Shown: positions 1-64,000 of the stretch, piece after piece
How the letters are laid out: the number at the start of each line of letters is the position of its first letter
How positions within the stretch are numbered: the stretch's first letter is position 1
Source of the DNA: a bacterium
GTDB lineage: Bacteria > Patescibacteriota > Microgenomatia > UBA1400 > PJMF01
Length of the DNA: 64,000 nucleotides
NCBI GenBank assembly: GCA_027620445.1
Contig: JAQBYG010000003.1
Location: 175-64,174, forward strand
Reading direction: 5' to 3'
The notes under the pieces: model-generated
Told to the model about the DNA's origin: nothing
What the model saw: only the letters and a program-made list of their open reading frames with translations
Databases searched by the model: none
Made by a program: the position numbers and the translations under genes

Positions 1-295
1 TTTTACGCTCTTTAAAAGAAATTTCAGAAGAGAGTGCGATTGTTTTGAATACTTTCTGAATAAATACCTCAAATTGAGATTCATCCATCAGGACCGTAAA
101 ATCAAGATCCTCAGAGAATCTTGGCGCGTGGTACATCAGGTGTACGGCCGTACCACCTTTAAATATAACCTGATTGCTACCATTTGTAGCGTATAAGCTC
201 TCAAGAAAAATGAGCTGAATATATTCTCGGAAGACAACAGACTCAGATGAATTGAGCTGTCTGGCTATATCCTTGAGCTGATTAGCTGAGAGCAT
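1..295 (-). CDS. AbiEii-type nucleotidyltransferase toxin (DUF1814 family), C-terminus runs off the window edge
   Basis: Not in the ORF track. Manual minus-strand translation from ATG at 293-295 gives MLSANQLKDIARQLNSSESVVFREYIQLIFLESLYATNGSNQVIFKGGTAVHLMYHAPRFSEDLDFTVLMDESQFEVF. The FKGGTA and RFSEDLDF motifs are the hallmark of AbiEii/DUF1814 nucleotidyltransferases. The start overlaps the stop of the upstream AbiEi-like gene by 14 nt. Confidence 0.6.
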   Translation of the reverse strand, partial: MLSANQLKDIARQLNSSESVVFREYIQLIFLESLYATNGSNQVIFKGGTAVHLMYHAPRFSEDLDFTVLMDESQFEVFIQKVFKTIALSSEISFKERK

Positions 296-884
296 ATTGA
301 ACCTCTTGTAATAATTTTTGAAACTTTGCTGTCTGGGGAAACGATTTGGCGTACTGCCAAAACTTTTTTAGATTCAATTGCTCATAGTCGTATTCATCTA
401 TTGAATGACCCTTGAGCCCTTTTGAGCTAATATAAAGTTGATCAAGTAAGGCTTTCTCTGGTTCTGCTAGCAAGGCACCATCCACCTTAGCATAGCCCCA
501 AAAGAGTGATTTCTTTATATGTACGTACGAATATAATTTTTCATCTACGTGTTTAGACTTTGATTTTTTTGGTGTTGCTGATGTCGATTCGTACGGAAAC
601 TGAGAAAGAATGCCGTGATGATTGAGCGCTGTTTCAAATGATATGTATGACGGTGAATAGAGAATATTTGCTCTGATAAAGTCAGTAACTCTTCTATCAT
701 TAAGGTGATACTTGCCCCGTTCTAACTTAGTAAGTATCTCGTTTGTTACCAAGTCAGCGATCAGTCGATGCAGAGTTGCCTTCGAAATAATACCTGTATA
801 TTCTCGCAAAATTTGGGGTGTAATAAGAATATGCGAAGAATCTTGTAATTTTTTGATGATATTCGCTACATTGTACGTTTCCAT
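282..884 (-). CDS. AbiEi-family antitoxin (type IV TA / abortive infection), N-terminal wHTH
   Basis: 200 aa. Size and N-terminal HTH-like region (ATLHRLIADLVTNEIL) fit AbiEi. It lies directly upstream of, and overlaps, the AbiEii-like ORF, which is the canonical abiEi-abiEii arrangement. Confidence 0.55.
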   Translation of the reverse strand: METYNVANIIKKLQDSSHILITPQILREYTGIISKATLHRLIADLVTNEILTKLERGKYHLNDRRVTDFIRANILYSPSYISFETALNHHGILSQFPYESTSATPKKSKSKHVDEKLYSYVHIKKSLFWGYAKVDGALLAEPEKALLDQLYISSKGLKGHSIDEYDYEQLNLKKFWQYAKSFPQTAKFQKLLQEVQYALS

Positions 885-924
885 ATACTCTCAATATATG
901 ACACTTCGTGGCATCGTGTCAAGT

Positions 925-1590
925 TTATAAACTAATCCTCCAACTTAAGGCTCGTAGTAATACCTTTAGTGTATCAATAAAAGTCATCCCTCGGTCAAGC
1001 TCATGGTAAATCGTTGTGACTGGAATTGTAACAAAATCAAGTTTTGCTTTGGCAACTCGAGCAGCGATTTCCATCTCGACAGAGTAATCGGAAGAGTTCC
1101 AGGCAACTTGTTTATATGCCCTTTTCGAGAGCGCTTTGAAGCCAGAGGGAATATCTGGGATGTACGAACCAAACAGGAGCATCAGAAACACTGAGGCAAG
1201 TCTATTGAGCATGATGCGAATGAGGGGCATATTTTCATCAAATGAACGCACGCCGAATACAACATCATGTGCTTCTAGTGCTGCTGCAAATAACTCGATT
1301 TCAGTTGCTTCATGTTGGTCGTCAGCGTCAAAAAAGATCACTCCCTCTCCATTGAGTTTAGAAAACGCGTACTCACAACCGGTTTTGAGCGCCGCGCCTT
1401 TACCCAGGTTGATTTTGTGCGACAGAACATGTTCTGAGTGCTTCTGAGCAACCGCGAGTGTTTGATCACTCGAGCCATCATCTACCACGATGTACTGGAA
1501 TCCTTGTTTATTTAGCTTTTGTAGTACAACTGGCAATTTTTTTGCTTCGTTGTAGGCGGGGATAATTACCCAGATACTATTTTTTGTCAT
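925..1590 (-). CDS. GT2 glycosyltransferase, Dpm1/GtrB-like polyprenyl-phosphate sugar synthase (soluble, no GtrA domain)
   Basis: N-terminal IIPAYNEAKKL...VVDDGSSDQT and later FFDADDQH, a DxD-like motif. GT-A fold, about 220 aa, typical of dolichyl/undecaprenyl-phosphate hexose synthases. Confidence 0.7.
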   Translation of the reverse strand: MTKNSIWVIIPAYNEAKKLPVVLQKLNKQGFQYIVVDDGSSDQTLAVAQKHSEHVLSHKINLGKGAALKTGCEYAFSKLNGEGVIFFDADDQHEATEIELFAAALEAHDVVFGVRSFDENMPLIRIMLNRLASVFLMLLFGSYIPDIPSGFKALSKRAYKQVAWNSSDYSVEMEIAARVAKAKLDFVTIPVTTIYHELDRGMTFIDTLKVLLRALSWRISL

Positions 1591-2500
1591 GCTTATACCA
1601 CTCCACCACTCGCCTTACCCCCTCTGCAAAGCCAACAGTTGGTTCCCATCCCAATCTCTCTTTCGCTTTGGAGTAATCGAGTGAGCTAGTCACCTGCTCG
1701 CCTGGGCGCTCTGGCCCATGCTCTGGTGTGATTTGTACTCCAAATGCGTTCGCAACTTGCTGAAATACTTCATTCGAGCTGATCTCTGTTGTAGTGCCGA
1801 TGTTAAAGGCGCCTATCTCTGTAGAAGTCAATGCTAGCGCATTGGCGTTTACTACATCGTCGATGTAAACGTAATCTCTGGTGTGGGTGCCATCTCCATT
1901 AATTATTGGTGTTTTCCCTGCCGCGAGCATCTCACTAAAAATAGCAACAACGCCTGACTCTCCATGCGGATTTTGTCTTGGACCATACACGTTGGAGTAG
2001 CGCAGTATGGTGTATGGAATACCATACTGTTCGAAGTAATAATTAAGGTACAGTTCACCTGATCGTTTTGAAACCCCATAGGGAGAGAGCGGTTCTTCTC
2101 GCATTTCTTCAGTAAAGGGAGTTGGTTTGTTGCCGTACATAGCACCGCCTGTTGAAGCCATGATGATTTTCTTGATTGGAATTTCTTTCGCAGCTTGCAT
2201 GATATTGAGGACGCCAATGACGTTATTTTCGGCATCAAACTGAGGGTGCTTGACTGAGTTACCTACTTGGATGTGTGCAGCGTGATGGTTGATCACCTCA
2301 GGTTGTTCTTGCGAAATGATTTGTGTCACTGCTGCAGCGTCAGTAATATCGGCAGTAATCAGCCTGGCTTTTTTGTTGACAAATTCGGTTTTTCCCGTTG
2401 AGAGATTGTCTAGTACTACAACCTCGTGACCGAGCTCGCAGTAACGATCTACTACGTGCGATGCAATAAACCCAGCTCCACCCGTTACCAAAATTTTCAT
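1577..2500 (-). CDS. NAD-dependent sugar epimerase/dehydratase (UDP-hexose 4-epimerase-like SDR)
   Basis: MKILVTGGAGFIASHVVDRY Rossmann GxxGxxG motif, a YGVSK catalytic YxxxK motif, 307 aa. Confidence 0.75.
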   Translation of the reverse strand: MKILVTGGAGFIASHVVDRYCELGHEVVVLDNLSTGKTEFVNKKARLITADITDAAAVTQIISQEQPEVINHHAAHIQVGNSVKHPQFDAENNVIGVLNIMQAAKEIPIKKIIMASTGGAMYGNKPTPFTEEMREEPLSPYGVSKRSGELYLNYYFEQYGIPYTILRYSNVYGPRQNPHGESGVVAIFSEMLAAGKTPIINGDGTHTRDYVYIDDVVNANALALTSTEIGAFNIGTTTEISSNEVFQQVANAFGVQITPEHGPERPGEQVTSSLDYSKAKERLGWEPTVGFAEGVRRVVEWYKHDKK

Positions 2501-2510
2501 ATGTATATTT

Positions 2511-3674
2511 CTAGGCTACCCAATACCCTTGTATAAACAGCAGTGCGTTGTAGATCAGTAAGCTTACACTGAGCAGTATGAGTATAACCCGAGCAAGTGT
2601 ATTTTTCAGTAAAAGTTGTGACCAAATATAAAAGAGTGGAAATGCGACCAGAATGTAGCGCGGCATACTAGACAGGGTTCCCGTTAGGGTTGGGAGCACA
2701 AGGACTCCAAGTGTAAATATGAGCCAAGAGGTCGGTACTTTGAGTTGCTGACGTTTCCAGTACCCATACGCGAGTGTTGTAAATGCAAGCACAGTTAACA
2801 AAAGCTCTTGGGCGTAGGTGAGCCAAATTCGACTAATTGGTACGGTTGCTAAGATTTTTACTCCTCTCCACAAAGTCTGCGGTAGGAGGATGAGCGATTC
2901 TTGCCTCCCGGATCCAAACTCAGACTGGACGTGGAAAAAATAGAGAGGGTCTGAGAACTCGTACTGTAAAAAAGACATGAACGCTACCAGTCCAGCTAAA
3001 GAGAGAGAAAGTAAAGCAATAATAGGCAGTTTTTTTCTGACTGCTGCAATCAAGTGACGAGACTGTGTGGGAGATAGTAACTGCCAGATCAATGCCAGAA
3101 ACACAAATACCCCAACCAATCTTGTCGAGATTGCCAAACCAGTTGCAAGTGTAGCCAAAGGCCAGTGTTTTTTTTCTGCAGCTAGAAATGCTCCGAGGAC
3201 AAAGCACAGGAAGAATGCTTCTGAGTACACCGCGCCAAAGTAAAAAGAGGTTGGGAATAGCAAGAGCAGTGCCAGGCTAAACCAGCTGACTTTACTTGAA
3301 GCTCGTTGCTTCACCAACGCATAGAAAAAATACAGCGCAAAAGTAAGCGCAATAAAATTCAGTAACAGTGACACAATTGTGTGTGAAAATCCAAACGAAA
3401 CAAACTGAATAAAGAGTGGAAAGAGCGGAAAGAAGGCTTGGATCAAACCAGTGCCGATGTAGCCTTTTTCCATGATGGTCAGGTAATGCACGCCGTCGAA
3501 GTTTGCCCAGGAGTACATCCATTGTGGTAGGCCAAGCTTGGCGAGGAGATCATACGCATAGGGAAAGCTTGGGTCGTAGGGTATAACTCGTGGCGCCAGG
3601 ATGCTGAGGGCAAACAAGCCGATTCTCCATCCCAAAACTAATACTATAATTCTTCTAAGTAGAGATTTATTCAC
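2511..3674 (-). CDS. Polytopic membrane protein, PIG-V-like GT-C mannosyltransferase family (tentative)
   Basis: 387 aa with many hydrophobic segments. N-terminal WANFDGVHYLTIMEKGY resembles the W-x-WDG-x-HY-L motif of PIG-V/GT76-type mannosyltransferases. Confidence 0.45.
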   Translation of the reverse strand: MNKSLLRRIIVLVLGWRIGLFALSILAPRVIPYDPSFPYAYDLLAKLGLPQWMYSWANFDGVHYLTIMEKGYIGTGLIQAFFPLFPLFIQFVSFGFSHTIVSLLLNFIALTFALYFFYALVKQRASSKVSWFSLALLLLFPTSFYFGAVYSEAFFLCFVLGAFLAAEKKHWPLATLATGLAISTRLVGVFVFLALIWQLLSPTQSRHLIAAVRKKLPIIALLSLSLAGLVAFMSFLQYEFSDPLYFFHVQSEFGSGRQESLILLPQTLWRGVKILATVPISRIWLTYAQELLLTVLAFTTLAYGYWKRQQLKVPTSWLIFTLGVLVLPTLTGTLSSMPRYILVAFPLFYIWSQLLLKNTLARVILILLSVSLLIYNALLFIQGYWVA

Positions 3675-5283
3675 GCCACTTTCTTGCTGAAATTAATAAC
3701 CAAGCAAGCGCAAGCAGCGAGACTGTATTTCCAACCAATCGTGCTGGTGTATTTTGAGTAAAGCGAGTGCTCACTTGGTACTCTCCCGCAGGCAAACGAT
3801 ACGCAATCCTGCCGGCGATTTCTTCACTCTGGAGGTACTCGACTTTAGCTGCCGTACCATTTTGCTCTACTGTGGTTTCCCAGCCAGGGAAGTACATGGT
3901 TGGCTCGATCACTATTGTTTCAATGCTCAATGTAAGTGAGTATTTTCTCGAGCTTCCATTCCACGAATGCACTGCAACATTTCCGGATTCTGGGTTGAGT
4001 AGCATTGGAGCAGGTTGCCAATCTCCAATTTGTGTATATGAAAACTGCCTTGTCCTATTTTCATTTTGTGTGCTTGTGCTTTGCGAGAAAACATCATAAT
4101 CAAGATTAGTTTTGTGAAAAAAATCGACCGGAGAAAGTCTTGAAATAGAAATAACTTGTACTGTCAGAACAACCATTAGCAGACGCTGCATGAGTCGACT
4201 CTGCTGTACAACGAAAATAAGTCCAGGAATCAGTAGTGCGCCAGTGAACAGACTCAGCCTCCAAGGAAATTGGATAAAGCTGGCGGCAGGAACTGCACTC
4301 CAGAGAGACTCGCTCATCCAAAGTTGACCGAGAGCTGTTGTCCATGCCAATGCCAACAATAGAAGTATTGAGTTTACACCCTGCTTTTGCCTACCGATAC
4401 AAAAAATGGTGGCTCCAAAAAGTACAACCAATATAGGAAGACCGAGTGAAAAAGAGAGCGAATCTACGTCTCCGGGGTAAGAGAATCCAAAACCAAGCGG
4501 GCTCCAAAGAAGTTGTTGCAATGAGACGAAGTGCTCGAAATAAGTAGAAACAAGCGAGGTTTCGCTAACTACAGTGTATGACATTTCTGCCACTGCAGGC
4601 AGCCAAAACCAGAAGCTGAGTGCTACTGCCCAACCAAAAACAGCAAGATGCCGCAGTAGTAGTTTTCTTGATCTATGAGATTGCATAAAAGAAATAAGAA
4701 GAAACATGCCAGTACCAAGCACGGCAGAAATGTTATGACTGAGCAAAAAAGCTGTGAAAATCACGATCGCAAACATTCGCTCCTTTCGCGAATCTGTAAG
4801 TGAAATTTTCAGTAACCAAGGTAACAGTGACAGCGCGAAAACTTCACCAATGTTTCCGCGAAAGTAGATTGTTGAAACTAAATATGGCTGTAGCAACCAA
4901 AAAATAGTAGCAAGTACTTGTGTAGGAACCGTCGCCTTAAAAACCTTGGAGAGTTGCCAAACCCCAATTGACCCAAACATGACGCTTGCTACAACAAGAA
5001 TCTTAAATGTTAGCTCATATGAAACACCGAGTATGGAAAATGGTAGAGAGAGAATGTTGGCAAGAGGGTAATTAAAGTTAAATACCGGGTATCCATAATG
5101 ATTCAGTAAGTTTGGTGCAAAACGTGGTGGAAACTGACCTTCCCTGAGAGCAATCTTATAATTGGCAAACCGAGCTAAGTGATTCTCTCCATCATGCGTG
5201 TACGGAAACGATGAGCTAAAATAAAGATGGAAGAGAGCTATAAAGGCGCTGCAGACAAGAATCAGTAAGCCAATTCGCTTCAT
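3667..5283 (-). CDS. Large polytopic membrane protein, paralog family A (uncharacterised; GT-C-like or PTPS-related membrane protein candidate)
   Basis: N-terminal signature HDGENHLARFANYKIALREGQFPPRFAPNLLNHYGYPVFNFNYPL, shared with ORFs 11910, 15533 and 34623. Multi-TM N-terminal half and a beta-rich C-terminal domain. The ORF track starts at 5352, but the start is more likely the internal Met MKRIGLL at 5283, which abuts the upstream GT4 stop. Confidence 0.5.
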   Translation of the reverse strand: MKRIGLLILVCSAFIALFHLYFSSSFPYTHDGENHLARFANYKIALREGQFPPRFAPNLLNHYGYPVFNFNYPLANILSLPFSILGVSYELTFKILVVASVMFGSIGVWQLSKVFKATVPTQVLATIFWLLQPYLVSTIYFRGNIGEVFALSLLPWLLKISLTDSRKERMFAIVIFTAFLLSHNISAVLGTGMFLLISFMQSHRSRKLLLRHLAVFGWAVALSFWFWLPAVAEMSYTVVSETSLVSTYFEHFVSLQQLLWSPLGFGFSYPGDVDSLSFSLGLPILVVLFGATIFCIGRQKQGVNSILLLLALAWTTALGQLWMSESLWSAVPAASFIQFPWRLSLFTGALLIPGLIFVVQQSRLMQRLLMVVLTVQVISISRLSPVDFFHKTNLDYDVFSQSTSTQNENRTRQFSYTQIGDWQPAPMLLNPESGNVAVHSWNGSSRKYSLTLSIETIVIEPTMYFPGWETTVEQNGTAAKVEYLQSEEIAGRIAYRLPAGEYQVSTRFTQNTPARLVGNTVSLLALAWLLISARKWRE

Positions 5284-6323
5284 GATATTGCTCTTTGATA
5301 TGCTGCAATTGTCGCTACAGCTGTTTTCTGCCAGGTAAAAGTTTTGCTCCAAGCAATACTTTCTGCTGCCAGTCTTATTCTGTGATCCTGAGTCAGGGCG
5401 TGGATTAACAATACCTGCTCTGCCAGAGATTCAGCAGTTTCAGTAGCAAAAAACGCAAGAGCTCCACCTACCTCAGGAAGCGATCCGAGTCGAGTAGAAA
5501 CAACAGGAGTGCCGCACTGCATAGCCTCAAGCACAGGCAAGCCGAAGCCCTCTGACAATGATGGTTGGACTAAGCAAAGAGCTTCAGAATACAAAACTGA
5601 AAGTACGTCTGTTTCGTCTGGACCCACATCTGTATAAAAATGCACCCGATTGGCTACGTTGCTCAGGGCAATTTGACGCTCAATTGCCTCCCATTCAGGA
5701 ATGGGCTGTGGTGTGAAGTTTTTGCCGACACAAACCAGTGCGATGCTATCAGGCAAGAATTTTAGCATTTTAATCAGCTGAGGAATATTTTTGTTGTAGT
5801 TGATATCTCCCACATACAAAACATACATTTTTGGTAGTTTGAGTCGACGACTTATTTTCGCAACAGTTGTAGTATCTTGAGGTGTAACCGCTGGATTTCC
5901 TGCAAGTGGTACTACAGATATTTTTTCTTCTGGGAATCCTAAGTACTGCAGCAGCTGTCCTTTTGAAAACTCTGAATCTGTAATGACGTGAGCAATTTTT
6001 TGCAGTGATCGCTTTTGTCTGAGATGCGCGAGCTTTCCTCGAATGCCGGGTTTGTAGTGCTCAGGAAATTGGAGAGGAATCAGATCATGAATTGTTATTA
6101 CGCCAGGAATTGAACGATGGAGATGAAGTGTGGGTGCAAATAAGTCAAAGTACGGGTAATGAATGAGATCAAACTCTCCTTTGGAAATACTTCTGCGCTT
6201 GGTGATCCTTGTTACCTCTATGCTCTCCTTTTCTAGAGCTGCAACAAGTTCCCGTGTGTACGTGCCAATGCCCCTTCGAGAGTGACCGCCAAGGAGTGGG
6301 GTTGTATCCATGGCAACTCTCAT
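5280..6323 (-). CDS. GT4 (group 1) glycosyltransferase
   Basis: C-terminal SLSEGFGLPVLEAMQCGTPVVSTRLGSLPEV is the E-x7-E retaining GT-B motif. Confidence 0.75.
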   Translation of the reverse strand: MRVAMDTTPLLGGHSRRGIGTYTRELVAALEKESIEVTRITKRRSISKGEFDLIHYPYFDLFAPTLHLHRSIPGVITIHDLIPLQFPEHYKPGIRGKLAHLRQKRSLQKIAHVITDSEFSKGQLLQYLGFPEEKISVVPLAGNPAVTPQDTTTVAKISRRLKLPKMYVLYVGDINYNKNIPQLIKMLKFLPDSIALVCVGKNFTPQPIPEWEAIERQIALSNVANRVHFYTDVGPDETDVLSVLYSEALCLVQPSLSEGFGLPVLEAMQCGTPVVSTRLGSLPEVGGALAFFATETAESLAEQVLLIHALTQDHRIRLAAESIAWSKTFTWQKTAVATIAAYQRAIS

Positions 6324-7105
6324 CGCTGCGTACTTTCTTGCGTTTCCCAGAGTTTAATGGCGACAACAGGATGATGCAGAGCACTCAGGCTTGCAAAGAG
6401 AAATCCGCGCCAGCCGTCTACATAGCCACGATGACGTATAAATAAAAGAAAAAAAGTTCGACAAGGATCAAACAGAAATGCTTTCACAGTATGCAAAACA
6501 CTCGGTCTCGTTTCGAGTTTCCACAAACGCTCGGCTTCGAAAGATGTATAGCGGTTAAATTTTTCTAGGTAGCTTGCAAGAGTAGGATAAGGGTAATGCA
6601 GTAGGTGACCTTCGGCAGTTCCTACTTCGCCAAATACTCTTAGTTGTTCATGCACATTTTCTTGTGGCAGCTCTGCTTTCCCTCTATAAAATAACCGAAT
6701 TACAGAATCAGGATACTGCCCTCCTTTGCGCAAAAAGTCGCCCAAAAAATCATTTTTCCGTTTGATATACCAAGCTACTGGGGCACTTGTCGATAACGAC
6801 TCGACAGCGACCTTGCCTTGCTTAGCGATAAAACGAGCTAGCTCTTGATCGACCACCTCATCAGCGTCTAGCTGAAGAAGTAAGTCACCCTTGGCTGCGT
6901 CGATTGCGAGCTGCTTGTTGATATGAAAGTTTGTATTGTTTGGAATCGAAATAACTCGAGCACCAAACTTTTTTGCCAAGGTCACTGTATTGTCACGCGA
7001 AGAACCATCGACAACTAAGATCTCATCTGCAAAATCTTTGACTGAATGCAAACATCTGGTGATATTCGCCGCTTCGTTGTGTGTAGCCAAGACAACTGAG
7101 ATCAT
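6320..7105 (-). CDS. GT2 glycosyltransferase (paralog of 30501 and 32244)
   Basis: ISVVLATHNEAANI...VVDGSSRDNT...LDADEV are the GT-A DxD-type motifs. ATGA overlap with the upstream GT4. Confidence 0.75.
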   Translation of the reverse strand: MISVVLATHNEAANITRCLHSVKDFADEILVVDGSSRDNTVTLAKKFGARVISIPNNTNFHINKQLAIDAAKGDLLLQLDADEVVDQELARFIAKQGKVAVESLSTSAPVAWYIKRKNDFLGDFLRKGGQYPDSVIRLFYRGKAELPQENVHEQLRVFGEVGTAEGHLLHYPYPTLASYLEKFNRYTSFEAERLWKLETRPSVLHTVKAFLFDPCRTFFLLFIRHRGYVDGWRGFLFASLSALHHPVVAIKLWETQESTQR

Positions 7106-7119
7106 AGGATTATTTTACT

Positions 7120-8676
7120 CTAGAACTTGGTTATCTCCCACCCAGAACCATTCCACTCGACCAGAACTGTCTCTTCAGCAGTTCGATCGGCTGCTTGCGC
7201 AATAAAGTGAAACCGGCCTGCCTGTTGGCCATACCGAAAGCCTATCTGATTTGGTGCCTGGCGCACTACACTAGAGAAGTATTCACTCGGCGAGAGTTGG
7301 GCATACCACGCAGCCAAAATATACTGATAGCCACCACCATCCACAACTGCGACTTCTGCATCCGGGAATTCTTGCTTAACTTGTATCATTGCCTGCTCAA
7401 AACCAGGTTGAAACATAAGTTGATCACTTTTGTACTCTACAAAGTAATTCTGTGAGTAACGAAACAGTGAAAGCAGGCCAAGAACCGAGATGAGCAGCCA
7501 AAAGTGTTTGCCAACTCTTTTACTTATTGATTCATATGCTACTCCAGCCGAAGTTATCAGAAGGAAAAAGAAAAAAAGACTCCTGGTGGTATGTGGCGCA
7601 TCGGTGGTAATGCTAGACGGGAGAAGTGATATACCAAGTAGAAGCAAAAGAACAAACATTCTCCCCTGGTGACTTTTCCAGGGCTGACTCCAGTCAATGC
7701 GCTGTTTCAAGATTGTTGCGACTGCAAGCACGACCCCTATGAGAGCAAGGAGATACTGCCACCAATAAATATGCCCCCAATCTGGGACTGAGTGCCACGG
7801 ATGGGAGCCTCCCTCTGTAATCAGAAAACGAGGCGAAAATGCTCTGACTGCATTTGCTACTACCTCTGGTGCAAAAAAAATGACTTTATTGCCCAACACT
7901 TTTTGTAAGCCAGTCGGAAGTGCCGATCGATACTCATTGAAGGCAAGTGAGGCCTGCTCATCAGAAAAAAGCGTGATATTTTGTTTTTGTTCAAAAACTG
8001 GTTGTAGTAAAGCTAGCGCAAGCAGTGTGAGAAGAAGCCAGCCAGAAAATACAGGTGTCCACTTCCGCCAATATTTGTAGCCATGTACAAATATGATGAT
8101 CGGAAGCAGCAAAATACCTAAAAGGAGCGGTGAATTGTAAGTAAATACTGCTGCAGCATAAGCGGCTAGAATCACAAGTTTTTTCAACAACGTTGGTCTT
8201 AGTACGTCACTCAGTAGTGTGGTCAAGCTCAAAACGAAAAAAAGAAGGGCAACATTGGCCTCAAACGCGATCCGAGAGTAAAAAATAAAAACGGGGGCAA
8301 TTGCCAACATGGCCGCAAGAAATACTGCAGCCTGGTTTCTAAGCTTTAGTGTTCTTGCAAACCAGTAACCCACAACTAGTAAACCAATTCCGCTTAATGC
8401 AGATGGTATGCGAACCCAAAAGTCATTGAGTGGAACAATTTTGAAAAGAGCGGCCAACACTGCGGAATACCCAATCAGCTTGAAGTCGCCAAACGACTCA
8501 AGGCTCACTGGCCAAGGTCTCCCCCACTCGTCTTGTCCAACCGAACTGAGCAAATAGCCGTTATAGGCTAGGGCTGCCTCGTCTCGGTTGAGGATGCTCG
8601 GCAAAGATCCGAGTTGCCAAAAACGGGGAATCGCAAGTAACGGAATCACTAAAAGCAAGAAAAGGATTTTTTTCAT
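7120..8676 (-). CDS. GT-C membrane glycosyltransferase, ArnT/PMT_2 (GT39/GT83-like), family 1
   Basis: First-loop motif NRDEAALAYNGY...GQDEWGRPWPVSLESFGDFKLIGY, about 12 TM segments, C-terminal extracytoplasmic domain. Downstream member of tandem pair 1. Confidence 0.7.
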   Translation of the reverse strand: MKKILFLLLVIPLLAIPRFWQLGSLPSILNRDEAALAYNGYLLSSVGQDEWGRPWPVSLESFGDFKLIGYSAVLAALFKIVPLNDFWVRIPSALSGIGLLVVGYWFARTLKLRNQAAVFLAAMLAIAPVFIFYSRIAFEANVALLFFVLSLTTLLSDVLRPTLLKKLVILAAYAAAVFTYNSPLLLGILLLPIIIFVHGYKYWRKWTPVFSGWLLLTLLALALLQPVFEQKQNITLFSDEQASLAFNEYRSALPTGLQKVLGNKVIFFAPEVVANAVRAFSPRFLITEGGSHPWHSVPDWGHIYWWQYLLALIGVVLAVATILKQRIDWSQPWKSHQGRMFVLLLLLGISLLPSSITTDAPHTTRSLFFFFLLITSAGVAYESISKRVGKHFWLLISVLGLLSLFRYSQNYFVEYKSDQLMFQPGFEQAMIQVKQEFPDAEVAVVDGGGYQYILAAWYAQLSPSEYFSSVVRQAPNQIGFRYGQQAGRFHFIAQAADRTAEETVLVEWNGSGWEITKF

Positions 8677-10316
8677 TTTAGCCTACGTTCTATTGTAATG
8701 AGTTGACTCTCATCAGAGCTCGTTTTCGCAATAAACTCATACTCCATTAGTTCGTTCACTGAAAGAGTTGTGGAATCACCAAAGGTCAGGTTATCAAAAG
8801 TCTTTACTTGGTGATCATTGGCCAGCAGTGCTTGCAACTCTGCGGGAGAGTACTTCCCCGAGGCAAGGAACCAAAGAAACAATCTGTCATCATAGAAATC
8901 TATCAAAACTTTTTCCTCAGGTTGTCTCGTTGTTTCAACCAACGTTACAACTTGATCAAAACCTGCTTGCCAAGCTTTCCTGCTCGCAAGTTGGTATGAG
9001 CCAAAATAATAGTAAAAGTATGAAAAGATATCAAAACAAACAACTAGTACCCAACCAAGAAGTACTGCTCGTTGCCATGTTTGTTTGTGATTATTGAAAA
9101 TCTGAACAAATGCAAGAACCCCGAAGCTAACAAGACTCAAAATGGGAAACATTCCTGCCAGAGTTCTCATCGCGTGAGGAGTTTCCTCGGCTATTGAAGC
9201 CGGTACAACCGCCACAAGATACCATGTACTCAGCGCTAACAGCAGTGCTTTGTCTTTTTTCCAGAGTGAGTACGAACCCATGATGAAGAATGGGAGAAAA
9301 CTCAAAAGCATGAGTCCATGCTTGCCAGTTCCATGCCGCAAGTTGCTATCGCCCGTCAGAAACAGGTAGGTTGGATGCACATGGTCTGCCATATTTTTTG
9401 CGAAAGCTTGTAGTAAAAACACCTCTCGGTGAAAAACGAGCCAACTCAAAATTGAGTTGTCGGCTAACTCCTTATAGTGATTGGAGAGAGAAGCCTGAGT
9501 CATTTTTGCCTCAAAGCTAAGAACTGACTTTGCACTCAACCGTAAATTCTGACTTGCTTGATACCACTCAGAGTGAGTGAGTGGAAGCAGTAACAGCGCG
9601 TACACTCCAAGCATGCTCATACCAATGGTGCTCTGCTTCAGCAGAGAAAACAGTGATCTGTTTTTTTTCGCTACAAATGTGAAAAGGAAAAATACAACTA
9701 GAATTCCTGGCCAAATATATCGTGCTGCGAAGTAGGTATAGCCCGCCGAAGCGCCAAATAATACCGAGAGAAATAAAAATACGACTCCAAGAACTTTCTT
9801 GCTGGATGGTCGCATTGAAAGAAGTAAAAAAAGCACAGAAACCAATATCCATGCCTGACTTAACATAGATTCAAAAGCAATACGAGAAAAAAAGAATGAC
9901 CACGGAGCAAAACTAGTCACGACTAGAAAAGCGAGTGACAAAATCTGCCGTTGAGTTCGAGATAGGTGTTTTGCAAGCAACCAAAGAATGCCCAAGCCTG
10001 AAATCGTAGAGATGGCCCAGGCAAATACCGATACGAACCGAAGTGACCAACCGGAGACTCCAAATAGCAGTCCTGAGAAGGAAGCCAAAATCGGCAGTCC
10101 TGGTGCCTTGAAGTCACCGTAGGAAGGGTAGATCGGCTGTAGAAAAGAGTTGCCGTGCATGTCTTTGCCACTCTCGACGACAGTTTGCATGTCGATAAGA
10201 ATAGCTGTTTCGTCCCAATAGAGGCCAGGAGGGGCTTCGCCAAGTTTGTATAGTCGCAAGCATAGTCCTAGTAAGAACACTGATAATGCACTAAGTAAGA
10301 ATATTCGAGTCAGCAT
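8673..10316 (-). CDS. GT-C membrane glycosyltransferase, ArnT/PMT_2-like, family 1
   Basis: YWDETAILID...GKDMHGNSFLQPIYPSYGDFKAPGL motif and a conserved PHAMRT motif later. 4-nt overlap with the downstream paralog. Confidence 0.65.
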   Translation of the reverse strand: MLTRIFLLSALSVFLLGLCLRLYKLGEAPPGLYWDETAILIDMQTVVESGKDMHGNSFLQPIYPSYGDFKAPGLPILASFSGLLFGVSGWSLRFVSVFAWAISTISGLGILWLLAKHLSRTQRQILSLAFLVVTSFAPWSFFFSRIAFESMLSQAWILVSVLFLLLSMRPSSKKVLGVVFLFLSVLFGASAGYTYFAARYIWPGILVVFFLFTFVAKKNRSLFSLLKQSTIGMSMLGVYALLLLPLTHSEWYQASQNLRLSAKSVLSFEAKMTQASLSNHYKELADNSILSWLVFHREVFLLQAFAKNMADHVHPTYLFLTGDSNLRHGTGKHGLMLLSFLPFFIMGSYSLWKKDKALLLALSTWYLVAVVPASIAEETPHAMRTLAGMFPILSLVSFGVLAFVQIFNNHKQTWQRAVLLGWVLVVCFDIFSYFYYYFGSYQLASRKAWQAGFDQVVTLVETTRQPEEKVLIDFYDDRLFLWFLASGKYSPAELQALLANDHQVKTFDNLTFGDSTTLSVNELMEYEFIAKTSSDESQLITIERRLK

Positions 10317-10343
10317 ACTGTTGTTCTATCATATCCAATCTGG

Positions 10344-11906
10344 GTGAGCACAACAATAGTGTATGATTACAAGGTGCGTACCTGGAAAAAACTTTTTACT
10401 CCAGCTTTTTTTGTATTTATTTTTTCGCTGATACTCCATTTTTACTTTGCTAGCACACATATTTTTTTGTCTCAAGACTTATCTCGAGATTTATATTTGA
10501 TTGAGGAATTTAGAGAATCGGGTCAATGGCTTATCTCTTATGGTCCCAAGGCAAGTGTGGGAAATTTCTATCTTCCTCCTTTTTATTACCAGCTATATAT
10601 AGTCGTCCATTCACTTTTTCCTTCTCCGATAAGTATGACGATTGTAATAACTCTTATTAAGTCTCTTACTCCAGTTCTCGTTTACCTTTTGTGCAAATCT
10701 TTGCTAAGTAAAAAAGCTGCAGTCGTTGCTGCAGTCGTTGCGGCGTGCTCTCCTCTAGCAGTGATTTTTGGCTCTTTTTCCTGGAATCCTAACATGGTGC
10801 CATTTTTTTCTCTCTTAAGTTTATTACTTCTTATGAAGTATCAGCAAAAGCTTAAATGGGAATTCTTAGTACTCTCTCTTATCAGCTTCATGATTGCATT
10901 TCAGCTCCACTATCAGGCCACTGTGCTTACTCCTGTTTTTGTTATTCTTGCCTTAAAACAAATTTTTTATCAACAATTTAGACCCAATCATTGGATTATT
11001 GGTGCTTTGGTAGCCATGCTACTTATGGTTCCCTATGCAATAGCTGAAGTGGGGAGTAATTATCAAAATTCTAAGGCAGTGTATAACTTCGTCACAGAAG
11101 AACACTCCCGCTACTTTGATAGAATCTCAAAGCCTTATTTTGTACTTACTTTTGTTCCAGCGTTTTTTGAACGCGTAGTTCTCGGGAACAATACTGATTA
11201 TTTTTGGTTGGGAAGATTTCTTCTGTTCTTTGGCCTACCAGTTCTCATTGTGCATTCATATAAGAGAAGGCAATTTCTCCCGTTTTTGTATTTTCTAAGC
11301 ATCTTATTTATGCTTCGAATCTATAAGGGAGACAAGGTAGACTACTACATGTCAACACTATTTGTTCTTCCTTCATTATTACTAGCAGCTGTTTTTCACT
11401 GGAAAAAATATGTTGCTTTGCCACTTATTTTTTACACACTCTTATCAAGCGGCGTGTATCTCGGAAAAATTGAGCGTGTAAATGATTTAAAGGAAATTGA
11501 AGCAGTGCTTGCTTTGTTGGAACAAGAACTGCCCAATAGACGGGCTCGTTTTATTCTCCATGACGATGACTTTGCGAACACTATAGCTTATGTGATGAAA
11601 AAGGCAAATATTCGTATTGACCAGAATTCACTGGTGATTGTAGACGTCTGCAAAAAAGACCAGCCATGCATTCTGTATCCGACTACGTTTTCAACTAGAA
11701 CTAAGATGGAAGCATTCACTTCTGAGCTTCGCAGAACAGGAAAGTATCACTACGTTACCACAATCACCCCTGAGACGCTACCGTTTATCCTTCATGTAGG
11801 CTATCTAGAACAATCTCCAGAGCGCACAATTAATCATCCACTCTTGCGGGAGAAAGACGAACAACAATTTGGTTCAGATATACTATTGAAGGAACTTTTT
11901 GAATAA
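10344..11906 (+). CDS. Polytopic membrane protein, GT-C-like, family 3 (paralog of 58774)
   Basis: Apparent GTG start. Motif SQDLSRDLYLIEEFRESGQWLISYGPKASVGNFYLPPFYY parallels GDQGRDALVV...GNLYLGPFYYY in ORF 58774. About 12 TM segments. Confidence 0.5.
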   Translation: MSTTIVYDYKVRTWKKLFTPAFFVFIFSLILHFYFASTHIFLSQDLSRDLYLIEEFRESGQWLISYGPKASVGNFYLPPFYYQLYIVVHSLFPSPISMTIVITLIKSLTPVLVYLLCKSLLSKKAAVVAAVVAACSPLAVIFGSFSWNPNMVPFFSLLSLLLLMKYQQKLKWEFLVLSLISFMIAFQLHYQATVLTPVFVILALKQIFYQQFRPNHWIIGALVAMLLMVPYAIAEVGSNYQNSKAVYNFVTEEHSRYFDRISKPYFVLTFVPAFFERVVLGNNTDYFWLGRFLLFFGLPVLIVHSYKRRQFLPFLYFLSILFMLRIYKGDKVDYYMSTLFVLPSLLLAAVFHWKKYVALPLIFYTLLSSGVYLGKIERVNDLKEIEAVLALLEQELPNRRARFILHDDDFANTIAYVMKKANIRIDQNSLVIVDVCKKDQPCILYPTTFSTRTKMEAFTSELRRTGKYHYVTTITPETLPFILHVGYLEQSPERTINHPLLREKDEQQFGSDILLKELFE

Positions 11907-11909
11907 AAT

Positions 11910-13598
11910 ATGAATACACTCAAAAAACATTTCGTGTCTCTTGCAGTACTATTGCTACTTGCAGGACTGGGCAGCATCCCGCTCTTTCATACTGGATTGT
12001 ACACTGCTCATGATATTTGGCATCAAGTTGCTCGTCTCTATCACTATAGTACGCTTGTTTCTCTTGGTGAATTTCCTCCTCGATGGGTATTTGACTTGGC
12101 ACAAGGATTTGGTTATCCACTTTTCTTTTTTTCCTATCATTTTCCTTGGTTTTTTGGCAGCCTATTAGTAGCTCTTGGATTGACGATTGCTGATGCTCTC
12201 AAGTTGTTGTTTGTAGTGGGTTACTTTGCTGCGGGTTTCAACATGTACTGGTTGATGTACACACTAACAAAAAAACGAGTTCCAAGTTTGATTGCTGCCA
12301 TTACATATAACTGGTCGCCCTACTTTTTTCTCGCCATGTATGTTGCTGCTGCAATTGGCACTGTTTTTACATTTGCACTCTTACCAGTCCTGATTCTTGG
12401 TCTATATTATTTGTCTCAAAATAAATTTGTTATTGGCAGCGTGTTACTGGCCACTGGACTTTCAGCTGCCTTGCTCACACATGTTCTCACTCTCACATTA
12501 CTCATTCCGTTGCTTGGAAGCATTTGGGTGCTGGGTCTCCACAAGAGCAAAGAACGACATAAATACCTTATCTGGAGTACTATTGCTGGTATTCTCGCTC
12601 TTGGATTGAGCGCCTTTTACTTACTCCCGCTGCGTTCATATCTTCCACTCATTGCTGCAAGCACAGAATCTGGGGGCTTAACGAATAACTACACAAACTA
12701 TTTTGCATCTCTCAAACAACTAGTTTACTCATCTTGGGGATTTGGTCCTATCGTATCAGATGCGAAACAAGGAGAAATTTCACTGCAAGTAGGAATTGCC
12801 CAGTGGCTCGGAGCAGTACTTGCGGTTGCATTACTAGTTGTAACAACCTTTTTCTATAAAAAGGAACTTTTTCGAGCACATTTCTCAAGCAAAATGCGAG
12901 CAGCACTTTTACTATACCTCCTCCTATTTCTCTTAAGTATTTACTTCATGCTAGATATCTCCCAACCATTTTGGTTACTGTGGAGCAAGGTACTTCCACT
13001 CGACTTTCCGTTTCGTCTCTTACTCATGAGCGTCTTTGTTGGTTCACTTCTGATTGGTCTTGGACTTGCAAGTCTCAAAAAAACTTGGTTGCAGTATTTT
13101 CTCGGAGGTAGTCTCGTTATGGTTGCGCTCTACACCAATCGCAATCACGTTCGAGTTAATCTGTACACTGACATCCCACTAGACCTATATATTGTATCTG
13201 AAACTACAACCAACACATATCACGAATATATGCCAAGATCAGCTGACACCTCTGTGCTCAATCAGGACGTGCAAAGTTTTATTCCTGACGAACCGACTTT
13301 CGTATTTTCCGAGCACAGATCACCGACAGGAGTCACAGCCACAGTTGTTTTTCCTGAAAATAAAAGTATTGCAGTTCGCCAATTTGCGTTTCCAGGTGTC
13401 ACCGTCAGGATTAATGGAGAAATTAGAAACACTCAAGTCGATGATAAAGGGAGACTGGTTGTGCTTTTTCCTGCTGGGAAATATCAAGTATCATTGAGCT
13501 ACGAAAAGCCAGCGATTGTTGCTCTTTCAGAGTACATTTCTTTAGGTTCGGTCGGTATACTACTCATACTCATTCTTCTAAGAAAGAAACTAAAATGA
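11910..13598 (+). CDS. Large polytopic membrane protein, paralog family A
   Basis: HDIWHQVARLYHYSTLVSLGEFPPRWVFDLAQGFGYPLFFFSYHFPW signature. C-terminal domain with PAGKYQVSLSYE, matching PAGEYQVSTRF in ORF 3667. Confidence 0.5.
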   Translation: MNTLKKHFVSLAVLLLLAGLGSIPLFHTGLYTAHDIWHQVARLYHYSTLVSLGEFPPRWVFDLAQGFGYPLFFFSYHFPWFFGSLLVALGLTIADALKLLFVVGYFAAGFNMYWLMYTLTKKRVPSLIAAITYNWSPYFFLAMYVAAAIGTVFTFALLPVLILGLYYLSQNKFVIGSVLLATGLSAALLTHVLTLTLLIPLLGSIWVLGLHKSKERHKYLIWSTIAGILALGLSAFYLLPLRSYLPLIAASTESGGLTNNYTNYFASLKQLVYSSWGFGPIVSDAKQGEISLQVGIAQWLGAVLAVALLVVTTFFYKKELFRAHFSSKMRAALLLYLLLFLLSIYFMLDISQPFWLLWSKVLPLDFPFRLLLMSVFVGSLLIGLGLASLKKTWLQYFLGGSLVMVALYTNRNHVRVNLYTDIPLDLYIVSETTTNTYHEYMPRSADTSVLNQDVQSFIPDEPTFVFSEHRSPTGVTATVVFPENKSIAVRQFAFPGVTVRINGEIRNTQVDDKGRLVVLFPAGKYQVSLSYEKPAIVALSEYISLGSVGILLILILLRKKLK

Positions 13599-14311
13599 AA
13601 AAAGTAATCGCAATCATGCCTGCATTCAATGCAGCGAAGACATTAAAAAAAACAGTCCTCGATATCCCAAAAGGAATCGTGGATGAAATCATATTAGTCG
13701 ATGATAATAGCTCCGATGACACCACCGCTGTCGCTCGAGAGTTGGGGTTAACCGTTGTTGAACATCCAATGAATCGTGGGTATGGCGGAAATCAAAAAAC
13801 ATGTTACACCCTAGCACTTTCAAATAAAGCAGATGTTATCGTCATGATTCATCCAGACTATCAGTATGATAGTCGTCTTACCAAAGCAATGGTGCAACCG
13901 ATCCTCGATGGACACTTTGACCTGATGCTCGGCTCACGTATTAGAAGTCGTGCGGAAGTGCTTGCCGGTGGCATGCCAAAGTACAAGTATTTTGGCAATC
14001 GTTTCTTGACCTTGGTTGAAAACCTTATTTTGGGACAAAATCTCTCTGAATACCACACTGGATTTCGAGCCTACAATAGCAAACTCCTCAAGTCCTTGCC
14101 GTTTCATCGCTACTCAGATGATTTTGTCTTTGATTCTCAAGTTATCTTCGGCGCTATTGCCAAAAATGCTCGCATTGGCGAAGTGGCTGTGCCAGTACGT
14201 TACTTTGCTGAAGCTTCATCCATAAACTTTATTCGCTCCTGTATTTATGGTCTGTCTATTTTGAAAGATTTAGGAATTTACCTAGTGAGTGCAGGCAAAG
14301 CATTTGTATGA
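13595..14311 (+). CDS. GT2 Dpm1/GtrB-like polyprenyl-phosphate sugar synthase
   Basis: IMPAFNAAKTL...LVDDNSSDDT...HPDYQYD motifs. ATGA overlap with the upstream family-A membrane gene. Confidence 0.75.
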   Translation: MKKVIAIMPAFNAAKTLKKTVLDIPKGIVDEIILVDDNSSDDTTAVARELGLTVVEHPMNRGYGGNQKTCYTLALSNKADVIVMIHPDYQYDSRLTKAMVQPILDGHFDLMLGSRIRSRAEVLAGGMPKYKYFGNRFLTLVENLILGQNLSEYHTGFRAYNSKLLKSLPFHRYSDDFVFDSQVIFGAIAKNARIGEVAVPVRYFAEASSINFIRSCIYGLSILKDLGIYLVSAGKAFV

Positions 14312-15555
14312 AGAAGTTGCTGCTCTCATTCATTATTTTCCTCTTCGCTTTCTCACGTTTATTTATTTTTCTTAACCCACCACAATATTATTCTGATGTT
14401 ACTGCAGATTATGAGCGCTACGCCAATATGTGGCGTTATGGCTTGACGCCATACCTTGAACATCTCTATGAGTATCCTCCTGCTAGTGTCCCCCTGCTTT
14501 CGCTACCTTTAACGTTTGACCAAGCGGGTTTTGGCAAGTATTACTCAAATTATAGATTGCAAATAGTAGTAATAGATATACTCTTTTTTCTATTCTTGCT
14601 TCAATATATCTATAGACAGAAGATGAAGTATGGCGCAGCTGGTCTTCTTGGCTATATTGCACTCACTACGTTTGCCAAAGACTTTTTGTACGAAGGATTA
14701 GATCTTGCCTTTAGTGCTAGCTACATTGCTGGGGTTTTAATCCTGAGCAAGCAAAAGGATTCATCTCTCTTACAAATTTTTGCCGCCTGGACATTGTTCT
14801 GGCTCTCAACCGCTATCAAATTTTTGACTTTCCCACTAATTATTCCTTTGTTTTTTGCGACCATGTGGAAAAAGAATGCTCTGACAAAGACGTCGGTTAT
14901 TCGCACCTCAATCATTGCCTGTTGCTCGTTCTTGCTTGTTTGGGGAGTACCTCTTGCTGTTTACCGCAGTTCTTTAAGTGTTAGCTTTGTACATAACTTT
15001 GGCAGACCTATCAAGTATGCTTCATTTCCTGCTCACGTCATTCGTTGGGTGAACACCTTTACAGAATCTGAGTCGCAAAACATGGTGGCGCCTGATTTTG
15101 AGTATGTTGGTCCTGTTTCGAAACAAGTAACTAGATGGGTATCGATAATTTTCCCACTTGCGATTCTTGCTTTTCTTATTTGGAGCAGTGTTTTATATTT
15201 TCGACAAAAATCATTTACACAAAAGTCGAAACAGACATACTTGATTGCTACTTTTGGCACTTATGTGTTTTTGTTATTTATTACCGCAAAAACATTCTCT
15301 CAGCCATTTCATATTTGGTATCTCACCCTGTTACCAATTCTGGCATTTAAACAAACCAGAGAGTCATTGCTTGTGTTAGCCACCATGTTGCTACTTGTAG
15401 TTCTTGATACAACTACACTTCTCGCTGTTCATTCAGAATTTAAACTGTTTGCAGTAATCCCACTTGGTCTAATGCGAGACTCTTTGCGCTTCATTCCTAT
15501 GTTTGGTTTTATTTGGTATTTTTTACGCTACCATGAAACGCATTCTCGGCCTTAA
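14308..15555 (+). CDS. Polytopic membrane protein, DUF2029/GT87-like GT-C candidate
   Basis: YERYANMWRYGLTPYLEHLYEYPPASVPL resembles the conserved loop of GT87/DUF2029 (PimE-like) mannosyltransferases. 415 aa, multi-TM. Confidence 0.45.
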   Translation: MKKLLLSFIIFLFAFSRLFIFLNPPQYYSDVTADYERYANMWRYGLTPYLEHLYEYPPASVPLLSLPLTFDQAGFGKYYSNYRLQIVVIDILFFLFLLQYIYRQKMKYGAAGLLGYIALTTFAKDFLYEGLDLAFSASYIAGVLILSKQKDSSLLQIFAAWTLFWLSTAIKFLTFPLIIPLFFATMWKKNALTKTSVIRTSIIACCSFLLVWGVPLAVYRSSLSVSFVHNFGRPIKYASFPAHVIRWVNTFTESESQNMVAPDFEYVGPVSKQVTRWVSIIFPLAILAFLIWSSVLYFRQKSFTQKSKQTYLIATFGTYVFLLFITAKTFSQPFHIWYLTLLPILAFKQTRESLLVLATMLLLVVLDTTTLLAVHSEFKLFAVIPLGLMRDSLRFIPMFGFIWYFLRYHETHSRP

Positions 15556-17221
15556 GTTTAACTTGATTATCCTTGCGATTTTACTACTGTTTTCTGGTAG
15601 ATTTTTTTTGTCAGACAAACTTTTTGATACACACGATCTCGAGTATCATGCAGCGAGAACAGCTAATTACTATCTAGCACTCCAGCAGGGGCAATTTCCT
15701 CCACGCTGGTCACCCAATCTTAATTACTCCTTTGGTCTTCCTACATTTATGTTTGCGTATCCTCTGCCGTACTTTGTTGCAACTGCTTTTTTCTTATTAA
15801 TAGGCAATATCCAATTGTCAATAAACGTAACTCTTTTGTTTTTTTGGTGCGTAGGGGCAGTTGGCATGTTTTACTATGCAAAAGTGCGTACTAATCTCCC
15901 TCATTTTTCCCTTTTGGTAGCAGTATCATACTTTGCAGCTCCATATACATTGTTGAATTTTTTTGAACGTGGTGCATTTGGTGAGACAAGTTTTTTTGCC
16001 CTCCTTCCTCTAGTACTACTCACCATTCACTGGCAAAATAAAATCAAGTCAGGTTGGTATGTTCTTTGCAGTTACGTGGTATGTACTGCATTTTTGCTCA
16101 CACACCCACAATCATTAGCTGTGACTATTCCCATCCTAATAATCTGGATTCTAAATCGGTATAAAAAAACTGAGCTTCGGAAATTTTGGGTAAAAAAAAT
16201 CATGTTGATCGGAGCAATAGCTCTAAGTGTTCAGTTTTTTTGGACGCCTCTACTCTTTGAGAGCAGTGAAACACTAGTATCTGAATCTATCTCAGTACAA
16301 AGACTGCTACAAAGCTTCCCGGTGTTTTCAAGACTGTTTTGGCCAGCCTTCCCTGCATCACAGGTTACTGGGAGTCAAATGCTAGTAACCGATTTTCCCA
16401 CCACACTTGGCCTTAGCATGCTACTACTCTTTCTAGGTGGTGGTTACGCTCTACTTGGCAAGCAAAGAACCAAACATCACTTGTTTTGGTTGGTAATTTT
16501 TTTACTCTCTGTGTTTTTCATGCATCCGGTCTCAAGTTTTGTTTGGGAACGTGTCGGCTCATTAAAGATCATCCAGTTTCCCTGGAGGTTACTCTCCCTG
16601 AGTGTGCTTGCAAGTACTATGCTTTTAATTGAGAGTCGACAAGCTTTGAAAAGTAATCAACTTGTAATGCATCTGTTCAGCATCCTATTTTTTTGCCTAT
16701 CTTTAGCTAACCTGTATGTCTGGGGAAAACCAAAAGGATATATTTCTCGTACCGACTATGAGTGGTTTGAGTACTTTGGTACTGCAAGCTCATTTGACGA
16801 ATTTATTCCAAAAGGCTTTGATCATGGAAAAAATCTGCAAGTAACAGATCAACTTTCACTTATCCCTGCAGGAAACGCACAAATAAGTGCTTGGAATGGT
16901 TCGCGTATGGAGTACCAGATAAAGTCCGATGATCCAACTTGGGTTCTGCAAAAAACAGCTTACTTTCCCGGTTGGAAGGTATTTGTAGATGATTCTGAAG
17001 TAGACATAAATCATAGTTCGGCTGAGTTCCCTGGCAGAATCACATTTTTACTACCACCTGGAGGTCACCTTGTTACAGTCAGATTTACCAACCAAACACC
17101 TATTCGTCAGGTAGCTGACAGCGCATCGCTACTTGGATTAGGGATCCTATGCGCACTATTGTTTACAACTGTGGACCCGGCAAAAGTAAGCGGTATCCTT
17201 CGGCGCCGTCGAAATACCTGA
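15533..17221 (+). CDS. Large polytopic membrane protein, paralog family A
   Basis: HDLEYHAARTANYYLALQQGQFPPRWSPNLNYSFGLPTFMFAYPLPYF signature. ORF track starts at 15503; the internal Met MKRILGL at 15533 is more likely. Confidence 0.5.
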   Translation: MKRILGLKFNLIILAILLLFSGRFFLSDKLFDTHDLEYHAARTANYYLALQQGQFPPRWSPNLNYSFGLPTFMFAYPLPYFVATAFFLLIGNIQLSINVTLLFFWCVGAVGMFYYAKVRTNLPHFSLLVAVSYFAAPYTLLNFFERGAFGETSFFALLPLVLLTIHWQNKIKSGWYVLCSYVVCTAFLLTHPQSLAVTIPILIIWILNRYKKTELRKFWVKKIMLIGAIALSVQFFWTPLLFESSETLVSESISVQRLLQSFPVFSRLFWPAFPASQVTGSQMLVTDFPTTLGLSMLLLFLGGGYALLGKQRTKHHLFWLVIFLLSVFFMHPVSSFVWERVGSLKIIQFPWRLLSLSVLASTMLLIESRQALKSNQLVMHLFSILFFCLSLANLYVWGKPKGYISRTDYEWFEYFGTASSFDEFIPKGFDHGKNLQVTDQLSLIPAGNAQISAWNGSRMEYQIKSDDPTWVLQKTAYFPGWKVFVDDSEVDINHSSAEFPGRITFLLPPGGHLVTVRFTNQTPIRQVADSASLLGLGILCALLFTTVDPAKVSGILRRRRNT

Positions 17222-18812
17222 TATCAGCAATTTCTACAAAGGGGGGTGTTTGAGGTGACAGGACGCAAGTACCCCCAATCACATAAAGTGTGCCAGGATT
17301 CGAACCAACAAAACAACCAGCATCTACAAAGTGAAATTTCCCCAAAACATACTCGTTCTGCAACCGAGTAGGGAATGAACTTTGTATCGTGTCGAGCGAA
17401 ATAAGATTTTGCAGCGCTAAATAGACATAGGCTTGTCCAGTTACTTTACTTATTGTTACTTCTGTGTAGCTGTCGTGATGTTTCTTGAGGTAGGTCGCCA
17501 ATTCTTGATCAATGTACTGTCTAGTCCACGGGCGATAGCGAGGCTGAAACACAGTGTACTGGTGAATAAAATAAGCAAAGCTAAGTAAGTATGCCAAGAG
17601 CAAGAGCCCTCGCAGGCTATACCTAAACACTGGCCTTCTAGCAACCTGCCAAACAAATTTGCCGCCAGATGCTACAAAAAATATGAGAGGAACAAGTAGA
17701 AGTGATGTGCGTATCATGCTAACTGATTCTTCAGTTGTGAGCGCAGATGGCACCGGAGCCAAAAGGAGCCAGCACAAAAATAACAGCGCCAGTTTTTTTT
17801 GTTTACCCGCAGTGCTAAGTGAGGTAAAAATTCCGAGAAGAAGTAACGGTAGTTCGATGATATACAAGAGTCCATGAAATGGCACAATGTAGCGCGTTGG
17901 GTCTCCTCCCCTCAAAAAAAGAAACTCAGTTGTGAAGTGACTCGCATAAGTATCTAAGAAGGCGAGACCATAGTTTACAACTTTGTTGTGGAAAAAACGA
18001 ATAACAAGGGGACTTGAAGATGCTGTTGCAATTCGGATTTGTTCGTCCAACACAAGTTGCGTATCTCCAGTGCTAAATATGCCAACAGCTGTAGCCCGAC
18101 TAAGTCCTCCAGAAACCATTAATGTTGTTGCTAGAACAAAACAAACTTGCAATACAACCGTCGCGAGCGGCCAAATAATTTTTTGACGCATAACTGCTAC
18201 TGCGTATACACTCAGCCCGATGGTAAACAGAGGCAGCAACACCTTGGCACTGTGATACGAATAGACACAAAATAGCGAACTAAGACATGTCGAAAAAAAC
18301 CAAAACCACTGTTTTGATCGGGTGTTTTTTGACAAAAAAAGTGTAGCCGCGAACAATAGGGTGAGTAAAAAAAAGAAGAAAGATAAAATCACCTCTTGAG
18401 TTGATCTGGACAGCACAATATGCCAAGGAGATATACTTCCAAAAAAAAGTATGGCAAGCGCGAGCGATTCATTGTCAGAAAGTCTTCGCGCCAACAAGTA
18501 CAAGACAATCAAGCTAGCGACTCCTAGCACTGCAGAGACTAAGCGAGCAGCAAAAACTGTTTTGCCCAACACAGCTATGAAAGGAATTTGTAAATACGAA
18601 AACAAAGCTGGTTTCGGATCAATAAAAGAGTTGAGGTACAACGGGAAGCGTCGACCATCTTCATCAGCCCCGCTTTGAAATAGCGAAAGAGCGTTATAAA
18701 AAAATGAAGCTTCGTCATTCTGCAGGCTATGTGGCAGCTCACCTAGACCAACTACGCGCAAAATCACTGCGAACACAAGTATAAGCAGAATAGATAACAG
18801 GTGTTTGTGCAT
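17163..18812 (-). CDS. GT-C membrane glycosyltransferase, ArnT/PMT_2-like, family 1
   Basis: LQNDEASFFYNALSLFQSGADEDGRRFPLYLNSFIDPKPALFSY. Its start codon directly abuts the stop of the upstream paralog (TAAATG). Downstream member of tandem pair 2. Confidence 0.7.
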   Translation of the reverse strand: MHKHLLSILLILVFAVILRVVGLGELPHSLQNDEASFFYNALSLFQSGADEDGRRFPLYLNSFIDPKPALFSYLQIPFIAVLGKTVFAARLVSAVLGVASLIVLYLLARRLSDNESLALAILFFGSISPWHIVLSRSTQEVILSFFFFLLTLLFAATLFLSKNTRSKQWFWFFSTCLSSLFCVYSYHSAKVLLPLFTIGLSVYAVAVMRQKIIWPLATVVLQVCFVLATTLMVSGGLSRATAVGIFSTGDTQLVLDEQIRIATASSSPLVIRFFHNKVVNYGLAFLDTYASHFTTEFLFLRGGDPTRYIVPFHGLLYIIELPLLLLGIFTSLSTAGKQKKLALLFLCWLLLAPVPSALTTEESVSMIRTSLLLVPLIFFVASGGKFVWQVARRPVFRYSLRGLLLLAYLLSFAYFIHQYTVFQPRYRPWTRQYIDQELATYLKKHHDSYTEVTISKVTGQAYVYLALQNLISLDTIQSSFPTRLQNEYVLGKFHFVDAGCFVGSNPGTLYVIGGTCVLSPQTPPFVEIADIRYFDGAEGYRLLLPGPQL

Positions 18813-20627
18813 TTATTTCTCCTGAGAAACAAAGAAGTATCTGCAAAACGCTTCATCACTAAGTTTCTCAAAGTTGAACACATCTTTTCTGATAAAAAGA
18901 CTATTCCCCAAACCATACTGCGCGCAAAATTGATCATTGTATACGGTAAATATGGCACCACTATCAAGAAGTGAAGCTATTGCGCTCTTTGGCAAAGTAG
19001 CCAGAATTTGTTCATTTTCATCAGCAACACAATGCGCTGTTGTTGAGTCTTTTATCACTGTAGTAGTACTCCAATCAATGCCAGTTGGAAAACAAGCAGT
19101 ATCGACTGAAACATTTGCTATTCTATACTCTTCACTTTGGAAAGAACGCTGCAGCTGAGTAATAGTTTCGGGCGTGATCAGATTTGCCGATACTAAAATT
19201 TCTAAAAATACAAAGTATTTTTCATCTGCATACACAGAGATAGTTTGGGTTTTTGGTGTGCGTTTGATGTATTCACCAAGTACTCGTTCTGCAAAGTACT
19301 TACCTTGTGTTCCATAAATTGGGTATCGATAAAAGTACTCGTAAAAATACTGAGCTACAAATATGGAATATGTCAGGATTACAGCAGTGAAAATACCTCG
19401 GTTTAATTTTGAAATTGTGTACATCCCATAACTACTCACTGCGAGTAGTGAAATAAACAACAAACTCGAGCGAAACATAATCCAAGTATCGTTCGTTTGC
19501 AAAGCAGATGGTAACGGACCAATTAGTAGTAATAGAGAGATGATAAGTGCCAAGGTCTTATGACTTTTTTTTCTCCAAAGAGTAATGAGCCCGATAGCCA
19601 TCAGTGGTGCGTCAATTAAGTGAAAAATACCGAGTGACCAAACAGAAAACGGATTACGTCGAGCTTCTCCGTGCACAAATAGCTGTCTTGGATTGAACGA
19701 CTCTAGGTACGCTTGTGCTGCAGAACGCGCCATGACGGTGTAGGAGTTGACAAAAACTCTTTGAAATTTATTTTCAATACTTTGTTGCTGTTGCACACCA
19801 GCCTCAATTTGAAAATTACTGCGATTGGCAAAAATAAGATCGTTGGTTCGAGCGCCAACATCTAGGTTAGTAATTCGAACAACCTGCCATACAAAAAAGA
19901 CTGACGCTAACAATAAAAATACCAAAACTGGTTGCAAACGCTTTCTAGAAGTATCTTTCTCGCCACCTTGTAGCACGACAGCCGCGGCTGTAATCAAAAC
20001 AAACGGGAAAAAAATAACCTTTAATCCTTGGTATTGATAAAAGCCAAGAATAAATGGGACTAGGGCTAGCAACTTTTTGTAGCCCGACAATCGCAAGAAA
20101 ATATAAAATCCAAAAAAATAAAAGAATAAGCTGAAGAGCGAGTCGAACGTCATACGAGAGAACTGAAACATCCAAGGATTCACAGAAGCAAGCAAAAATG
20201 TGATAAAAAACAAACGCTTGCTTTTACTTAACTCAAAAACTACACCCGCGAGAAATAGGGGGAGAAGTGCACCCATAACTGCAGAAGTGAGGCGTCCGGC
20301 AAATACTGTATTTTCTGGAAATAACTTAGCAGCTGCAGCCATAACTGTACCTGGCAATTCAGCAAAGAGGGAGTTGGCAGGAATTAAGTTGCTTGGATGC
20401 CAAGTTCCAGTGGGATCTTTCCCCGAGATTGAAATCGTCTTTGCTTCGACAATATAGTAGATTTCATCGTGTGAAATAACAGATGGGAGGGTACTCAGTT
20501 TATGCAACCTCAGTACTAACGAACACAGTAACACAACAAAAATTGAGGCTGGAAAAAGAAAGTGTTTGTAAGTGTTTCTAATTTCTTTAGGCATCTGTGT
20601 AACAATCATTGTATAATTTTTCTGCAT
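18813..20627 (-). CDS. GT-C membrane glycosyltransferase, ArnT/PMT_2-like, family 1
   Basis: ISHDEIYYIVEAKTISISGKDPTGTWHP motif. ORF track extends to 20696, but that overlaps the divergent gene by 71 nt. The Met at 20627 (MQKNY) is preceded by an AAGGT Shine-Dalgarno-like sequence. Mets at 20609 and 20594 are alternatives. Confidence 0.6.
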   Translation of the reverse strand: MQKNYTMIVTQMPKEIRNTYKHFLFPASIFVVLLCSLVLRLHKLSTLPSVISHDEIYYIVEAKTISISGKDPTGTWHPSNLIPANSLFAELPGTVMAAAAKLFPENTVFAGRLTSAVMGALLPLFLAGVVFELSKSKRLFFITFLLASVNPWMFQFSRMTFDSLFSLFFYFFGFYIFLRLSGYKKLLALVPFILGFYQYQGLKVIFFPFVLITAAAVVLQGGEKDTSRKRLQPVLVFLLLASVFFVWQVVRITNLDVGARTNDLIFANRSNFQIEAGVQQQQSIENKFQRVFVNSYTVMARSAAQAYLESFNPRQLFVHGEARRNPFSVWSLGIFHLIDAPLMAIGLITLWRKKSHKTLALIISLLLLIGPLPSALQTNDTWIMFRSSLLFISLLAVSSYGMYTISKLNRGIFTAVILTYSIFVAQYFYEYFYRYPIYGTQGKYFAERVLGEYIKRTPKTQTISVYADEKYFVFLEILVSANLITPETITQLQRSFQSEEYRIANVSVDTACFPTGIDWSTTTVIKDSTTAHCVADENEQILATLPKSAIASLLDSGAIFTVYNDQFCAQYGLGNSLFIRKDVFNFEKLSDEAFCRYFFVSQEK

Positions 20628-22317
20628 GAAACAATACCTTCTGCTAATATCTATCCTACTCCTCGCTTTTACAATCCGCATCTTCATGCTCGACACTGCC
20701 CCCAGTGGAGCACTAGTCGATGAAGCTCACTTTGGCTTTATTGCAAAATCTTTACTTGAAACAGGTCGAGACGAACACGGAGTACTTTTTCCTCTGATTT
20801 TTAAAGGCTTTGGCGACGATAAGTTGCCCGCGATGGCGTATTTCATGACGCCATTTGTAAAATTGCTCGGACTCTCAATTTTCTCGATAAGATTTCCTTC
20901 GGTGTTAATTGGCACGGGCATCGTTTTTGCAATCTTTGCACTCTTAAGGGAGCTAAAGTTTTCAGCCAAACTAAGTTTGTTTGGTTCATTAATTGCAGCT
21001 ATTAGCCCATGGACATTTGTTCTGAGTCGTTTTGGTTTTGAGTCGAACTTGGCTTTACTACTGTTCATTATTGGCTTGATTTTTTTCTTTCGTTTCCAAT
21101 CCCGTAAAAATACAGCAGCAGCCATTCTCGCCGGCATATTTTTCGGCAGCACATGGTATACCTACATTGCATACCGACCAATTACAATAATTTTTGCAGC
21201 TTTGTTGGCAGTAATACTCTGGCGCACAAATATTTCAAAGAAATTGAGAAAGTCTTTCTTTATTTTTTTTATAACACTGGCGATTTGTATTTCCCCACTG
21301 TTCTTGCCAGGTGCTGTCAAAAGTAATGCTACCCGCCTCAAGCAAGTTGGCATTTTTTATGATCCAGGTCTGGTGATGAGAGTAGATGAAAACCGCACAT
21401 TTTGTGACATGAAGTTTGACCGCAATATTTGCGACATCGCATTTAATAAGCCAGTGGTACTTCTTACTTCCCTTTTGGATCGCTGGGCATACATGCTTTC
21501 ACCGCAGTATCTAGCCACACAAGGTGAGCTTGACCAACCAATACTCAATAGCGCAGGCTTTGGGCAGTTTTTTCCAGCCGCTTATGTGCTACTAATTCTT
21601 GGCTTGTTTGCCATTGTAGTTTCTACTCTGCTGGGAAAGGGCACCGTTCTCACACACTCCGTTCTGGTTGGCCTACTAGTGAGTCCCCTTCCTGCATTGC
21701 TCGTTGGTCAACCTCAGCGCGTACGACTTTCCGTGCTCTTTCCATTTGCACTTGTCACTATCGTGTATGGGTTGCAATACCTACTTCAATTGATTGTTCG
21801 CCCTGTATGGCAAAAAGTAGTAGTAGGAATAATCTTCTCTTCACTTATTTTTTATACCGGACTCTATCTGACTGATTTTTGGAGTGTGCACACCATCAAG
21901 CGCGAAGCATCATATGAATCCTATCTCCCAGGACTTTTTTCCTACCTAAATGAATACCCCATTGATGATGAAAATGTCGAAATTGTTTTCAAATCATTCT
22001 TTTCTGACCCATTGATGTTCTATGCTTTTTATACCGATATGGATCCTCATCAGTATCAAAAGTTGGCAGGACTCGGCGAGCTCGAAGCCTCAGGCTTTCA
22101 ACATACTACTCGATTAGGAAACATGAGAGTAGTAAATTCACCTGATATTATTGCACTCGGATGTGCGGGGAGAGCAGAGCAAAAACAAGTACTCCTTGTA
22201 ACTGATCAACCAGAGGAAGCTCCCGAACTTCATCGAGAGATATCGAGTAATGGTGTACACACCTATCTTTTTGTTTACGACGCAACTGGCGCCATCGTCA
22301 CAGGACAATGTCAATGA
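20626..22317 (+). CDS. GT-C membrane glycosyltransferase, ArnT/PMT_2-like, family 1
   Basis: LVDEAHFGFIAKSLLETGRDEHGVLFPLIFKGFGDDKLPAMAY. Upstream member of tandem pair 3. Confidence 0.7.
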   Translation: MKQYLLLISILLLAFTIRIFMLDTAPSGALVDEAHFGFIAKSLLETGRDEHGVLFPLIFKGFGDDKLPAMAYFMTPFVKLLGLSIFSIRFPSVLIGTGIVFAIFALLRELKFSAKLSLFGSLIAAISPWTFVLSRFGFESNLALLLFIIGLIFFFRFQSRKNTAAAILAGIFFGSTWYTYIAYRPITIIFAALLAVILWRTNISKKLRKSFFIFFITLAICISPLFLPGAVKSNATRLKQVGIFYDPGLVMRVDENRTFCDMKFDRNICDIAFNKPVVLLTSLLDRWAYMLSPQYLATQGELDQPILNSAGFGQFFPAAYVLLILGLFAIVVSTLLGKGTVLTHSVLVGLLVSPLPALLVGQPQRVRLSVLFPFALVTIVYGLQYLLQLIVRPVWQKVVVGIIFSSLIFYTGLYLTDFWSVHTIKREASYESYLPGLFSYLNEYPIDDENVEIVFKSFFSDPLMFYAFYTDMDPHQYQKLAGLGELEASGFQHTTRLGNMRVVNSPDIIALGCAGRAEQKQVLLVTDQPEEAPELHREISSNGVHTYLFVYDATGAIVTGQCQ

Positions 22318-24002
22318 ATACTTTTGGCATCTTTAATCGGCCTGGAGTTTTGTTATTCATAGCAATTTTTGTCGGCTTCATGTTACGCGTCTTACTCCTC
22401 GACTTTATTCCGCCAGGATTTAACTGGGACGAAGCATCTGTGGCGTACAACGCTTTCACACTAGCCCAAACCGGCAGAGATGAGTTTGGCAGAAGTTGGC
22501 CACTCATTATCGAATCATTTGGAGACTACAAAACAGGTTTATATAGTATCCTTTTGGTTCCGTTTATTAAAACTTTTGGCCTTTCAGTGTTTGTCGCTCG
22601 ATTTCCTAACGTTCTGGTGGGCGTCCTGACAATTATTGCCAGTTACTATTTTGCAAGACAATACTTTACTAGACAGCTTCCTGCCGCATTAGTCGCATTA
22701 TTAATTGCCATTTCTCCCTGGGCTATTCATGTTTCTCGTTTTGTTCTCGAGTGGCACCTGGGCATACCGCTTACAATTTTTGCTGGAGCATTTTTACTGC
22801 AAGCAAAAGAGCATCCAAAACGACTATTAATTTCAGCAGTTTTTTTTGCAAGCGCTCTGTACTTTTACCACAGCTTGAGATTATTTATTCCACTCTTGCT
22901 TCTCACACACTTGGTGCTGAATAAACACTGGTTCCTCGAACATAAAAAGGAGGTAGTTCTCAGTGCTGTTCTCGGGTTTTTTGTGGCACTTCCATTTTTA
23001 TTTTCAGCATTTTCAAATAACATTTTCGCTCGTCCTGCAGCTGTCTCTATTTTTAATGTTGGCAATGCTGGATTGGCAAGAGAAGGACAGTATAGACAGA
23101 CAGTGTCTCACCTGCCAATATTCGCACTTATAAATAACACGCCTACAGTCTACGCCCAAGAGTTCATCGCAAGATATCTAGCACATTACTCCCCACAATT
23201 TTTATTTACAGGCCAACTACAAGCCTCTCCTAGAACGGCGATAGAAAGAGTCGGTTTACTCTACCTCGTTTCGTTGCCTTTTCTAATTATTGGTCTCTAT
23301 GCATCAGCTCAAAAAAGTACAGAAAGAACGCGCCTTGCGTTCACTTGGCTCCTACTAGCTCCCGTAGCTTCGAGCTTGTCACAAGACTCACCACACGAAT
23401 TGAGGAGCCTCCTTTTTCTTCCCATTTTTCAAATTTTTACTGTATCAGGGATGTTGTTTGTCTGGAAAAAAGTACGCACTCAGAACAAATTATTGCAAAG
23501 AGGGTTTGTTGTAGGGATATTTCTCATGTACCTCCTGCAGTTGCTTTTCTTTCTCAATCGTTACTACTTGTTTTACCCAGAAGAAACTGCGTTGAATTGG
23601 CAAGCAGGTTATGCTGAGCTAGTGCAGCAGATACAAGATTACGAACCATTTTTTGATACCATTATCATTACCACTGGGTACGGGCAACCACACATATTTT
23701 TCGCCTTTTTTGGCACAATTGATCCGACGATATACCAACAAGCAATTCAAGATCAAAATGCTCAATTTAACGGCAGAATTGAAAGTTTGGGCAAACTACA
23801 TTTTGCAGAGGGATCTCCTAGTGATCTCTGTCAGCCGAACACGCTGGTTGTCACCACTCACAGAGGCTTAGATCAAGAATTCAAACCGTTTGATACGATT
23901 ACTACCCTCAATAGGTTTCATGAACCCGAACCACTTTTTAAATTTTATGCTTCCAGTGACCCTCAAATAATAGCAACATGCACGCAAAACTCAACGCTAT
24001 AA
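22308..24002 (+). CDS. GT-C membrane glycosyltransferase, ArnT/PMT_2-like, family 1
   Basis: NWDEASVAYNAFTLAQTGRDEFGRSWPLIIESFGDYKTGLY and PHELRS motifs. 10-nt overlap with the upstream paralog. Confidence 0.7.
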   Translation: MSMNTFGIFNRPGVLLFIAIFVGFMLRVLLLDFIPPGFNWDEASVAYNAFTLAQTGRDEFGRSWPLIIESFGDYKTGLYSILLVPFIKTFGLSVFVARFPNVLVGVLTIIASYYFARQYFTRQLPAALVALLIAISPWAIHVSRFVLEWHLGIPLTIFAGAFLLQAKEHPKRLLISAVFFASALYFYHSLRLFIPLLLLTHLVLNKHWFLEHKKEVVLSAVLGFFVALPFLFSAFSNNIFARPAAVSIFNVGNAGLAREGQYRQTVSHLPIFALINNTPTVYAQEFIARYLAHYSPQFLFTGQLQASPRTAIERVGLLYLVSLPFLIIGLYASAQKSTERTRLAFTWLLLAPVASSLSQDSPHELRSLLFLPIFQIFTVSGMLFVWKKVRTQNKLLQRGFVVGIFLMYLLQLLFFLNRYYLFYPEETALNWQAGYAELVQQIQDYEPFFDTIIITTGYGQPHIFFAFFGTIDPTIYQQAIQDQNAQFNGRIESLGKLHFAEGSPSDLCQPNTLVVTTHRGLDQEFKPFDTITTLNRFHEPEPLFKFYASSDPQIIATCTQNSTL

Positions 24003-25456
24003 CCAAACAACGGCTTGTGTATGCAGCCCTGTTCGCAGGCATTGTATTACTGCAAGTCATTTTCACAATGCTGTCGAGTGCATTCATAACCCACGAAGAA
24101 CTAGCCGAGTCAGTTCGCAATGTGTGGTGGTTACACAATAATAATATCTATGACGGAATCTCGAGCAATGTCGGCTGGTATATGTCAGTTCTTGCTGCAT
24201 ACAACCTATTCGGCTTTTCTCTCTTTATGGGAAAGGCTGTAAAATTGGTGATTTTTGCAATGGGATTGACATGTGCTTTTGATTTATCACTTAAATATGT
24301 TGGGAGAAAATTCGCCTGGGTGCCACTCATACTATTCGGACTCTCTCCCTCCCTACTCTATTTCAACACACTGCAAACAAGCTTCGCAATAGATGTTCCG
24401 TTCTTTTTTATATCAGTCTGGCTATTGGAAAGGTTTTCGACATCAAACAGAGTTATTATATTACTTCTTTTTGGTTTTGTGCTTACACTTGCGTCACTGT
24501 CGTACCCAGCATTTATTCTGTACCTTCCAGTTCTTGGAATACTTTTTGTCCACAGCATTCTCACCTACAAATCAAAACGTATCGCTATTGCAACACTCAC
24601 TCTCGGGTTGCTGCTACCTGTTCTGTTTTTGTTACTCTATTTGAAAGAGCCAAGCAGGCTATTGTTCGATCCCCAGGTAAACTCTGGCGTTTTTCGGGGT
24701 GGAGGTACGTTTCCAGACAATTGGAGTGAAGCTGCATCAAACATTCGCAGTGGAGCGCATATTCTCTACACGGACTTGTTTGTCGTTCCACAGAGTTACT
24801 ACTTTGATGCTGCTAGAAGTGAGTTTTCACATTGGATGACTCGATTCAGCGTCTACCTTGTTTTTATACTTGCTTGCGTGCACATCATCAAATCTCTGCT
24901 ACAAAAAAATTACTTCAAACTGTACATACCAGTTTTAGCTTTTTTTTCTCTGCTTGTCGGAGGCATACTTGCCAACTTAAGCAACTGGTTCCCAGGATTA
25001 CGCAGAGCTACGATTCTTTTGATTGCATTTTATGTTCTCATCGCGTGGTTATTCAGATTATTGCAAAGAAAAGAACTCGGACATATCTCAGCTATTGCTT
25101 TGATTGGGGCCTCCCTTATTATTATTCTCCACCACCTGAAAGTAATTCCTCCGTCTCTTGCCGCTTTATCCGTTGCCAATAAAAATTCTGAGCTGGCTTG
25201 CTTTAACATCTCAGGTGCGTATCCCGCGGAATCTCTAGAAATGCTACGCGCACAGATGCAGCTTGGCGGCACGCTTGACCTGAGTCTAGTACCGAATGCT
25301 AATGACTGTCGTTTGGCAGAAATTTACACCGCAATAGCTAGTGATTGCTACTGGAATGAGAGGGATTGCAAACTCATTCTGTGGCATGACGAGAAATCAA
25401 ACAAAACTATCCCATTGCAAACAACTCTGTGGGATTCATACTACTTCCCACATTAA
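23978..25456 (+). CDS. Polytopic membrane protein of unknown family (possible GT-C glycosyltransferase or polymerase/ligase)
   Basis: 492 aa, at least 10 hydrophobic segments, no recognised motif. It is embedded between GT-C genes. Confidence 0.4.
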   Translation: MHAKLNAITKQRLVYAALFAGIVLLQVIFTMLSSAFITHEELAESVRNVWWLHNNNIYDGISSNVGWYMSVLAAYNLFGFSLFMGKAVKLVIFAMGLTCAFDLSLKYVGRKFAWVPLILFGLSPSLLYFNTLQTSFAIDVPFFFISVWLLERFSTSNRVIILLLFGFVLTLASLSYPAFILYLPVLGILFVHSILTYKSKRIAIATLTLGLLLPVLFLLLYLKEPSRLLFDPQVNSGVFRGGGTFPDNWSEAASNIRSGAHILYTDLFVVPQSYYFDAARSEFSHWMTRFSVYLVFILACVHIIKSLLQKNYFKLYIPVLAFFSLLVGGILANLSNWFPGLRRATILLIAFYVLIAWLFRLLQRKELGHISAIALIGASLIIILHHLKVIPPSLAALSVANKNSELACFNISGAYPAESLEMLRAQMQLGGTLDLSLVPNANDCRLAEIYTAIASDCYWNERDCKLILWHDEKSNKTIPLQTTLWDSYYFPH

Positions 25457-27084
25457 TAAGTGATTGCCTGTCCCCCAACCATCACAGTCCAAGAAGTTTG
25501 GTCAGAATCTGGTGTAGCCAGAATCCTCACTGCATCACTCTGGGGCAGATCACTTTCAGAGTTAAAAAAGCGAATAGCATTAAACTCTAAAAACTCTCCC
25601 TGATCTTTCTTCACAAACTCGTCTGCAGCCTGTACCAAAGCTGGATCTGTCTTCGTAAAAAACCAGTAGTACATCGCCGGCCTACCAGCTGCTCGCGAAA
25701 CATACACCGGCAAATCTGGATGCTCGAGCATAGTCTTTTCGAGCGACGAAATCATGTCTGAATACCCATACTGCCACTCTCTTGCCGAAATTGTTGGGTA
25801 CACTTTGCTGTAATACAACCAAAATGAGCTGAGTTCGGCTGCATAGATGCTAATAATTGCCAATGTTAGTAGTGACAAGCGAATTTTGTGTGGCCGAAAC
25901 ATACTCACGAGCACTTCTATTCCCTCAGCAATCACGAGGACCAAAACAGGAAACAAGGTCATACTGCGCAATGCATGAGGTGCCCCGGTGCTGATAGAAG
26001 CCGGTAACACTGCAACTACCGCGACTATGAGAAGCAATGCTCGCAAAGCGTCGCGCTTCTTCATCCAAACAAAAAACCCAATCACAACAAAAAGTAACTC
26101 TACATGATAAAGATGGCCAAAAAACTGCACTGAGTGACGTACCTGTGAATCACCTGACTGAAACAAATACTGTGGTGAAAAATGAGCCAAGGCATTACTC
26201 AAAATTTCTTTTCCAAACAACACAGAGCGATGATAAATCAGTCGAGAAACAAATGAATAATCTGCTTGCTCGCGCAAATCGTTGCTTTCAAGAATGATAG
26301 AGACATCGCTAAAGATACTGGTCTCGCGCGAGCGTTGCAAAATTTCTGGGGAAGAAATCTTTAACAATAACGGTACTACAGCAACTACTGCCAATAAAGT
26401 TATTGCCGCGAGTTGCCGCCAAGCGGAAGGAGCCAGCTTCTTTAAATCGAGACTCTTTGCCACAAAAACAACTAGTGCCAATCCAACCAAAGGACCGACA
26501 ATTCTTGCGGCATGATAGGTGTACAGCGAGAGTACTAATAAAAGAACTGCAGCAGCAAAGTTTTTACTCTTGAATTTACTCTGAGAGCCAACTGTCGCTA
26601 CTCCAAAATACACCCCCCACACAATCAGGGCTGTCGCCACATGCGCCTCCCACCCCGCTCGAGAAAAATGAACTGCCCATGGTGCTATCGCAAGAACAGC
26701 CATTGCAATAAGCGGATTCTGACCAAGCCGTTTTGCTAGTAAATAGATTGCAAACAACATGCTGATGCCTGCCAACAAAGAAGGCATTCGCACTGCCACT
26801 GCACTCAGGTCAAACAAGGTGATAAATGGAATGATTAGATAGGCATACAGTGCTGGCTTCCAATCCCCAAAAGACTCGAGCGCGACAATGGGTAAAACAT
26901 TTCCATGATGATCAGCGCCTGTTTTCAGTAGGGAGTACGCATCGTATCCAAGTGCCACCTCTTCCCAATACAGTGAAGGTGGGTTGGCACCAAATTGAAA
27001 TAGTCGTAAATACAGTGCCAGTCCGATAATACCGATAAAAAATACTTTATTTCGTAACATAGATCTCAAACCTTGGGTCGCCAT
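25453..27084 (-). CDS. GT-C membrane glycosyltransferase, ArnT/PMT_2-like, family 1 (WEE variant of the acidic motif)
   Basis: YWEEVALGYDAYSLLKTGADHHGNVLPIVALESFGDWKPALYAY and PHALRS motifs. Downstream member of tandem pair 4. Confidence 0.7.
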   Translation of the reverse strand: MATQGLRSMLRNKVFFIGIIGLALYLRLFQFGANPPSLYWEEVALGYDAYSLLKTGADHHGNVLPIVALESFGDWKPALYAYLIIPFITLFDLSAVAVRMPSLLAGISMLFAIYLLAKRLGQNPLIAMAVLAIAPWAVHFSRAGWEAHVATALIVWGVYFGVATVGSQSKFKSKNFAAAVLLLVLSLYTYHAARIVGPLVGLALVVFVAKSLDLKKLAPSAWRQLAAITLLAVVAVVPLLLKISSPEILQRSRETSIFSDVSIILESNDLREQADYSFVSRLIYHRSVLFGKEILSNALAHFSPQYLFQSGDSQVRHSVQFFGHLYHVELLFVVIGFFVWMKKRDALRALLLIVAVVAVLPASISTGAPHALRSMTLFPVLVLVIAEGIEVLVSMFRPHKIRLSLLTLAIISIYAAELSSFWLYYSKVYPTISAREWQYGYSDMISSLEKTMLEHPDLPVYVSRAAGRPAMYYWFFTKTDPALVQAADEFVKKDQGEFLEFNAIRFFNSESDLPQSDAVRILATPDSDQTSWTVMVGGQAITY

Positions 27085-28618
27085 TGCTCCCCATTACAAT
27101 ATGATCGGCTCGATCTGCCGGCAAGCCTTGACTTGGTGTGGCAACCACTAAAGTGTTGACCCGATTCAAATCACCTACAGAGATCCTATCAGAAAACTCA
27201 TATGTATTGAGTGATCCTCCCTGATACCAAATCGGGTTTGTTTTACGCACAAATAATGCGTAAATATACGGTTGGCCGTACTCACTGCTGAAGAGAATTT
27301 TATCTACCTTTGGCTTATTACTCTGTCCTAACTCAAACTCACGAGCAATGGAAAACGCTTCTATGTACCCATCTTGAAACGCAACAGCAGACTCTTTGGC
27401 AAACTTTGAAAAATACGCTTGTTCATATGAGATGAAGAAAAAGACATGAAGTAATACGAGTAATCCTAGTAGCGATTTTTGCAGCATTTGACCTTGCTTT
27501 GTTACTAGTTTTATAAGAAGCACTCCACCAACAACTGCTAACAAAATGAAACCAAGAACAGCAAACAGCCCTCTGTTACTATGCGGCGCCTCTGTAGCCA
27601 AAATGGCAGGTGCGCTGCCTACAACTACCAACAGTACTGCAAACATGGTTGCCCTACCCTGTTCTTTGAGCCAAACACTTAGGGGCAAGGCAATCACGCA
27701 CAAAACATAAGTGGTTGGGTGCAAAAATCCCCAAACTACACCCCCATCACGCAGTGTCGCAATGTTTTTACCAAGTAAGAGGAAAGCGGGGCTCAACTGT
27801 GCAAAAAAATTACCTACAAGCATTTGCAGCAAAGTAGACAGTGAGTAATTTTGATTAAAAAGTAAGACACCTGCTCTTGTGGCGCCAGGACCAAACAGCG
27901 AATCTCTCAAGAGCGGAATGAGTAGGAGTAGCGAAACCAAACCAATTAGCAGTATACGCAACACCGATTTTTTACTTGACTTGATCGCAAACAGAAACAC
28001 CACAATACTCATAATCGGTACAACAATTTTTGCACTGTGATAGGTGTAGATAGATGCCGAGAGCAACACAGCAGATCCGAACCCATTCACTAACCACCAT
28101 ACTAATCTTTTTGCTCGCAAGGCTCGGGCTAATAACAACCATCCCCAAACAGCAAAAGCTAGACTTAAACCAGATTCAAATGCTATTCTCGAGTAATGAA
28201 TGTGCCAGGGATTGAGCGCCAACATGCTTCCTGCTACTAGCGATAGCTCCACAGAAAATCTTTTGAAAACTCGTAATTCGTGCTGTAGAAGAATCCAACC
28301 CAGCACAGCAAAAACCCCAGCGATGGCGAACGACAAACGGACAGCAAATGGAGTCAGACCAAATAAATAAGTAAATGGACCATTCAAATAAATAGCTAGT
28401 GGCGCCTTGTAATCGCCAAACGATCTAAAAGAAACAGGCAAACGTACAATCCACTCGTCTCTACGGGTAGTCAAGATAGCATAACCGTTGTAACCGATCG
28501 CTGCTTCATCCCAGGTCAATCCATGAGGAACGCTGCCAAGCTGATAAAAACGAGTTGCAATGGCAAGAACCACGATCCCAAACAAAAACAAAAAAAACTT
28601 GCGTGACCACATCTGCAT
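27047..28618 (-). CDS. GT-C membrane glycosyltransferase, ArnT/PMT_2-like, family 1
   Basis: TWDEAAIGYNGYAILTTRRDEWIVRLPVSFRSFGDYKAPLAIY and PHSNRG motifs. Overlaps the downstream paralog. Confidence 0.7.
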   Translation of the reverse strand: MQMWSRKFFLFLFGIVVLAIATRFYQLGSVPHGLTWDEAAIGYNGYAILTTRRDEWIVRLPVSFRSFGDYKAPLAIYLNGPFTYLFGLTPFAVRLSFAIAGVFAVLGWILLQHELRVFKRFSVELSLVAGSMLALNPWHIHYSRIAFESGLSLAFAVWGWLLLARALRAKRLVWWLVNGFGSAVLLSASIYTYHSAKIVVPIMSIVVFLFAIKSSKKSVLRILLIGLVSLLLLIPLLRDSLFGPGATRAGVLLFNQNYSLSTLLQMLVGNFFAQLSPAFLLLGKNIATLRDGGVVWGFLHPTTYVLCVIALPLSVWLKEQGRATMFAVLLVVVGSAPAILATEAPHSNRGLFAVLGFILLAVVGGVLLIKLVTKQGQMLQKSLLGLLVLLHVFFFISYEQAYFSKFAKESAVAFQDGYIEAFSIAREFELGQSNKPKVDKILFSSEYGQPYIYALFVRKTNPIWYQGGSLNTYEFSDRISVGDLNRVNTLVVATPSQGLPADRADHIVMGSNGDPRFEIYVTK

Positions 28619-28619
28619 G

Positions 28620-29423
28620 TTATTTCATCCTCAGCATAAACCAATACGGCCACCAAAGAAGAAAGGAAATTTTTTGTAAAAAGGATGCATGTTTCCAAGT
28701 AAAGTACTGGCCGTGTTCCCAACTTTTTTGCTCGAGATGCTCTTGAGAAAAAACTGATGCATTTGTCGTCTCGTGTTTGTGTAGCACAATTGCTCTCTCG
28801 TCGAATAACACTCTCCAACCTCGCTTGCGAGCACGAAATGAAAGATCGACATCTTCCCAATAGGCGGGTGAAAATCGCTCATCAAACCCACCCAGTACTT
28901 CCCATTTCTGTTTGCTAAACAGCGCACTACCACCACTTGCCCAGGCAGTGTCGCCAGTTGTAAAGTCATCTGCTTTGTTGTGCTGAAATAATCCTCGATC
29001 GAACCACAACTTGTTTTTTCCACTTTTCTCCCCACCAACTTGCTCAGCAAACTCAAGGCATCCAACGGCAAAAACTGATTCGTCGTCTATGTATTTTCGA
29101 ACTACATCAAGGCAACCCTGTTGCAGAACAACATCGTTATTGCACAGAAATAAGAACTCGTTTTTTGCTTTGAGGACGCCGTAATTTACCGCACGTGCAA
29201 ACCGAACGTTTTGCTCTAATCTGTGCACGCGAACCTGCGTATGTCTAAACTCATTTTCAATTAAGCCCTGGGTGCCATCAGTACTCCCATCATCTATTAC
29301 GACCACCTCATCTTCAGGACGGAGTTGAGACAGCACACTAGGTAGCAATCTGCGCAGCAGATGAGCGCCGTTGAAGCTAGGAATCAGAACGCTGATGGCT
29401 CTTTCAGTTGACATATTAACCAA
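28620..29423 (-). CDS. GT2 glycosyltransferase
   Basis: ISVLIPSFNGAHLL...VIDDGSTDGT...CNNDVVL GT-A motifs. Confidence 0.75.
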   Translation of the reverse strand: MVNMSTERAISVLIPSFNGAHLLRRLLPSVLSQLRPEDEVVVIDDGSTDGTQGLIENEFRHTQVRVHRLEQNVRFARAVNYGVLKAKNEFLFLCNNDVVLQQGCLDVVRKYIDDESVFAVGCLEFAEQVGGEKSGKNKLWFDRGLFQHNKADDFTTGDTAWASGGSALFSKQKWEVLGGFDERFSPAYWEDVDLSFRARKRGWRVLFDERAIVLHKHETTNASVFSQEHLEQKSWEHGQYFTWKHASFLQKISFLLWWPYWFMLRMK

Positions 29424-30504
29424 TAGCGAATACTGTTCTCACTTGATTTGTAAAACGCTCTTCACCAAATACTTTTGCCCTCTCAATTGCAAGCGAACTA
29501 TGCTTTTGCAACATACTTGGATTAGCAATCAACTTGCTCGTTATGCTTGCGCAATCTTCTTGTGTCTCCCAATTGAGAGACTGTAATTCTGAACCCAATA
29601 CTTCTCTCTGTCCACCTTTTGCTACAACCACTGGTACAGCACCTGCTGCCATCGCCTCAACAGTCGTGATGCCAAAATGTTCCACTTGTTCTGGGTGAGC
29701 GCTTTCATCCACACCGAACCCTGTCGCGTGCCAATAAATGCTCGCTTTTGCGTACAACTCCAAAAGTTCTTGTCGTGAGCAACTGGTTTTTATTTCGATC
29801 GGCAAGTCAGCGCTCGCTCGACGTATCTTGTCAAGATAATCCGAGTTCTCAACCGTACCAACAAGAACTAATTTCCAATCAGATGTAGCGGGGTGTTGTT
29901 CTCGCATTAGGCGAAAATTTGCTACTAAAATATCTTGGCGCTTGCTATGCAATTGGGTGAAAAATCGACCGACATGCAGAATGATTTTCTCCTTCTGTTG
30001 ATTTAGCGAAAATAATTCAGAGGCTACCATGGGTTGTAAAACGCTCGACACCTCTTTGTTCCAGGATTTTTCAATCACCGATTTGGTGAACTCCGAGTTG
30101 GTATTCAACTCCCAAAACCGCAATTTGAGACGGTTGAGTACGCCACTTGGATATGAGGCGAATGGAATTTGCAAATGAACAATGTTCTTTTTTGCCAACG
30201 AAAAAAAGAGCGACCCATCACTTACCGCAAATAGATATGAAAACTGCTTGGTCCAAAGCAACTTTTCTAAGAACCCTGCAGTAGTTTTAATAGGACTGGC
30301 GACAAAAGAAACTCTCGCAAGCGACGCACCATAAAATCGTTCATATTGCTGACGAATCTGAAATTCATCAGGGCTAGAGTTTCGTTTTGGGAACGCAATA
30401 ACCACTTGTAACTCACTAGGAAGGTGCGTAGCAATATCAAGCAAGTGCCGTTCGCCCCCGCCAAAGTGATCAGGGAAATATGGGGAGAATAGACAAACTT
30501 TCAC
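29416..30504 (-). CDS. GT4 (group 1) glycosyltransferase
   Basis: FGITTVEAMAAGAVPVVVAKGGQREVL E-x7-E region. ORF track starts at 30588, but a GTG at 30504 forms a GTGA overlap with the upstream GT2 stop, and the protein would then begin MKVCLFSPYFP, typical for GT4. Confidence 0.7.
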   Translation of the reverse strand: MKVCLFSPYFPDHFGGGERHLLDIATHLPSELQVVIAFPKRNSSPDEFQIRQQYERFYGASLARVSFVASPIKTTAGFLEKLLWTKQFSYLFAVSDGSLFFSLAKKNIVHLQIPFASYPSGVLNRLKLRFWELNTNSEFTKSVIEKSWNKEVSSVLQPMVASELFSLNQQKEKIILHVGRFFTQLHSKRQDILVANFRLMREQHPATSDWKLVLVGTVENSDYLDKIRRASADLPIEIKTSCSRQELLELYAKASIYWHATGFGVDESAHPEQVEHFGITTVEAMAAGAVPVVVAKGGQREVLGSELQSLNWETQEDCASITSKLIANPSMLQKHSSLAIERAKVFGEERFTNQVRTVFAIG

Positions 30505-31316
30505 GATTTTTTTGACCAAAGGTCTGCTATTTCTTTTTCTGCGGCTTTGTATTGTTGCGGAATTGAAGGTTTTTGTTGTAGCTCCCAAACTTGCATGTAC
30601 ACCAACATTTTATTAATCCCTTGGGTTATCGCCTCCATCATTCCCGCCTGACCATCACTATAACCTCGCCAAAAAAAGCCTCGTCGCAAAAACTCCATAA
30701 CTCCTTTACGAATAACGGTTTTCGGCGTGACTGCAAAAGTAATTGCCTCACTCAGTAACTGCGCTTCAAGCCCAGTCCAAACTGCGCTCTTCAGCAAGCC
30801 GGCCGCCACAGACCGGTGTGTCAGATGTACAAGAGGAATGTGTAAGCGTGCAGCGGTTCCCTCATAATCTGGGCTTTCATGCACAACGCCTTTCCACTCC
30901 TTCAAACTTGTCTTGCGAAATACTCGGGTAACTAAATCTGGCGACCAACCACCAGCTGAGAAGGCTTGACCAAAAAAAATGTTCTTACGCTCAAGCTGCA
31001 ACGCTGTATCTGTACCCGTCTCCATGTGTACTTGTATCTCTTTAGCCAACTGTGGCAAAATCCGCTCGTCGGCATCAAGATACAGCAACCAATCTGTCTC
31101 AACATACTTAAGTGCCTCATTTCGAAGTCGCGAAAAAGAAGAGTGAGCAAATGAGACCACTTTTGCTCCAAATTGTTCTGCTATTTTTGGCGTGTCATCG
31201 GTTGAACCTGAGTCGATCACGAGCACTTGATCACACCAACGAACTGTATTGAGACAAGCTTCAAGCATCTCGGCCTCGTTTTTTGCAATAATGACTGCTG
31301 TAATCTTTTCTTGCAT
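30501..31316 (-). CDS. GT2 glycosyltransferase (paralog of 6320 and 32244)
   Basis: ITAVIIAKNEAEML...VIDSGSTDDT...LDADERI. Confidence 0.75.
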   Translation of the reverse strand: MQEKITAVIIAKNEAEMLEACLNTVRWCDQVLVIDSGSTDDTPKIAEQFGAKVVSFAHSSFSRLRNEALKYVETDWLLYLDADERILPQLAKEIQVHMETGTDTALQLERKNIFFGQAFSAGGWSPDLVTRVFRKTSLKEWKGVVHESPDYEGTAARLHIPLVHLTHRSVAAGLLKSAVWTGLEAQLLSEAITFAVTPKTVIRKGVMEFLRRGFFWRGYSDGQAGMMEAITQGINKMLVYMQVWELQQKPSIPQQYKAAEKEIADLWSKKS

Positions 31317-31325
31317 AGACCTTCC

Positions 31326-32240
31326 TCAAATAATCAATTGTTTTCCGTCTTGTCCTATCAAAAAATGCCAAGTAGCTTTTTGCTCTAATCTAGATCCATT
31401 CGATAAGCGCTGGAAGAGAATTTTGAAAACCCGAGCTTTAATTCTCCAGCCACCGTACTTAAAAAAGAAAAACAAGCGATTGCGCAGAAGATAATATACA
31501 TGGAACTGTGAGCCACTTCCCCCACTTGAGCTTGCGTTGATGTGCCAAACCTTAGCAGCATCACAATACCCAATCTGGTAACCGAACAACCGTGCACGCA
31601 TACTGAGATCGACATCTTCTAAATACAGAAAATAGCGTCTGTCCAAAAACCCTGCTTTTTCGAGAACCTCCCTCCTAATGAGAGCACAACAACCCGTCGC
31701 AAAATCACATAGCTCCTGATGCGCAAATTGCAAGCGATCGAGCTCGTCTACTCCTCGGTGATGCGCAACTAGATGATCCCAGTCTACGCTTCCACCTGCA
31801 TACCAGAGGACATTGCCGCGATCTTTTTGTGTATAACTTTGATTGTGATACTCTTTGCCCTGAGCAAAATAAATCTTGGCTGAAACAATGCCCATATGCG
31901 GTCTCGCTTCCGCGAACTCAAATAACTGCTCAAGAAAATGTGGGTCTTGAATTGTGTCGTTGTTGAGCAGCAACACATACTCTGAATCAAACTGCTCAAT
32001 CGCCGTGTGAATACCTAGATTGTTTCCACCGGTGAATCCAAGGTTAGCGTCACTTCTGAGCAAGAAAAATTGCTTGGTCGAAAGTTTTGTTGGCAAGTGA
32101 TATGGCTCAATTGATGCGTTGTCGACCACAAAAACCGAGAATGCGAACTGTTTATGCACAAGCTTTGTCAGTGACAACAAACAATCGTCTGTCAGTTTTT
32201 TCTGATTATAATTTACGATAATTATAGAGATATGTTTCAT
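31326..32240 (-). CDS. GT2 glycosyltransferase
   Basis: ISIIIVNYNQKKLT...VVDNASIE...LNNDTI motifs, typical of rhamnosyl/galactosyl GT2 enzymes. Confidence 0.75.
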   Translation of the reverse strand: MKHISIIIVNYNQKKLTDDCLLSLTKLVHKQFAFSVFVVDNASIEPYHLPTKLSTKQFFLLRSDANLGFTGGNNLGIHTAIEQFDSEYVLLLNNDTIQDPHFLEQLFEFAEARPHMGIVSAKIYFAQGKEYHNQSYTQKDRGNVLWYAGGSVDWDHLVAHHRGVDELDRLQFAHQELCDFATGCCALIRREVLEKAGFLDRRYFLYLEDVDLSMRARLFGYQIGYCDAAKVWHINASSSGGSGSQFHVYYLLRNRLFFFFKYGGWRIKARVFKILFQRLSNGSRLEQKATWHFLIGQDGKQLII

Positions 32241-32243
32241 AAA

Positions 32244-33140
32244 CTAGATTCTGAACTTCCTACGAACTCGCCACACGAGCACTTGTAGTCCCTGAGCACT
32301 TCGAAGCTCTTCATCTGCAATCCAGTATGCTAATTGAGCTCTGAGCTCATGCAATTCTTTGATCGAGTCCGTTTTGGCTCCAAACAAATTGTTCTGTTTT
32401 ACTTCCCAAAACTTAGCAGTTTGTACTACCTCAGAAAAGCCTTGTAACAGCGCAAGTAAAACTCCACGATAGCCGCCCTCGATACCACGTAACGCAAAAA
32501 GGCGTTGTAAAAATTCTCGTCGGAACACAACAATTGGATGCTCAAGATCTATCCCTGGTTTTTGGGTTGTGACATCTGTCGCAATGCTTGTGTATCGATC
32601 AAGACGCTGTACAAACTCAGAGAGCGTTTCATAATTATGGTGCTCAAGTGCAAGCTCGGCAGTTGCAGGCAATTTCTCAAATGTGCCATCGATTGTTGGC
32701 TTACTGTGAATGGTGTCTGACCACAATACTTTACCTCGTTTAAAAAGTCGCGGCTGATAATCGGGCCACCAACCAGCTGTCTGTACCCACTCGCCAAAAA
32801 TGATATTTTTCCTGGCAATAGAGTAACTGGATACGTCACTTTCTACTTTGAGCAACTGAAGCAAGTGATCTCGCAGTGCTGGCGGAATTACTTCGTCGGC
32901 GTCAACAATTAAGATCCAGTCACCACTTGACTTGCTCAGAGAAAAGTTTCGTGCTGGTTCTACGTACCCAACATCTGGGGTAAAAAACACCTTATCGGTA
33001 AATTTGAGAGCAATCTGCTTGGTAGTATCGCTACTCATCATGTCCACGACAACAATCTCGTCAGCAAACTGCACAGACTTGAGTGTCCGCTCCAGTGTGG
33101 CGGCGGCATTTTTTGCAGTAATAACAACGCTGAGTTTCAT
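32244..33140 (-). CDS. GT2 glycosyltransferase (paralog of 6320 and 30501)
   Basis: LSVVITAKNAAATL...VVDMMSSDTT...VDADEVI. Confidence 0.75.
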   Translation of the reverse strand: MKLSVVITAKNAAATLERTLKSVQFADEIVVVDMMSSDTTKQIALKFTDKVFFTPDVGYVEPARNFSLSKSSGDWILIVDADEVIPPALRDHLLQLLKVESDVSSYSIARKNIIFGEWVQTAGWWPDYQPRLFKRGKVLWSDTIHSKPTIDGTFEKLPATAELALEHHNYETLSEFVQRLDRYTSIATDVTTQKPGIDLEHPIVVFRREFLQRLFALRGIEGGYRGVLLALLQGFSEVVQTAKFWEVKQNNLFGAKTDSIKELHELRAQLAYWIADEELRSAQGLQVLVWRVRRKFRI

Positions 33141-33153
33141 ACTATGTACTATT

Positions 33154-34626
33154 CTACGCAGAATTACTTAATTTTTCAGTCCGAACTGCGAGTAAACTGC
33201 GAATTTGCGAGAAAATGACTGTTTTGCCAACTGCTAAGAGGACAACTCCATATGTGGCGGCGGTTAGGCCCATACCGAGTACTAGCCACCAAACGGATCT
33301 TATCCAGAAACTCCCGCCAAGGAAGCCAAGTACTGCCATGACAACTACAGCCAAGAGTTGTCGCCAAACCTGCTCCCACACTTGCAAAACAACAAAACGT
33401 TTGACATACCAGACAGATAAAAATGAGCTACAGCTGATGATGAGCGCAGCGGCGGCAATTCCAGTGAAGCCGTACCAAATCAAGAGGAGCGGAGAAACAA
33501 CCCAAGTAAGAATTGTCCAGATAACCATTAATTTCAGTGTGTAGTTAATTTGCCCTATCGCAGTCAATGCTGTTGTCAGAGGAGAAGAAATTGAACTCCA
33601 GGCGATGCTAAGGGTAAAGAAAATGAAACTCGGTATGGCAGGCTGCCACTTGGCGTAAGTTGGAAATAATTCAATGAGTGGAGAGATAAAAAGTACCATG
33701 CCACAGAGAATCGGGAAAATTGCCAAAGTAATAAAAAAGAGAGATTTTTCGATCGCCGATTGCAGTTGTTTCGGACGATCTTGCAGTCGAGAGAAAGTGG
33801 GAAAAGTGACTGCCATCACATTGTTCACGGTGAGCGCATAGGGATACATAGACCAAGTCTTTGCCCACTGTACGTATCCATTTTCTCTCAGTGGCAAAAC
33901 ATAACCGAGGAACAAAAAAAACAATTGATCTTTAATGCGAGCCAGGAAGTCATTGAGCTGGAACTTGAGACCAAAACCAAGTAACGATTTTAGCGCAAGC
34001 CAGTTGGTAGAGAACCCAATCTGCCAACGCTTAATTAACATGAGTGTGATGACTCCCAGTACCGAGCGGATTACTATTGCCGGAACGTAAGCAAGTGCGC
34101 CCCAACCAGCAATCGCAAGCCAGATTAAAACACCTTGAAAAGCAACCTGCTCTACGATCTGGGGAATGACGAGCTTGGAAAAAAGCAACTGCCGCTCGAG
34201 CATAACGGAAGGTATCGTCTTGAGCGTAGCCAAGGGAAATGAAATCCCGAGTGCGAGCAATATATAATTACCGACCATGCCAGTTTTCTGTGAGAGTAGG
34301 TCAGTTGAGGCTACGCCCACGCAAACCAAGAGTATGACAAGTGAGAGCACAAACTGTACAGTAAAAACGCTGCGATATTCCTCGAGCGTTGGCTCAACCT
34401 TTTTTTGTATGAGTGTCGAAGCTAATCCTATGTCTGAGAAAAAAATCAGAATACCAATGATAGTGAGCACTATGCCATAAATACCAAAATCTTCCGGGGC
34501 AAAGTAAGCACTCAGGATAATTGCAGAAACAAATCCTATTCCTTGTAGAAACAAGGATCGAGCAAAGTACGAAACCGCACCAGAAACTGACTTTCGCTTG
34601 AGTGTCTGAACTTCGGCTTTATTCAT
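33154..34626 (-). CDS. Wzx-type oligosaccharide/polysaccharide flippase (MOP superfamily)
   Basis: 490 aa, about 14 TM segments. The N-terminal basic region followed by GIGFVSAIILSAYFAPEDFGIYGIV is typical of the polysaccharide biosynthesis protein / Wzx family. Confidence 0.65.
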   Translation of the reverse strand: MNKAEVQTLKRKSVSGAVSYFARSLFLQGIGFVSAIILSAYFAPEDFGIYGIVLTIIGILIFFSDIGLASTLIQKKVEPTLEEYRSVFTVQFVLSLVILLVCVGVASTDLLSQKTGMVGNYILLALGISFPLATLKTIPSVMLERQLLFSKLVIPQIVEQVAFQGVLIWLAIAGWGALAYVPAIVIRSVLGVITLMLIKRWQIGFSTNWLALKSLLGFGLKFQLNDFLARIKDQLFFLFLGYVLPLRENGYVQWAKTWSMYPYALTVNNVMAVTFPTFSRLQDRPKQLQSAIEKSLFFITLAIFPILCGMVLFISPLIELFPTYAKWQPAIPSFIFFTLSIAWSSISSPLTTALTAIGQINYTLKLMVIWTILTWVVSPLLLIWYGFTGIAAAALIISCSSFLSVWYVKRFVVLQVWEQVWRQLLAVVVMAVLGFLGGSFWIRSVWWLVLGMGLTAATYGVVLLAVGKTVIFSQIRSLLAVRTEKLSNSA

Positions 34627-36281
34627 TCTTGCCGCTCCCTATGCAACATAATGCCAAATAAAACGAGTATGCTCACAACTGAAATGCCGTTTGCCCAAGT
34701 GCGAATTGGTGTCGGCAAAAACAGTACGCCCACAAGGTGCGAACCTGTTGGCACAGTCACTTGTAACAAGCCTTCTGCTGATTTTTGGTGACCAACTCGC
34801 TTTCCGTCAATTTCAACCTGCCAGCCAGGAAAATCTGCAATTGCAAATGTAAGCTCAGTTTCATCAGTGAATGTCGCAAAGACGAGTTTTTCATGCACTC
34901 GATTCACGAGCTCACTTTCCTGAGGAAGAGTTGGGTCAATAACTACTTTCGAAAAATTAACTGGCACTGCTGTCTCGTCAAAACTTTCTGGCATGAAATC
35001 AGGCAAAATGCCACTCATACTCTCTGCTATCTGAGACTCATCAGCAGAGTACAGTTGCTCTGGATCAGCAAGATATGACTCTGGCCTAAAGTATCGCGCA
35101 TTACTGAGCAAAAGAATCACAAGGAAACCGGTTATAACAATCTTGAGTACCCTACCACGCAGAGTCATAACTCCACTTGTGATAGCTAGTGATAAGAAAA
35201 TAATGGCAACAGAAAGAAATCTCCAGGGAAACTGGACGAATCTGAGGACTTCTACCTGATCCCAGATAAACAACGTTTTTTCTGTCGTCATTAGTAAAGC
35301 AACACAGCCCAACAGAAATGAAAAAACAGCCAGCATGAGCTGATAGCTACGTACATTTTTCTTCTTGCGAATAGTTTGGAAAACTGCGGCTGCTACCAAA
35401 ACAAATCCAGTCAACATGCCGTAACCGAGAAAAAATGAGATCTCATCGACCGGACCCCAGACAGAACCTCCATATCCCCAGTAGGGAGTGATAAGTTGTC
35501 GCAGGTACAGAAAGTGCAGATGAAAATCAAAGTAGTGTGTCAAAATTCTGCCTTCCACTTGAGTGAGTGATTTTTCAAGAAAGGCTGGGAGTATATAGTA
35601 GGCAGCCATTCCAACCCCAAGCAACGTGCTCCCGAGTGTCGTGATCGCTTGTTTCCATGCTTTTTTGTACACGATGAATACCAGTGCAAACAAAGTGAAA
35701 AAAGGCAAAAAGATCATCGTGATCAGGTTATGACTCAATAACAAGCCAGCAGTGCTCAGAGCCAACACGACCCAACCATGCCGATGTTTCTGCAACACCA
35801 GTACAAGCCCCAGAAGCATCCAGACACTAGCCGCAATGCCCCAGGCTTCACTAATCGCACCCCTAATAAAAACATTAACAGCGCGATATGGTGCAAGCGT
35901 GATGAGGGCAGAAAGCAAGAGTGCTCCAATTGATCCAAACAATCGCTTGCCAAGATAGTACGCTGCGACAATGGTTAAGAGGTTCGCAAGAAAAAATACG
36001 CTTGAAACCGAAAAAAGTATCGAGCCAAAAAGCCAAAAAACAAACGCCCCAAAGTAGTACGGCAAGGGAGCATAAAAAAGATAGAGTGGCATGCCATACC
36101 CATATCCAAAGTTCTGGCTCCACTGTGGAGGAATGTGACCATCCGTAACTGCTCGAGTCATCTCGGCAATTCGCGCACCATGCGTATAATCATGCACACG
36201 AAAAAAGCCAGAATGAAAAAGCGGCCAACTACTGGCGACCAAAATAAGCAGAAGCGCGTTAGCGACGAGTAATCTTCTCAT
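34623..36281 (-). CDS. Large polytopic membrane protein, paralog family A
   Basis: HDYTHGARIAEMTRAVTDGHIPPQWSQNFGYGYGMPLYLFYAPLPYY signature. ATGA overlap with the flippase gene. Confidence 0.5.
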   Translation of the reverse strand: MRRLLVANALLLILVASSWPLFHSGFFRVHDYTHGARIAEMTRAVTDGHIPPQWSQNFGYGYGMPLYLFYAPLPYYFGAFVFWLFGSILFSVSSVFFLANLLTIVAAYYLGKRLFGSIGALLLSALITLAPYRAVNVFIRGAISEAWGIAASVWMLLGLVLVLQKHRHGWVVLALSTAGLLLSHNLITMIFLPFFTLFALVFIVYKKAWKQAITTLGSTLLGVGMAAYYILPAFLEKSLTQVEGRILTHYFDFHLHFLYLRQLITPYWGYGGSVWGPVDEISFFLGYGMLTGFVLVAAAVFQTIRKKKNVRSYQLMLAVFSFLLGCVALLMTTEKTLFIWDQVEVLRFVQFPWRFLSVAIIFLSLAITSGVMTLRGRVLKIVITGFLVILLLSNARYFRPESYLADPEQLYSADESQIAESMSGILPDFMPESFDETAVPVNFSKVVIDPTLPQESELVNRVHEKLVFATFTDETELTFAIADFPGWQVEIDGKRVGHQKSAEGLLQVTVPTGSHLVGVLFLPTPIRTWANGISVVSILVLFGIMLHRERQE

Positions 36282-37413
36282 GTATGATGAGACTCATTGT
36301 ACACGCAAGCGTATGAAATCAGCCACTCAGCACACTGCAACTACGGAAACTGAATTTTCCGCTACAACCGTTATCATCAAGTCTACTGCTCTAGCAATAG
36401 CGTTCGTAACTGGTTCATTTCTTGTTCTTATCCTGATAGCAAGCATTTTCGGCTACCAATACCTGCAGAAAATTGGCAGTGAAAGCAACAAATCTCCCCA
36501 AGAATTACTGCAAATAGCAAAGTCAGCAAACGAAGTTACACCAAGAGAAAGCAATCCTGTGTTTCTTATCTTGGGCACTGATTCATTAGCAACTAGGGGC
36601 GAAGTGCCACCTCTCACCGACATACTGCTGCTTGCCTCTCTAGATCTGAAATCCGGCGCAGTACACCTTCTCCCACTCCCTAGAGATCTTTGGAACGAAA
36701 ACTATAAGACCAAAATCAATGCGCTACTTGCGTATGGCAGTGACCGTTCTCCAGATTCTCCCGAGCAATTCCCAAAACAGGTCATCGAGGAAATGACAAA
36801 TGTTCCAATTGATTTTACTGTAGTACTTGCGATGGACACCTTAGCTGAGCTTGTAGACACTCTCGGCGGTGTTGCTGTGTCTATTCCGACCAGCTTTGTC
36901 GACACAGAGTTTCCTAATCCAGATGTCGACATATCTACAGAGAGAGATCCAAAAAAACTCTATAAAACCGTTTCCTTTTCAAAAGGAACTGAAACAATGT
37001 CTGGAGAACGGTTGCTAGAGTTTGTTCGTAGTCGACACAGTGAGTCCGAAGAAGGTACTGACTTGGCTCGCAACCAACGCCAACAAATAGCTTTTGCTGC
37101 TATTCTGGACGCAGCAACAGCTGAATCTGTAATCAAAAATCCTAGTAGAATCGGCAAACTCTTCTCCTTCTATGAGAATCACTTCCGCAGCGCTCTACCG
37201 ATCAACGATATGGCAGCTATCGGCAAGGCTGTACTAGAAAATTCAGTCTCAGGAGTTACGATAGAGTCACACTCACTCTCCATTCAATCACGAACAGAGG
37301 CTGGTGTGTTGGTCAACCCAGACATCAGAACTACCAAAAATATCTGGTTGTATCAGATCACGGACGACAAACTTTTTCGAGAAGAAGTTGGTCGAGCCTT
37401 ACAAAAGCTATGA
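36280..37413 (+). CDS. LytR-CpsA-Psr (LCP) family glycopolymer-peptidoglycan ligase
   Basis: N-terminal TM anchor, then VFLILGTDS...LTDILLLASLDLKSGAVHLLPLPRD, which is characteristic of the LCP catalytic domain. The true start may be the Met at 36313 (MKSATQ). The track start at 36280 overlaps the divergent start codon in a CATG palindrome. Confidence 0.65.
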   Translation: MYDETHCTRKRMKSATQHTATTETEFSATTVIIKSTALAIAFVTGSFLVLILIASIFGYQYLQKIGSESNKSPQELLQIAKSANEVTPRESNPVFLILGTDSLATRGEVPPLTDILLLASLDLKSGAVHLLPLPRDLWNENYKTKINALLAYGSDRSPDSPEQFPKQVIEEMTNVPIDFTVVLAMDTLAELVDTLGGVAVSIPTSFVDTEFPNPDVDISTERDPKKLYKTVSFSKGTETMSGERLLEFVRSRHSESEEGTDLARNQRQQIAFAAILDAATAESVIKNPSRIGKLFSFYENHFRSALPINDMAAIGKAVLENSVSGVTIESHSLSIQSRTEAGVLVNPDIRTTKNIWLYQITDDKLFREEVGRALQKL

Positions 37414-37571
37414 TAAAACAACAGCCAATTGCTCCAAATCGGATAATTCAGGTTCTAGTGGTTATAATAGTTGTACTAGCACTGCTCGCTGGCTACTACC
37501 ACGCCTTGTATCAAACAGAAGTTAGAAAGCAAATAGAAATTTTGAAAGCCAATCCAACAGTACAACAGTAA
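37410..37571 (+). CDS. Possible small single-TM protein (53 aa), not in the ORF track
   Basis: ATGA overlap with the LCP stop. Manual translation gives MIKQQPIAPNRIIQVLVVIIVVLALLAGYYHALYQTEVRKQIEILKANPTVQQ, with one clear hydrophobic helix. It fills an otherwise unexplained 167-nt gap before rfbB. Confidence 0.25.
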   Translation: MIKQQPIAPNRIIQVLVVIIVVLALLAGYYHALYQTEVRKQIEILKANPTVQQ

Positions 37572-37580
37572 TTCTACCCT

Positions 37581-38612
37581 ATGCACCCACAACACTCGAT
37601 CACTCTCCTAGTTACTGGCGGCGCCGGGTTTATCGGTTCCAATTTCATTCATCACTGGCTGGCAAAGTATCCCGATGATAAAGTTCGCAATCTGGACGCA
37701 TTAACCTATGCTGGCACGCTGGAAAACCTCAGGGATATTGAATCTCTTCCAAACTACGCGTTCTTACATGGCTCCATTACCGACAAAGCATTTGTACGTT
37801 CTGCAATGGTCGGTGTCGATTATGTCGTCCACTTTGCAGCCGAAAGTCATGTCGACCGCTCTATCTTGAATCCACAAGTTTTTCTCGAAACAAATATCAT
37901 CGGAACCCAAGTTCTGCTTGATGCAGCAGTTGCAAATAAAGTTAAGCGATTTCATCACATCTCAACTGACGAAGTATTTGGTGCGCTTGAGCTAGGCCAG
38001 AACAAGAAATTTACCGAAAAATCTCCCTATGATCCAAGAAGTCCCTACGCAGCGAGTAAAGCTGGCTCAGATCATCTGGTTCGAGCATACGGCGAAACAT
38101 ACGGACTTCCCTACTCAATTTCAAATTGTTCCAATAACTATGGTCCGAACCAATTCCCCGAGAAATTGTTCGGGCTTGCAATCACCAACTGTATCGATGG
38201 GGAGAAAGTGCCTGTCTACGGAGATGGACTACAGGTGAGAGATTGGCTGTATGTTTTCGACCACTGCAGAGCTATCGAAGACATTATCCTGAGCGATCAG
38301 CTCAACACTACCTTTTTGGTTGGCGGCGAAACAGAAGAAACAACTAACCTAGCAGTCATCAAGTACATTCTCAAAGCCATGAATATCCCAGAAAGTAATA
38401 TTGAGTACATTGCAGATCGGCCCGGACATGATCGCAAGTATAGCGTTGATTGGTCACACATTAATCAAACACTGGGATGGAAACCAAGTGTAACACTGCA
38501 AGAGGGCTTAGACAAAACAATCCAGTGGTACCGAGACAACGAAGCTTGGTGGAGACCACTCAAAGAGCAAAATCAAGCATACTTCAAGGCACAGTATCAA
38601 GATAGAAAGTAA
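37581..38612 (+). CDS. rfbB: dTDP-glucose 4,6-dehydratase
   Basis: LVTGGAGFIGSNFIHHWL, YAASKAGSDHLVRAY, and the C-terminal DRK of RmlB. 343 aa. Confidence 0.85.
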   Translation: MHPQHSITLLVTGGAGFIGSNFIHHWLAKYPDDKVRNLDALTYAGTLENLRDIESLPNYAFLHGSITDKAFVRSAMVGVDYVVHFAAESHVDRSILNPQVFLETNIIGTQVLLDAAVANKVKRFHHISTDEVFGALELGQNKKFTEKSPYDPRSPYAASKAGSDHLVRAYGETYGLPYSISNCSNNYGPNQFPEKLFGLAITNCIDGEKVPVYGDGLQVRDWLYVFDHCRAIEDIILSDQLNTTFLVGGETEETTNLAVIKYILKAMNIPESNIEYIADRPGHDRKYSVDWSHINQTLGWKPSVTLQEGLDKTIQWYRDNEAWWRPLKEQNQAYFKAQYQDRK

Positions 38613-38625
38613 TCGAAGGGAACAT

Positions 38626-39159
38626 ATGGAAATTCACGCAGACATCACTCCAAGTATCACGACACAAAGCTACCAACCGAGCAATCAGATAGCTGATATT
38701 GAGCTAATCTCACTCCCTGTCATGCAGGACGACGGTGGCTACTTCGCAGAACTCGCCCGCCTAGATAACGGCAACCTAACCGCCTTTTCCAGACCTATTC
38801 CGGTGAAGCAAATTAGTATTTCGCAACTACAACCCGGCACTATCAAGGCTTATCACCTCCACAAAATGCAAACAGACGTCTGGTTTGTTCCACCCCAATT
38901 CTCTATGATCGTAAACCTGCATGACGTTCGCGCAGAATCTGCAACATATAACACGCACATGCGACTAGTTCTGGGTGGAGCGAATCCTCAGTTGCTTGCT
39001 ATCCCACCAGGAATTGCCCACGGGATTGCAAACCTCGCTCCGACAGCTGCAAACTTGATCTACTACACCAGCGAGCAGTTCAACAAGGAAAATCCTGATG
39101 AGCACCGACTCCCATGGGACTTCTTTGGCTCAAACGTGTGGGAAGTCACCAAAGGCTAG
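38626..39159 (+). CDS. rfbC: dTDP-4-dehydrorhamnose 3,5-epimerase-like cupin
   Basis: DDGGYFAEL, KAYHLHKMQTDVWFV and PPGIAHGIANL follow the RmlC pattern. It lies between rfbB and rfbD. Confidence 0.6.
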   Translation: MEIHADITPSITTQSYQPSNQIADIELISLPVMQDDGGYFAELARLDNGNLTAFSRPIPVKQISISQLQPGTIKAYHLHKMQTDVWFVPPQFSMIVNLHDVRAESATYNTHMRLVLGGANPQLLAIPPGIAHGIANLAPTAANLIYYTSEQFNKENPDEHRLPWDFFGSNVWEVTKG

Positions 39160-39165
39160 TCGGAA

Positions 39166-40044
39166 ATGACAGAAAAGATCCCACTCCTCATCACCGGCAG
39201 TAGTGGTCTGATTGGTTCGAAGTTTACTCAAGTCTTTGCCGACAAGTATGAGTTTCAGACGCTCGATATTTCTGATCCTGTGCGTCCCATTGATATCACT
39301 GATAAATCAGCGGTTTTTTCTTTTTTTGAAAACTCTACTGCCCAAACCTGCGTTCATCTCGCGGCGTTTACCGATGTCTCAGCAGCTTGGGAGCAACGGG
39401 GCGACAAGAATGGTTTAGCGTATAAAATTAACGTAACGGGCACCGAAACTCTCTCACAAGCAGCGAGCAAATTTGACAAACATCTTATTTTGATCTCAAC
39501 CGCGTATGTGTTTGATGGCAAAAAAGACACGCTCTACACTGAGAACGACAAACCTAATCCAATCGAGTGGTACGGCCAAACCAAAGCCTACAGTGAAGAC
39601 ATCGTGACGGCAAGCGATCACCTATGGAGCATTCTTCGCATCGATCAACCGTTTCGCTCCGATCCTTTTACTAAACTTGATATAGCGCACAAATTTGCTC
39701 AAAAAATCACCGAGGGCAGCGCAAAGTTATTTGACAACCACTACTTTGGACCGACGTTTATAGATGATTTTGTTCGTGTGATTGATTTTATGATTCAGAG
39801 CAAAACTACCGGCATCTACCATGCCACGAGTGGTGAAAAATGGAGTGATTATGCGTTTGGCCTGGCATTGCAAGAAGTTCTCAAACTCCCAGGAAAAATT
39901 GAGAAAAGTGATTTGGTGGCGTACCAACAAAATCAAGTGAGACCATATCAAACAAACACTGCACTGAGCATTGAAAAGTTGAAACAAGTCTTGCCGTTTG
40001 ACCAATTACCAATTGTTGAAGCAATGCGTTTGCTACAGCTTTAA
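39166..40044 (+). CDS. rfbD: dTDP-4-dehydrorhamnose reductase
   Basis: LLITGSSGLIGSKF...ISTAYVFDGKK...YGQTKAYSE is a typical RmlD pattern. 292 aa. Confidence 0.7.
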   Translation: MTEKIPLLITGSSGLIGSKFTQVFADKYEFQTLDISDPVRPIDITDKSAVFSFFENSTAQTCVHLAAFTDVSAAWEQRGDKNGLAYKINVTGTETLSQAASKFDKHLILISTAYVFDGKKDTLYTENDKPNPIEWYGQTKAYSEDIVTASDHLWSILRIDQPFRSDPFTKLDIAHKFAQKITEGSAKLFDNHYFGPTFIDDFVRVIDFMIQSKTTGIYHATSGEKWSDYAFGLALQEVLKLPGKIEKSDLVAYQQNQVRPYQTNTALSIEKLKQVLPFDQLPIVEAMRLLQL

Positions 40045-40691
40045 GTTTTTCGCTGTTGTTCTCGCCACTCCAAAATGGCTTGATGATCCCCACTCAGTAA
40101 CACCTCCGGCACACAATGTCCTTCAAACTCCTCTGGTCTAGTGTACTGCGGATAGCCTAAAACGCCTGGCTCGCTATGGGATTCACCCTGATTGCTCTCG
40201 GGATTACCAAGTACGCCAGGTAGCAAACGGACAACACTTTCTGCAACAACCATGGCCGCCACCTCACCACCCATGAGGACATAATTGCCAATCCGTTTTT
40301 CTTCGTCTATGTAATGCTCTACCACCCGCTCGTCTACTCCCTCATAGTGGCCGCAAATGAGAATAAGCTCATCGAGCTCTGCATAGCGGAGCGCGTCTGA
40401 CTGTGTGTAGGCAGAACCCTGAGCAGACAGAAGCACAATCTTGCTCCCTTTTTGTCCGGGTTTGGCACCTAGAGCTTGGAGCGCTCGAGCGATAGGTTCG
40501 ACTTTTAGGACCATTCCTGCCCCACCACCATATGGTCTGTCGTCAGTTACTCTGTGTTTGTCTGTCGTGTACTCGCGAATGTTGGTATTGGTAACCAAGA
40601 TCTTCTTTGCAGCAATTGCCCGCTTGAACAGCGAAGTTTCCAAACCTGAGGTAAAATACTCAGGAAAGAGTGAGAGTAGTTTCAAGTGCAT
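40041..40691 (-). CDS. trmD: tRNA (guanine37-N1)-methyltransferase
   Basis: LSLFPEYFTSGLETSLFKRA...DDRPYGGGAGMVLKVEP are TrmD SPOUT motifs. Start taken at the Met at 40691 (MHLKLLSLFPE) rather than the track start at 40736. Confidence 0.85.
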   Translation of the reverse strand: MHLKLLSLFPEYFTSGLETSLFKRAIAAKKILVTNTNIREYTTDKHRVTDDRPYGGGAGMVLKVEPIARALQALGAKPGQKGSKIVLLSAQGSAYTQSDALRYAELDELILICGHYEGVDERVVEHYIDEEKRIGNYVLMGGEVAAMVVAESVVRLLPGVLGNPESNQGESHSEPGVLGYPQYTRPEEFEGHCVPEVLLSGDHQAILEWREQQRKT

Positions 40692-40721
40692 AAGAGATAG
40701 TATACTTGATACGAGAGTACT

Positions 40722-41801
40722 ATGCCGGTAACCCAAAATTCTTCAAGTCTGTCGAGAGCAACCATGATTGGTCGTGCAGTGGTCAAGTGGGGAGTCATTT
40801 CACTCGTCGCTATGATCGTGGGCCGAGTACTTATAAGCTCATTGATTGCGTTTTGGAAAGCCATGAATCCTCCCAAGCCAGAGCCGCCAACAGTTGGATT
40901 TGGGGTATTACCAAGTATTGTGTTCGACAAATCACTTTCTAAATCACCAACCAGTTACTCTCTCGAGTTGCCAACCGGTGAATTTCCCGAGTTTCCAGAT
41001 CGGGCAAAAGTGTTCCTGTACTCTCAGGCCGCGCCAAGTTTGCTCGCAGACCAAGAAGCAAAAGAAATTGCAAATGCGTATGACTTTGTCTTTGCACCTG
41101 AAGTGGTGAGTGACAATGTGTACCGCTGGACCAAAACACTGCCGCTGAGTAGCATTTTTGAAATGGATGTAAATACTCACCAGTTCTCCTTGAGCACAGA
41201 CTATATGAATCGGCCAGAGCTGCTCGCGGATCCCAAGTTACCTGATGGGTTTCAGGCGGTGCAAACGGTTAAACAGTTCTTGAGTAGCGGAGGATTACTA
41301 CCTGAAGATGTCGCGACAAGTTCTGGCGACATTGCGTACCAGAAGTTGATTGGCAGAGAGCTAAAAACTGCCGTCTCCGCCTCTGATGCTGAGTTCATTC
41401 AAGTTGATATCAATCGATCACCTGTCGACGAGAAATATCCAATGTACACACCTCATAAAGGACGAGGTATCGTCCATGCCATCATCGCTGGCGGACTCTC
41501 AGGAGATAACTCTATTGTAGAACTACAGTACAACTACTTCCCGACCTTTTCATCACTTGTTCATACCTATCCACTCAGATCTGTTCAGTCAGCATGGGAA
41601 ATTTTGCAGGCAGGGGAAGGCTACGTGGCGCCACAATTTACAGGACAAAAAGCTGCCATTCGCAAAGTGGGCCTTGGCTACTTTGATGACTTTTCCTTTC
41701 AACCATATCTGCAGCCAATCTATGTCTTTGAAGGAGATGATGACTTTATTGGCTATGTTCCTGCGGTAAGTGCAGAGTTTACTTTAAGGCAACAACAATG
41801 A
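40722..41801 (+). CDS. Hypothetical membrane-anchored extracytoplasmic protein
   Basis: N-terminal TM segment (VISLVAMIVGRVLISSLIAFW), then a roughly 300-aa domain with no recognisable motif. Confidence 0.4.
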   Translation: MPVTQNSSSLSRATMIGRAVVKWGVISLVAMIVGRVLISSLIAFWKAMNPPKPEPPTVGFGVLPSIVFDKSLSKSPTSYSLELPTGEFPEFPDRAKVFLYSQAAPSLLADQEAKEIANAYDFVFAPEVVSDNVYRWTKTLPLSSIFEMDVNTHQFSLSTDYMNRPELLADPKLPDGFQAVQTVKQFLSSGGLLPEDVATSSGDIAYQKLIGRELKTAVSASDAEFIQVDINRSPVDEKYPMYTPHKGRGIVHAIIAGGLSGDNSIVELQYNYFPTFSSLVHTYPLRSVQSAWEILQAGEGYVAPQFTGQKAAIRKVGLGYFDDFSFQPYLQPIYVFEGDDDFIGYVPAVSAEFTLRQQQ

Positions 41802-43237
41802 GCACTCACGCGATCGTTCGAACTCGCATGGCGCCGAGCCCAACCGGCGAAATGCATGTGGGCGGCATGGCGATGCTGCTCAAGAACTATGCCTACGCCA
41901 AAAGACATGGTGGCAAATTTATTTTAAGAATCGAAGACACAGATCAAACTCGAGAAGTGCCCGGCGCTGTCGGTCGCATCCTCGATGTGATTAAAGCATA
42001 CGGCCTATCTTGGGATGAAGGACCGGATATAGACGGACCATTTGCTCCGTATACACAGTCACAACGTTTGCCGCTGTACAAGCAGCATGCAGAACAATTA
42101 ATTGCGGCTAATCAAGCCTACTACTGTTTTTGCAGCAAAGAACGCTTAGAACAACTACGCGAAGATCAGATGGCTAGTAAACAGCAGCCAAAGTATGACG
42201 GACACTGCCGAGTACTAGGTTCTGATGAAGTTGCAAAGCGTCTTGCCAACGGTGAACCAAGCGTCATTCGCTTGAAAGTTCCCAAGGACGAGCAGATTCA
42301 CTACACCGATTTAATACGCGGAGAGATCACAGTTTCTGGCGCTGATGTCGATGATCAAGTACTACTCAAAACAGATGGCTTTCCCACGTATCACCTTGCG
42401 GTTGTCGTGGACGATCATGCTATGCAGATTTCTCATATCTTGCGCGGCGAAGAGTGGTTGAGCTCAACACCAAAACACGTGCTCCTCTACAAAGCTTTTG
42501 GTTGGCAAGCACCAATCTTTGCCCATATCCCCATTTTTTTGAATCCTGATGGTAAGGGGAAAATGAGTAAGCGCAAGGGTGAGGTCGCTGCTCAGTCGTT
42601 CTTAGACAAAGGATACTTGCCCGAGGCCGTGTTAAACTTTTTTATGTTGCTTGGCTGGGGACATCCTGAACAAAAAGAAGTGATCTCCCTCGATGAGTAC
42701 ATCCAGAACTTTGATCCGGCCGACATTAGTTCGAAATCTGTCGTGTTTGATTTAGTCAAGCTGCAGTGGTTGAACGGGGTATACATACGAGCACTTTCAG
42801 CCGATGAGTTGTTAGAAAAGTTACAACCGTTTATACCTGCCGACTGCCCGGCGAATCTAGCAAAAGACATTTTGCCGCTCATTCACGAACGCCTTTCGAT
42901 ACTGAGCGAGTTTGAAGAGCTTAGTTCCTTCTTCTATCGCAACATTACCGTTGATCCTCAAGTTCTGAGCAAGAAAGCAACACCAGAACTAGTTCGCGAA
43001 CAGATAGAGACAACTATCCTTGAGTTGGAGAAACTTCCAGATTGGAATGAGCAGGAAATCGAGAACACTGTCCGCCAGCTCCAAGAAAAAAATGACTGGA
43101 AACGAGGACAGTACTTTATGCTGCTTCGCTTGAGTGTTAGTGGACAACAGGCCACACCTCCGCTTTTTACTATGATTGTCGTCCTGGGAAAAGAAAAAAC
43201 ACTCGAACGATTGCGTTCTGCGGGGAAACAGATCTAG
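41798..43237 (+). CDS. gltX: Glutamate--tRNA ligase
   Basis: Class I HIGH region PSPTGEMHVGG and the KMSKRKG (KMSKS) motif. 479 aa, with ATGA overlap to the upstream gene. Confidence 0.9.
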   Translation: MSTHAIVRTRMAPSPTGEMHVGGMAMLLKNYAYAKRHGGKFILRIEDTDQTREVPGAVGRILDVIKAYGLSWDEGPDIDGPFAPYTQSQRLPLYKQHAEQLIAANQAYYCFCSKERLEQLREDQMASKQQPKYDGHCRVLGSDEVAKRLANGEPSVIRLKVPKDEQIHYTDLIRGEITVSGADVDDQVLLKTDGFPTYHLAVVVDDHAMQISHILRGEEWLSSTPKHVLLYKAFGWQAPIFAHIPIFLNPDGKGKMSKRKGEVAAQSFLDKGYLPEAVLNFFMLLGWGHPEQKEVISLDEYIQNFDPADISSKSVVFDLVKLQWLNGVYIRALSADELLEKLQPFIPADCPANLAKDILPLIHERLSILSEFEELSSFFYRNITVDPQVLSKKATPELVREQIETTILELEKLPDWNEQEIENTVRQLQEKNDWKRGQYFMLLRLSVSGQQATPPLFTMIVVLGKEKTLERLRSAGKQI

Positions 43238-43246
43238 AAATCCAAT

Positions 43247-43981
43247 ATGCCGCCCCTCCCTGCCACCAGCTTATACTCACTCGAACTACTCGATACTCTG
43301 CTACAAAAAAAGCAAGCTGAGTTCGCTGTGACTTTTCCTGAGAAGCCGGTAACACAGCAAATAAACAATCCACAACCTACGCCTGAACCTGAAAGAGATG
43401 AGATCTTCGCAAAGTTAGAAACAGCAGCGTCCTCTTTGAGCCAATTATCCGAAAAGGAACTGCTCTATCTGGAACAACAAGTTTCTGATTTACTCGGGTT
43501 TGAGGTCACGAGTTCTCTTGATGACCAGCGCTTGACTCACACGTTTGGCAAGATTCAGGCGCTTGCGGAGTTTGTGCTTCAGCCACATCAAAACACGGTT
43601 TCAACACCAGCTGTTCGAGGAGCAAACATGCAAGCTACTCGACCGACACTCGGATGGGCTAAAAAGCCCCCCGAGAACGGCGAAAAGCACTTCCTTCTCG
43701 CCAATCACTTATTATTGCTTGAAGACTGGCATCTTAAGTACGCCCACTACAAAAACTGGTATAAGTGGCGCAAGCTGCTTGTTTTGAATCCATTTAATCG
43801 CGTCGCTGTAATAGTCGAGTTGGCCTCATTCACCCTACCAAATCCCATGCAGTATCAATTCGGCGGTTCACCTGATGTCATCCGTGCTTCCCAAGCCTGG
43901 TCACCAGAAGCGCAGGGACACGTTTGTGTGTTTTTTATACCAGAAGAAATTGCCATCAAGCCTGGATTACACAAAATATGA
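43247..43981 (+). CDS. Hypothetical protein
   Basis: 244 aa. Low-complexity Q/P-rich N-terminus, then a Trp/His-rich C-terminal half (HFLLANHLLLLEDWHLKYAHYKNWYKW) that I cannot place in a family. Confidence 0.35.
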   Translation: MPPLPATSLYSLELLDTLLQKKQAEFAVTFPEKPVTQQINNPQPTPEPERDEIFAKLETAASSLSQLSEKELLYLEQQVSDLLGFEVTSSLDDQRLTHTFGKIQALAEFVLQPHQNTVSTPAVRGANMQATRPTLGWAKKPPENGEKHFLLANHLLLLEDWHLKYAHYKNWYKWRKLLVLNPFNRVAVIVELASFTLPNPMQYQFGGSPDVIRASQAWSPEAQGHVCVFFIPEEIAIKPGLHKI

Positions 43982-44316
43982 ATACATTGTGGTTCGAACA
44001 GTATGCCTCAGACAGCCTCTTTAACTCAGTGGTTGATGGGTTTGTAGAAGTGCAGCAAGTTGCAGCAAGTCAAAAGCTGCTTGCCATTTTAGAGCTAGCA
44101 GCAAAAGCTCTCTTGATTGAAGAAACTGAAGAAGCGTATCAGGCAGACGTAGCCCAGTTACTAAGCACCGGCTCTGCAGAAGAGATCAACGACTGGCTCG
44201 TAAACCAACCACTTTCGATTATCAACTCGCTCAAAGAACGTCTTGATCGCACAATTCTCCAAGTGCAGGCGCAGCTTGCAGCAAAGGGTAGCTCAGTTAT
44301 ACTCCAATCAACATGA
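43978..44316 (+). CDS. Hypothetical protein (113 aa)
   Basis: Start taken at the ATG at 43978 (ATGA overlap with the upstream stop) rather than track 43924. Acidic and helical, with no motif. Confidence 0.3.
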   Translation: MNTLWFEQYASDSLFNSVVDGFVEVQQVAASQKLLAILELAAKALLIEETEEAYQADVAQLLSTGSAEEINDWLVNQPLSIINSLKERLDRTILQVQAQLAAKGSSVILQST

Positions 44317-44702
44317 TTCAGGTCAATTTATTTGTCGGCTCAAGATACCCAGTCAATCGTAAAAAAATACGACAACGGGCGAGCACCTTTCTCCAAAGTC
44401 ACGGCGTAGAACACGCACAAATAGACATTTCCATTGTCGGAAAACGCAAAATCCAAGAACTCAATGAGTCAAAGTTGCAGCACGATGGCACAACCGACGT
44501 ACTTTCTTTTCCCCAACACGAAAAAGAACAGCTCAATGACTTTCCGTTACCAAGTGGTGTCCCACCTCATCTGGGAGACGTAGTCATTAGCTTTCCTGAA
44601 GCTGTTCGCACCGCGCGCAGATATGGTAAGCTGGTCGATGAGCAGCTTTGTTTCTATCTCGAACACAGCATTATGCACCTGCTCGGCTATCATCACGAAT
44701 AA
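44313..44702 (+). CDS. ybeY: rRNA maturation endoribonuclease YbeY
   Basis: C-terminal HSIMHLLGYHHE is the H-x3-H-x5-H zinc motif, and DVLSFP lies upstream. 129 aa. Confidence 0.8.
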   Translation: MIQVNLFVGSRYPVNRKKIRQRASTFLQSHGVEHAQIDISIVGKRKIQELNESKLQHDGTTDVLSFPQHEKEQLNDFPLPSGVPPHLGDVVISFPEAVRTARRYGKLVDEQLCFYLEHSIMHLLGYHHE

Positions 44703-44704
44703 GT

Positions 44705-46189
44705 ATGAACTGGAATCGTCAATACCGCCCTGCTCGAGTTGCTGATCTGCATTTGGCGACTGCGCGCGATCAGTTGTTACAAATGCTCAAAAGCGGCTCA
44801 ATTCCCCAAGCATTGCTCTTTGCAGGACCAAAAGGTACAGGCAAAACTACCGCCGCACGCATCTTGGCAGCTGTCCTGAATGATGAAGCCAATCGGAAAG
44901 AGAAGCGCAAACAATCAGAAAGCCTCAGCGATGTGAGTGATCAATCTGATGAGCAAGCTCGTATCTTGGCAGGCACTTCCTTTTTGGTACGCGAGCTCGA
45001 CGCAGCCAGCAACCGAGGCATAGACGACGTTCGCCAGCTCAAAGAAGCAGCTTTTACCCCACCACCGCTTGGAGAAAAGAGTGTGTATATTCTCGATGAA
45101 GCTCACATGCTCACAACTGAGGCTTGGAATGCACTCCTCAAACTCTTGGAGGAACCACCAGCACATGCCGTCTTTATTTTGGCAACAACTGAGTTGCAAA
45201 AAATTCCCGGTACCATTCGCTCACGTTGTCGAGAAGTTCTTTTTTCCCAAGCCAGCATAGAGGAAATCGCAAAGGCACTGTCAAAAGTTGCCAAGAGTGA
45301 AAAACTGAACATTCCAGAGAAAATTACGCAACAAATCGCTGAGGCTGCAGGAGGTAGTTTTCGAGACGGCATAAAACTGCTCGAGCAAATTGCAACAGTA
45401 AAGATCTCAGACACTCAGAGCATGGCAGAGCTTCTCGGCAAACAAACAACAGATGACTACACCAAGTTACTTACAGTAGTCATGGCAAAAGTGCCGCAAG
45501 ATGTCTTGTCTTTTTTTGATGGACTACGGGCGAACAACACCGACGAACACGCGTTTCTCAAGGGGTTTCTTGGCTTCCTACACGATCAACTCGTCAGAAG
45601 CTACACAGATACCGACAAAGCAATTACATCTTCCACCATTTTGAAGTACCTACTGACACAGCTGCAAACAGTGTCTTCAGGCCCGCACTCCCCACTCCCC
45701 CACCTGACCCTTGAACTTGCGCTACTCAATATGATTACAAAATCGGGTGACAAACAACAGAGTACGCCCCCCTCAAGTACGCCAAAAAAGACTGAGACAG
45801 CTGCTGTACCCAAATCGTCGACAGTGAAATCGCAACTCAGCGCAGCAAGTATCTCCAGTCATACCGGCGACGCTAAGAAAGTGTGCGAAAGATGGGAAGA
45901 GATTTTAACAACCTGCACAGAACAAAATTTTGGCCTGGCAACACTCCTCAGATCAGCTAAGGCAATTGCGCCAACAAAACACACGCTAGAAATCCAGGTC
46001 TACTATGATTTCCACCGAGAACAACTCATGGCACCCAAATTCTTTCTAACACTCAATACCATTATTGAAACTGTGTCTGGAGGCAGTTTATTGCTCTCAA
46101 TCACCACAACCCCCACTCCTGATGATGCGCAGTTGCAAGAAGTCGCTCAAACACCACTTAAGCAACTAGCTGTTGCTGCTCTCATGTAG
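44705..46189 (+). CDS. dnaX: DNA polymerase III subunit gamma/tau
   Basis: MNWNRQYRPARVADL start, then LLFAGPKGTGKTTAARILA (Walker A) and the LDEAHMLT box. Followed by ybaB, as in most bacteria. Confidence 0.8.
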   Translation: MNWNRQYRPARVADLHLATARDQLLQMLKSGSIPQALLFAGPKGTGKTTAARILAAVLNDEANRKEKRKQSESLSDVSDQSDEQARILAGTSFLVRELDAASNRGIDDVRQLKEAAFTPPPLGEKSVYILDEAHMLTTEAWNALLKLLEEPPAHAVFILATTELQKIPGTIRSRCREVLFSQASIEEIAKALSKVAKSEKLNIPEKITQQIAEAAGGSFRDGIKLLEQIATVKISDTQSMAELLGKQTTDDYTKLLTVVMAKVPQDVLSFFDGLRANNTDEHAFLKGFLGFLHDQLVRSYTDTDKAITSSTILKYLLTQLQTVSSGPHSPLPHLTLELALLNMITKSGDKQQSTPPSSTPKKTETAAVPKSSTVKSQLSAASISSHTGDAKKVCERWEEILTTCTEQNFGLATLLRSAKAIAPTKHTLEIQVYYDFHREQLMAPKFFLTLNTIIETVSGGSLLLSITTTPTPDDAQLQEVAQTPLKQLAVAALM

Positions 46190-46219
46190 TAGAATTGGCC
46201 GAAACATAGAAAGGCTACC

Positions 46220-46507
46220 ATGGCAAATCCATTCAAGGCACTCGGAGACATAAACAAATTACGACAGCAAGCAAAGCAGATGCAATCTGAGCTTGCCGCA
46301 GAGGAGATTCGTGTTGAAAAAGGTGACATCGTTGTCGTGATCTCTGGCGATCAAAAAATAAAGCAGTTTTCGGTGCAAGGCATTACTAGTAGTGATGCAA
46401 TCGAAACACTCAATGATGCTATCAAGCAATCACAGCAATTGGCAGCCAAAAAACTCTCGAGCATGACCGGTGGACTTGGTAGTATGTTGGGTGGTGGCGG
46501 AAATTAA
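46220..46507 (+). CDS. ybaB: Nucleoid-associated protein YbaB/EbfC
   Basis: 95 aa. MANPFKALGDINKLRQQAKQMQSEL is typical of the YbaB family, and it sits downstream of dnaX. Confidence 0.8.
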   Translation: MANPFKALGDINKLRQQAKQMQSELAAEEIRVEKGDIVVVISGDQKIKQFSVQGITSSDAIETLNDAIKQSQQLAAKKLSSMTGGLGSMLGGGGN

Positions 46508-47094
46508 TGCGTCTTTTGGTAGCCACACAAAACCAAGGAAAACAGCAAGAACTCAGATCTCTCCTCTCGCTGTCTGGAGTTGAGCTGGTGTTTCCGAATG
46601 AGTTACCCTCTGTTGCAAACCTAGACGTTGTAGAAGACGGCAGTACGTTCGCTGAAAACGCAGAGCTTAAAGCACGTGCATTTGCTCAAGCTAGCAAGCT
46701 CCTGAGTGTTGCTGAGGACACAGGTTTGCAGGTCAGAGCGCTGGGTAATAAACCGGGGGTCGCAAGTAAGCGCTGGCATTTAGGGAGCGATCTAGACAGA
46801 AATCAGGCGCTTCTCGAACAACTGAACGACAAGACAGATCGTTTTGCCGAGTTTGTAACTGTTGCTTGTCTCTTTGACCCTGTGACAAAAAGTCCTGAAT
46901 ACTTTGTTGGAAAAATGACAGGCAGCATCTCGAGCACAATTGCAGTCGGTACAGGCTTCGGATACGATCCAATTTTTATACCGACCGGAGAGACAAAAAC
47001 ACTAGCCGAGCTAGGGATGGCAGTAAAAAATGCTATCTCACACCGAGCACACGCATTCAAAAAAGTACGATCATATCTAGAGAAAGCACTGTGA
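46507..47094 (+). CDS. rdgB: Non-canonical purine NTP pyrophosphatase (RdgB/Ham1/ITPase)
   Basis: LLVATQNQGKQQEL matches the AT-x-N-x-GK-x2-E motif of Ham1-family enzymes. 195 aa. Confidence 0.75.
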   Translation: MRLLVATQNQGKQQELRSLLSLSGVELVFPNELPSVANLDVVEDGSTFAENAELKARAFAQASKLLSVAEDTGLQVRALGNKPGVASKRWHLGSDLDRNQALLEQLNDKTDRFAEFVTVACLFDPVTKSPEYFVGKMTGSISSTIAVGTGFGYDPIFIPTGETKTLAELGMAVKNAISHRAHAFKKVRSYLEKAL

Positions 47095-48299
47095 AACAAC
47101 CATACGAACCACCAGCAAAAATCCTCTCCAACTATGCAAAAGTTCTCGTACATTTTGCCCTCGGTAAGAAGGAAGGCATCGCGCGGGGCGAAGTCGTCGA
47201 GTGCATCGTGCCAGATGTTGCAAAGTCGCTCGCGCTTGCATTACAAAATGAAGTCCTCCAGGCTGGCGGCCACGTGCTCATGCGTCTCGTGCCTACCGGA
47301 TTTGAAAAAGATTTTTTCTCGCTCGCTTCCAAAGAACAGCTCACTTTTTTTCCAGCAAAGTATCTCAGAGCAAAAGCTGATCTGATTGACCACAGTGTTG
47401 TCATCATTGCAGATGTAGAGCCCTTAGAACTACAAGCAGTAGAACCGAGCAAGCTGCTTGCCGCGCGAGACTCACGCAAACCGTACCGAGATTGGTTGTT
47501 TGAAAAAGAATACAGTGGTAAGCACACCTGGACCATTGGTCTTTGGGGTGTTGAGGCCAAAGCCAAGCTAGTCGGCCTTTCATTAGAAAAATACTGGGAT
47601 CAGATTATTCATGCCTGCTTCCTAGACGCCAAAGACCCTGTCGCCGAGTGGAGAAACGTAAAAGCGCAACAAGAAAAAACACGAACTGCAGTAAACAAAC
47701 TCTCGATAGAGTCGCTACATATTACAGGCGAAGACGTTGACTTGACTCTAAAACTTGGTCCAGATCGAATTTGGAAAGGTGGCGCAGATCGAAACATCCC
47801 CAGCTTTGAGTTATTCACTTCGCCCAACTGGCAAGGAACAAACGGTTGGATCCGCTTCAATCAGCCACTGTACCGTTACAGCAATGTCATCACTGGGATT
47901 GAGCTCGAGTTTGTTGATGGGTTGGTTACAAAAGCTCGAGCAAAGACGGGTCAAAAGTTTTTGAGTGAAATGCTGAAGGTAGAAAACGCCAATAAGGTGG
48001 GAGAAGTTTCTTTCACCGATAAAAGACTTTCCCGCATTACCCATCCAATGGCAGAGACACTGTACGACGAAAACATTGGCGGACCATTTGGCAATATGCA
48101 TCTTGCGATCGGCATGGCTTACAAAGATTGCTATCGAGGTGATCCAAGCTCGCTTTCCAAGGAAGAATGGCTCAAGAGGGGCTTCAATGACTCGGCCGAG
48201 CACTCCGATATCGTTTCTACCACCGATCGTACGGTTCTCGCGACCCTAACATCTGGAGAAGAGGTTTCCCTCTATCAAAATGGCATGTATAGTATGTAG
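47091..48299 (+). CDS. Aminopeptidase, M29 (aminopeptidase T/PepS)-like
   Basis: N-terminal YAKVLVHFALGKKEGIARGEVVECIVP and overall size are consistent with thermophilic metalloprotease family M29. Assignment is tentative. Confidence 0.5.
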   Translation: MKQPYEPPAKILSNYAKVLVHFALGKKEGIARGEVVECIVPDVAKSLALALQNEVLQAGGHVLMRLVPTGFEKDFFSLASKEQLTFFPAKYLRAKADLIDHSVVIIADVEPLELQAVEPSKLLAARDSRKPYRDWLFEKEYSGKHTWTIGLWGVEAKAKLVGLSLEKYWDQIIHACFLDAKDPVAEWRNVKAQQEKTRTAVNKLSIESLHITGEDVDLTLKLGPDRIWKGGADRNIPSFELFTSPNWQGTNGWIRFNQPLYRYSNVITGIELEFVDGLVTKARAKTGQKFLSEMLKVENANKVGEVSFTDKRLSRITHPMAETLYDENIGGPFGNMHLAIGMAYKDCYRGDPSSLSKEEWLKRGFNDSAEHSDIVSTTDRTVLATLTSGEEVSLYQNGMYSM

Positions 48300-48307
48300 C
48301 TATAGTT

Positions 48308-49954
48308 ATGTCTGCCCTGACCAATACTGCCGCCCATCCCATAGCGTATTTCTGTGCCGAGTTTGGCATCGAATCTGAACTCCCGTTTTATGCGGGAGGC
48401 CTCGGCATTCTTGCCGGTGACACACTCAAGCAAGCTGCTGATGATGGTGTTCATATGGTTGGTGTCGGTCTACTCTATCGAGGAATCGGGAGTGTGCAAA
48501 GAATAACAGAGACAGGCAGGCAATATGAAGTAGACGCCGAGTTTGACCCTGTTTCCGCCGGTCTTGAGCACATTTATCACGACGAGCAACCACTGTTTAT
48601 AGGGATCAAAATTGCAGATACCAAAATTTGGTTGCGCTGCTGGAAAAAGGTGATCTCTGCTACTGTTACGTTGTATCTACTAGATACGGAGACAGAGCAA
48701 AACCTGATGCACGAACGCAATATCACCCACGAGCTGTATGCAGGCAGTCAAGAATCACAGTTAAAACAGCAATTGTTGCTCGGTATTGGTGGCGCACGAC
48801 TGCTCGACAAACTTGGGATTATCCCACGCGTTTACCATCTCAATGAAGGACGACCGAGTTTTCTTATCTGGGAACTCATTCGCCAGCTCAGAGAGCGTCA
48901 ACAGCTCATCTACCATGCTGCTTGGAGAATAGCGAAAGAAAAAATTGTCTACACCAACCACACACTTGTAGCAGCTGGAAATAATGCGTACTCGCCACAC
49001 TTGATCCGAGCGTTTGCGCAGCCCTATGGAGAGCTAGCAGATGGCAACACCGAGCTCCTCTTGTACTCTGGCTTATCGAATCAGGGAGACTACTTCTCAA
49101 ACACTATCTTCTCGCTCAACTCGTCTAGTAAAGCTTCTGGCGTCAGCAAGAACCATACGGAGCTTTCTAGACAACAGTGGCCCGAGTACCACTGGGAGTC
49201 CATTACAAATGGGGTACACTTTGGAACCTGGCAGTCACGAGCAATTGCTGCCGCACAGCAAGATCGACAGCAACTTTGGCAGTCACATCTCCAAGAAAAA
49301 GAGGCACTGCGAGCAGTCGTACAAGAACGAACTGGCTATTCCTATGATCCTAATTGGCTCGTCGTCAGTTGGGCACGGCGAATGGCAGGATACAAACGCG
49401 TCGATGCAGTTTTTGCAGACATAAATCGGCTGAGCCAAATACTCTCGAATGCAACTAGACCCGTTCTACTTCTTGTTGCGGGCAAGGCTCATATCCAGGA
49501 TCAAGCGGGCAAAGATACACTGCAAAAAATAATTTCTTACATGCAACGTGAGCTTTCGGGACACGCGCTGTTTGTGCCCGACTACAATATAGCGCTAGCT
49601 CAACACTTAACACGTGGCTCTGATGTTTGGCTCAACACTCCTGAGCAAGGTAAAGAAGCCTGTGGTACTTCTGGGATCAAAGCACTCTCAAATGGGGTCC
49701 TCCAGTGCACTGTGGCTGACGGCTGGGCGGCCGAGGTGGATTGGAGTGGGCTTGGTTGGGAGCTAGATAGTAATGAGATATCACAGCAGATCTACAGCAC
49801 ACTGGAAGAAAAAATTATTCCCACTTACTATGAACGCACGAATGAGGAATATCCGATAAAATGGGTTGAGATGATGCAGCGATCGATTAGCGCAGCAGAG
49901 CAGTTTAGTGCCGCACGCATGCTACGTGAGTATCAAGAAAAACTCTACCCATAA
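48308..49954 (+). CDS. Alpha-glucan (glycogen/maltodextrin) phosphorylase, short-form GT35
   Basis: YFCAEFGIESELPFYAGGLGILAGDTLKQAADDGVHMVGVGLLYRGI is the conserved N-terminal region of alpha-1,4-glucan phosphorylases. 548 aa. Confidence 0.7.
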   Translation: MSALTNTAAHPIAYFCAEFGIESELPFYAGGLGILAGDTLKQAADDGVHMVGVGLLYRGIGSVQRITETGRQYEVDAEFDPVSAGLEHIYHDEQPLFIGIKIADTKIWLRCWKKVISATVTLYLLDTETEQNLMHERNITHELYAGSQESQLKQQLLLGIGGARLLDKLGIIPRVYHLNEGRPSFLIWELIRQLRERQQLIYHAAWRIAKEKIVYTNHTLVAAGNNAYSPHLIRAFAQPYGELADGNTELLLYSGLSNQGDYFSNTIFSLNSSSKASGVSKNHTELSRQQWPEYHWESITNGVHFGTWQSRAIAAAQQDRQQLWQSHLQEKEALRAVVQERTGYSYDPNWLVVSWARRMAGYKRVDAVFADINRLSQILSNATRPVLLLVAGKAHIQDQAGKDTLQKIISYMQRELSGHALFVPDYNIALAQHLTRGSDVWLNTPEQGKEACGTSGIKALSNGVLQCTVADGWAAEVDWSGLGWELDSNEISQQIYSTLEEKIIPTYYERTNEEYPIKWVEMMQRSISAAEQFSAARMLREYQEKLYP

Positions 49955-51636
49955 TGCCAGTATTTTTCGAACTTGCCCTTGTCCTTGCTGTAACAGTCGT
50001 GCTTTCATTTCTTCTGCGAGCACTGAGGCAACCACTTATTATCGCGTATATCTTGGCAGGAATTTTGGTTGGACCGTCAGGACTCAACTTGATCCAAGCC
50101 TACGACTTTCTTGAGTTGTTTTCACAATTTGGCATTACCATTTTGCTGTTCATCGTGGGCTTACACCTCAGCCCAAGCGTTATTAAAGAAGTTGGAAAAG
50201 TTTCAAGCATCACCGGAATTGGCCAGGTTGTCTTTACGTCAGTCCTTGGCTTTGGGATTCTCATGCTTCTGAAGTTTTCTGTACTTGAGGCAACGTACCT
50301 CAGTTTAGCCCTCACCTTTAGCAGTACTATTATTGTCTTAAAATTGCTCACCGATCGTGGAGATCTGCAGACACTATTTGGGAAAATTTCTATCGGCGTT
50401 CTCCTGATTCAAGATGTCATTGCGGCATTTATTCTTATCATGATTACAGCAATCTCACATGCTTCGAGTACTGGCCTGACAAACTCCCTAACTGATACAT
50501 TGCTGAAGGGAGTTGGCTTTGCGCTACTGATTATTATCATTGCAAAGTATGTACTTCCTACAATCACAAGTATTGCGAGTAAAAGCAGCGAGTTACTGTT
50601 TTTGTTCTCTCTTACTTGGGGAGTCGGTGCAGCAGCATTATTTGCGCTACTCGGCTTTTCAACTGAGATCGGCGCTCTGGCGGCTGGTGTCGCCCTTGCA
50701 AGTTCTGACTTTACAGAAGAAATAAGCGCGAGAATGAGACCGCTTCGCGACTTCTTTATCATTATCTTTTTCATCTTACTTGGTTCCCATCTCGCGTTAT
50801 CTGGAGCATCGGCGCTTGCTCTGCCTGTGCTGATACTGTCGCTTTTCGTTTTGATTGGCAACCCGCTCATTGTTTTTATACTCATGAACGTACTTGGCTA
50901 TGAGCGACGTACCCGATTTATGACTGGTTTGACCGTCGCCCAAATTAGCGAATTTTCTCTTATTCTTGTTGCTTTTGGCTTCAAGCTCGGTCATGTTTCT
51001 TCAGAAGTTGTTACACTCATTACGCTTGTTGGTCTGATCACCATTGCGGGATCAACTTACTTCTTCCTCTATGCTGAAAAACTCCTTAGACTCTCAGGAC
51101 CAATCCTGAGTCTGCTTGAATTGAGTAAGCCAAAGCGAAACAAGGAGAAAAGACAAGAACACTTCGATGTCGTATTACTCGGTTGTGATGACTTGGGATA
51201 CCAATTACTGCCCCATTTTGAACAAGCAAGTAAAACATTTGCGATAGTTGATTATGACCCAGAGGTGATAACGAAAATGCAAAAAAAACAATATCGCCAC
51301 TTGTTTGGAGACATAAGCAACATTGAGTTTCTTGAGGAATTACCGTTGCACTCAACTAAGTTAGTTATTTCAAGTATCTCCAATTTGGAGACGAATCAGT
51401 TGCTACTCAAGTTTCTGGCTAGCAAGCACAAAGGAATCAGTACAATCGTGACAGCACATTCAGCTCAGGATGCTCTGAGGCTGTATGACGCAGGCGCCAG
51501 CTACGTCGTATGGTCCCATGCCGTTGGCGCCGATCACGTACAACAAATTCTTTCTACCTTCGGTTACGGACGTGGTGGCTTCATAAAACGAAAAGAAAAA
51601 GAACTTCGTCGAATTGAGACTATTTTATATATTTAA
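49954..51636 (+). CDS. Monovalent cation:proton antiporter (CPA2/Kef-type) with C-terminal RCK/TrkA-N domain
   Basis: N-terminal transporter core (IAYILAGILVGPSGLNLI) and a C-terminal DVVLLGCDDLGYQL Rossmann-like RCK region. 560 aa. Confidence 0.75.
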   Translation: MPVFFELALVLAVTVVLSFLLRALRQPLIIAYILAGILVGPSGLNLIQAYDFLELFSQFGITILLFIVGLHLSPSVIKEVGKVSSITGIGQVVFTSVLGFGILMLLKFSVLEATYLSLALTFSSTIIVLKLLTDRGDLQTLFGKISIGVLLIQDVIAAFILIMITAISHASSTGLTNSLTDTLLKGVGFALLIIIIAKYVLPTITSIASKSSELLFLFSLTWGVGAAALFALLGFSTEIGALAAGVALASSDFTEEISARMRPLRDFFIIIFFILLGSHLALSGASALALPVLILSLFVLIGNPLIVFILMNVLGYERRTRFMTGLTVAQISEFSLILVAFGFKLGHVSSEVVTLITLVGLITIAGSTYFFLYAEKLLRLSGPILSLLELSKPKRNKEKRQEHFDVVLLGCDDLGYQLLPHFEQASKTFAIVDYDPEVITKMQKKQYRHLFGDISNIEFLEELPLHSTKLVISSISNLETNQLLLKFLASKHKGISTIVTAHSAQDALRLYDAGASYVVWSHAVGADHVQQILSTFGYGRGGFIKRKEKELRRIETILYI

Positions 51637-51695
51637 TATACCTTTGATAGTTTTCTTTCATTTGCAAAAGATCTGTGGATCAACAAAAAAAGCAC

Positions 51696-51724
51696 TTTAC
51701 ATACTCAATATGTATGTCTATAAT
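51696..51724 (+). promoter_or_regulatory. Near-consensus sigma70-type promoter (TTTACA - 17 nt - TATAAT) pointing into the 3' end of the racemase-ddl-vanX operon (antisense)
   Basis: TTTACA at 51696-51701, a 17-nt spacer, then TATAAT at 51719-51724. No plus-strand gene lies downstream, so its transcript would be antisense to 51760-54334. Confidence 0.35.
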
Positions 51725-51748
51725 CCTAACTGTATCAAGTTTTGAAGT

Positions 51749-51776
51749 GGACAGTAGCTTCAGCACACTACTGTCC
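51749..51776. terminator. Perfect 9-bp inverted repeat, GGACAGTAG - 10-nt loop - CTACTGTCC, at the convergent gene junction
   Basis: Read directly in the sequence. It overlaps the last five codons and the stop of the racemase gene. No T-run flanks it on either strand, so it is a hairpin rather than a canonical intrinsic terminator. Confidence 0.35.
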
Positions 51777-52482
51777 TCTTGAGAACTTGTGCAAACTCCA
51801 ACGCTCGAGCAATGTGAATATCGATTGTGTCCAAGAAGGCGCACTCGGCACGCATCTTATTTCTTAACAGTGGTAGCTCGGTACACCCGAGAATAATTGC
51901 TTCAGCTCCTAATCGCACGAGGTCTCTGCTAATCTCATCTAAAATGCCCGCAGAACGCTGCAGAACTGCACCCTTAACTAGTTCTTCATAGATAATGGTG
52001 TGAACCATCGTCCCAGCTGCTTCGTTTGGCACAACAACTTTCAAACCATGTGCTTCCAAACACTCTCGGTAAAAGGTGCCATACATTGTGTATGTTGTGC
52101 CGAGGAGTCCAACACACCGCAAACCTTTGCTAATGGCATCTAAAGCAACCGACTCGGGCAATGAGAGTATTGGAATCGATACTGACTGCCTGAGTGTCTC
52201 GACGGTTTTATTTGTGGTGTTTGAGCAAATGAGTGCGCACTCTGCACCACCCTTTTCAAGTCGTTGTAGTTCCTGCACCAGAAAGTCAGCCTCCAAATCG
52301 CTCCTTCCAGATTTTTGATACGCGAGTATCTCAGAGAAGTTGATGCTGGAGATCAGTAATCGAGCACTGGCATACCCGCCTTGGGCTAAGTACACTTGCT
52401 CATTAAATCGTCTGTAGTACTCCAATGTCGATGTCCAGCTGACGCCCCCAACCAAGCCAATCAGTTTACTTCGTTCTTGCAT
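51760..52482 (-). CDS. PLP-independent Asp/Glu/hydantoin-family racemase (aspartate racemase-like)
   Basis: GLVGGVSWTSTLEYY, CSNTTN and GCTELPLL correspond to the two catalytic-cysteine regions of Asp/Glu racemases. 240 aa. Confidence 0.65.
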   Translation of the reverse strand: MQERSKLIGLVGGVSWTSTLEYYRRFNEQVYLAQGGYASARLLISSINFSEILAYQKSGRSDLEADFLVQELQRLEKGGAECALICSNTTNKTVETLRQSVSIPILSLPESVALDAISKGLRCVGLLGTTYTMYGTFYRECLEAHGLKVVVPNEAAGTMVHTIIYEELVKGAVLQRSAGILDEISRDLVRLGAEAIILGCTELPLLRNKMRAECAFLDTIDIHIARALEFAQVLKRTVVC

Positions 52483-53561
52483 TAATCAATGTGGTAACGA
52501 AACTCTGTTGATTTTTCACCCTCACCCAGTTGGTTTTTATACGAGAGTAGCACTACATCCTCAATGTTCTTCCCCGCAGCTCGCAACATCTTTGGAAACA
52601 AACTATGCTCCATCATGCCTGGCAGCGGATTTATCTCTAGAAAATATATAGCTCCTTCCGGATTCACACGGAAATCAAATCTTGCGAAGTGTCGCACACC
52701 CACATGCTGGAACAGCTGCTCAGAGAGCCTGCGAACGCGCGTTTCAACAAGCGATTCTGATTCTGGGTCAATCACCCACTCTTCGTTTTTGCCCAAAGTA
52801 TGCTTCTCAGCATGACCAAAGAACTGCTGTTGAGTGATTACTTTGATCACCGGCAATGCCGAGACCATACCGTTTTCTTCAAGACAACCACACGAGTACT
52901 CATCTCCAGGAATAAATTCTTGTAGTAAGGCTGCCGAATCATACGATAGTATTTGAGCAATCAGATCAGTGGCCTTTTGGTTGTCATCCCCGATGGTATG
53001 TAGCTCAGTCATGATACTGGCTCCGAGAGAACTGGGTTTAATAACCACTTTCTCTCCAGATTTCCAAAACGCGAGGGCTTTAGCAATCTCAGATTCAGAT
53101 CGAACAACCACCGAACGTGGAATCTGCGCCTCAGTCCCAAGACCAGCCACGAATGTGTTGCAGTGCAACTTACTCATGGCCAAAGAAGCGGAAAGAACTG
53201 AGCCAAATGAACCCTTGATGTCTAAAAATGCCGCAGCTCCTTGAATACAACCGTCTTCGCCGTGCTGACCGTGAAGCAAAGAGAATACATAAATAGCATC
53301 CTCAGCTAATTGCGAAAGCAAGGTTGACCGTGAAATGCGCTCTCCTGTTCGTGAGTAGGATTCAGGGGAGTTGTTCGGCAAAAATGGATTGAGCAACACC
53401 CCGCCGTCACGAGCGATATAGAAGATCTGGATGTCCTGAAACTGTTGTTGGATTTTTTTCTGCGTGAGCCTCGAGAGTACGTGCTCAAACGACTTTTTTG
53501 ACGCGTCGTGTTCCGATGAAACACCTCCAAATACTATGGCCAATGATTGTTTTTTGTTCAT
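52482..53561 (-). CDS. D-alanine--D-alanine ligase family (ATP-grasp) enzyme, specificity uncertain
   Basis: LAIVFGGVSSEHDAS, LLHGQHGEDGCIQG and a C-terminal FLEINPLPGM are the Ddl family signatures. 359 aa. Confidence 0.7.
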   Translation of the reverse strand: MNKKQSLAIVFGGVSSEHDASKKSFEHVLSRLTQKKIQQQFQDIQIFYIARDGGVLLNPFLPNNSPESYSRTGERISRSTLLSQLAEDAIYVFSLLHGQHGEDGCIQGAAAFLDIKGSFGSVLSASLAMSKLHCNTFVAGLGTEAQIPRSVVVRSESEIAKALAFWKSGEKVVIKPSSLGASIMTELHTIGDDNQKATDLIAQILSYDSAALLQEFIPGDEYSCGCLEENGMVSALPVIKVITQQQFFGHAEKHTLGKNEEWVIDPESESLVETRVRRLSEQLFQHVGVRHFARFDFRVNPEGAIYFLEINPLPGMMEHSLFPKMLRAAGKNIEDVVLLSYKNQLGEGEKSTEFRYHID

Positions 53562-54334
53562 CTCACACCTCCTATACTTTTACTTTTTGGAATTCCGTAG
53601 AGAGCAGTTTGATTAGTTTGTAACCCATACGCTTGCGTGCCCAACTGAAAATGCCACCACTCGCTAGCCAAACCGGTAAACATACCAACACTTCTCATCG
53701 CGTCGTGTAGAATTCTCCTATTTCTTCTAGCCAAAAAATCCTGTTCAGTTACACAATTTTCTTCGTTCTCAAAATACTGCGTGTGTGCTTTTTCGGAAAA
53801 ATCATCAAAATCAGTGCCCATCCATAACTCTTGGCCAAATTCGTCCAAGATCGTGACGTCTACCGCCCCTCCAGTCAGATGATGGGATGGCGCGCTTGGA
53901 TCAGCTGATGGCAAGGCGACAAATTGTTGGCAAAGACGTTCTAGCTGCTGGGAGTCGAGTGCGCCGTACTGAGCACAAAGTCGAGCGTAATAACGATCGT
54001 AAATTTCCTTTTGCAACGACACCGGCCTCCACGCATCCCAAATTACCAAGCGATACCCCGACGGAAGTGCTTCTGCAGCGAGTAATAATCGCTCAAAAAC
54101 ACCAGCGCGAATTTCTTGCTCGAAGCTCGCTTCTCTAAAACCTCTAATAAAATACTGCGGAGAAATCGCCAATCGCCTCCCACGATACTTTTGAAGTGCT
54201 ACCAGTGGCTCACCGTTGTCTTCAATTTTTACCGATTGCCACCCTTCGATTGAAGTAATTCCTGGTATGGGATGTTTTCCCGCATCCAAAACATCGAGTT
54301 CTGCGTCTGGAAAGTATTCGTACGTTTCGATCAT
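53558..54334 (-). CDS. VanX-type D-Ala-D-Ala dipeptidase (peptidase M15D)
   Basis: SHHLTGGAVDVT (S-x-H-x2-G-x-A-x-D zinc motif), RLVIWDAWRP and EWWHFQ are diagnostic for VanX/DdpX. ATGA overlap with the ligase gene. Confidence 0.7.
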   Translation of the reverse strand: MIETYEYFPDAELDVLDAGKHPIPGITSIEGWQSVKIEDNGEPLVALQKYRGRRLAISPQYFIRGFREASFEQEIRAGVFERLLLAAEALPSGYRLVIWDAWRPVSLQKEIYDRYYARLCAQYGALDSQQLERLCQQFVALPSADPSAPSHHLTGGAVDVTILDEFGQELWMGTDFDDFSEKAHTQYFENEENCVTEQDFLARRNRRILHDAMRSVGMFTGLASEWWHFQLGTQAYGLQTNQTALYGIPKSKSIGGVR

Positions 54335-54418
54335 GCTGGCTCCTTTACTATGAAAAGAGCTTACGCAACAAAGTTAGGGAAATAAATGAATCAACTTAAT
54401 TCATTGCTATGACAATTG

Positions 54419-54489
54419 ATCCCGAGCTAGGATTCGAACCTAGGAAAACAGGTCCAGAACCTGTTGTGATGCCGCTTCACTACTCGGGA
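54419..54489 (-). tRNA. tRNA with anticodon CTG (Gln)
   Basis: Manual fold of TCCCGAGTAGTGAAGCGGCATCACAACAGGTTCTGGACCTGTTTTCCTAGGTTCGAATCCTAGCTCGGGAT. It has a 7-bp acceptor stem, GTGA/TCAC D-stem, ACAGG/CCTGT anticodon stem with loop TTCTGGA (U33, anticodon CTG), and CTAGG/CCTAG T-stem with a TTCGAAT loop. CCA is not encoded. Confidence 0.8.
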
Positions 54490-54494
54490 GTAGC

Positions 54495-54510
54495 AGACAC
54501 GTAGTATACC
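54495..54510 (-). promoter_or_regulatory. Putative extended -10 promoter (TGgTATACT) for the tRNA
   Basis: Minus-strand sequence tttTGgTATACTacgtgtctgctac lies immediately upstream of the tRNA 5' end. Confidence 0.3.
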
Positions 54511-54514
54511 AAAA

Positions 54515-55195
54515 ATGATTAAACACATCATTGCACTCGTACAATCAGATGTTGTGCAAACGAAGTTTCGAATAAACGAGATGCTAGCGGCCACTGCCTG
54601 TCACACGACAACTGACATCACATCTGCGTATAAATTATTCGAGAAGAATAAGATTGATTTGCTTATTGTAGAGATTCCAGGATATTCTAACGATTTACAC
54701 GATCTCGTTTGCTATGTGCATGAAATCTCCTTTGCCACAAAAATTCTTATTGTTTTCTTGCAATCAAAAACGGTGCATCATGAAATCTATCTCAACTCCG
54801 GAGCCGACCTCTGCCTGCAACAACCATTCTCGAAACGCTGTCTAGAGCTCTACTGCAATAAACTGCTGAGTGTAAACAAATTCAAAGCAGGCTCACTTCT
54901 CTACCTCGGTTCGGCAGCATTGCAGCCAGAAACAGCTCATCTGTATATCGGCTCACACCATCAGCAACTAAGAAAGCGTGAAGCAGAAATTCTGGAGTTC
55001 TTTTTTCGAAATAAAAATCAAATCATCACGCGAGAGCGGTTGATTGATAGCATCTGGGGATTTACCGAAGAAATACCCTCATATACTTCGATCGATGTCT
55101 ATGTTCGTCGCTTGAGAATGCAACTTAAGAACTCAGGAGCGATACTTCAAACAGTGCGAGGAACAGGGTATGTTGCTAGAGAAGTTGTAAATTAG
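54515..55195 (+). CDS. OmpR/PhoB-family winged-helix transcriptional regulator with degenerate (phospho-acceptor-less) receiver domain
   Basis: C-terminal LRKREAEILEFFFRNKNQIITRERLIDSIWG...YVRRLRMQL...VRGTGY is a trans_reg_C wHTH. In the receiver the acidic pair is QSD, the phospho-Asp position reads LLIVEIPG (Glu), and the conserved Lys region reads GADLCLQQPF (Gln). Confidence 0.6.
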   Translation: MIKHIIALVQSDVVQTKFRINEMLAATACHTTTDITSAYKLFEKNKIDLLIVEIPGYSNDLHDLVCYVHEISFATKILIVFLQSKTVHHEIYLNSGADLCLQQPFSKRCLELYCNKLLSVNKFKAGSLLYLGSAALQPETAHLYIGSHHQQLRKREAEILEFFFRNKNQIITRERLIDSIWGFTEEIPSYTSIDVYVRRLRMQLKNSGAILQTVRGTGYVAREVVN

Positions 55196-56762
55196 TGATA
55201 TCCCAAACCTGCAAACATGGTGCATTGTCCGGCCGGCAAAACTCAGCTACCAACACAAGATCTTCTGTCTGCATCTGCATGCGATGGCTATTTACCACCA
55301 ACCAAACTGTTTCGTAGGCTGAGGCTTGTTTCAGAAACGCATCAGGAATACCTCGTACTGGCTGTCCTATCCCTTGCACCATAATGTTTGTGACATCTCG
55401 CCTGTGTAAGTACATCAGAATGCCATCTGGTAACGTGCCAAAAAACCCTTCCGTTGCCACCGCAATCGTCCCTTGTTTCGCCTGTGCATTAATCAATGCC
55501 ACCGCTTCCTGAATACCATGGCCAGAGGACCACTCAGATAGATACTGCGTCACGTCTGCAGAAACAAATGGGGTAGCATTTGCGTTGGTGAGAGATGGGT
55601 ATATGAATGCGACAGATCTTACTAGAGAGTTTGCCAGAAGTAGTACCGCAACTACGGCAAAGACTGCTCGTTTTCGCAGTGATAACTCACCATCTTTGGC
55701 TCGACGAAACAACTCGCTGAGGGCAATACTTGCTGCGAGGGTAAGAGGGATAATAGCAGGCATAAAATATCTGGGATACACAACTTTGCCCAACACAGCA
55801 ATCGGGCCAATAAAACTCAATGCTGCCAACAGCAGCACAAAAATAGCTCTTCTCTGTTTTCGCATTAAAAGTCCGATCAAAGATACAATTGTGGCTGTGG
55901 GCGTGAGATACAGCAAGAAATACCTGCCGTATGTAGGAAAGCTGATAATCGTATCTCTCCATTTTCCCTCTAAGACTTCTTGCCATGGGTAAAGAAAATC
56001 ACTGCCACGACTAAACAATTGCGAAAATACGGGTTGCGTTTTTAACACTAGAAAAAATACGAGTCCTACAGCAATTACTGACCCGGACTGCAGCAGTAGT
56101 AACAACCGCTCTGTATACGATTTATTCTTTGGCAAAAAAGCAAAGAACACGAACGTCGGCGTAAACAAAATCGCCGGTACTTTGGTCCAAAGCGCTAAAC
56201 CAAACAGAATGCCACTCAAGAGCAGCCAGGGCTCTCTCAGAGCAACACGAAATACTTTTTTGAGTTGCAACAAATCTCTATTCTGGAATGTGAATGAGCG
56301 CGTCACAACTTCCAAGTAACTTGCAAGACTGAGAGTAAGAAACAAAGTAAGAGTTCCGTCAATTAATGCCATACGATGATGAAAAAACCAGAATGGCAGG
56401 ATCGTCACAAACAAAGCACCGAGAACCTTGGCAAGTTTCGTACCACCTAGTAAGCGAATGCACCAAACATTGGCCCCAATCTGACCAACGCCTACCAATA
56501 CGGAAACAATCCGGGCTGCGTACAGCTGATCAGAAAAGACGAATTGGAAAGGCACGAGAAGCCACATAAACAACGGTGTTTTGCCATCATTCATTGGAAA
56601 AAATAAATACTCTCTCCAATCGTCAATGATCAGTTGCGCCCAACGAATATATATTGACTCATCTGCAAACACCGGTAAGTTAAGCAGGCCCCACAGATGG
56701 GTCACAAGATACACACCAATGATCGCAGTAAAAATTAATTTAACCATCGACTGTTTTCCCAA
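55176..56762 (-). CDS. GT-C membrane glycosyltransferase, ArnT/PMT_2-like (divergent family 1 member)
   Basis: FADESIYIRWAQLI...MNDGKTPLFMW in the first loop, at least 11 TM segments, and a C-terminal extracytoplasmic domain. Confidence 0.55.
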   Translation of the reverse strand: MGKQSMVKLIFTAIIGVYLVTHLWGLLNLPVFADESIYIRWAQLIIDDWREYLFFPMNDGKTPLFMWLLVPFQFVFSDQLYAARIVSVLVGVGQIGANVWCIRLLGGTKLAKVLGALFVTILPFWFFHHRMALIDGTLTLFLTLSLASYLEVVTRSFTFQNRDLLQLKKVFRVALREPWLLLSGILFGLALWTKVPAILFTPTFVFFAFLPKNKSYTERLLLLLQSGSVIAVGLVFFLVLKTQPVFSQLFSRGSDFLYPWQEVLEGKWRDTIISFPTYGRYFLLYLTPTATIVSLIGLLMRKQRRAIFVLLLAALSFIGPIAVLGKVVYPRYFMPAIIPLTLAASIALSELFRRAKDGELSLRKRAVFAVVAVLLLANSLVRSVAFIYPSLTNANATPFVSADVTQYLSEWSSGHGIQEAVALINAQAKQGTIAVATEGFFGTLPDGILMYLHRRDVTNIMVQGIGQPVRGIPDAFLKQASAYETVWLVVNSHRMQMQTEDLVLVAEFCRPDNAPCLQVWDITNLQLL

Positions 56763-58011
56763 CCAAAATACTTCCGTGCTCTGTTTTGGGTCTAACTATA
56801 GACCATTGCCAAAGTAACCACATGGCAGGAATCCCTAAGGAAATGTACTTCTGCCATTGCACGGTATCTGCCTCATACCCACCCGCATACAGCCACGGTA
56901 CATAGCGCAAGAGTGCAGCGATTGAACACACGAGCCAAAATACTCTCCACTTTGCTGAACCAATCAACGGCAACCAGACGAGAGACCAAGTCAGGTACCA
57001 CGGCAAGTACTGCTGCGACTGGTTTGTAAGAAGTGGCAGGAGCAGCAACGCAGCGGCTGAGTATGGCAGTACACGAAGTATGCGTTCCCAAATACCTTGG
57101 GTTAGCAGTTGCAAAAATCGCTTGGGAAGCCTGAGTCTAGTGAAGCTTCCTTCCTCAAACCGCTCGAGCGCAAGTATGGTGAGCCAAATGGGAAGCAGTA
57201 CTATAGTGGCAAATTTGATCGAAACAGAAAAAGCTAACAACAGCAATGACCCAAACACTCTCGATCTGAATGCAAAACGTTTTCGTGCCAGCAGAAAACT
57301 AAAGCTAATCAGCGCTGGCGCAAGCATCCACAAGTCATTGTGACTGTTCGCCACAATCTCTATCAACACGAGTGGGTTAAGAAAAAAGATTGCAGCATCG
57401 CTGAGCGTCAAGCGCTTGCCCATCAGCCCTGCAAGCTGTTTGAGTCCGACATACACAAGAACAAGACTAGCAACAGAAAACACTCGAAACAGCAACCACG
57501 TCCAGGTAAATTTGCCAAAGCCGAGCATAAATGGGATCAAAGAGAGACCAGTCCAACCAAAGCCATATGGCGCGGGAGTGTGCGTATTGTGCATAAATCG
57601 AGTCCAGTCATCACTGAACTCAAGTGCAGTCTGCGCATGCGGATTGGCTTGATAAATCAACACCATTTTGGCATTGAACAAGTAATTAAAAACGTCATGC
57701 GAGAGCGCATTGTAGGAAAAAAGAAGCGGGGAAATAATAAGAGTAAACCACAGTATGGTTCGGGAAAGCGTGAGGTGAGTAATTCCTCTCAACCAACGCT
57801 GCATTTGTAACCCCAACCAAAACATACAAGCAATCAGCAAGACATACACTGTGGTATAGAAAGTTACAAAGCCGCGAGCAATTGACCAAATCCAGTTCTG
57901 AAAAATCCAGTAGGGTTCCCAAGATGTTAATACTAAATTTGGATCAGCCAAGCCATAGCTCCAAATGGCGTAGCTCAGCAAACAAACCCAGAGTGAAACA
58001 ACATATCGCAT
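56740..58011 (-). CDS. Polytopic membrane protein, unknown family (GT-C candidate)
   Basis: HDVFNYLFNAKMVLIYQANPHAQTALEFSDDW loop. About 11 hydrophobic segments. Start taken at the Met at 58011 (MRYVVSLW), which abuts the upstream GT2 stop. Confidence 0.4.
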   Translation of the reverse strand: MRYVVSLWVCLLSYAIWSYGLADPNLVLTSWEPYWIFQNWIWSIARGFVTFYTTVYVLLIACMFWLGLQMQRWLRGITHLTLSRTILWFTLIISPLLFSYNALSHDVFNYLFNAKMVLIYQANPHAQTALEFSDDWTRFMHNTHTPAPYGFGWTGLSLIPFMLGFGKFTWTWLLFRVFSVASLVLVYVGLKQLAGLMGKRLTLSDAAIFFLNPLVLIEIVANSHNDLWMLAPALISFSFLLARKRFAFRSRVFGSLLLLAFSVSIKFATIVLLPIWLTILALERFEEGSFTRLRLPKRFLQLLTQGIWERILRVLPYSAAALLLLPLLTNQSQQYLPWYLTWSLVWLPLIGSAKWRVFWLVCSIAALLRYVPWLYAGGYEADTVQWQKYISLGIPAMWLLWQWSIVRPKTEHGSILVGKTVDG

Positions 58012-58012
58012 A

Positions 58013-58777
58013 CTACTCGTACCTGCCCCGCAGTGCGGCGAAGCGAATGCGCACGATATCAAAAAACATTCGCAGTGAATCTTTGACTGGACTCACTCTA
58101 TTTGTTTCGCGGTGTTCCCAATGGATTGGTACTTCAGCAATCTTGTACTTCATTTTGCGAGCAATGTACAACAGCTCGACATCAAATGCCCCCGTGTACG
58201 CATCCCGGCGTTCTGCCAAATTACCGTAGACCGACAATCGAGAAAACAAATCATTCGTTGCTCGATCAGAAAACAATTTAAAACCACACTGAGTGTCGTA
58301 GATACCAGGCACAGCCAAAATCTGCACAACGAGATTAAACACACGACCCATCAAATGCCGATAAAATGGCTCGTCATCACGCTGAGCACCGGCAATCTCT
58401 CTCGATCCAATTACAACGTCGTATTGATCCCTGGCAATCGCGAGCAGTTTCTCAACCTCACTGAGTGGAGTGGATTGATCAAAATCGGTAAATAAGCGCC
58501 AAGAACCGGTGGCGGCCAACATACCAGAGCTCACAGTTGCAGCTTTGCCCGCATGTTTGTTTTCGAGCACACGAACCCCTTGATTTTTTGAGGCAAATGC
58601 ATGTAGTAACTCTACTGTTCCATCACTAGATCCGTCATCACTCAGAATAACTTCCCAGGTATAGTCTTGTGCTTGCAGATAGGTAAGAACTGTATCAAGT
58701 ACCCCTGAAGCAAAGTTTTTCTGCTCGTTATATGACGGGATAATGACAGAGAGAAAGGGCTGCATAGTACTTATCAT
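58013..58777 (-). CDS. GT2 Dpm1/GtrB-like polyprenyl-phosphate sugar synthase
   Basis: LSVIIPSYNEQKNF...ILSDDGSSDGT...TDFDQS motifs. ATGA overlap with the upstream GT-C gene. Confidence 0.75.
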   Translation of the reverse strand: MISTMQPFLSVIIPSYNEQKNFASGVLDTVLTYLQAQDYTWEVILSDDGSSDGTVELLHAFASKNQGVRVLENKHAGKAATVSSGMLAATGSWRLFTDFDQSTPLSEVEKLLAIARDQYDVVIGSREIAGAQRDDEPFYRHLMGRVFNLVVQILAVPGIYDTQCGFKLFSDRATNDLFSRLSVYGNLAERRDAYTGAFDVELLYIARKMKYKIAEVPIHWEHRETNRVSPVKDSLRMFFDIVRIRFAALRGRYE

Positions 58778-60288
58778 ACACTTGAGGAATCTGTACGCAA
58801 CACAAACAGCTCCACTCCATTTGGTAACTCAATAATCTGACTGGGAGTTTTGTTGGGAAATACCACTAATTCATAGATCGGCAACGAAAGTGGGTCAGGT
58901 GCCACGCGCTCTTCGTTGATAATTATCAGTGTCTCAGCGGTGTGATGTAGTTCTGGTTCCAGCGGTTTTTTCTCAGGATTACTGCTCAAGAAATACCTGT
59001 AGTTCGTGCCATAAATGTCTCTAGTGGCAGAGAGAAGCATGATCTCATACTTCTCCCCTGGCTCAACGAGCTTGTGAATCTCGCTCGCAGTTTCAGCGAT
59101 CAAACTGATATTAAGACCGGCCGTTGCAAACGAGTACCTTGACCAATTACAAATCAGATAAGCCAACACTGTGGCGAGCACAACGAGCTTTGCAAAGACA
59201 CGCTTGCTCTCCCAGAGTTTGCCAAGTGCTATCCCGAAGACAACACAAGCAAAAGGGATAACAAATAAAATATAGTGATCAAATACTGAACTCGTGTAGA
59301 AACTAAGGCCAATAATCGCTGTACCAAGAAACAGCGCCAACAACTGCAAAGCTGCGCGCTGTCTTCCTCGCAATCGGTATAGTAGCCAGGCTACTACTAC
59401 AAGTACACCCCTAAGCAACCAAGTATTGAGCACACGATTTTCTCCGATCTGGGTCTCAAAAAAGATGTGCAGTGATCTCCCGTGTGTTTCGGATAAAATG
59501 CGCTGGGCACGTACCCACCAAGGTGCAGACTCGTTGAAACTATCGCTTTGGAATAACTCAGCCGCTCCCTGAATATTCAGACCCTCGTGCTTGATGTCAA
59601 ATAAAACCAGCGGCAGCATGCTCATCAATACAATACCAATAGCCACTCCAGACCAAAGAAAAAACGGCTTTCTCGCAGTTCTTTTGCGCCAGGCACGCCT
59701 AACTGCCAATATCCAAACAATTCCAACAACAGGTAGTACAAGCAAGGTGATGTAATGCAGTTGCAGTAAGATTGCAGTTGTGAGCGCTATCCATACCAGT
59801 TGTCGAGGAGAATTGTCTTGCCAAAACTTGAGCAGTGCAAAAAATAAGAGAATGCTAAAAATTGGCTCGATGTTTGGATTCCAACTAAAGCGTGACTGAC
59901 TGACAACAGAGCTAGAAAATGCAAAAAAAATACTGCTCAACAAAGCGACTTTTTCGCCAAACACTGCTTTCAACTCTCTATACAACAGAATAATTGCTGC
60001 AATACTCACGACGGCTACAGCCACCGCCGGACCAAGCGGACTTGGGTAACTCAAAAATAGCCAGGGGAGCATAAAATAGTAGTAAAACGGTCCGAGATAT
60101 AAGTTGCCTACACTCGTCACCGGACCAATAAACACCAAATCCCTCTCTAAAAACATCTTCGAGACCACAAGCGCGTCTCTGCCCTGATCGCCAAGAAACA
60201 TGAGGGTGCCAGACAGATTATAAAATCGGACAAAAATTGCGGCCAATAACAGCGCCACAAACAGCAACTTTGCAGGCGATATTCGCAT
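58774..60288 (-). CDS. Polytopic membrane protein, GT-C-like, family 3 (paralog of 10344)
   Basis: GDQGRDALVVSKMFLERDLVFIGPVTSVGNLYLGPFYYYFM, with about 12 TM segments. Confidence 0.5.
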   Translation of the reverse strand: MRISPAKLLFVALLLAAIFVRFYNLSGTLMFLGDQGRDALVVSKMFLERDLVFIGPVTSVGNLYLGPFYYYFMLPWLFLSYPSPLGPAVAVAVVSIAAIILLYRELKAVFGEKVALLSSIFFAFSSSVVSQSRFSWNPNIEPIFSILLFFALLKFWQDNSPRQLVWIALTTAILLQLHYITLLVLPVVGIVWILAVRRAWRKRTARKPFFLWSGVAIGIVLMSMLPLVLFDIKHEGLNIQGAAELFQSDSFNESAPWWVRAQRILSETHGRSLHIFFETQIGENRVLNTWLLRGVLVVVAWLLYRLRGRQRAALQLLALFLGTAIIGLSFYTSSVFDHYILFVIPFACVVFGIALGKLWESKRVFAKLVVLATVLAYLICNWSRYSFATAGLNISLIAETASEIHKLVEPGEKYEIMLLSATRDIYGTNYRYFLSSNPEKKPLEPELHHTAETLIIINEERVAPDPLSLPIYELVVFPNKTPSQIIELPNGVELFVLRTDSSSV

Positions 60289-60300
60289 ACCAAATCCTGG

Positions 60301-61491
60301 CTACTTCTTTTTCCAAATAAACTTGTTGTACGCGAAAAAGTTCCAGCCAATACCAAGTAAAATCCCAGTGACTGCAAAAATCAGGCCAGTCTCAACCACA
60401 AAATTGATAACTGGTACTGTAAAAAGCGGCTTGAGACCAATGGTCGCCTCTCCAATTGCAGCGAGCCCTAGTTGAATCAAAATAGAACCTACCGAAGTTA
60501 GATTGAACTGTAAAAACTTGAGTAACTTTTTGCCCTCCTCTAGCTTGCGATCTGCAAAGGTCCAACCGTTATTCAAAATGAAATTGACAATAATGGCACT
60601 CTCAATACTCAAAAACGAAGCAACAAAAAAAGTGGTAAAAAAACCGATGTCAAACGTTGGCAACAAAAACCTGTACAGCATTAGCGAGCTCAGCTGAACC
60701 GCAGCACCCGTCGCCCCAACAACTAAAAACTTAAACACACGCATCGCCATAATCTCTTGTAACCTCATGCGGAAAATAAACATAAGCGGTTTTACCAGAT
60801 ACTCTGACCCCATCTTTGACTCACCAGCGGTGCGGTCAATAAAGTGATATGCGATATTTGGATCAATCACAAAGTTTTTGCGCAGAGCGTAATACAGAAA
60901 ACCTATTTGAAAAGTATAGCCAGAAAACAATCCAGAGTGCAAAAGAGGGTGTACTGCCTCATACACCGGTTTAGTAATCGCACGGTAGCCCGACGTCCAG
61001 TCCCGAATTTTAAAATTGGCAAAAACAGCCGAGATGAGCAAGTTTGCGCCTACGCTCATAATTTTTCTGTGTAAACCCCAATTTTTTGGCATACTCCCAC
61101 CTGGGATATAGCGTGTCCCTAGTACCATCTCACTCCCGCCCTCAATACTCTTGAGAAATAAGGGAATTTTCTTTGGGTCATGTGAGAGGTCAGCGTCAAA
61201 CTCAAACACGACGTCTGCCTGCAGCTTGCCAAAAGCATGCGCCATTCCTGCCAAATATGCACCGCCCAAACCGCTTTTCTGTTGATTTAAAAGAAGCTCG
61301 ACGTTTGAGTGTTGCTTGTGTAGCTCACGGACAACTTCATACGTTTTATCAGGTGAAGTATCATCCACAACCAAAATACTCATTTTCCAACAGGAAACTG
61401 CAGTAAAAGCCTCGAGCACTGCTGCGACGGTTCGCTTGATATTCTCACGTTCGTTATAGGTTGGGATAATAACAACCGCAGTTTTAGACAT
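60301..61491 (-). CDS. GT2 Dpm1/GtrB-like polyprenyl-phosphate sugar synthase fused to a C-terminal GtrA-like 4-TM domain
   Basis: N-terminal VVIIPTYNEREN...VVDDTSPDKT...FDADLSHDP, and a C-terminal FLVVGATGAAVQLSSLMLYRFLL...NFILNNGWTF...IGWNFFAYNKFIWKKK typical of GtrA family membrane domains. Confidence 0.75.
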   Translation of the reverse strand: MSKTAVVIIPTYNERENIKRTVAAVLEAFTAVSCWKMSILVVDDTSPDKTYEVVRELHKQHSNVELLLNQQKSGLGGAYLAGMAHAFGKLQADVVFEFDADLSHDPKKIPLFLKSIEGGSEMVLGTRYIPGGSMPKNWGLHRKIMSVGANLLISAVFANFKIRDWTSGYRAITKPVYEAVHPLLHSGLFSGYTFQIGFLYYALRKNFVIDPNIAYHFIDRTAGESKMGSEYLVKPLMFIFRMRLQEIMAMRVFKFLVVGATGAAVQLSSLMLYRFLLPTFDIGFFTTFFVASFLSIESAIIVNFILNNGWTFADRKLEEGKKLLKFLQFNLTSVGSILIQLGLAAIGEATIGLKPLFTVPVINFVVETGLIFAVTGILLGIGWNFFAYNKFIWKKK

Positions 61492-61496
61492 ACACC

Positions 61497-62480
61497 CTAT
61501 TCACTTTCCTTTTCCAACTCTGCTTGCACCATAATCCTCACCAACTCATCAAATCGCACTTTTGGCTCCCAACCAAGTTTCTCTTTGGCCTTGGTTGCGT
61601 CACCAATCAGCAAGTCAACTTCTGCTGGTCGATCGTAAGCAGAATTGTGCTTGTAGACAGCTTCCCAGTCTGGCAAACCTGCTTCTGCACAAGCGGCCAT
61701 CAAAAACTCCTTGACCGAGTGTGTTTCCCCTGTAGCAATGACATAATCCTCTGCTCGATCTTGTTGGAGCATCAACCACATGGCTTCAACATAGTCTTTG
61801 GCGTATCCCCAGTCGCGCTTAGAGTCTAAGTTCCCAAGCTCGACATGCGTCTGTTTGCCCAACTTGACCCGAGCAACAGCATTGGCAATTTTTCTAGTCA
61901 CAAACTCTAGCCCACGGCGAGGTGACTCGTGATTAAACAAAATGCCAGAACACGCGAATAAGTCGTACGACTCTCGATAATTGACCGTAATCCAGTGTCC
62001 ATAGACTTTCGCCACGCCGTAGGGAGAGCGAGGGTAAAATGGAGTTTCTTCTGTTTGCGGCACGCTCTGTACTTTGCCAAACATTTCACTCGAACTAGCT
62101 TGGTAAAATTTTGCTTGTGGGCATGCAAGTCGCACGGCCTCAAGGATGCGGACAACCCCAATAGCTGTGAACTCTCCGGTAAGAACGGGCTGATCCCAAC
62201 TTGTTTGTACAAATGACTGCGCTGCTAAGTTATACACCTCATCCGGCTGAATCTTTTGTAAGGGATAGGTAAGGGAGTTTTGGTCGATCAAATCACCGCT
62301 AATGAGCTCCAGGTTCTCGTTGTGCATCAGATGATCAATACGAGCAAAATTTTGCGTGCTGGTGCGGCGAGTTAGACCGTAGACCTTATAACCTTTGTCG
62401 AGCAAAAGCTCGGCAAGGTATGAGCCGTCCTGGCCAGTAACTCCTGTTATAAAGGCTTTTTTCATGGGATTGATCTCCAA
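61497..62480 (-). CDS. gmd: GDP-mannose 4,6-dehydratase
   Basis: [45 protein letters not shown] and the overall pattern of Gmd. 327 aa. Confidence 0.85.
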
Positions 62481-63424
62481 TACTCAATTATACGTTGTAC
62501 TGTCTCGCGCAAGGAAATTTCTGGTCGCCAACCCAAGGCTGTAATCTTACTAATATCAGCTCTGAGTTCTGCAATATCAGCTGGACGCATTCTGGCTTGG
62601 TCGACCTCAATTGGTACTTCTACTGTTGCAAGCTGTATCAGCTCATCAACAACTGTCTGCATTGCAACACCTACGCCTGATCCAATGTTGTACACCTCGC
62701 CCACAACACCATGCTGCATGACTGTTGTGTAGGCACGGACCACGTCTTTGACATCGAGAATGTCGCGAATTGCAGCCAGATTACCAACTCGCAAAGCTGG
62801 TAGCTCACCACGTTCGACTTTCACTACTTGCTCCGCAAATGCTGGTATCGCAAAGGCAGTCGTCTGACGCTCTCCTGTGTGATTAAAGGGTCGGACGCGA
62901 AGAATCTGCAGGCCGTAACTTTCTGCGTACGCATACGCAAGCAAGTCTTGGGCAACTTTGGAGACGGCATACGGGTTGAGCGGTCGAAATGGCTGATCTT
63001 CTGTGATTGGTAACTCGCTCGGCGCAACTTTGCCATACTCGAGGGCTGAGCCCACAATCAAAATTCGCGCAGACGGCACAACTGTTTGGAGCGCTGTTAA
63101 AACAGACAGTTGCAGCTGCATGTTGACCGAAGTGATCTTTGCCGCTTGCTCGAAACTACTGCCAACCTCCGCCATTGCGGCTAGGTGATAAATCTCAGAA
63201 GGGCGAACCTCAGAAAAAAGAGCCTTTGTCTGCTCCAAGTTTGCGAGGTCTAACTCATGTATTACTACCGTATTCCCAACTCCTTCAGGTAGAGCCTCTG
63301 CGCCTTTTTTTAGAGTTGTGACATGGATTGTTGCGTCTGGCTCAGTTTTGAGCAAGTGTTCTGCCAAGTGTGAGCCAGCAAAGCCTGTTCCACCGGTGAT
63401 GAGAATGTGTTTAGAATCTGACAC
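62462..63424 (-). CDS. GDP-4-dehydro-6-deoxy-D-mannose reductase-like SDR (Rmd-like; GDP-D-rhamnose branch)
   Basis: [40 protein letters not shown], and a C-terminal GEVYNIGSG...RMRPADI...LGWRP follow the Rmd pattern rather than Fcl. Confidence 0.6.
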
Positions 63425-64000
63425 TATGGCTGTCTCCGTGCGATACCTGCATAGACATACCCATGAGCGGTTAAAATTGTCGGCTCAAATTGGTTGCGAG
63501 CGTCAAGAAAAAACTGCTTCCTCTCCAGTTTCGTTTTACCAAAATCGAAGGTCAAAAACTCTGGCCACTCGATCAAAACGAGCACAACATCTGCGGCCGC
63601 CACAGCCTCTTCAGGTGAAGTGGCAAACTGCAAACCTGGCTGTTCACCGAGGATTTTGCTAATTTGAGCTGTCGCTTTTGGATCATAACCAACTACCTCC
63701 GCTCCGTGCTGCAGTAACCACGGAATAACCTGCAAACTAGGAGCGTCTCTGGTGTCATCAGTGTTTGGTTTGAATGAGAGGCCCAAAACCGCAACAGCTT
63801 TATCGCCCCACGACCCAACCACTTCTGTCCAACGCGAAAAAACTCGCTCCACTCTTGATTCATTGAGCTCTGACAACAGTGAAAAAATATTTGGCAACTC
63901 ATCCTGCGATTTGGCAAAGTGAGCCAACTCTCGCACATCCTTGGGGAAACAAGAGCCACCGTATCCCAAACCTGGATACCAATAGTGTTTGCCGATTCTC
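63424..64000 (-). CDS. UDP-glucose/GDP-mannose dehydrogenase family, C-terminal part (N-terminus beyond window end)
   Basis: GYGGSCFPKD catalytic-cysteine motif. The reading frame stays open to position 64000 (..GKHYWYPGLGYGG), so the gene continues off-window. Confidence 0.7.
   Translation of the reverse strand, partial: RIGKHYWYPGLGYGGSCFPKDVRELAHFAKSQDELPNIFSLLSELNESRVERVFSRWTEVVGSWGDKAVAVLGLSFKPNTDDTRDAPSLQVIPWLLQHGAEVVGYDPKATAQISKILGEQPGLQFATSPEEAVAAADVVLVLIEWPEFLTFDFGKTKLERKQFFLDARNQFEPTILTAHGYVYAGIARRQP

Follow-up and report, generated by a model that had tools for sequence, protein, structure and literature searches.

Gene content of the locus

The window analysed here, a 64,000-nt stretch of DNA from a Microgenomates-type ('Pacebacteria') CPR bacterium with a genome of roughly 1 Mb, proved on ORF calling to be tiled by open reading frames. 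Of the 53 ORFs that reach 150 aa or more, 39 lie in two blocks (positions 925-36281 and 55176-64000) or belong to the LCP and rmlBCD genes next to them (36280-40044), and all 39 are glycan-related, which bears out the original prediction that nearly all non-housekeeping genes of the window lie in these blocks. The locus measures about 48 kb, probably several per cent of this small genome. An AbiEii toxin fragment is found at its left border, and an unrelated Na+/H+ exchanger is encoded outside both blocks. The analysis established which genes the locus contains (Table 1), the families and folds to which their products were assigned, and the conservation of catalytic-type residues and of synteny.

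Table 1 Genes of the locus, with window coordinates, strand and supporting matches
Gene	Assignment	Position	Strand	Matches
orf02	short GT2, polyprenyl-phosphate sugar synthase-like (PpgS/AglJ-like)	925..1590	-	Pfam Glycos_transf_2 4e-25; best NCBIfam PpgS 7e-27, AglJ 4e-22, both under equivalog cut-offs
orf03	GalE-like UDP-hexose 4-epimerase	1577..2500	-	Pfam Epimerase 4e-61; top PDB phmmer match UDP-glucose 4-epimerase 4zrm, 2e-86; TIGR01179 galE 193 bits, under 262-bit cut-off
orf04	PIG-V/Gpi18-like GT-C, singleton, without soluble domain	2511..3674	-
orf05	Family II GT-C (PTPS_related/YfhO-like)	3667..5352	-	Pfam PTPS_related 7e-13, above cut-off
orf06	cytoplasmic GT4 (GT-B)	5280..6323	-	Pfam Glycos_transf_1, Glyco_transf_4
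orf07	cytoplasmic GT2	6320..7105	-	Pfam Glycos_transf_2 1e-20
orf08	Family I GT-C (PMT_2 / GT39-like), carries DE motif	7120..8676	-	Pfam PMT_2 27.6 bits, cut-off 26.1; NCBI name 'glycosyltransferase family 39 protein' (GT39)
orf09	Family I GT-C	8673..10316	-	BLASTP orf20 5e-49, orf18 6e-25; motif conserved; no match in Pfam scan
orf10	Family III GT-C (PMT_2; Agl23-like)	10344..11906	+	Pfam PMT_2 33.7 bits; TIGR03663 3.5e-10
orf11	Family II GT-C	11910..13598	+	BLASTP orf28 3e-36, orf14 1e-27
orf12	short GT2, polyprenyl-phosphate sugar synthase-like	13595..14311	+	best NCBIfam AglJ 1e-22, PpgS 2.5e-19, dolichyl-P hexose transferase 2e-15
orf13	GT-C_B enzyme, singleton, ALG3/PIG-M/PimE-like fold	14308..15555	+
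orf14	Family II GT-C	15503..17221	+	Pfam PTPS_related 3e-12; BLASTP paralogy
orf15	Family I GT-C	17163..18812	-	Pfam PMT_2 26.9 and PMT 23.8 bits, both above cut-off; NCBI name GT39
orf16	Family I GT-C	18813..20696	-	BLASTP orf15 1e-15, orf17 4e-12
orf17	Family I GT-C	20626..22317	+	Pfam PMT_2 43.9 bits; NCBI name GT39
orf18	Family I GT-C	22308..24002	+	Pfam PMT_2 34.3 bits; NCBI name GT39
orf19	divergent GT-C_A, singleton, HEE replaces DE motif, Cys-rich C-terminal domain	23978..25456	+	Pfam sub-threshold only
orf20	Family I GT-C	25453..27084	-	BLASTP orf18 7e-52, orf09 5e-49; Pfam PMT_2 sub-threshold
orf21	Family I GT-C	27047..28618	-	BLASTP orf18 1e-39; Pfam PMT_2 sub-threshold
orf22-orf26	five consecutive cytoplasmic GTs: GT2, GT4, GT2, GT2, GT2	28620..33140	-	Pfam Glycos_transf_2, Glycos_transf_1; sub-threshold NCBIfam: rhamnosyltransferase-, GlfT1-, EpsD-like
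orf27	Wzx / MOP-family flippase	33154..34626	-	Pfam Polysacc_synt_3 160.7 bits
orf28	Family II GT-C, PTPS_related + PMT_2 + YfhO C-terminus, paired with Wzx	34623..36281	-	Pfam
orf29	LCP (LytR-CpsA-Psr) glycopolymer-peptidoglycan ligase, N-terminal TM helix	36280..37413	+	Pfam LytR_cpsA_psr 86 bits; TIGR00350 67.5 bits, above cut-off 62.3
orf30-32	RmlB, RmlC-like, RmlD-like (dTDP-L-rhamnose branch)	37581..40044	+	Pfam; NCBIfam: RmlB TIGR01181 440 bits, above cut-off; rmlC, rmlD under cut-off
orf46	PMT-like GT-C, singleton	55176..56762	-	Pfam PMT 25.3 bits, cut-off 22.7
orf47	MptA_B-family GT-C, singleton	56740..58011	-	precomputed PF26314 MptA_B_family
orf48	short GT2, polyprenyl-phosphate sugar synthase-like (PgfS/ArnC-like)	58013..58777	-	NCBIfam PgfS 2.5e-18, ArnC-type 9e-17
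orf49	Family III GT-C (PMT_2)	58774..60288	-	Pfam PMT_2 29 bits; NCBI name GT39
orf50	GT2 fused to GtrA-like membrane domain	60301..61491	-	Pfam Glycos_transf_2 96 bits, GtrA_DPMS_TM 55 bits
orf51, orf52	Gmd and Rmd-like reductase (GDP-D-rhamnose branch)	61497..63424	-	TIGR01472 gmd 444 bits, above cut-off (orf51); top PDB match GDP-6-deoxy-D-lyxo-4-hexulose reductase 2pk3, 1e-60 (orf52)
orf53	3' part of UDP-glucose 6-dehydrogenase gene (Ugd)	63424..64000	-	Pfam UDPG_MGDP_dh_C

Nineteen products are polytopic GT-C-type proteins, the number originally predicted: eight in Family I, four in Family II (orf05 and its paralogues orf11, orf14 and orf28), the two paralogues of Family III (orf10 and orf49) and five singletons. 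All 19 had been expected to carry an extracytoplasmic C-terminal domain; this holds except for three GT-C_B-type proteins (387-423 aa), which lack a C-terminal soluble domain. The call of orf16 is probably over-extended by ~43 aa at the N-terminus, an extension that is missing from its paralogues in the alignment, and orf47 measures 423 aa from the annotated start, its longest ORF extending to 58062.

GT-A/GT-B enzymes number 11 (nine GT2, two GT4) rather than the 13 first counted, and the Wzx flippase, the LCP enzyme and the nucleotide-sugar enzymes were confirmed. The orf22-orf26 order is repeated in three related loci (L028, L029 and L099), and Wzx has an 85% orthologue in L002, adjoining an orf28 homologue there and in L030. 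The LCP gene is divergent from the adjoining orf28-Wzx-GT operon, with rmlBCD behind it, as in L002; this adjacency was seen only in the close relative, the modules of the more distant L030 having no LCP gene within 21 kb. RmlA is not encoded in the window, and the reading frame of orf53 is open up to the window end (its L023 orthologue is full-length, 432 aa). No window ORF matched phosphoglycosyltransferase or Wzy families, and a priming phosphoglycosyltransferase, Wzy, an ABC exporter and a stand-alone GtrA are absent from both the window and the ~75 kb examined of the closest relative, so that no gene accounts for starting or exporting the presumed polymer. Because the first three are missing, the window does not match the classical layout for O-antigen, capsule or teichoic acid, the misfit that had been anticipated.

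Assignment of the large membrane proteins to GT-C

HMM, profile and structure tests linked all 19 polytopic proteins to GT-C and upheld the family assignments first made by eye. Several of these links reach beyond the local Pfam scan. For orf19, a profile of three orthologues aligned to Family I with an hhalign probability of 91% (E 9.5e-7, 190 columns), placing its HEE on the xDE motif of that family. The local scan gave no match for orf47, and PF26314 is precomputed for P0121, an identical protein, as well as for 120 of 120 homologues among the matches listed. Likewise, orf46 has a 76% orthologue in L023 with precomputed PMT and PMT_2, and the orf13 family, for which Pfam has no entry, comprises members that, where the source is named, all come from CPR bacteria.

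Four of the 13 local Pfam matches fall below gathering cut-offs and six proteins have none, as would be expected if the apparent density arose from weak matches and the proteins were transporters or other membrane proteins. We give this reading almost no credence: nine proteins pass the Pfam cut-offs, the large membrane proteins match no transporter family (excepting the already-named Wzx and, outside the blocks, the Na+/H+ exchanger), and the acidic motif typical of GT-C hardly varies. In Family I, 127 of 129 sequences keep the D/E-E pair that follows TM1 as well as a second Asp; in Family II (alignment A3, which includes orf11), Asp54 and R61 are invariant in 26 of 26. Topology was taken only from a crude hydropathy scan and AF2 models, and since the N-termini are positively charged, the acidic-motif loop of both families is placed outside the cell. 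Motif conservation together with the profile and structure results effectively refutes a non-glycosyltransferase identity.

Donor synthases, conservation and proposed pathway

The four predicted Dpm1/GtrB-like synthases were recovered as far as best family matches go: the best NCBIfam matches of these GT2 proteins are all polyprenyl- or dolichyl-phosphate glycosyltransferases, each below the equivalog cut-off. Each synthase adjoins a GT-C, and three of these pairings (orf12-orf13, orf48-orf47, orf50-orf49) were found again in relatives; relatives of orf12 (81-91% identity) always have an orf13 homologue immediately downstream, and orf02 has a 75% orthologue in L031. Judged by its domains, orf50 may combine a synthase with a putative flippase.

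A strain-specific island, one of the two outcomes that the originally suggested synteny check was to tell apart, was rejected, as Microgenomates-type CPR relatives sampled elsewhere have one-to-one orthologues in the same order, with identities per paralogue of 57-91% in a Crystal Geyser relative and 42-90% in a Rifle-type relative. Given that each paralogue has a single orthologue in order and that no two paralogues of the window exceed 35% identity, the functions are probably old and non-redundant, which in turn argues for a product that is defined and conserved. Around orf13-family genes, 15 metagenome loci of at least 20 kb contain 1-12 GT-C-like ORFs each (median 7). The original prediction would have fallen had the region proved a conserved and already characterised locus; conserved it is, but literature searches returned no description of it, and its proteins bear automatically assigned NCBI names ('glycosyltransferase family 39 protein', 'hypothetical protein'). 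Its enzymes all belong to known families, at a density unmatched in any characterised system.

The locus most likely represents one conserved pathway in which 19 membrane sugar-transferases build a complex extracellular surface glycan, and lipid-linked-donor glycosylation at the outer face, as originally proposed, is the best reading. On balance, we favour a single, lineage-conserved functional unit comprising both blocks, which would make a complex cell-envelope glycopolymer, mostly at the outer face of the membrane. Sugars and acceptor had both been called unknown; the genes partly predict the sugars, and the acceptor may be a polymer or protein. We infer donors, step order, acceptor and final attachment as follows. 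RmlBCD would supply dTDP-L-rhamnose, Gmd and Rmd GDP-D-rhamnose, Ugd UDP-glucuronate, and GalE UDP-Gal/UDP-GalNAc. Seven cytoplasmic GT2/GT4 enzymes may assemble a lipid-linked primer or repeat unit to be flipped by Wzx. The four Dpm1/PpgS/ArnC-like GT2 enzymes would place single sugars on polyprenyl phosphate, with the fused GtrA domain, Wzx or both flipping these donors. From them the 19 GT-Cs, each with its own specificity, could lengthen the glycan and add its branches outside the cell, and the LCP enzyme may link the product to peptidoglycan, unless it stays lipid-anchored.

Several points speak against the polymer pathway: the missing start and export genes, the LCP adjacency seen only in the close relative, sugar-synthase assignments that all stay below equivalog cut-offs, and several best matches to protein-glycosylation enzymes (PMT, PgfS/PgfM, AglJ). 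A live though distinctly less probable rival is that the locus mainly glycosylates proteins, its PMT-/YfhO/PgfM-like GT-Cs using polyprenyl-phosphate donors to add sugars to Ser/Thr residues on secreted surface proteins, with long O-glycans built stepwise outside the cell on, for example, S-layer proteins, pilins or adhesins. Of the 19 proteins, 11 match PMT or PMT_2; PgfS is the best match for both orf48 and orf50; the C-terminus of orf28 shows a weak match to PgfM1/PgfM2 from protein glycosylation in S. mutans; and orf02 and orf12 match AglJ, an archaeal S-layer N-glycosylation enzyme. D-rhamnose, here the predicted GDP-linked product of Gmd and Rmd, is known from S-layer glycans, and CPR cells are reported to bear S-layers and pili. 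The LCP ligase, Wzx and the cytoplasmic GT run, however, point to a lipid-linked glycan meant for the wall; MIR domains were not found, the window encodes no Ser/Thr-rich secreted protein, and one Pmt suffices in characterised bacterial O-mannosylation. Nor does a PMT_2 match imply a protein acceptor, because teichoic acids and wall polysaccharides, too, are acceptors for PMT_2-family GT-Cs in Firmicutes (PMC8035078).

Clustered but independent synthase-plus-GT-C modules, decorating different acceptors (wall polymer, lipoglycan, proteins) and possibly varying the surface against phages or hosts, seem improbable to us. Four such modules can be delimited, the second block is kept as a unit in the window, L023 and L030, the toxin fragment marks the left border, and several GT-A/GT-C pairs with differing acceptors coexist in Firmicutes (PMC8035078). 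Yet orthologues are one-to-one with order kept across genera instead of varying in presence, the blocks contain no mobile-element genes, 12 Family I/II paralogues lack a dedicated synthase, and L030 has both blocks merged into one cluster.

Comparison with known systems

Wzx/Wzy-dependent O-antigen and capsule loci share with this one a Wzx flippase, a cytoplasmic GT run and nucleotide-sugar genes; here, an initiating phosphoglycosyltransferase, Wzy, a chain-length regulator and a ligase were not found, and GT-Cs dominate. Eukaryotic ER-lumenal ALG and GPI mannosyltransferases (ALG3, ALG12, PIG-M, PIG-V) have the same compact all-membrane GT-C_B architecture, and the adjacent Dpm1-like GT2 implies a Dol-P-Man-type donor, but identity is only 11-12%, sequence-level family membership is lacking, and the context is a bacterial envelope instead of N-glycan or GPI synthesis.

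The multi-component (three-component) transmembrane glycosylation of Gram-positive wall polymers (CsbB/GtcA/YfhO, GtlA/GtlB, CsdAB, GacI/J/K/L; PMC8035078) likewise combines a GT-A polyprenyl-P-sugar synthase, a GtrA- or Wzx-type flippase and a PMT_2/YfhO-type GT-C, and streptococcal and lactococcal rhamnose polysaccharide loci also have rhamnose genes and LCP nearby. Whereas those systems use one GT-C per synthase for single decorating sugars, the 19 GT-Cs and four synthases here imply chain building rather than decoration; the ABC exporter, TagO/GacO and Wzy are absent from the locus.

Mycobacterial and corynebacterial arabinogalactan and LM/LAM synthesis (Emb, AftA-D, MptA/B, PimE, PpgS plus GT-C, Lcp1) belongs to another phylum than this roughly 1-Mb genome and has its genes scattered, not in one locus. 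Emb/Aft-type families are absent here, no decaprenyl-phospho-arabinose genes were seen, the GT-Cs are mostly PMT_2-like and YfhO-like, and the implied sugars are L-Rha, D-Rha, GlcA and Gal(NAc). In both cases many GT-Cs outside the membrane would serve one growing polymer from few polyprenyl-phosphate sugar donors; the 4:19 ratio of synthases to GT-Cs is reminiscent of mycobacteria, where many GT-Cs are established to draw on few lipid-phosphate donors (EmbB/AftA literature). Counterparts in the locus are the MptA_B-family orf47, orf13 with its PimE/ALG3-like fold, the PpgS-like orf02 and the LCP ligase. By analogy, the proposed GT-C pathway would resemble mycobacterial arabinogalactan/LAM assembly and Gram-positive multi-component transmembrane glycosylation.

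Layout of the glycan locus and its conservation in relatives

Of the 53 ORFs (≥150 aa) that tile the window, 39 are glycan-related according to a Pfam scan of all 53 and an NCBIfam scan of ten membrane proteins and the soluble glycosylation enzymes. GC content varies between 39 and 49% without a sharp break, and the window sequence is also present in the ENA assembly ERZ23495043. Where homologues of the locus proteins carry a source name, it is that of a Microgenomates-type CPR bacterium (Pacebacteria, Woesebacteria, Beckwithbacteria or 'Microgenomates group bacterium GW2011_GWA2_47_8'). The genome nearest by GltX is 'Candidatus Paceibacterota bacterium CG_2015-01t_44_17' (80% identity), and a GltX-based genome scan found close relatives in just two of 21 loci.

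Coordinates of features in the window and in two loci of relatives
Feature	Sequence	Coordinates	Strand	Content
AbiEii-type nucleotidyltransferase toxin gene, 5' part	Window	1-295	-	Pfam PF08843, 6e-12; runs off the left end
orf01	Window	282-884	-	200 aa; upstream of the AbiEii-type gene
orf02-orf28	Window	925-36281		Glycan-related (block 1)
orf14	Window	15503-17221	+	3' end overlaps that of convergent orf15 by 59 nt
orf15	Window	17163-18812	-	
orf16	Window	18813-20696	-	71-nt overlap with divergent orf17
orf17	Window	20626-22317	+	
orf19	Window	23978-25456	+	
LCP (orf29) and rmlBCD (orf30-orf32)	Window	36280-40044		Glycan-related
Housekeeping stretch	Window	40041-55195		TrmD, GltX, YbeY, DnaX, YbaB, Ham1, M29 peptidase, phosphorylase, Na+/H+ exchanger, racemase, Ddl, VanX, OmpR-type regulator
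gltX-flanking ORF	Window	40722-41801	+	No Pfam family; N-terminal TM helix
gltX-flanking ORF	Window	43247-43981	+	No Pfam family
Racemase-to-regulator row	Window	51760-55195		Asp/Glu racemase, D-Ala-D-Ala ligase and VanX-type D-Ala-D-Ala dipeptidase in a row, then tRNA-Gln and OmpR-type winged-helix regulator
tRNA-Gln	Window	54418-54489		Single
orf46-orf53	Window	55176-64000		Glycan-related (block 2)
orf47	Window	56740-58062	-	
Extension past the window's left edge	L031, Crystal Geyser relative	13400-21140		DUF2304, GT2, epimerase, two GT4, UDP-GlcNAc 2-epimerase, UDP-sugar dehydrogenase and methyltransferase genes
orf14 orthologue	L026, Rifle-type relative	11235-12912		Family II GT-C called as two genes, 352 + 205 aa

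A comparison of synteny, proposed along with the original prediction and resting on the fetched parts of the relatives' contigs, found the locus conserved. A relative from Crystal Geyser (103.6-kb contig; loci L002, L023, L031 and L032) has orthologues of orf01-orf19, orf26-orf32 and orf46-orf53 in unchanged order at 57-91% identity, and the stretch left unretrieved there, ~6.6 kb, is about as long as orf20-orf25 (6.8 kb). The GW2011_GWA2_47_8-type relative (loci L026 and L033) carries orf06-orf19 in order at 42-90%, and a more distant genome (L028) carries orf10-orf25 rearranged at 24-81%. On a 1.29-Mb contig (L030/L084), the block-2 module Ugd-SDR-Gmd-GT2/GtrA-PMT_2-GT2-MptA_B-PMT and an orf13 homologue are joined in one cluster that includes more GT-Cs, a YfhO-like gene and Wzx and that adjoins trmD. 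Thirteen of 15 metagenome loci centred on the orf13 family and at least 20 kb long hold at least four GT-C-like ORFs (range 1-12, median 7).

The locus is thus a lineage feature and not a strain-specific island. A horizontally acquired or strain-specific island was rejected because GC is lower by only a small margin (0.39-0.45 vs 0.43-0.48) and because the blocks are syntenic in relatives from several sites, Crystal Geyser and a Rifle-type aquifer among them, and an assembly chimera was rejected because the same blocks are syntenic in the relatives. We also rejected a paralogue array that was amplified recently and is diversifying, since the window paralogues are at most 35% identical to one another, compared with 57-91% between orthologues; this divergence indicates that the duplications are old and that each copy has been retained.

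Several further observations concern the edges and neighbours of the locus. Given the additional glycan genes in L031, the glycan region as a whole probably extends, in this lineage, beyond what the window covers. At the left edge, orf01 may encode an AbiEi-like antitoxin; its homologue in the Crystal Geyser relative is present, but is followed there by glycan genes. The two ORFs flanking gltX are kept in a close relative (85% and 71% identity, respectively). The racemase-to-regulator row directly adjoins block 2, with the same layout in the related loci L023-L025, and may tie the glycan locus to regulation and to the remodelling of peptidoglycan precursors. The split orf14 orthologue in L026 reflects either a frameshift or pseudogene or an assembly error.

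Nineteen GT-C-type membrane proteins

The original prediction counted 19 GT-C-type polytopic membrane proteins, a number that stands on Pfam, BLASTP, hhalign and precomputed Pfam evidence taken together. All-against-all BLASTP sorted them into Family I (PMT_2-like; orf08, 09, 15, 16, 17, 18, 20 and 21), Family II (PTPS_related/YfhO-like; orf05, 11, 14 and 28), Family III (PMT_2/Agl23-like; orf10 and orf49) and the singletons orf46, orf19, orf04, orf13 and orf47. GT-C proteins of at least six sequence families occur within ~48 kb. Nine of the 19 score above the Pfam gathering cut-offs for PMT_2, PMT or PTPS_related, four more match below cut-off, and orf09, orf11 and orf16, which have no Pfam match, are paralogues of matching members (BLASTP E 1e-15 to 5e-49). 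By hhalign, Families I and II are related through an N-terminal region of 190 columns (probability 95.8%), and a profile of three orf19 orthologues aligns with Family I at 91% (E 9.5e-7), orf19 having been the weakest case among the 19. Apart from Wzx and the Na+/H+ exchanger, the large membrane proteins did not fall into transporter families and are all accounted for as GT-C proteins. In NCBI, the five members of Families I and III that the look-up found are all named 'glycosyltransferase family 39 protein', orf28 bears the name '6-pyruvoyl-tetrahydropterin synthase-related protein', and other locus proteins are called 'hypothetical protein'.

Pairwise hhalign comparison of the orf13 family, the orf47 family and orf04 revealed no relationship, and their GT-C status rests on structure or precomputed Pfam annotation instead. 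AF2 models of orf04 and orf13, built on 35-36 sequences, are all-helical membrane bundles. For orf47, our local Pfam scan returned no family even at E ≤ 5, while precomputed annotation assigns PF26314 (MptA_B_family) to P0121, a 423-aa protein record that equals orf47 when the latter is read from its annotated start (58011), and to all 120 listed homologues; this mismatch probably stems from a difference in library version or threshold. Profile searches with Families I and II against PDB sequences gave nothing useful. A hydropathy scan, which is crude and undercounts, found 6-10 clear TM segments per protein, where 8-13 helices are expected of GT-C enzymes. The overlap of orf16 with orf17 arises from the longest-ORF call, which gives orf16 an N-terminal extension of ~43 aa that is absent from its paralogues.

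The window GT-Cs carry the acidic motif (DxD-type/DE) typical of GT-C enzymes in the predicted first extracytoplasmic loop. When 129 Family I sequences were aligned (the window paralogues with homologues taken from related loci), positions D/E32, E33, D49 and E139 held acidic residues in 127 of them, and R135 and R365 were conserved in 128 and 129, respectively. Family II (26 sequences) shows an H53-D54 motif, with D54 and R61 invariant throughout. The singletons display comparable residues: an invariant HEE in orf19 that hhalign aligns to the xDE motif of Family I, invariant D30 and D34 after TM1 in orf13, invariant D60 in orf04, and in orf47 an invariant D106 together with D23 (conserved at ≥90%). 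Because the residues before TM1 are Lys/Arg-rich in Families I and II, the acidic motif would face outward by the positive-inside rule, our sole guide to the side of this loop. In the C-terminal 100 aa of orf19, C408, C444, C457 and C464 are invariant in three orthologues, consistent with a disulfide-bonded extracytoplasmic domain.

Sugar donors, flippases and the acceptor

Where 13 GT-A/GT-B enzymes had been predicted, we found nine GT2 and two GT4 enzymes. Four of them (orf02, orf12, orf48 and orf50) had been proposed to be Dpm1/GtrB-like synthases, and their best NCBIfam matches are indeed all polyprenyl- or dolichyl-phosphate glycosyltransferases (PpgS, AglJ, PgfS, ArnC-type and a halobacterial Dol-P hexose transferase); with E-values of 1e-18 to 7e-27, however, all four fall far below the equivalog cut-offs, and the prediction is reproduced at the level of best family matches. 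According to the hydropathy scan, three of the four have no TM anchor of the kind typical of CsbB/GtrB, and orf50 carries a fused GtrA_DPMS_TM domain (55 bits). All four genes adjoin GT-C genes, and the other seven GT2/GT4 enzymes look like cytoplasmic chain-building glycosyltransferases. The predicted Wzx flippase (Pfam, 160.7 bits) and LCP ligase (above the TIGR00350 cut-off) are both secure, and the GtrA domain of orf50 and Wzx represent both flippase types. Among the sugar genes, RmlB and Gmd exceed their NCBIfam cut-offs, accompanied by RmlC-like and RmlD-like proteins, an Rmd-like reductase (best PDB match GDP-6-deoxy-D-lyxo-4-hexulose reductase, 1e-60), a GalE-like epimerase (2e-86) and the 3' part of Ugd; there is no RmlA in the window. 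This set implies L-rhamnose, D-rhamnose, glucuronate and galactose or GalNAc.

Recurrent gene pairs suggest, from gene order, a matching of donors to GT-Cs, in which the orf12 synthase would serve orf13, the orf48 synthase orf47, the orf50 synthase orf49, and orf02 with GalE orf04/orf05. The conserved pairing of the YfhO-like orf28 with Wzx further suggests that orf28 would handle a flipped lipid-linked oligosaccharide. A ratio of four synthases to 19 GT-Cs favours the building of chains over decoration with single sugars. An envelope glycopolymer is the best-supported reading, and its main competitor is protein O-glycosylation, in which the sugars would be attached to proteins; the resemblances to PMT, Pgf and AglJ and the D-rhamnose pathway speak for it. 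However, PMT_2/YfhO-type GT-Cs also modify teichoic acids and wall polysaccharides in Firmicutes (PMC8035078), and family matches thus do not decide the acceptor. The window ORFs orf34, orf36 and orf01, considered as possible glycoprotein targets, proved not notably Ser/Thr-rich.

Significance and comparison with known pathways

All components of the locus belong to known superfamilies. What is new is their arrangement: a small genome holds 19 GT-Cs within ~48 kb, in a layout that is conserved across genera, includes few donor synthases and has no canonical initiation or polymerisation genes in the locus. We found no description of GT-C-rich loci in CPR in the literature searched, and two papers that had looked pertinent (PMC8172020 and PMC12419801) proved unrelated. 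Much of bacterial diversity belongs to the CPR, whose members mostly remain uncultured and are believed to live on host cells; to our knowledge, their surface chemistry is essentially unknown. A conserved locus of ~48 kb with 19 outer-face glycosyltransferases, in a genome that is probably about 1 Mb in size (~0.8-1.3 Mb as inferred from the longest related contigs, not from this organism), would represent heavy investment in one elaborate surface glycan. Tentatively, and with somewhat less than an even chance of being right, Microgenomates-type CPR bacteria (~1 Mb) could spend several per cent of their genes on an extracytoplasmic assembly line of ~19 specialised GT-Cs, one of them from a bacterial ALG3-like family without a Pfam entry, that builds a large conserved envelope heteropolysaccharide from few polyprenyl-phosphate sugars, as an independent counterpart of mycobacterial arabinogalactan/LAM and ER-lumenal ALG synthesis and possibly as the main surface structure of episymbiosis. 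The pairs orf12-orf13, orf48-orf47 and orf50-orf49 offer concrete targets for heterologous reconstitution. Judging from its predicted fold, the orf13 family would add bacterial relatives to the ALG3/PIG-M group, described as apparently eukaryote-specific in one review (PMC4973528).

The original prediction that the locus holds neither an initiating phosphoglycosyltransferase nor a Wzy polymerase, and fits no standard O-antigen, capsule or teichoic acid locus, is borne out by comparison with textbook pathways. A Wzx/Wzy-dependent polysaccharide locus would contain both enzymes. No initiating phosphoglycosyltransferase (WbaP/Bac_transf or WecA/MraY type) was matched by Pfam or NCBIfam among the 53 window ORFs, and none occurs among the called genes of L023 and L031 from the Crystal Geyser relative; such priming enzymes are often encoded elsewhere in the genome, so their absence from the window is not decisive. 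Likewise, no window ORF matched Wzy_C, which is not proof of absence, Wzy proteins being divergent in sequence. Pfam detected no chain-length regulator or ABC exporter among the window ORFs, and the window contains no stand-alone GtrA gene and no teichoic-acid enzymes, including CDP-glycerol/CDP-ribitol enzymes. From the wall teichoic acid pathway (TagO, TagA/B/F-type enzymes, TagGH exporter and LCP), it has LCP only. PMT/GT39 proper would combine a PMT N-terminal domain carrying a DE motif, a lumenal MIR domain, a 4TMC domain at the C-terminus and a protein acceptor; the PMT/PMT_2 N-terminal module and the DE motif are present in the window, and none of the proteins matches MIR or PMT_4TMC. 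With the mannosyltransferases MptA/MptB, orf47 shares PF26314 membership, as precomputed for P0121 and its orthologues. Multi-component transmembrane glycosylation (PMC8035078) would call for a GT-A enzyme making a C55-P-sugar, a GtrA- or Wzx-type flippase and a GT-C acting on a wall polymer; the window has the flippases, four candidate synthases and GT-Cs in excess. With 19 GT-Cs for four donor synthases, the locus would extend the 'decoration' systems of Gram-positive bacteria towards full extracellular chain synthesis.

What the first reader, a model, noticed from the sequence alone, without database searches (positions are those of the whole stretch)
3667..36281. Four-member paralog family A of about 560-aa polytopic membrane proteins with a conserved H-D..H..R...FPPRW...FY-PLPY N-terminal signature
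ORFs 3667-5283, 11910-13598, 15533-17221 and 34623-36281 share an N-terminal extracytoplasmic-loop signature. Examples are HDGENHLARFANY..GQFPPRFAPNL..GYPVFNFNYPL and HDLEYHAARTANYYLALQQGQFPPRWSPNL. They also share a C-terminal beta-rich domain with a P-x-G-x-YQVS motif. I cannot confidently assign them to a characterised glycosyltransferase family. The closest recollection is the PTPS-related / COG5617 large membrane proteins or YfhO-like proteins, none of which has a defined biochemical function. Each sits next to a Dpm1-like GT2 or another GT-C gene, so a lipid-linked-sugar transferase role is plausible but unproven.
Basis: partly seen in the sequence, partly recalled or inferred. Interest (0 to 1): 0.55.

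Follow-up and report, generated by a model that had tools for sequence, protein, structure and literature searches.

The report
Four paralogous GT-C membrane glycosyltransferases
Four related 540-560-residue membrane proteins in an uncultured candidate-phyla-radiation bacterium are predicted lipid-linked-sugar transferases of the GT-C type (Pfam PF10131, misleadingly named 'pterin synthase-related'); they sit in a very large cell-wall-glycan gene cluster, and the family is large and already catalogued, but I found no report of a measured activity for it.

Summary
ORFs 3667-5283(-), 11910-13598(+), 15533-17221(+) and 34623-36281(-) are paralogs (23-31% identity, 71-182 bits). They share the loop signature after the first membrane helix and a C-terminal beta-domain motif.

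The signature holds in relatives. In 124 independent cluster representatives, D35 and G68 are 100% conserved and R42, P70, E151, H191 and R352 are 98%. The His before the Asp is conserved in only 58-80%.

Three of the four pass Pfam PF10131 (PTPS_related, GT-C clan). An AlphaFold model (pLDDT 93) matches only GT-C enzymes in the PDB: STT3, PglB, AftD, ArnT, DPY19, Emb. No solved structure is detectable by sequence.

The genes lie among at least 11 other GT-C genes, three polyprenyl-phosphate-sugar-synthase-like GT2s, a Wzx flippase, an LCP ligase and rhamnose genes. Subfamily-specific synteny is conserved across Patescibacteria.

Best reading: these are outward-facing GT-C transferases that use polyprenyl-phosphate sugars to build or decorate a wall glycan. 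Donor and acceptor are unknown.

Verdict: new members of a known but biochemically uncharacterised family. Interest is moderate.

The parts
3667..5283 (-). Family A paralog A_3667 (538 aa; MDA1079238.1). PF10131 GT-C membrane protein with all near-invariant residues present.
   Evidence: BLASTP paralogy. PF10131 48.4 bits. Residue table. Exact NCBI call. The start at 5283 overlaps the upstream GT4 stop by 4 bases.
11910..13598 (+). Family A paralog A_11910 (562 aa; MDA1079244.1, 'hypothetical protein'). Divergent member: R146A, G147A, E151T, E243Y, W351F, W481V. D35, R42, R58, H191 and R352 are retained.
   Evidence: No Pfam hit, but 439 bits to the family profile and BLASTP E 1e-16 to 1e-36 to the other three. 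The 70%-identical ortholog in L001 has the same substitutions.
15533..17221 (+). Family A paralog A_15533 (562 aa; MDA1079247.1). This is the protein modelled and the reference for residue numbering.
   Evidence: PF10131 47.2 bits. AlphaFold2 pLDDT 93.3, pTM 0.92. Foldseek hits to GT-C enzymes.
34623..36281 (-). Family A paralog A_34623 (552 aa; MDA1079261.1). Overlaps the Wzx start by 4 bases and is divergent from the LCP gene. Has R58Q.
   Evidence: PF10131 49.2 bits, PMT_2 31.8 bits, YfhO C-terminus 22.7 bits. PgfM1/PgfM2 C-terminus weak. Orthologs sit next to Wzx in L003, L004 and L014, and next to LCP as well in L003 and L004.
15629..15772 (+). First extracytoplasmic loop signature of A_15533 (residues 33-80): T-[HD]-D-x-E-x-H-x-x-R ... 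G-Q-x-P-P-R-W ... G-x-P ... Y-P-L-P-Y. D35 is the candidate catalytic Asp.
   Evidence: Conservation. The position directly after TM1 (helix 2-26) and at the start of loop helix 36-51. D35 aligns with the D of the WDE motif of family B.
15965..15988 (+). Second conserved outer-face motif of A_15533 (residues 145-152): R146-G-x-x-G-E151, at the TM3/TM4 turn.
   Evidence: R146 96-97% and E151 98% conserved. R146 aligns with the invariant S-R of family B. Topology.
16574..16588 (+). Q348-F-P-W-R352 motif at the start of TM10 of A_15533, on the outer face.
   Evidence: P350, W351 and R352 are 97-98% conserved. Topology.
16724..17104 (+). Extracytoplasmic beta-sandwich domain of A_15533 (residues 398-524), carrying FPGW478-481, G501 and P-x-G510-x-H-x-V. 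It lies between TM11 and a C-terminal TM12 anchor.
   Evidence: Eight strands in both models. Domain-only model pLDDT 86.5. Only weak, non-significant matches to accessory beta-domains of glycoside hydrolases. The YfhO Pfam model matches this region in A_34623.
925..1590 (-). GT2, polyprenyl-phosphate-sugar synthase-like (Dpm1/PpgS/AglJ-like). Candidate donor synthase.
   Evidence: PF00535. Best NCBIfam matches are PpgS 94 bits and AglJ 79 bits, both below the equivalog cut-offs.
13595..14311 (+). GT2, polyprenyl-phosphate-sugar synthase-like. Overlaps the stop of A_11910 by 4 bases.
   Evidence: PF00535. Best NCBIfam matches are AglJ, PpgS and Dol-P-hexose transferase, all below cut-off. 53-54% identical homologs sit directly upstream of a family-A gene in L023 and L024.
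33154..34626 (-). Wzx/MOP-type flippase, immediately downstream of A_34623.
   Evidence: Polysacc_synt_3 160.7 bits. A_34623-Wzx adjacency is conserved in L003, L004 and L014.
36280..37413 (+). LytR-CpsA-Psr (LCP) family protein, divergent from A_34623. The true start is probably the ATG at 36314.
   Evidence: PF03816 86 bits. Sequence around the start. Conserved next to A_34623 orthologs in L003 and L004.
37581..40044 (+). RmlB-, RmlC- and RmlD-like dTDP-rhamnose pathway genes.
   Evidence: Pfam GDP_Man_Dehyd/Epimerase, dTDP_sugar_isom and RmlD_sub_bind.
7120..28618 (.). Region holding the 8 family-B GT-C paralogs (7120-8676, 8673-10316, 17163-18812, 18813-20696, 20626-22317, 22308-24002, 25453-27084, 27047-28618). 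It also holds a single PMT_2 gene (10344-11906) and a 492-aa membrane protein (23978-25456).
   Evidence: BLASTP family. PMT_2 reaches the gathering score in 4 of the 8 and in 10344-11906. WDE motif. Remote homology to family A over the N-terminal 200 residues, 95.8% probability.
2511..3674 (-). 387-aa polytopic membrane protein of unassigned family, overlapping the stop of A_3667 by 8 bases. Conserved partner of the A_3667-type block.
   Evidence: No Pfam hit. Weak NCBIfam matches to 'cell surface glycopolymer formation' and 'LA_3751/LA_3752 putative glycosyltransferase' families. 38-47% homologs in L002, L017, L018, L021, L023 and L024.
5280..7105 (-). GT4 (5280-6323) and GT2 (6320-7105), immediately upstream of A_3667. 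This is a conserved block.
   Evidence: Pfam. The GT2-GT4-unknown block is conserved next to a family-A gene in L021, L023 and L024. The same block lies 2-4 kb from one in L016, L017 and L018.

Best explanation
The four proteins are GT-C-fold integral-membrane glycosyltransferases of Pfam family PF10131. This family grades into YfhO (PF09586).

Predicted architecture: 12 membrane helices with both ends in the cytoplasm. A long first outer loop begins with a strictly conserved Asp (D35), the usual position of the catalytic acid/base in GT-C enzymes. Further conserved outer-face residues are R42, R58, R146, E151, H191, E243 and R352. I infer that these bind the phosphate of the lipid carrier, possibly a metal ion, and the sugar. 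An eight-stranded beta-sandwich lies between TM11 and a C-terminal anchor helix, and I infer that it holds the acceptor.

Proposed mechanism (inferred, not shown):
1. The Dpm1/PpgS-like GT2 enzymes encoded alongside charge polyprenyl phosphate with single sugars on the cytoplasmic face.
2. The lipid-sugar is flipped to the outer face.
3. Each family-A paralog transfers that sugar, in its own linkage, to a growing cell-wall glycopolymer outside the membrane.
4. The polymer's primer is made by the cytoplasmic GT2 and GT4 enzymes and exported by Wzx.
5. The LCP enzyme finally attaches the polymer to peptidoglycan.

The four paralogs are old, non-redundant subtypes rather than recent duplicates.
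For: Shown here:
- Paralogy.
- PF10131 above the gathering score for 3 of 4 window proteins and at E<=0.01 for 43 of 65 family members. YfhO matches 14 of 65 at E<=0.01.
- PF10131 belongs to the Pfam GT-C clan CL0111 (PMC7801869).
- AlphaFold2 model with pLDDT 93.3 and pTM 0.92.
- The top 24 Foldseek PDB matches are all GT-C enzymes. Thirteen have E<=1e-3; the best is STT3 at 2.7e-5, and the highest query TM-score is 0.41-0.44.
- Profile-profile homology to the window's PMT_2-like family B (95.8% probability, E 6.5e-9). D35 aligns with the D of their WDE motif, and R146 with their invariant Arg.
- D35 100%, R42 98%, E151 98%, H191 98% and R352 98% conserved in 124 independent representatives.
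- All of these residues fall on the outer face of a self-consistent 12-helix, positive-inside topology.

Context shown here:
- Three polyprenyl-phosphate-sugar-synthase-like GT2s in the window, one of them fused to a GtrA/DPMS membrane domain.
- Wzx, LCP and RmlBCD genes.
- Tight gene overlaps with neighbours.
- Neighbours of family-A genes in 24 other Patescibacteria loci are enriched for PMT_2 (13 of 113), GT2 (10), GT4 (4), Wzx (3) and LCP (2).
- Conserved subtype-specific synteny.

From the literature:
- The catalytic Asp of solved GT-C enzymes lies just after TM1, and C-terminal beta-domains bind the acceptor glycan (PMC11127046).
- GT-A, flippase and GT-C multi-component systems glycosylate wall polymers. 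YfhO does this for teichoic acids (PMC8035078).
Against: - No member of PF10131 has a measured activity that I could find. The only papers that mention it call its function unknown.
- The structural matches are distant: identity at most 16%, TM-score about 0.4, E no better than 2.7e-5. No solved structure is detectable by sequence.
- The donor type (polyprenyl-P-monosaccharide or polyprenyl-PP-oligosaccharide) and the acceptor (glycan or protein) cannot be read from sequence.
- Only 2 of the 4 window genes sit beside a Dpm1-like GT2 or a recognised GT-C.
- In 9 of the 25 related loci, no homolog of any window glycosylation gene was found within 10 kb.
- No separate GtrA-type flippase and no initiating phosphoglycosyl transferase were recognised in the window.
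- A_11910 lacks three near-invariant charged residues, so it may not be catalytic in the same way.
- Spatial clustering of the conserved residues was not tested.
Confidence: 0.62

Rival explanations
1. They are protein O-glycosyltransferases. They would transfer single sugars from polyprenyl-phosphate donors to Ser/Thr-rich regions of secreted or membrane-anchored proteins (S-layer, pilins, wall enzymes). YfhO-family PgfM1 and PgtC2 do this in streptococci, and PMTs do it in actinobacteria.
For: A_34623 weakly matches the C-terminus of PgfM1/PgfM2 and of YfhO. 14 of 65 family members match the YfhO model. YfhO-family enzymes glycosylate Ser/Thr-rich disordered regions (bioRxiv 10.1101/2024.05.05.592596). 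The best PDB matches are the protein-modifying STT3 and PglB.
Against: The genomic context is polysaccharide-like: Wzx, LCP, RmlBCD and many GT2 and GT4 genes. No obvious Ser/Thr-rich target gene lies in the cluster. The order of the Foldseek hits among GT-C enzymes is not discriminating, since all lie between E 1e-5 and 1e-2.
Confidence: 0.2
2. At least the Wzx/LCP-linked paralog A_34623 uses a polyprenyl-diphosphate-linked oligosaccharide. It would act as polymerase, ligase or en-bloc transferase, filling the Wzy, WaaL or oligosaccharyltransferase role that has no recognised gene in the cluster.
For: A_34623-Wzx adjacency with a 4-base overlap is conserved in three other genomes, and the LCP gene adjoins in two of them. 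No Wzy or O-antigen-ligase Pfam family was found in any window ORF scanned. The top structural matches are the PP-donor enzymes STT3 and PglB.
Against: No WWDYG-type motif and no STT3 Pfam match. By my recollection, known Wzy and WaaL enzymes have a different membrane fold class from the matches found here. A_34623 shares the same conserved residues as its paralogs apart from R58Q, which argues for the same chemistry.
Confidence: 0.1
3. Some or all members are not enzymes. They would be scaffolds, acceptor-binding partners or pseudo-enzymes of the neighbouring GT-C proteins. This applies most to A_11910.
For: A_11910 and its ortholog lack R146, E151 and E243 and fail the Pfam model. GT-C enzymes are known to work as hetero-oligomers (Pmt1-Pmt2, EmbA-EmbB; my knowledge, and PDB entries listed).
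Against: Three of the four keep every near-invariant polar residue. D35 is 100% conserved across the family, which is expected for a catalytic residue rather than a scaffold. A_11910 keeps D35, R42, R58, H191 and R352.
Confidence: 0.06
4. They are related to 6-pyruvoyl-tetrahydropterin synthase and act in pterin or queuosine metabolism, as the public name suggests.
For: Only the database name: three of the four are labelled '6-pyruvoyl-tetrahydropterin synthase-related protein'.
Against: No match to any PTPS catalytic domain in Pfam or NCBIfam. The proteins are 12-helix membrane proteins with a GT-C fold. The context is glycan synthesis.
Confidence: 0.01

Closest known systems
Pfam PF10131 PTPS_related
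   Same: This is the family the proteins belong to. Three of the four pass the curated score, as do most homologs at E<=0.01.
   Different: Nothing differs in kind. The family itself has no assigned activity ('function unknown', PMC7801869). A_11910 is too divergent for the model.
YfhO family (PF09586): B. subtilis and S. aureus YfhO (lipoteichoic acid GlcNAc), L. monocytogenes YfhO (wall teichoic acid GlcNAc), streptococcal PgfM1 and PgtC2 (protein Ser/Thr glycosylation)
   Same: GT-C membrane enzymes that work with a GT2 lipid-sugar synthase. The C-terminal FPGW...G...PxGxH motif region matches the end of the YfhO model. 14 of 65 family-A relatives are also hit by the YfhO model, and one YfhO-only relative (P0068) carries the same H-D...R...G-x-F-P signature.
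   Different: The window proteins do not reach the YfhO gathering score. They are about 550 aa against a YfhO model of 835 positions. The hosts are Patescibacteria, not Firmicutes. No genetic or biochemical data exist for them.
ArnT / PMT_2-type GT-C enzymes (GT83/GT39-like), including the window's own family B
   Same: Remote but significant profile homology over the first 200 residues or so. The Asp after TM1 and the Arg at the TM3/TM4 turn align. A_34623 passes PMT_2. ArnT and Pmt4 are among the structural matches.
   Different: Different signature: [HD]-D-x-E-x-H-x-x-R...PPRW against WDE. Different C-terminal half: family A has a beta-sandwich and a terminal anchor helix. Family B and family A are not detectably similar by BLASTP.
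Oligosaccharyltransferases STT3, PglB and AglB
   Same: Best Foldseek matches (E 2.7e-5 to 3e-4, query TM-score about 0.4) over roughly 440-500 aligned columns.
   Different: 13-15% identity. No STT3 Pfam match and no WWDYG motif. The outer domain is a small beta-sandwich rather than the OST periplasmic domain.
Mycobacterial arabinofuranosyltransferases AftD and EmbA/B/C, and the arabinogalactan pathway
   Same: AftD gives the highest query TM-score (0.43-0.44, rmsd 6.7-6.9). The system logic is alike: many GT-C enzymes, a polyprenyl-phosphate-sugar donor, rhamnose genes and an LCP ligase in one pathway (pathway from PMC11127046 and my knowledge).
   Different: Much smaller proteins without the large carbohydrate-binding modules. 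There is no evidence here for arabinose or ribose donors.
GT136 (Citrobacter ORF12) three-component pentofuranose transferases
   Same: The same domain logic: a GT-C core with a candidate catalytic Asp just after TM1, and a beta-rich domain after TM11 (PMC11127046).
   Different: No sequence relationship was tested or seen. The GT136 beta-domain is C-terminal and free, whereas here it is followed by a further anchor helix.
'Component 27' of Durairaj et al. (bioRxiv 10.1101/2023.03.14.532539): a large 'dark' bacterial GT-C family, partly labelled YfhO, whose best PDB matches are STT3 and PglB
   Same: The same pattern of evidence: YfhO-like labels, STT3 and PglB as best structural matches, and unknown function.
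   Different: Median length is 665 aa, and that family is described as lacking Pfam coverage, whereas family A is covered by PF10131. I could not test whether the two are the same, because no sequence was available.

Membership tests
Pfam PF10131 PTPS_related | Whole-protein score at or above the curated gathering score (26.4 bits) | tested here: met
   48.4, 46.4-47.2 and 49.2 bits for A_3667, A_15533 and A_34623. A_11910 has no hit, but it scores 439 bits against the family-A profile and is a BLASTP paralog.
GT-C glycosyltransferase superfamily | Polytopic membrane core of 7-13 helices | tested here: met
   12 helices in the AlphaFold model. Topology is N-in/C-in and consistent with the positive-inside rule.
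GT-C glycosyltransferase superfamily | Conserved acidic residue at the start of the first extracytoplasmic loop, just after TM1 | tested here: met
   D35 is 98-100% conserved and lies between TM1 (residues 2-26) and loop helix 36-51. It aligns with the D of the WDE motif of the PMT_2-like family B.
GT-C glycosyltransferase superfamily | Structural similarity to solved GT-C enzymes | tested here: met
GT-C glycosyltransferase superfamily | Conserved polar residues form one pocket at the outer membrane face | not testable with these tools
   All of them map to outer-face loops or helix ends in the topology.
GT-C glycosyltransferase superfamily | Uses a lipid-phosphate-linked sugar donor | not testable with these tools
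   Only context is available: three polyprenyl-phosphate-sugar-synthase-like GT2 genes in the window.
YfhO family (PF09586) | Whole-protein score at or above the gathering score (28.5 bits), covering the 835-position model | tested here: not met
   Only A_34623 matches, at 22.7 bits, and only on model positions 774-826. Of 65 relatives, 14 match at E<=0.01.
YfhO family (PF09586) | Genetic requirement for teichoic-acid or protein glycosylation together with a CsbB/GtrB-type GT2 | not testable with these tools
   No experimental system. GT2 partners are present in the cluster.
PMT_2 / ArnT-like (PF13231) | Score at or above the gathering score (26.1 bits) | tested here: inconclusive
   Met by A_34623 only (31.8 bits) and by 3 of 65 relatives. 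The other three window paralogs have no hit. Remote homology is supported by hhalign.
Oligosaccharyltransferase STT3/PglB/AglB | STT3 Pfam domain and WWDYG-type motif | tested here: not met
   No PF02516 hit. No WW[DE] or W[DE][YFW]G motif in any of the four.
6-pyruvoyl-tetrahydropterin synthase | PTPS catalytic domain | tested here: not met
   No PTPS domain match in Pfam or NCBIfam at E<=1. The public name is a misnomer.

The most novel reading that the evidence does not exclude
This small-genome Patescibacteria lineage assembles its main wall glycan largely outside the membrane, by a dedicated line of 15 or more GT-C enzymes fed by only two or three polyprenyl-phosphate sugars. That would be a bacterial counterpart of mycobacterial arabinogalactan/lipoarabinomannan assembly, or of the lumenal steps of eukaryotic N-glycan synthesis.

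Within it, PF10131 family A would supply four ancient, linkage-specific steps. The Wzx/LCP-linked paralog would act on the freshly flipped primer. The A_11910 type, which has lost R146, E151 and E243, would represent an altered (for example metal-independent) or non-catalytic partner form.
Probability: 0.2. Interest if true: 0.6.

Novelty: new member of a known kind. Interest (0 to 1): 0.36.

Why it matters
PF10131 and its relatives are a very large family: the family profile finds 49,281 cluster representatives at E<=1e-3. Public databases still give it a misleading 'pterin synthase-related' name, and I found no assigned activity for it.

This work shows that the proteins have a confident GT-C fold. 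It provides a precise list of candidate catalytic residues (D35, R42, R58, R146, E151, H191, E243, R352). It also shows that each subtype keeps its own conserved gene neighbourhood. Together these give a concrete basis for re-annotation and for mutagenesis.

The surrounding cluster holds at least 15 GT-C genes in 64 kb of a reduced genome. This suggests that surface glycans are a major investment for these host-dependent bacteria, whose envelope chemistry is essentially unknown.

The finding does not reveal a new kind of system.

Tried and rejected
- **Sequence search of the PDB** with the 4-sequence and the 65-sequence profile gave no GT-C hit. The only match was a chance-level one (E 1.1) of the FPGW..G..G motif to an 89-residue chain.
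- **A domain-only model of the beta-sandwich** (pLDDT 86.5) gave no significant PDB match. The best E was 0.024, with low-rmsd resemblance only to accessory beta-domains of GH146, GH5, GH30 and GH44 enzymes. Its class (carbohydrate-binding module, PEGA-like and so on) stays open.
- **The 65-sequence alignment** was too diverse for the locus finder, so a 12-sequence alignment was used instead. This biases the loci towards the A_15533 subtype.
- **hhalign of the unassigned membrane neighbours against family B.** 23978-25456 was weak (42% probability). 2511-3674 and 14308-15555 were negative. My by-eye impression that those two look PIG-V-like and GT87-like is therefore unsupported.
- **Pfam scan of unassigned neighbours in related loci**, looking for a Wzy-type polymerase, found none.
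- **Literature searches** for PF10131, COG5617 and the family name found only one relevant paper, which lists the family as being of unknown function. I could not confirm whether archaeal AglS belongs to it.
- **The pterin-synthase reading** of the public name was rejected.

Full report
**1. The observation**

The window's ORF list contains the four ORFs. The contig is a 64,496-bp contig of a MAG labelled only 'bacterium'. Three products are named '6-pyruvoyl-tetrahydropterin synthase-related protein' and one 'hypothetical protein'.

An all-against-all BLASTP of the 32 large ORFs in the first 40 kb groups these four together: 24-29% identity over more than 500 residues, 71-182 bits. A second, larger family of eight roughly 520-630-aa membrane proteins stays apart.

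The alignment of the four shows the quoted strings and 43 invariant columns. Identity is 32-58% in residues 33-80 against 23-31% overall.

**2. Conservation outside the window**

A word-indexed search with 15533-17221 returned 74 relatives, mostly unnamed metagenomic proteins. Those with names come from Pacebacteria, Levybacteria, Gottesmanbacteria and one Anaerolineales.

In a 65-sequence alignment, numbered as in 15533-17221, the following are conserved:

| Residue(s) | Conservation |
|---|---|
| D35 | 98% |
| R42 | 94% |
| R58, W59 | 92%, 91% |
| G68, P70 | 100% |
| P137, Y138 | near-invariant |
| R146, G147, G150, E151 | near-invariant |
| H191, P239, E243 | near-invariant |
| Q348-x-P-W-R352 | near-invariant |
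| F-P-G-W 478-481, G501, G510 | near-invariant |

A full profile search of 1.84 billion cluster representatives found 49,281 hits at E<=1e-3 and 11,564 at E<=1e-30. In 124 of the best representatives, none of them used to build the profile:
- D35 and G68 are 100% conserved.
- R42, P70, E151, H191, W351 and R352 are 98%.
- R146 is 96%, R58 is 94% and E243 is 93%.

The His preceding D35 is only 58-80% conserved and is often Asp. The signature is therefore real and family-wide, and it extends well beyond the first loop.

**3. What the proteins are**

Three of the four pass the Pfam gathering score for PF10131 PTPS_related. 34623-36281 additionally passes PMT_2. It also matches, below threshold, the last 50 or so positions of the YfhO model and of the NCBIfam PgfM1 and PgfM2 models. 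Among the 65 relatives, 43 match PF10131, 14 match YfhO and 3 match PMT_2. One relative flagged only as YfhO carries the same H-D..Y-H..R..G-x-F-P signature. PF10131 is listed in the Pfam GT-C clan and described as being of unknown function (PMC7801869). No PTPS catalytic domain is present.

An AlphaFold2 model built on the 65-sequence alignment is confident (pLDDT 93.3, pTM 0.92). It has 12 long helices, a helix-containing first loop, an eight-stranded beta-domain (residues about 441-518) and a final helix. Foldseek against the PDB gives 13 matches at E<=1e-3, and the top 24 matches are all GT-C enzymes:
- yeast and human STT3
- PglB
- AftD (highest query TM-score, 0.43-0.44)
- ArnT
- DPY19
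- EmbA/B (Pmt4 appears further down the list)

Identities are 9-16%, so these are fold-level matches. No solved structure is detectable by sequence.

Hydropathy and charge distribution fit an N-in/C-in 12-helix topology. In it, every conserved charged residue lies on the outer face. A profile-profile comparison with the window's eight-member PMT_2-like family gives 95.8% probability over the first 200 residues. It aligns D35 with the Asp of their W-D-E motif and R146 with their invariant Arg. In solved GT-C enzymes the proposed catalytic Asp lies just after TM1 (PMC11127046).

**4. Context**

The first 40 kb of the window is one glycan-synthesis region. It contains:
- four family-A genes
- eight family-B genes and one more PMT_2 gene
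- three unassigned polytopic membrane proteins
- seven GT2 and two GT4 genes
- an epimerase
- a Wzx-type flippase
- an LCP ligase
- RmlB-, RmlC- and RmlD-like genes

Two of the GT2s (925-1590 and 13595-14311) have as best NCBIfam matches the polyprenyl-phosphate-sugar synthases PpgS, AglJ and haloarchaeal Dol-P-hexose transferase, although below the equivalog cut-offs. A second cluster at 55-64 kb adds a PMT and a PMT_2 gene, a GT2 fused to a GtrA/DPMS membrane domain, and GDP-sugar genes.

Gene ends overlap by 4-8 bases between family-A genes and their neighbours, which suggests co-translation.

It does not hold for 3667-5283 (flanked by GT4 and an unassigned membrane protein) or for 34623-36281 (flanked by Wzx and LCP).

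**5. Related loci**

A scan of one genome per species found 25 loci, all labelled Patescibacteria lineages or 'uncultured' bins. tblastn with the window's proteins and a neighbour-joining tree (no support values) show subtype-specific, conserved neighbourhoods:
- LCP | A_34623-type - Wzx: the A_34623-type/Wzx pair recurs in L003, L004 and L014, with LCP adjoining in L003 and L004.
- family-B - A_15533-type - family-B, in L016-L020.
- Dpm1-like GT2 - family A - GT2 - GT4 - unassigned membrane protein - epimerase, in L021, L023 and L024.

A further subtype (F-D...T instead of H-D...R) occurs in L016-L020 but not in the window. The four paralogs are therefore old and non-redundant.

Among the 113 ORFs within two genes of a family-A gene in 24 loci, 13 match PMT_2, 10 GT2, 4 GT4, 4 PMT, 3 Wzx and 2 LCP. 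In nine loci nothing related to the window's cluster was found.

**6. A divergent member**

11910-13598 and its 70%-identical ortholog in L001 both carry R146A, G147A, E151T, E243Y, W351F and W481V. They keep D35, R42, R58, H191 and R352. This is a stable subtype with altered outer-face chemistry. It may use a different mechanism or act as a partner subunit.

**7. Mechanism**

Shown: the GT-C fold, the outer-face conserved residues, and the glycan-synthesis context with lipid-sugar synthase-like GT2s.

Inferred, by analogy with the multi-component transmembrane glycosylation systems (PMC8035078; PMC11127046):
- D35 acts as the catalytic base or metal ligand.
- The Arg and His residues bind the carrier phosphate.
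- The beta-sandwich holds the acceptor.
- The donor is a polyprenyl-phosphate monosaccharide.
- The acceptor is a wall glycopolymer that LCP later links to peptidoglycan.

YfhO-family enzymes can modify either teichoic acids or Ser/Thr-rich protein regions, so a protein acceptor remains a serious rival. For the Wzx-linked paralog, a diphosphate-linked donor cannot be excluded either.

**8. Comparison and verdict**

These are members of PF10131, a catalogued GT-C family adjoining YfhO. They are not YfhO proper, not oligosaccharyltransferases (no WWDYG motif) and not pterin enzymes.

A large YfhO-like 'dark' GT-C family with STT3 and PglB as best structural matches has been described (bioRxiv 10.1101/2023.03.14.532539). 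I could not test whether it is the same family.

The finding is a correct and useful annotation of new members of a known, uncharacterised enzyme family, set in an unusually GT-C-rich cluster. It is not a new kind of system.

Noticed in passing
window 7120-28618: A second paralog family of eight PMT_2-like GT-C membrane proteins (518-627 aa) shares an N-terminal G-L-x-W-D-E-A motif. It is interleaved with family A. With 10344-11906, 55176-56762 and 58774-60288, this brings the window to at least 15 recognisable GT-C genes.
   Followed up: partly
window 11910-13598; L001 6372-8066: This family-A paralog and its 70%-identical ortholog both lack three near-invariant charged residues (R146A, E151T, E243Y), and the window copy fails the Pfam model (the L001 ortholog was not scanned). 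It is a stable divergent subtype, possibly with altered chemistry or non-catalytic.
   Followed up: partly
window 55176-63969: A second glycosylation cluster: PMT-like gene, 440-aa unassigned ORF, GT2, PMT_2-like gene, GT2 fused to a GtrA/DPMS transmembrane domain (60301-61491), GDP-mannose 4,6-dehydratase, a second epimerase/reductase, and a UDP-glucose/GDP-mannose dehydrogenase cut by the window end.
   Followed up: no
window 2511-3674, 14308-15555, 23978-25456: Three polytopic membrane proteins (387-492 aa) inside the cluster have no family assignment. 2511-3674 has conserved homologs next to family-A genes in six other genomes and weak NCBIfam matches to 'cell surface glycopolymer formation' families. 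These could be further glycosyltransferases or the missing polymerase.
   Followed up: partly
proteins P0075-P0078 (profile search): The top-scoring representatives are 1,093-3,329 aa long and contain 2-6 complete family-A units. They are either true tandem fusions or adjacent paralogs merged by gene calling. Either way, arrays of up to six same-strand copies exist elsewhere.
   Followed up: no
L016-L020 (e.g. L016 12284-13960, L018 15547-17211): A further family-A subtype has F-D...T in place of H-D...R (R42T, and R58 to T/S in most copies) and lacks the E423 position. It is present as a second copy in several genomes but absent from the window.
   Followed up: no
window 36280-36320: The longest LCP ORF starts at 36280, base-to-base against the divergent A_34623 start codon at 36281. 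An ATG at 36314 (MKSATQ...) is a more plausible LCP start and leaves about 30 bases between the genes.
   Followed up: partly
window 51760-54334: Glutamate racemase-like, D-Ala-D-Ala ligase and a VanX-like M15 D-Ala-D-Ala dipeptidase lie in a row on the minus strand. They are followed by tRNA-Gln(CTG) at 54418-54489 and a response-regulator-like gene.
   Followed up: no
window 38626-39159: The RmlC-like 177-aa protein also matches Pfam Polysacc_synt_C (a membrane-domain model) on the same residues. Its sequence is that of a soluble cupin, so the second match is probably spurious.
   Followed up: partly

Follow-up and report, generated by a model that had tools for sequence, protein, structure and literature searches.

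ArnT (GT83), the lipid A Ara4N transferase, is regarded as a monomer, and the arn operon carries a single arnT, against the eight paralogs described here. In Pmt1-Pmt2 (GT39; 6p25), on the other hand, paralogous subunits form a heterodimer, and the mycobacterial embCAB genes are tandem paralogs whose products EmbA and EmbB also pair (7bvf). By the literature, ArnT D55/E56 and Pmt1 D77/E78 are the equivalents of the acidic dyad discussed below, and the K-P motif of ArnT binds undecaprenyl phosphate (PMC7801869). A third group, the multi-component transmembrane glycosylation systems of Gram-positives (CsbB/GtlA-GtcA-YfhO/GtlB and GacI/J/K/L) and the Gtr systems of serotype conversion (GtrA/B/C), is described in PMC8035078 as consisting of a GT-A C55-P-sugar synthase, a flippase and a GT-C.

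We analyzed a 64,000-nucleotide stretch of a bacterial contig, hereafter the window, in which the initial annotation had noted a family of nine ArnT/PMT-like GT-C genes, eight of them in tandem pairs. The host is a tiny-genome, groundwater-type bacterium of the Patescibacteria, Paceibacteria-type; Patescibacteria genomes measure about 1 Mb. The open reading frames reported there were all found in place. Eight family-1 (F1) paralogs of approximately 520-590 amino acids form four adjacent same-strand pairs (A to D) and are mutually homologous by BLASTP (8/8; E 1e-5 to 1e-51, 22-35% identity), while the ninth member is distant and was linked by hhalign. The F1 genes and their nearest GT-C relatives are:

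8673..10316, minus strand: F1 A-up; WDE, GKDMHG; opens the minus-strand run from 8673 to 925
7120..8676, minus strand: F1 A-down; RDE; ATGA overlap with 8673; PMT_2 at 27.6 bits
18813..20594, minus strand: F1 B-up; most divergent; HDE; AELP replacing FGDxKP; conserved C-terminal cysteines
17163..18812, minus strand: F1 B-down; NDE; SFIDPKP; PH lost; abuts 18813
20626..22317, plus strand: F1 C-up; VDE; GFGDDKLP; PQRVR; PMT_2 at 43.9 bits
22308..24002, plus strand: F1 C-down; WDE; of all members the closest to the other paralogs; chosen for modelling
27047..28618, minus strand: F1 D-up; WDE; RRDEW; follows the conserved GT2-GT4-GT2 backbone genes
25453..27084, minus strand: F1 D-down; WEE and GADHHG; last gene of the minus-strand run beginning at 36281
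55176..56762, minus strand: distant ninth F1 member; ADE; PMT at 25.3 bits; hhalign 99.6% against the F1 profile
23978..25456, plus strand: more distant GT-C paralog; HEE in loop 1; hhalign 94%, E 1e-7 against the F1 profile
10344..11906, plus strand: belongs to a second PMT_2 family of GT-Cs; paralogous to 58774-60288; hhalign 99.6% against F1

The product of 8673 matches database protein P0121 at 100%. Gene 18813 starts at ATG 20594 and not at 20696, giving 593 residues identical to NCBI protein P0351, and the 22308 frame encodes 564 residues, with database protein P0001 beginning two codons later at ATG 22314. Altogether 16 genes of the GT-C superfamily, linked by hhalign, are recognizable in the window; 14308, 2511 and 56740 could not be placed in it (hhalign below 50% probability). 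Since 23978-25456, a conserved downstream neighbor of 22308, is also a GT-C gene, the segment 17163-28618 comprises seven consecutive GT-C genes. The ninth member belongs to a second module of the window, composed of an MptA/B-like protein, a GT2, a GT-C and a DPMS-like GT2, and has orthologs in the related loci L005 and L006. In the databases F1 amounts to 9,138 clusters at 50% identity (E≤1e-30), labeled "hypothetical" or "ArnT-like", and in the literature searched we found no published work on the family and nothing specific on GT-C expansions in Patescibacteria or Paceibacteria.

The AF2 model of 22308 (pLDDT 95, pTM 0.93) has the GT-C fold, with ArnT (5f15/5ezm; E 5e-8, TM 0.52-0.57) as top match in the PDB, followed by STT3/AglB/PglB. 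The model of 18813 (pLDDT 93.7) is of the same fold class, and the 21-24 PDB matches of the two models at E≤1e-3 are GT-C enzymes without exception. The ArnT/PMT-like GT-C identity proposed in the initial annotation is thus supported by Pfam matches, models and fold matches alike. In both models the DE dyad is located where the first helix following TM1 begins, which places it in the first extracytoplasmic loop, as had been proposed and as in ArnT (D55/E56, PMC7801869). A PDB sequence search gave ArnT as the sole significant match (E 2.7e-4). Because the alignment of an N-terminal-only profile to PDB sequences stopped short of the ArnT DE region, the equivalence of the two dyads rests on topology, spacing and literature. 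The lysine of the FGDxK motif aligns with the Lys of ArnT KPP (SEQRES position 88), which is probably K85, the carrier-phosphate ligand; the distance from DE to K is 34 residues in F1 and 30 in ArnT.

The motifs described for the family, G-x-D, FGDxK(P) and PHxxR(S), were recovered, although 18813, 17163 and 20626 show losses. The acidic dyad varies as had been reported, with the VDE of 20626 as an additional variant absent from the earlier list, and the loop-1 xDE is found in 9/9 genes (as EE in 25453). Could some of these proteins be regulatory pseudo-enzymes, as had been suggested? The candidates would be 18813, which does not have the FGDxK lysine present in 7/8 paralogs, and 25453 with its WEE, since these motifs depart at otherwise conserved positions. 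However, R25, E40, D56 and R364 are invariant across 116 family members including all eight paralogs, and D39 is at least 90% conserved in this set. Gene 18813 represents a 40-member subfamily with a confident GT-C model and invariant residues of its own (D43-E44, A78-E79, NPW...R147 and R375), in which an invariant A-E-L-P stands in place of the lysine motif, and WEE together with GADHHG is retained in 25453 orthologs at 55-66% identity. The variants are therefore conserved within orthogroups. From these residues all eight paralogs are predicted to be catalytically competent and not pseudo-enzymes, and we regard inactivity of some of them as extremely unlikely.

The four pairs do have overlapping or abutting junctions. 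In pair A, 8673 and 7120 share 4 nt at an ATGA; in pair B, 18813 and 17163 abut at TAAATG, with an AGGAG (SD) 7 nt upstream; in pair C, 20626 and 22308 overlap by 10 nt, or by a 4-nt ATGA if the start is ATG 22314, that of P0001; and in pair D, 27047 and 25453 overlap by 38 nt, or 14 nt with ATG 27060. The initial annotation had read these overlaps as a sign of possible heteromers, which is not supported: among the 42 junctions between same-strand genes of the window, 25 are overlapping or abutting, so that overlap is not special to F1 pairs, and 38 are separated by no more than 15 nt. Nor are the pairs isolated bicistrons: pair A heads a 9-gene run, pair D closes another, and 23978-25456 overlaps the 3' end of pair C by 25 nt. 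A promoter scan gave 38 sites where 38.9 were expected by chance.

Comparison with relatives distinguishes a backbone from a variable part. In distant relatives the gene order is GT2-GT4-GT2-27047-25453-...-8673-(7120)-GT2-GT4, and between the backbone genes 25453 and 8673 the window contains the following feature:

10344..25456, no strand: variable island; 40.9% GC against 44.4% in both flanks

Within the island lie pairs B and C together with four further GT-C genes (10344, 11910, 15503 and 23978), one GT2 gene (13595) and one unknown gene (14308). L012 and L013 share the backbone order. At the island site L012 has a single argS, and L013 has different gene contents. Thus 27047, 25453, 8673 and 7120 constitute a backbone series, and the other four paralogs are located in the island. 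Orthologs of 27047 occupy the same backbone position in L001, L007, L012 and L013. The 8673 orthogroup (18 sequences, 99% bootstrap) is widespread in Patescibacteria, and 7120 has orthologs in L011 and L012 (100% bootstrap).

The pairs are not conserved units, every one of them being broken in at least one relative. Pair A is broken in L013, where 8673 is followed directly by a GT2 gene; pair B in L003, L008 and L013; and pair D in L012, where one 666-residue gene lies between its members. Pair C occurs only within the same genus; orthologs of 20626 in L013 and L002 are without a 22308-like partner. A search with the 22308 orthogroup returned three genome loci. We conclude that the neat "pairs" result from the dense packing of neighboring genes in long operons and from the presence of the variable island.

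These data also bear on the suggestion that gene partners, at least in pairs A and D, are obligate heterodimeric GT-Cs held at 1:1 by translational coupling, in the manner of Pmt1-Pmt2 and EmbA-EmbB. The genes are adjacent and overlapping, and both of these heterodimers are among the fold matches. Moreover, the pair A overlap is kept in L011 (4 nt) and in L012 (10 nt, at 35-37% identity), and the members of pair D are neighbors in L001, L007 and L013, so that specific partnerships may exist in A and D. In PMC8035078 it is also speculated that partner proteins may be required by small GT-Cs. Against obligate heterodimers stand the prevalence of overlaps among all gene types here, the interruptions of A in L013 and of D in L012, the lack of conservation of B and C, and the full catalytic motif sets of both partners. 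In addition, no double-length F1 fusions were found among the top 150 of 1.84 billion representatives, and ArnT, the closest structural relative, was solved as a single chain. Obligate heterodimers are therefore unlikely in our view, and the tempting "paired heteromer" reading has been removed as unsupported.

For each paralog there are distinct orthologs in other Patescibacteria, for 17163 in congeneric genomes only. The paralogs are ancient, as the initial annotation had assumed, with 22-35% identity to each other and 35-70% to their own orthologs elsewhere, and by BLASTP partners are indeed no closer to one another than they are to genes of other pairs. Orthogroups have bootstraps of 86-100% for six paralogs (86-98% for 25453, with WEE present in L007 and L001) and 52-65% for 20626. 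A derivation of all four pairs by three duplications of a single ancestral two-gene unit, which had been inferred earlier, would make the upstream members orthologous to one another and the downstream members likewise. It would account for the presence of 8/8 genes in same-strand F1-F1 junctions (P~0.002 by permutation of 8 labels on 28 cluster genes), and one small tree loosely groups 27047 with 20626 (upstream) and 22308 with 25453 (downstream) at 17% support. In neighbor-joining (NJ) trees with 200 bootstraps at two gamma settings, the upstream members formed a clade in 0/200 replicates and the downstream members in 0-1/200; in two further sequence samplings the outcome was unstable and contradictory. 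The trees give no support to an upstream/downstream clade structure, although as NJ trees with unsupported deep nodes they cannot resolve deep relationships either way, and no inter-paralog grouping is stable across them. The best cross-pair group, 8673 (upstream) with 25453 (downstream) at 59-76%, contradicts a duplicated unit. B-up and B-down are joined in 28-61% of bootstrap replicates, suggesting a local tandem duplication. In L012, furthermore, the 25453-like and 8673-like genes are backbone neighbors with only argS between them, in a four-gene F1 series, which implies that pairs A and D of the window are two halves of a series interrupted by the island. A duplicated two-gene unit is thus very improbable. 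Separately, we had considered 8673 and 25453 as sisters from an ancient tandem duplication, a grouping that was dropped when its support fell to 18% with denser sampling.

Around the GT-C genes the window encodes further components of a glycopolymer pathway:

60301..61491, minus strand: polyprenyl-monophosphate sugar synthase; GT2 plus GtrA/DPMS TM domain
33154..34626, minus strand: Wzx-type flippase; Polysacc_synt_3, E 6e-47
36280..37413, plus strand: LytR-CpsA-Psr (LCP) ligase; E 3.8e-24
28620..33140, minus strand: cytoplasmic glycosyltransferases of the backbone; GT2, GT4, GT2, GT2, GT2; order kept across relatives

The 60301-61491 product matches Pyrococcus DPMS (5mlz, E 1.3e-36), ArnC and GtrB, and likely supplies a sugar donor linked to lipid. 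Three short GT2 paralogs, at 925-1590, 13595-14311 and 58013-58777, are similar to its catalytic domain. The LCP gene, which adjoins the cluster also in L002 and L009, implies attachment of the glycopolymer to peptidoglycan. rmlBCD and epimerases are present as well. A search of the window for a priming phosphoglycosyltransferase of the WecA/WbaP type found none. Judged from the genes alone, a three-part set of GT-A synthase, flippase and GT-Cs is thus encoded together with LCP in a wall-polymer pathway.

We therefore favor as probable that the eight genes encode separate, sequentially acting polyprenyl-phosphate-sugar GT-Cs that decorate a wall glycopolymer. In such a pathway cytoplasmic GT2/GT4 enzymes would build a lipid-linked precursor, the Wzx-type flippase would export it, and DPMS/GtrB-like GT2 enzymes would make polyprenyl-P-sugars. 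The GT-C paralogs would then attach residues or side chains extracytoplasmically, each F1 paralog transferring one sugar from polyprenyl-phosphate-sugar to the growing glycan on the external side of the membrane, before the LCP enzyme joins the finished product to the wall. The island F1 genes may diversify the glycan. Donors and acceptor are those suggested by the genomic context, and we likewise infer the order of action and the monomeric state.

Alternatively, the paralogs could be PMT-like protein O-glycosyltransferases that modify pili, S-layer or other surface proteins instead of a wall polysaccharide. Pfam PMT/PMT_2 matches and the presence of Pmt4, Pmt1/2, OSTs and DPY19 among the fold neighbors would fit. 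The genes are, however, surrounded by genes for polysaccharide synthesis (Wzx, LCP, rml and GT2/GT4), Pfam detected no MIR domain in the F1 paralogs, and the best match of 22308 is ArnT, which has a lipid/glycan acceptor. To our knowledge, eight or more paralogs also exceed any known protein O-mannosylation system. We consider protein acceptors distinctly improbable.

Despite its small genome, the bacterium devotes about 45 kb of the 64-kb window, including 16 GT-C genes, to glycan assembly. The backbone tetrad, the variable island and the orthogroup-specific active-site signatures (WEE/GADHHG; the Lys-less AELP) offer targets for studying the surface chemistry of uncultivated episymbionts. 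A bolder idea is that backbone partners, above all 8673/7120, form dedicated GT-C heterodimers and that the locus assembles an arabinogalactan-like wall heteropolysaccharide, built largely outside the cytoplasm, with the island as a serotype or host-specificity cassette. We hold this to be quite unlikely; if true, it would represent an unusually GT-C-heavy bacterial glycan pathway and would bear on host attachment and phage evasion of episymbiotic Patescibacteria.

How do the F1 proteins compare with the known systems? With Pmt1-Pmt2 they share the loop-1 DE dyad and PMT/PMT_2 Pfam similarity, but only about 265 columns align (TM 0.32), no MIR domain was found in F1, and its acceptor is probably not a protein. 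Only 17163 among the eight exceeds the PF02366 gathering score (23.8 vs 22.7 bits) and scores above the cut-offs for both PMT_2 and PMT, whereas 25453 and 27047 stay under the PMT_2 cut-off and 8673 and 18813 have no Pfam match. F1 paralogs thus do not qualify as PMT (GT39) protein O-mannosyltransferases. ArnT (5ezm/5f15) is similar in size (~550 residues), in the dyad after TM1, in a K-P motif some 30 residues on and in its C-terminal soluble domain. Nevertheless, it shares only 13-14% identity with F1, no arnA/B/D genes are found in the window, and the F1 acceptor is presumably a wall glycopolymer. No NCBIfam ArnT model matches F1, the sole matches being of the Agl23/LA3751 type and far below cut-off, and Patescibacteria are regarded as being without LPS, so that lipid A cannot be the acceptor. 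F1 proteins are accordingly not ArnT proper.

The mycobacterial arabinogalactan/LAM set (EmbA/B/C, AftA-D, MptA/B, PimE) resembles the proposed pathway in its many GT-Cs, polyprenyl-P-sugars, peptidoglycan-linked heteropolysaccharide and LCP, and the L005 and L006 orthologs of window gene 56740 have an MptA/B-family Pfam match. Emb/Aft proteins differ in being much larger, with carbohydrate-binding domains and a weak fold match (E 0.015-0.09), and the locus gives no evidence of arabinofuranose or decaprenyl-phosphate donors. In the multi-component transmembrane glycosylation systems all three parts have counterparts here: 60301 and the short GT2s as GT-A synthases, a fused GtrA-type TM domain and Wzx as flippases, and GT-Cs, among them PMT_2- and YfhO-like types, with the polymer attached by LCP (PMC8035078). 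Pfam GtrII matches occur in 3/40 members of the 18813 subfamily. The characterized systems described in PMC8035078 use one GT-A and one GT-C per decoration, L. lactis having at most three of these pairs, whereas the 16 GT-C genes of this locus suggest that most of the glycan may be assembled, and not merely decorated, outside the membrane.

The window is a bacterial chromosome segment that holds trmD, gltX, dnaX, ddl, murI and one tRNA-Gln. Close homologues are found in Patescibacteria; a contig of 'Candidatus Paceibacterota bacterium CG_2015-01t_44_17' is collinear with it at an amino-acid identity of about 70%, and identical proteins are on record under the title 'MAG: hypothetical protein O2840_00965/01000 [bacterium]'. 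Most of positions 900-37,400 and 55,200-64,000 is filled by glycan-biosynthesis genes, among which multi-spanning glycosyltransferases are very numerous, together with the following components:

GT2 and GT4 transferases, in the glycan cluster
rmlB/C/D and other epimerases, in the glycan cluster
33154-34626, Wzx-type flippase
36280-37413, LCP ligase
60301-61491, DPMS-like GT-A enzyme with a full-length match to Pyrococcus DPMS (5mlz, E 1.3e-36), also matching ArnC and GtrB

Genes 925, 13595 and 58013 (named by left-end coordinate) are short paralogs of the catalytic domain of this GT-A enzyme. At the cluster edge, a 200-aa ORF (282-884) weakly matches an AbiEi-family type IV antitoxin model (E 7.5e-8, far under the curated cut-off). 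Elsewhere (51760-55195), genes for an Asp/Glu racemase, for a D-Ala-D-Ala ligase and for a VanX-like M15 D-Ala-D-Ala dipeptidase form one minus-strand run that adjoins the tRNA-Gln (54418-54489) and an OmpR-type Trans_reg_C domain protein (54515-55195), an arrangement resembling a van-type precursor-remodelling set. The 666 nt upstream of dnaX (43982-44647) form the biggest non-coding gap of the otherwise very compact window and contain no ORF of at least 150 aa, no tRNA and no Rfam match at gathering threshold.

Eight ORFs of the ArnT/PMT-like GT-C family, here F1, were confirmed at the coordinates proposed in the initial annotation, as were the junctions of the four pairs that they form:

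8673 and 7120 (pair A), joined by ATGA
18813 and 17163 (pair B), joined by TAAATG
20626 and 22308 (pair C), 10-nt overlap, or a 4-nt ATGA from the ATG at 22314, the start used by the database version of the 22308 protein, P0001
27047 and 25453 (pair D), 38-nt overlap, or 14 nt if translation starts with the ATG at 27060

The true start of the 18813 gene is 20594, and its 593-aa product is identical to database protein P0351. All eight paralogs are mutually homologous (BLASTP E 1e-5 to 1e-51, identity 22-35%). Pfam PMT_2/PMT matches are weak and occur in six of the eight, four of these above cut-off, and in a PDB sequence search ArnT (5ezm, E 2.7e-4) was the sole significant match. The AlphaFold2 model of 22308 (pLDDT 95, pTM 0.93) best matches ArnT in the PDB (E 5e-8, TM 0.52-0.57), followed by STT3/AglB/PglB, Pmt4, ALG9, DPY19 and Aft/Emb enzymes, and 18813, the most divergent paralog, gives a GT-C model of equal confidence (pLDDT 93.7). 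[quoted passage not shown] In both of our models the DE dyad stands at the N-terminal end of the first helix beyond TM1 (W38-D39-E40, following helix 10-26, in 22308; H42-D43-E44, following helix 3-30, in 18813), hence within loop 1. The GT-C assignment stands. The FGDxK lysine of the family aligns with the Lys of the ArnT 'KPP', at a DE-to-K spacing of 34 residues vs. 30 in ArnT. The motifs described earlier as shared by the F1 paralogs were recovered, and in an alignment of 116 F1 sequences (numbering from Met-22314) R25, E40, D56 and R364 are invariant, and conservation is 90% or more at D39, K73, S141/R142 and E146.

In hhalign profile comparisons F1 is related to the 10344/58774 family and to 55176-56762, a distant ninth member (99.6% each), as well as to the four PTPS_related/YfhO-like genes (97%) and the 23978 family (94%), and these links bring the GT-C superfamily genes of the window to 16. 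Three further conserved membrane proteins of the multi-gene cluster (14308-15555, 2511-3674 and 56740-58062) have no clear family: hhalign did not tie them to a GT-C profile and 14308 has no family match, while 2511 weakly matches the 'cell surface glycopolymer formation' and LA_3751/2 putative GT models, and the orthologs of 56740 in loci L005 and L006 bear a Pfam MptA_B_family match.

The most informative result is the synteny comparison with related genome loci (L001-L013). The gene order of the window recurs in three congeneric contigs (L004, L007, L011). In the more distant L012 (F1 identity 35-39%) the one-strand order is GT2(30501)-GT4(29416)-GT2(28620)-[27047-like]-(666-aa gene)-[25453-like]-(argS)-[8673-like]-[7120-like]-GT2(6320)-GT4(5280)-3667-like-2511-like-epimerase, which is exactly the minus-strand order of the window without 10344-25456. 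By gene sizes and Pfam matches only, the contig of database protein P0116 carries the same series. The ~666-aa gene of L012 (4381-6381) has no Pfam match on record and no homolog in the window; the P0116 contig has a 676-aa gene, also without a recorded Pfam match, on the opposite strand between its pair-D and pair-A-like genes. In L013 (~40-45% identity), which shares the backbone, this site is occupied by another island, with 10344-, 11910-, 13595-, 20626- and 18813-like genes. The GC content of 10344-25456 is 40.9% vs. 44.4% in each flank. This segment, flanked by the backbone genes 25453 and 8673, behaves like a variable island of glycan genes.

The pairs themselves are not constant. Pair C occurs within the genus only and is broken in L001, L002/L009, L003/L008, L005, L006 and L013. 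Of the others, pair B is interrupted in L003/L008, pairs A and B are both interrupted in L013, and pair D is split in L012. In L013 a GT2 gene directly follows the 8673-like gene, the 18813-like and 20626-like genes lack an F1 partner, and an additional F1 gene follows the 25453-like one. L010, from a more remote Patescibacterium, has three consecutive F1 members adjoining two YfhO-like genes.

When F1 labels were distributed randomly over 28 cluster genes, all eight fell in same-strand F1-F1 junctions in ~0.2% of trials, so the clustering is not due to chance. Overlap does not set the F1 pairs apart but is usual throughout this compact genome: of the 42 junctions between same-strand neighbours in the window, which involve all gene kinds, 25 overlap or abut and 38 are at most 15 nt apart. 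Pair D ends a nine-gene run (36281->25453) and pair A heads another (10316->925), while pair C lies in a run of three GT-C genes (20626->25456) and pair B is a bicistron (20594->17163). It is possible that the partners of pairs A and D form heterodimers in the manner of Pmt1-Pmt2 or EmbA-EmbB, for which their adjacency is the sole support; against this, when 1.84 billion representatives were searched with a profile to which a fused double-length protein would give the highest score, the best 150 matches included no such fusion.

Just 31 nt (20595-20625) separate 18813 (start 20594) from its divergently oriented neighbour 20626. A match to TAGGCA-18-TATAAT has its end at 20617, 9 nt short of the 20626 ATG, and this hints at a leader that is very short or missing. 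A clear Shine-Dalgarno sequence is lacking in many window genes. Two convergent gene pairs have overlapping 3' ends, by 59 nt (17163-17221; 15503-17221 on the plus and 17163-18812 on the minus strand) and by 4 nt (25453-25456; 23978-25456 on the plus and 25453-27084 on the minus strand).

Three samplings, of 31, 67 and 94 sequences, were aligned with MAFFT, trimmed and used for bootstrapped neighbour-joining trees. Six paralogs group with their own orthologs from other genomes (86-100% bootstrap), the 20626 group has 52-65% support beyond its own genus, and the orthologs of 17163 are congeneric only (100%), with a weaker relative in L001. An ancient duplication of a two-gene unit had been proposed; judged from these sequences, the paralogs are ancient, but duplication of the pair as a unit is without support, the predicted upstream clade appearing in 0/200 and the downstream clade in 0-1/200 bootstraps. 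Sister relationships between partners, as expected of recent tandem duplication, are absent from the trees except for 18813 with 17163, a weak and method-sensitive grouping (28-61%). The grouping of 8673 with 25453 (59-76%) drops to 18% under denser sampling, and the trees do not resolve the deep nodes in any of the three samplings.

Every motif variant is kept inside its own orthogroup: WEE and GADHHG recur in 25453 orthologs of 55-66% identity, NDE with SFIDxKP marks the 17163 group, and VDE with PQRVR the 20626 group. The Lys-less 18813 type is a distinct subfamily of 40 members with invariant D43-E44, A78-E79 (AELP in place of FGDxKP), N139-P140-W141, R147 and R375 and conserved C-terminal cysteines. 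Pfam barely covers it (GtrII, PF14264, in 3/40; PMT in 2/40), and the 18813 protein of the window has no Pfam family match. That some paralogs are regulatory pseudo-enzymes, as had been suggested, is contradicted by this residue conservation; at the level of sequence, it is the pattern of functional specialisation.

[quoted passage not shown] Cytoplasmic GT2/GT4 enzymes would build a lipid-linked precursor that is then flipped, each GT-C paralog would use polyprenyl-P-sugar donors to add one specific sugar or linkage on the outer side of the membrane, and the LCP enzyme would join the product to peptidoglycan. The backbone tetrad may supply the conserved steps and the island the lineage-specific decoration. 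In this scheme the donors and the acceptor of the GT-C paralogs, the order in which they act and their oligomeric state are inferences. The paralogs could instead O-glycosylate proteins, which is less likely because the gene context is one of polysaccharide synthesis.

The F1 family is very large (69,896 representatives at E<=1e-3; 9,138 at E<=1e-30) and is already labelled 'ArnT-like/GT39 family' in databases; the literature searched contained no published study of it in Patescibacteria. What is notable here is the number of GT-C genes within one locus and the backbone-plus-island architecture. The F1 proteins are not ArnT proper, since the window has no arn genes and no model match, nor are they PMTs, since they have no MIR domain and score mostly under the PF02366 cut-off. 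They probably work in the same way as GT-C transferases of the ArnT, GtrC and GtlB type.
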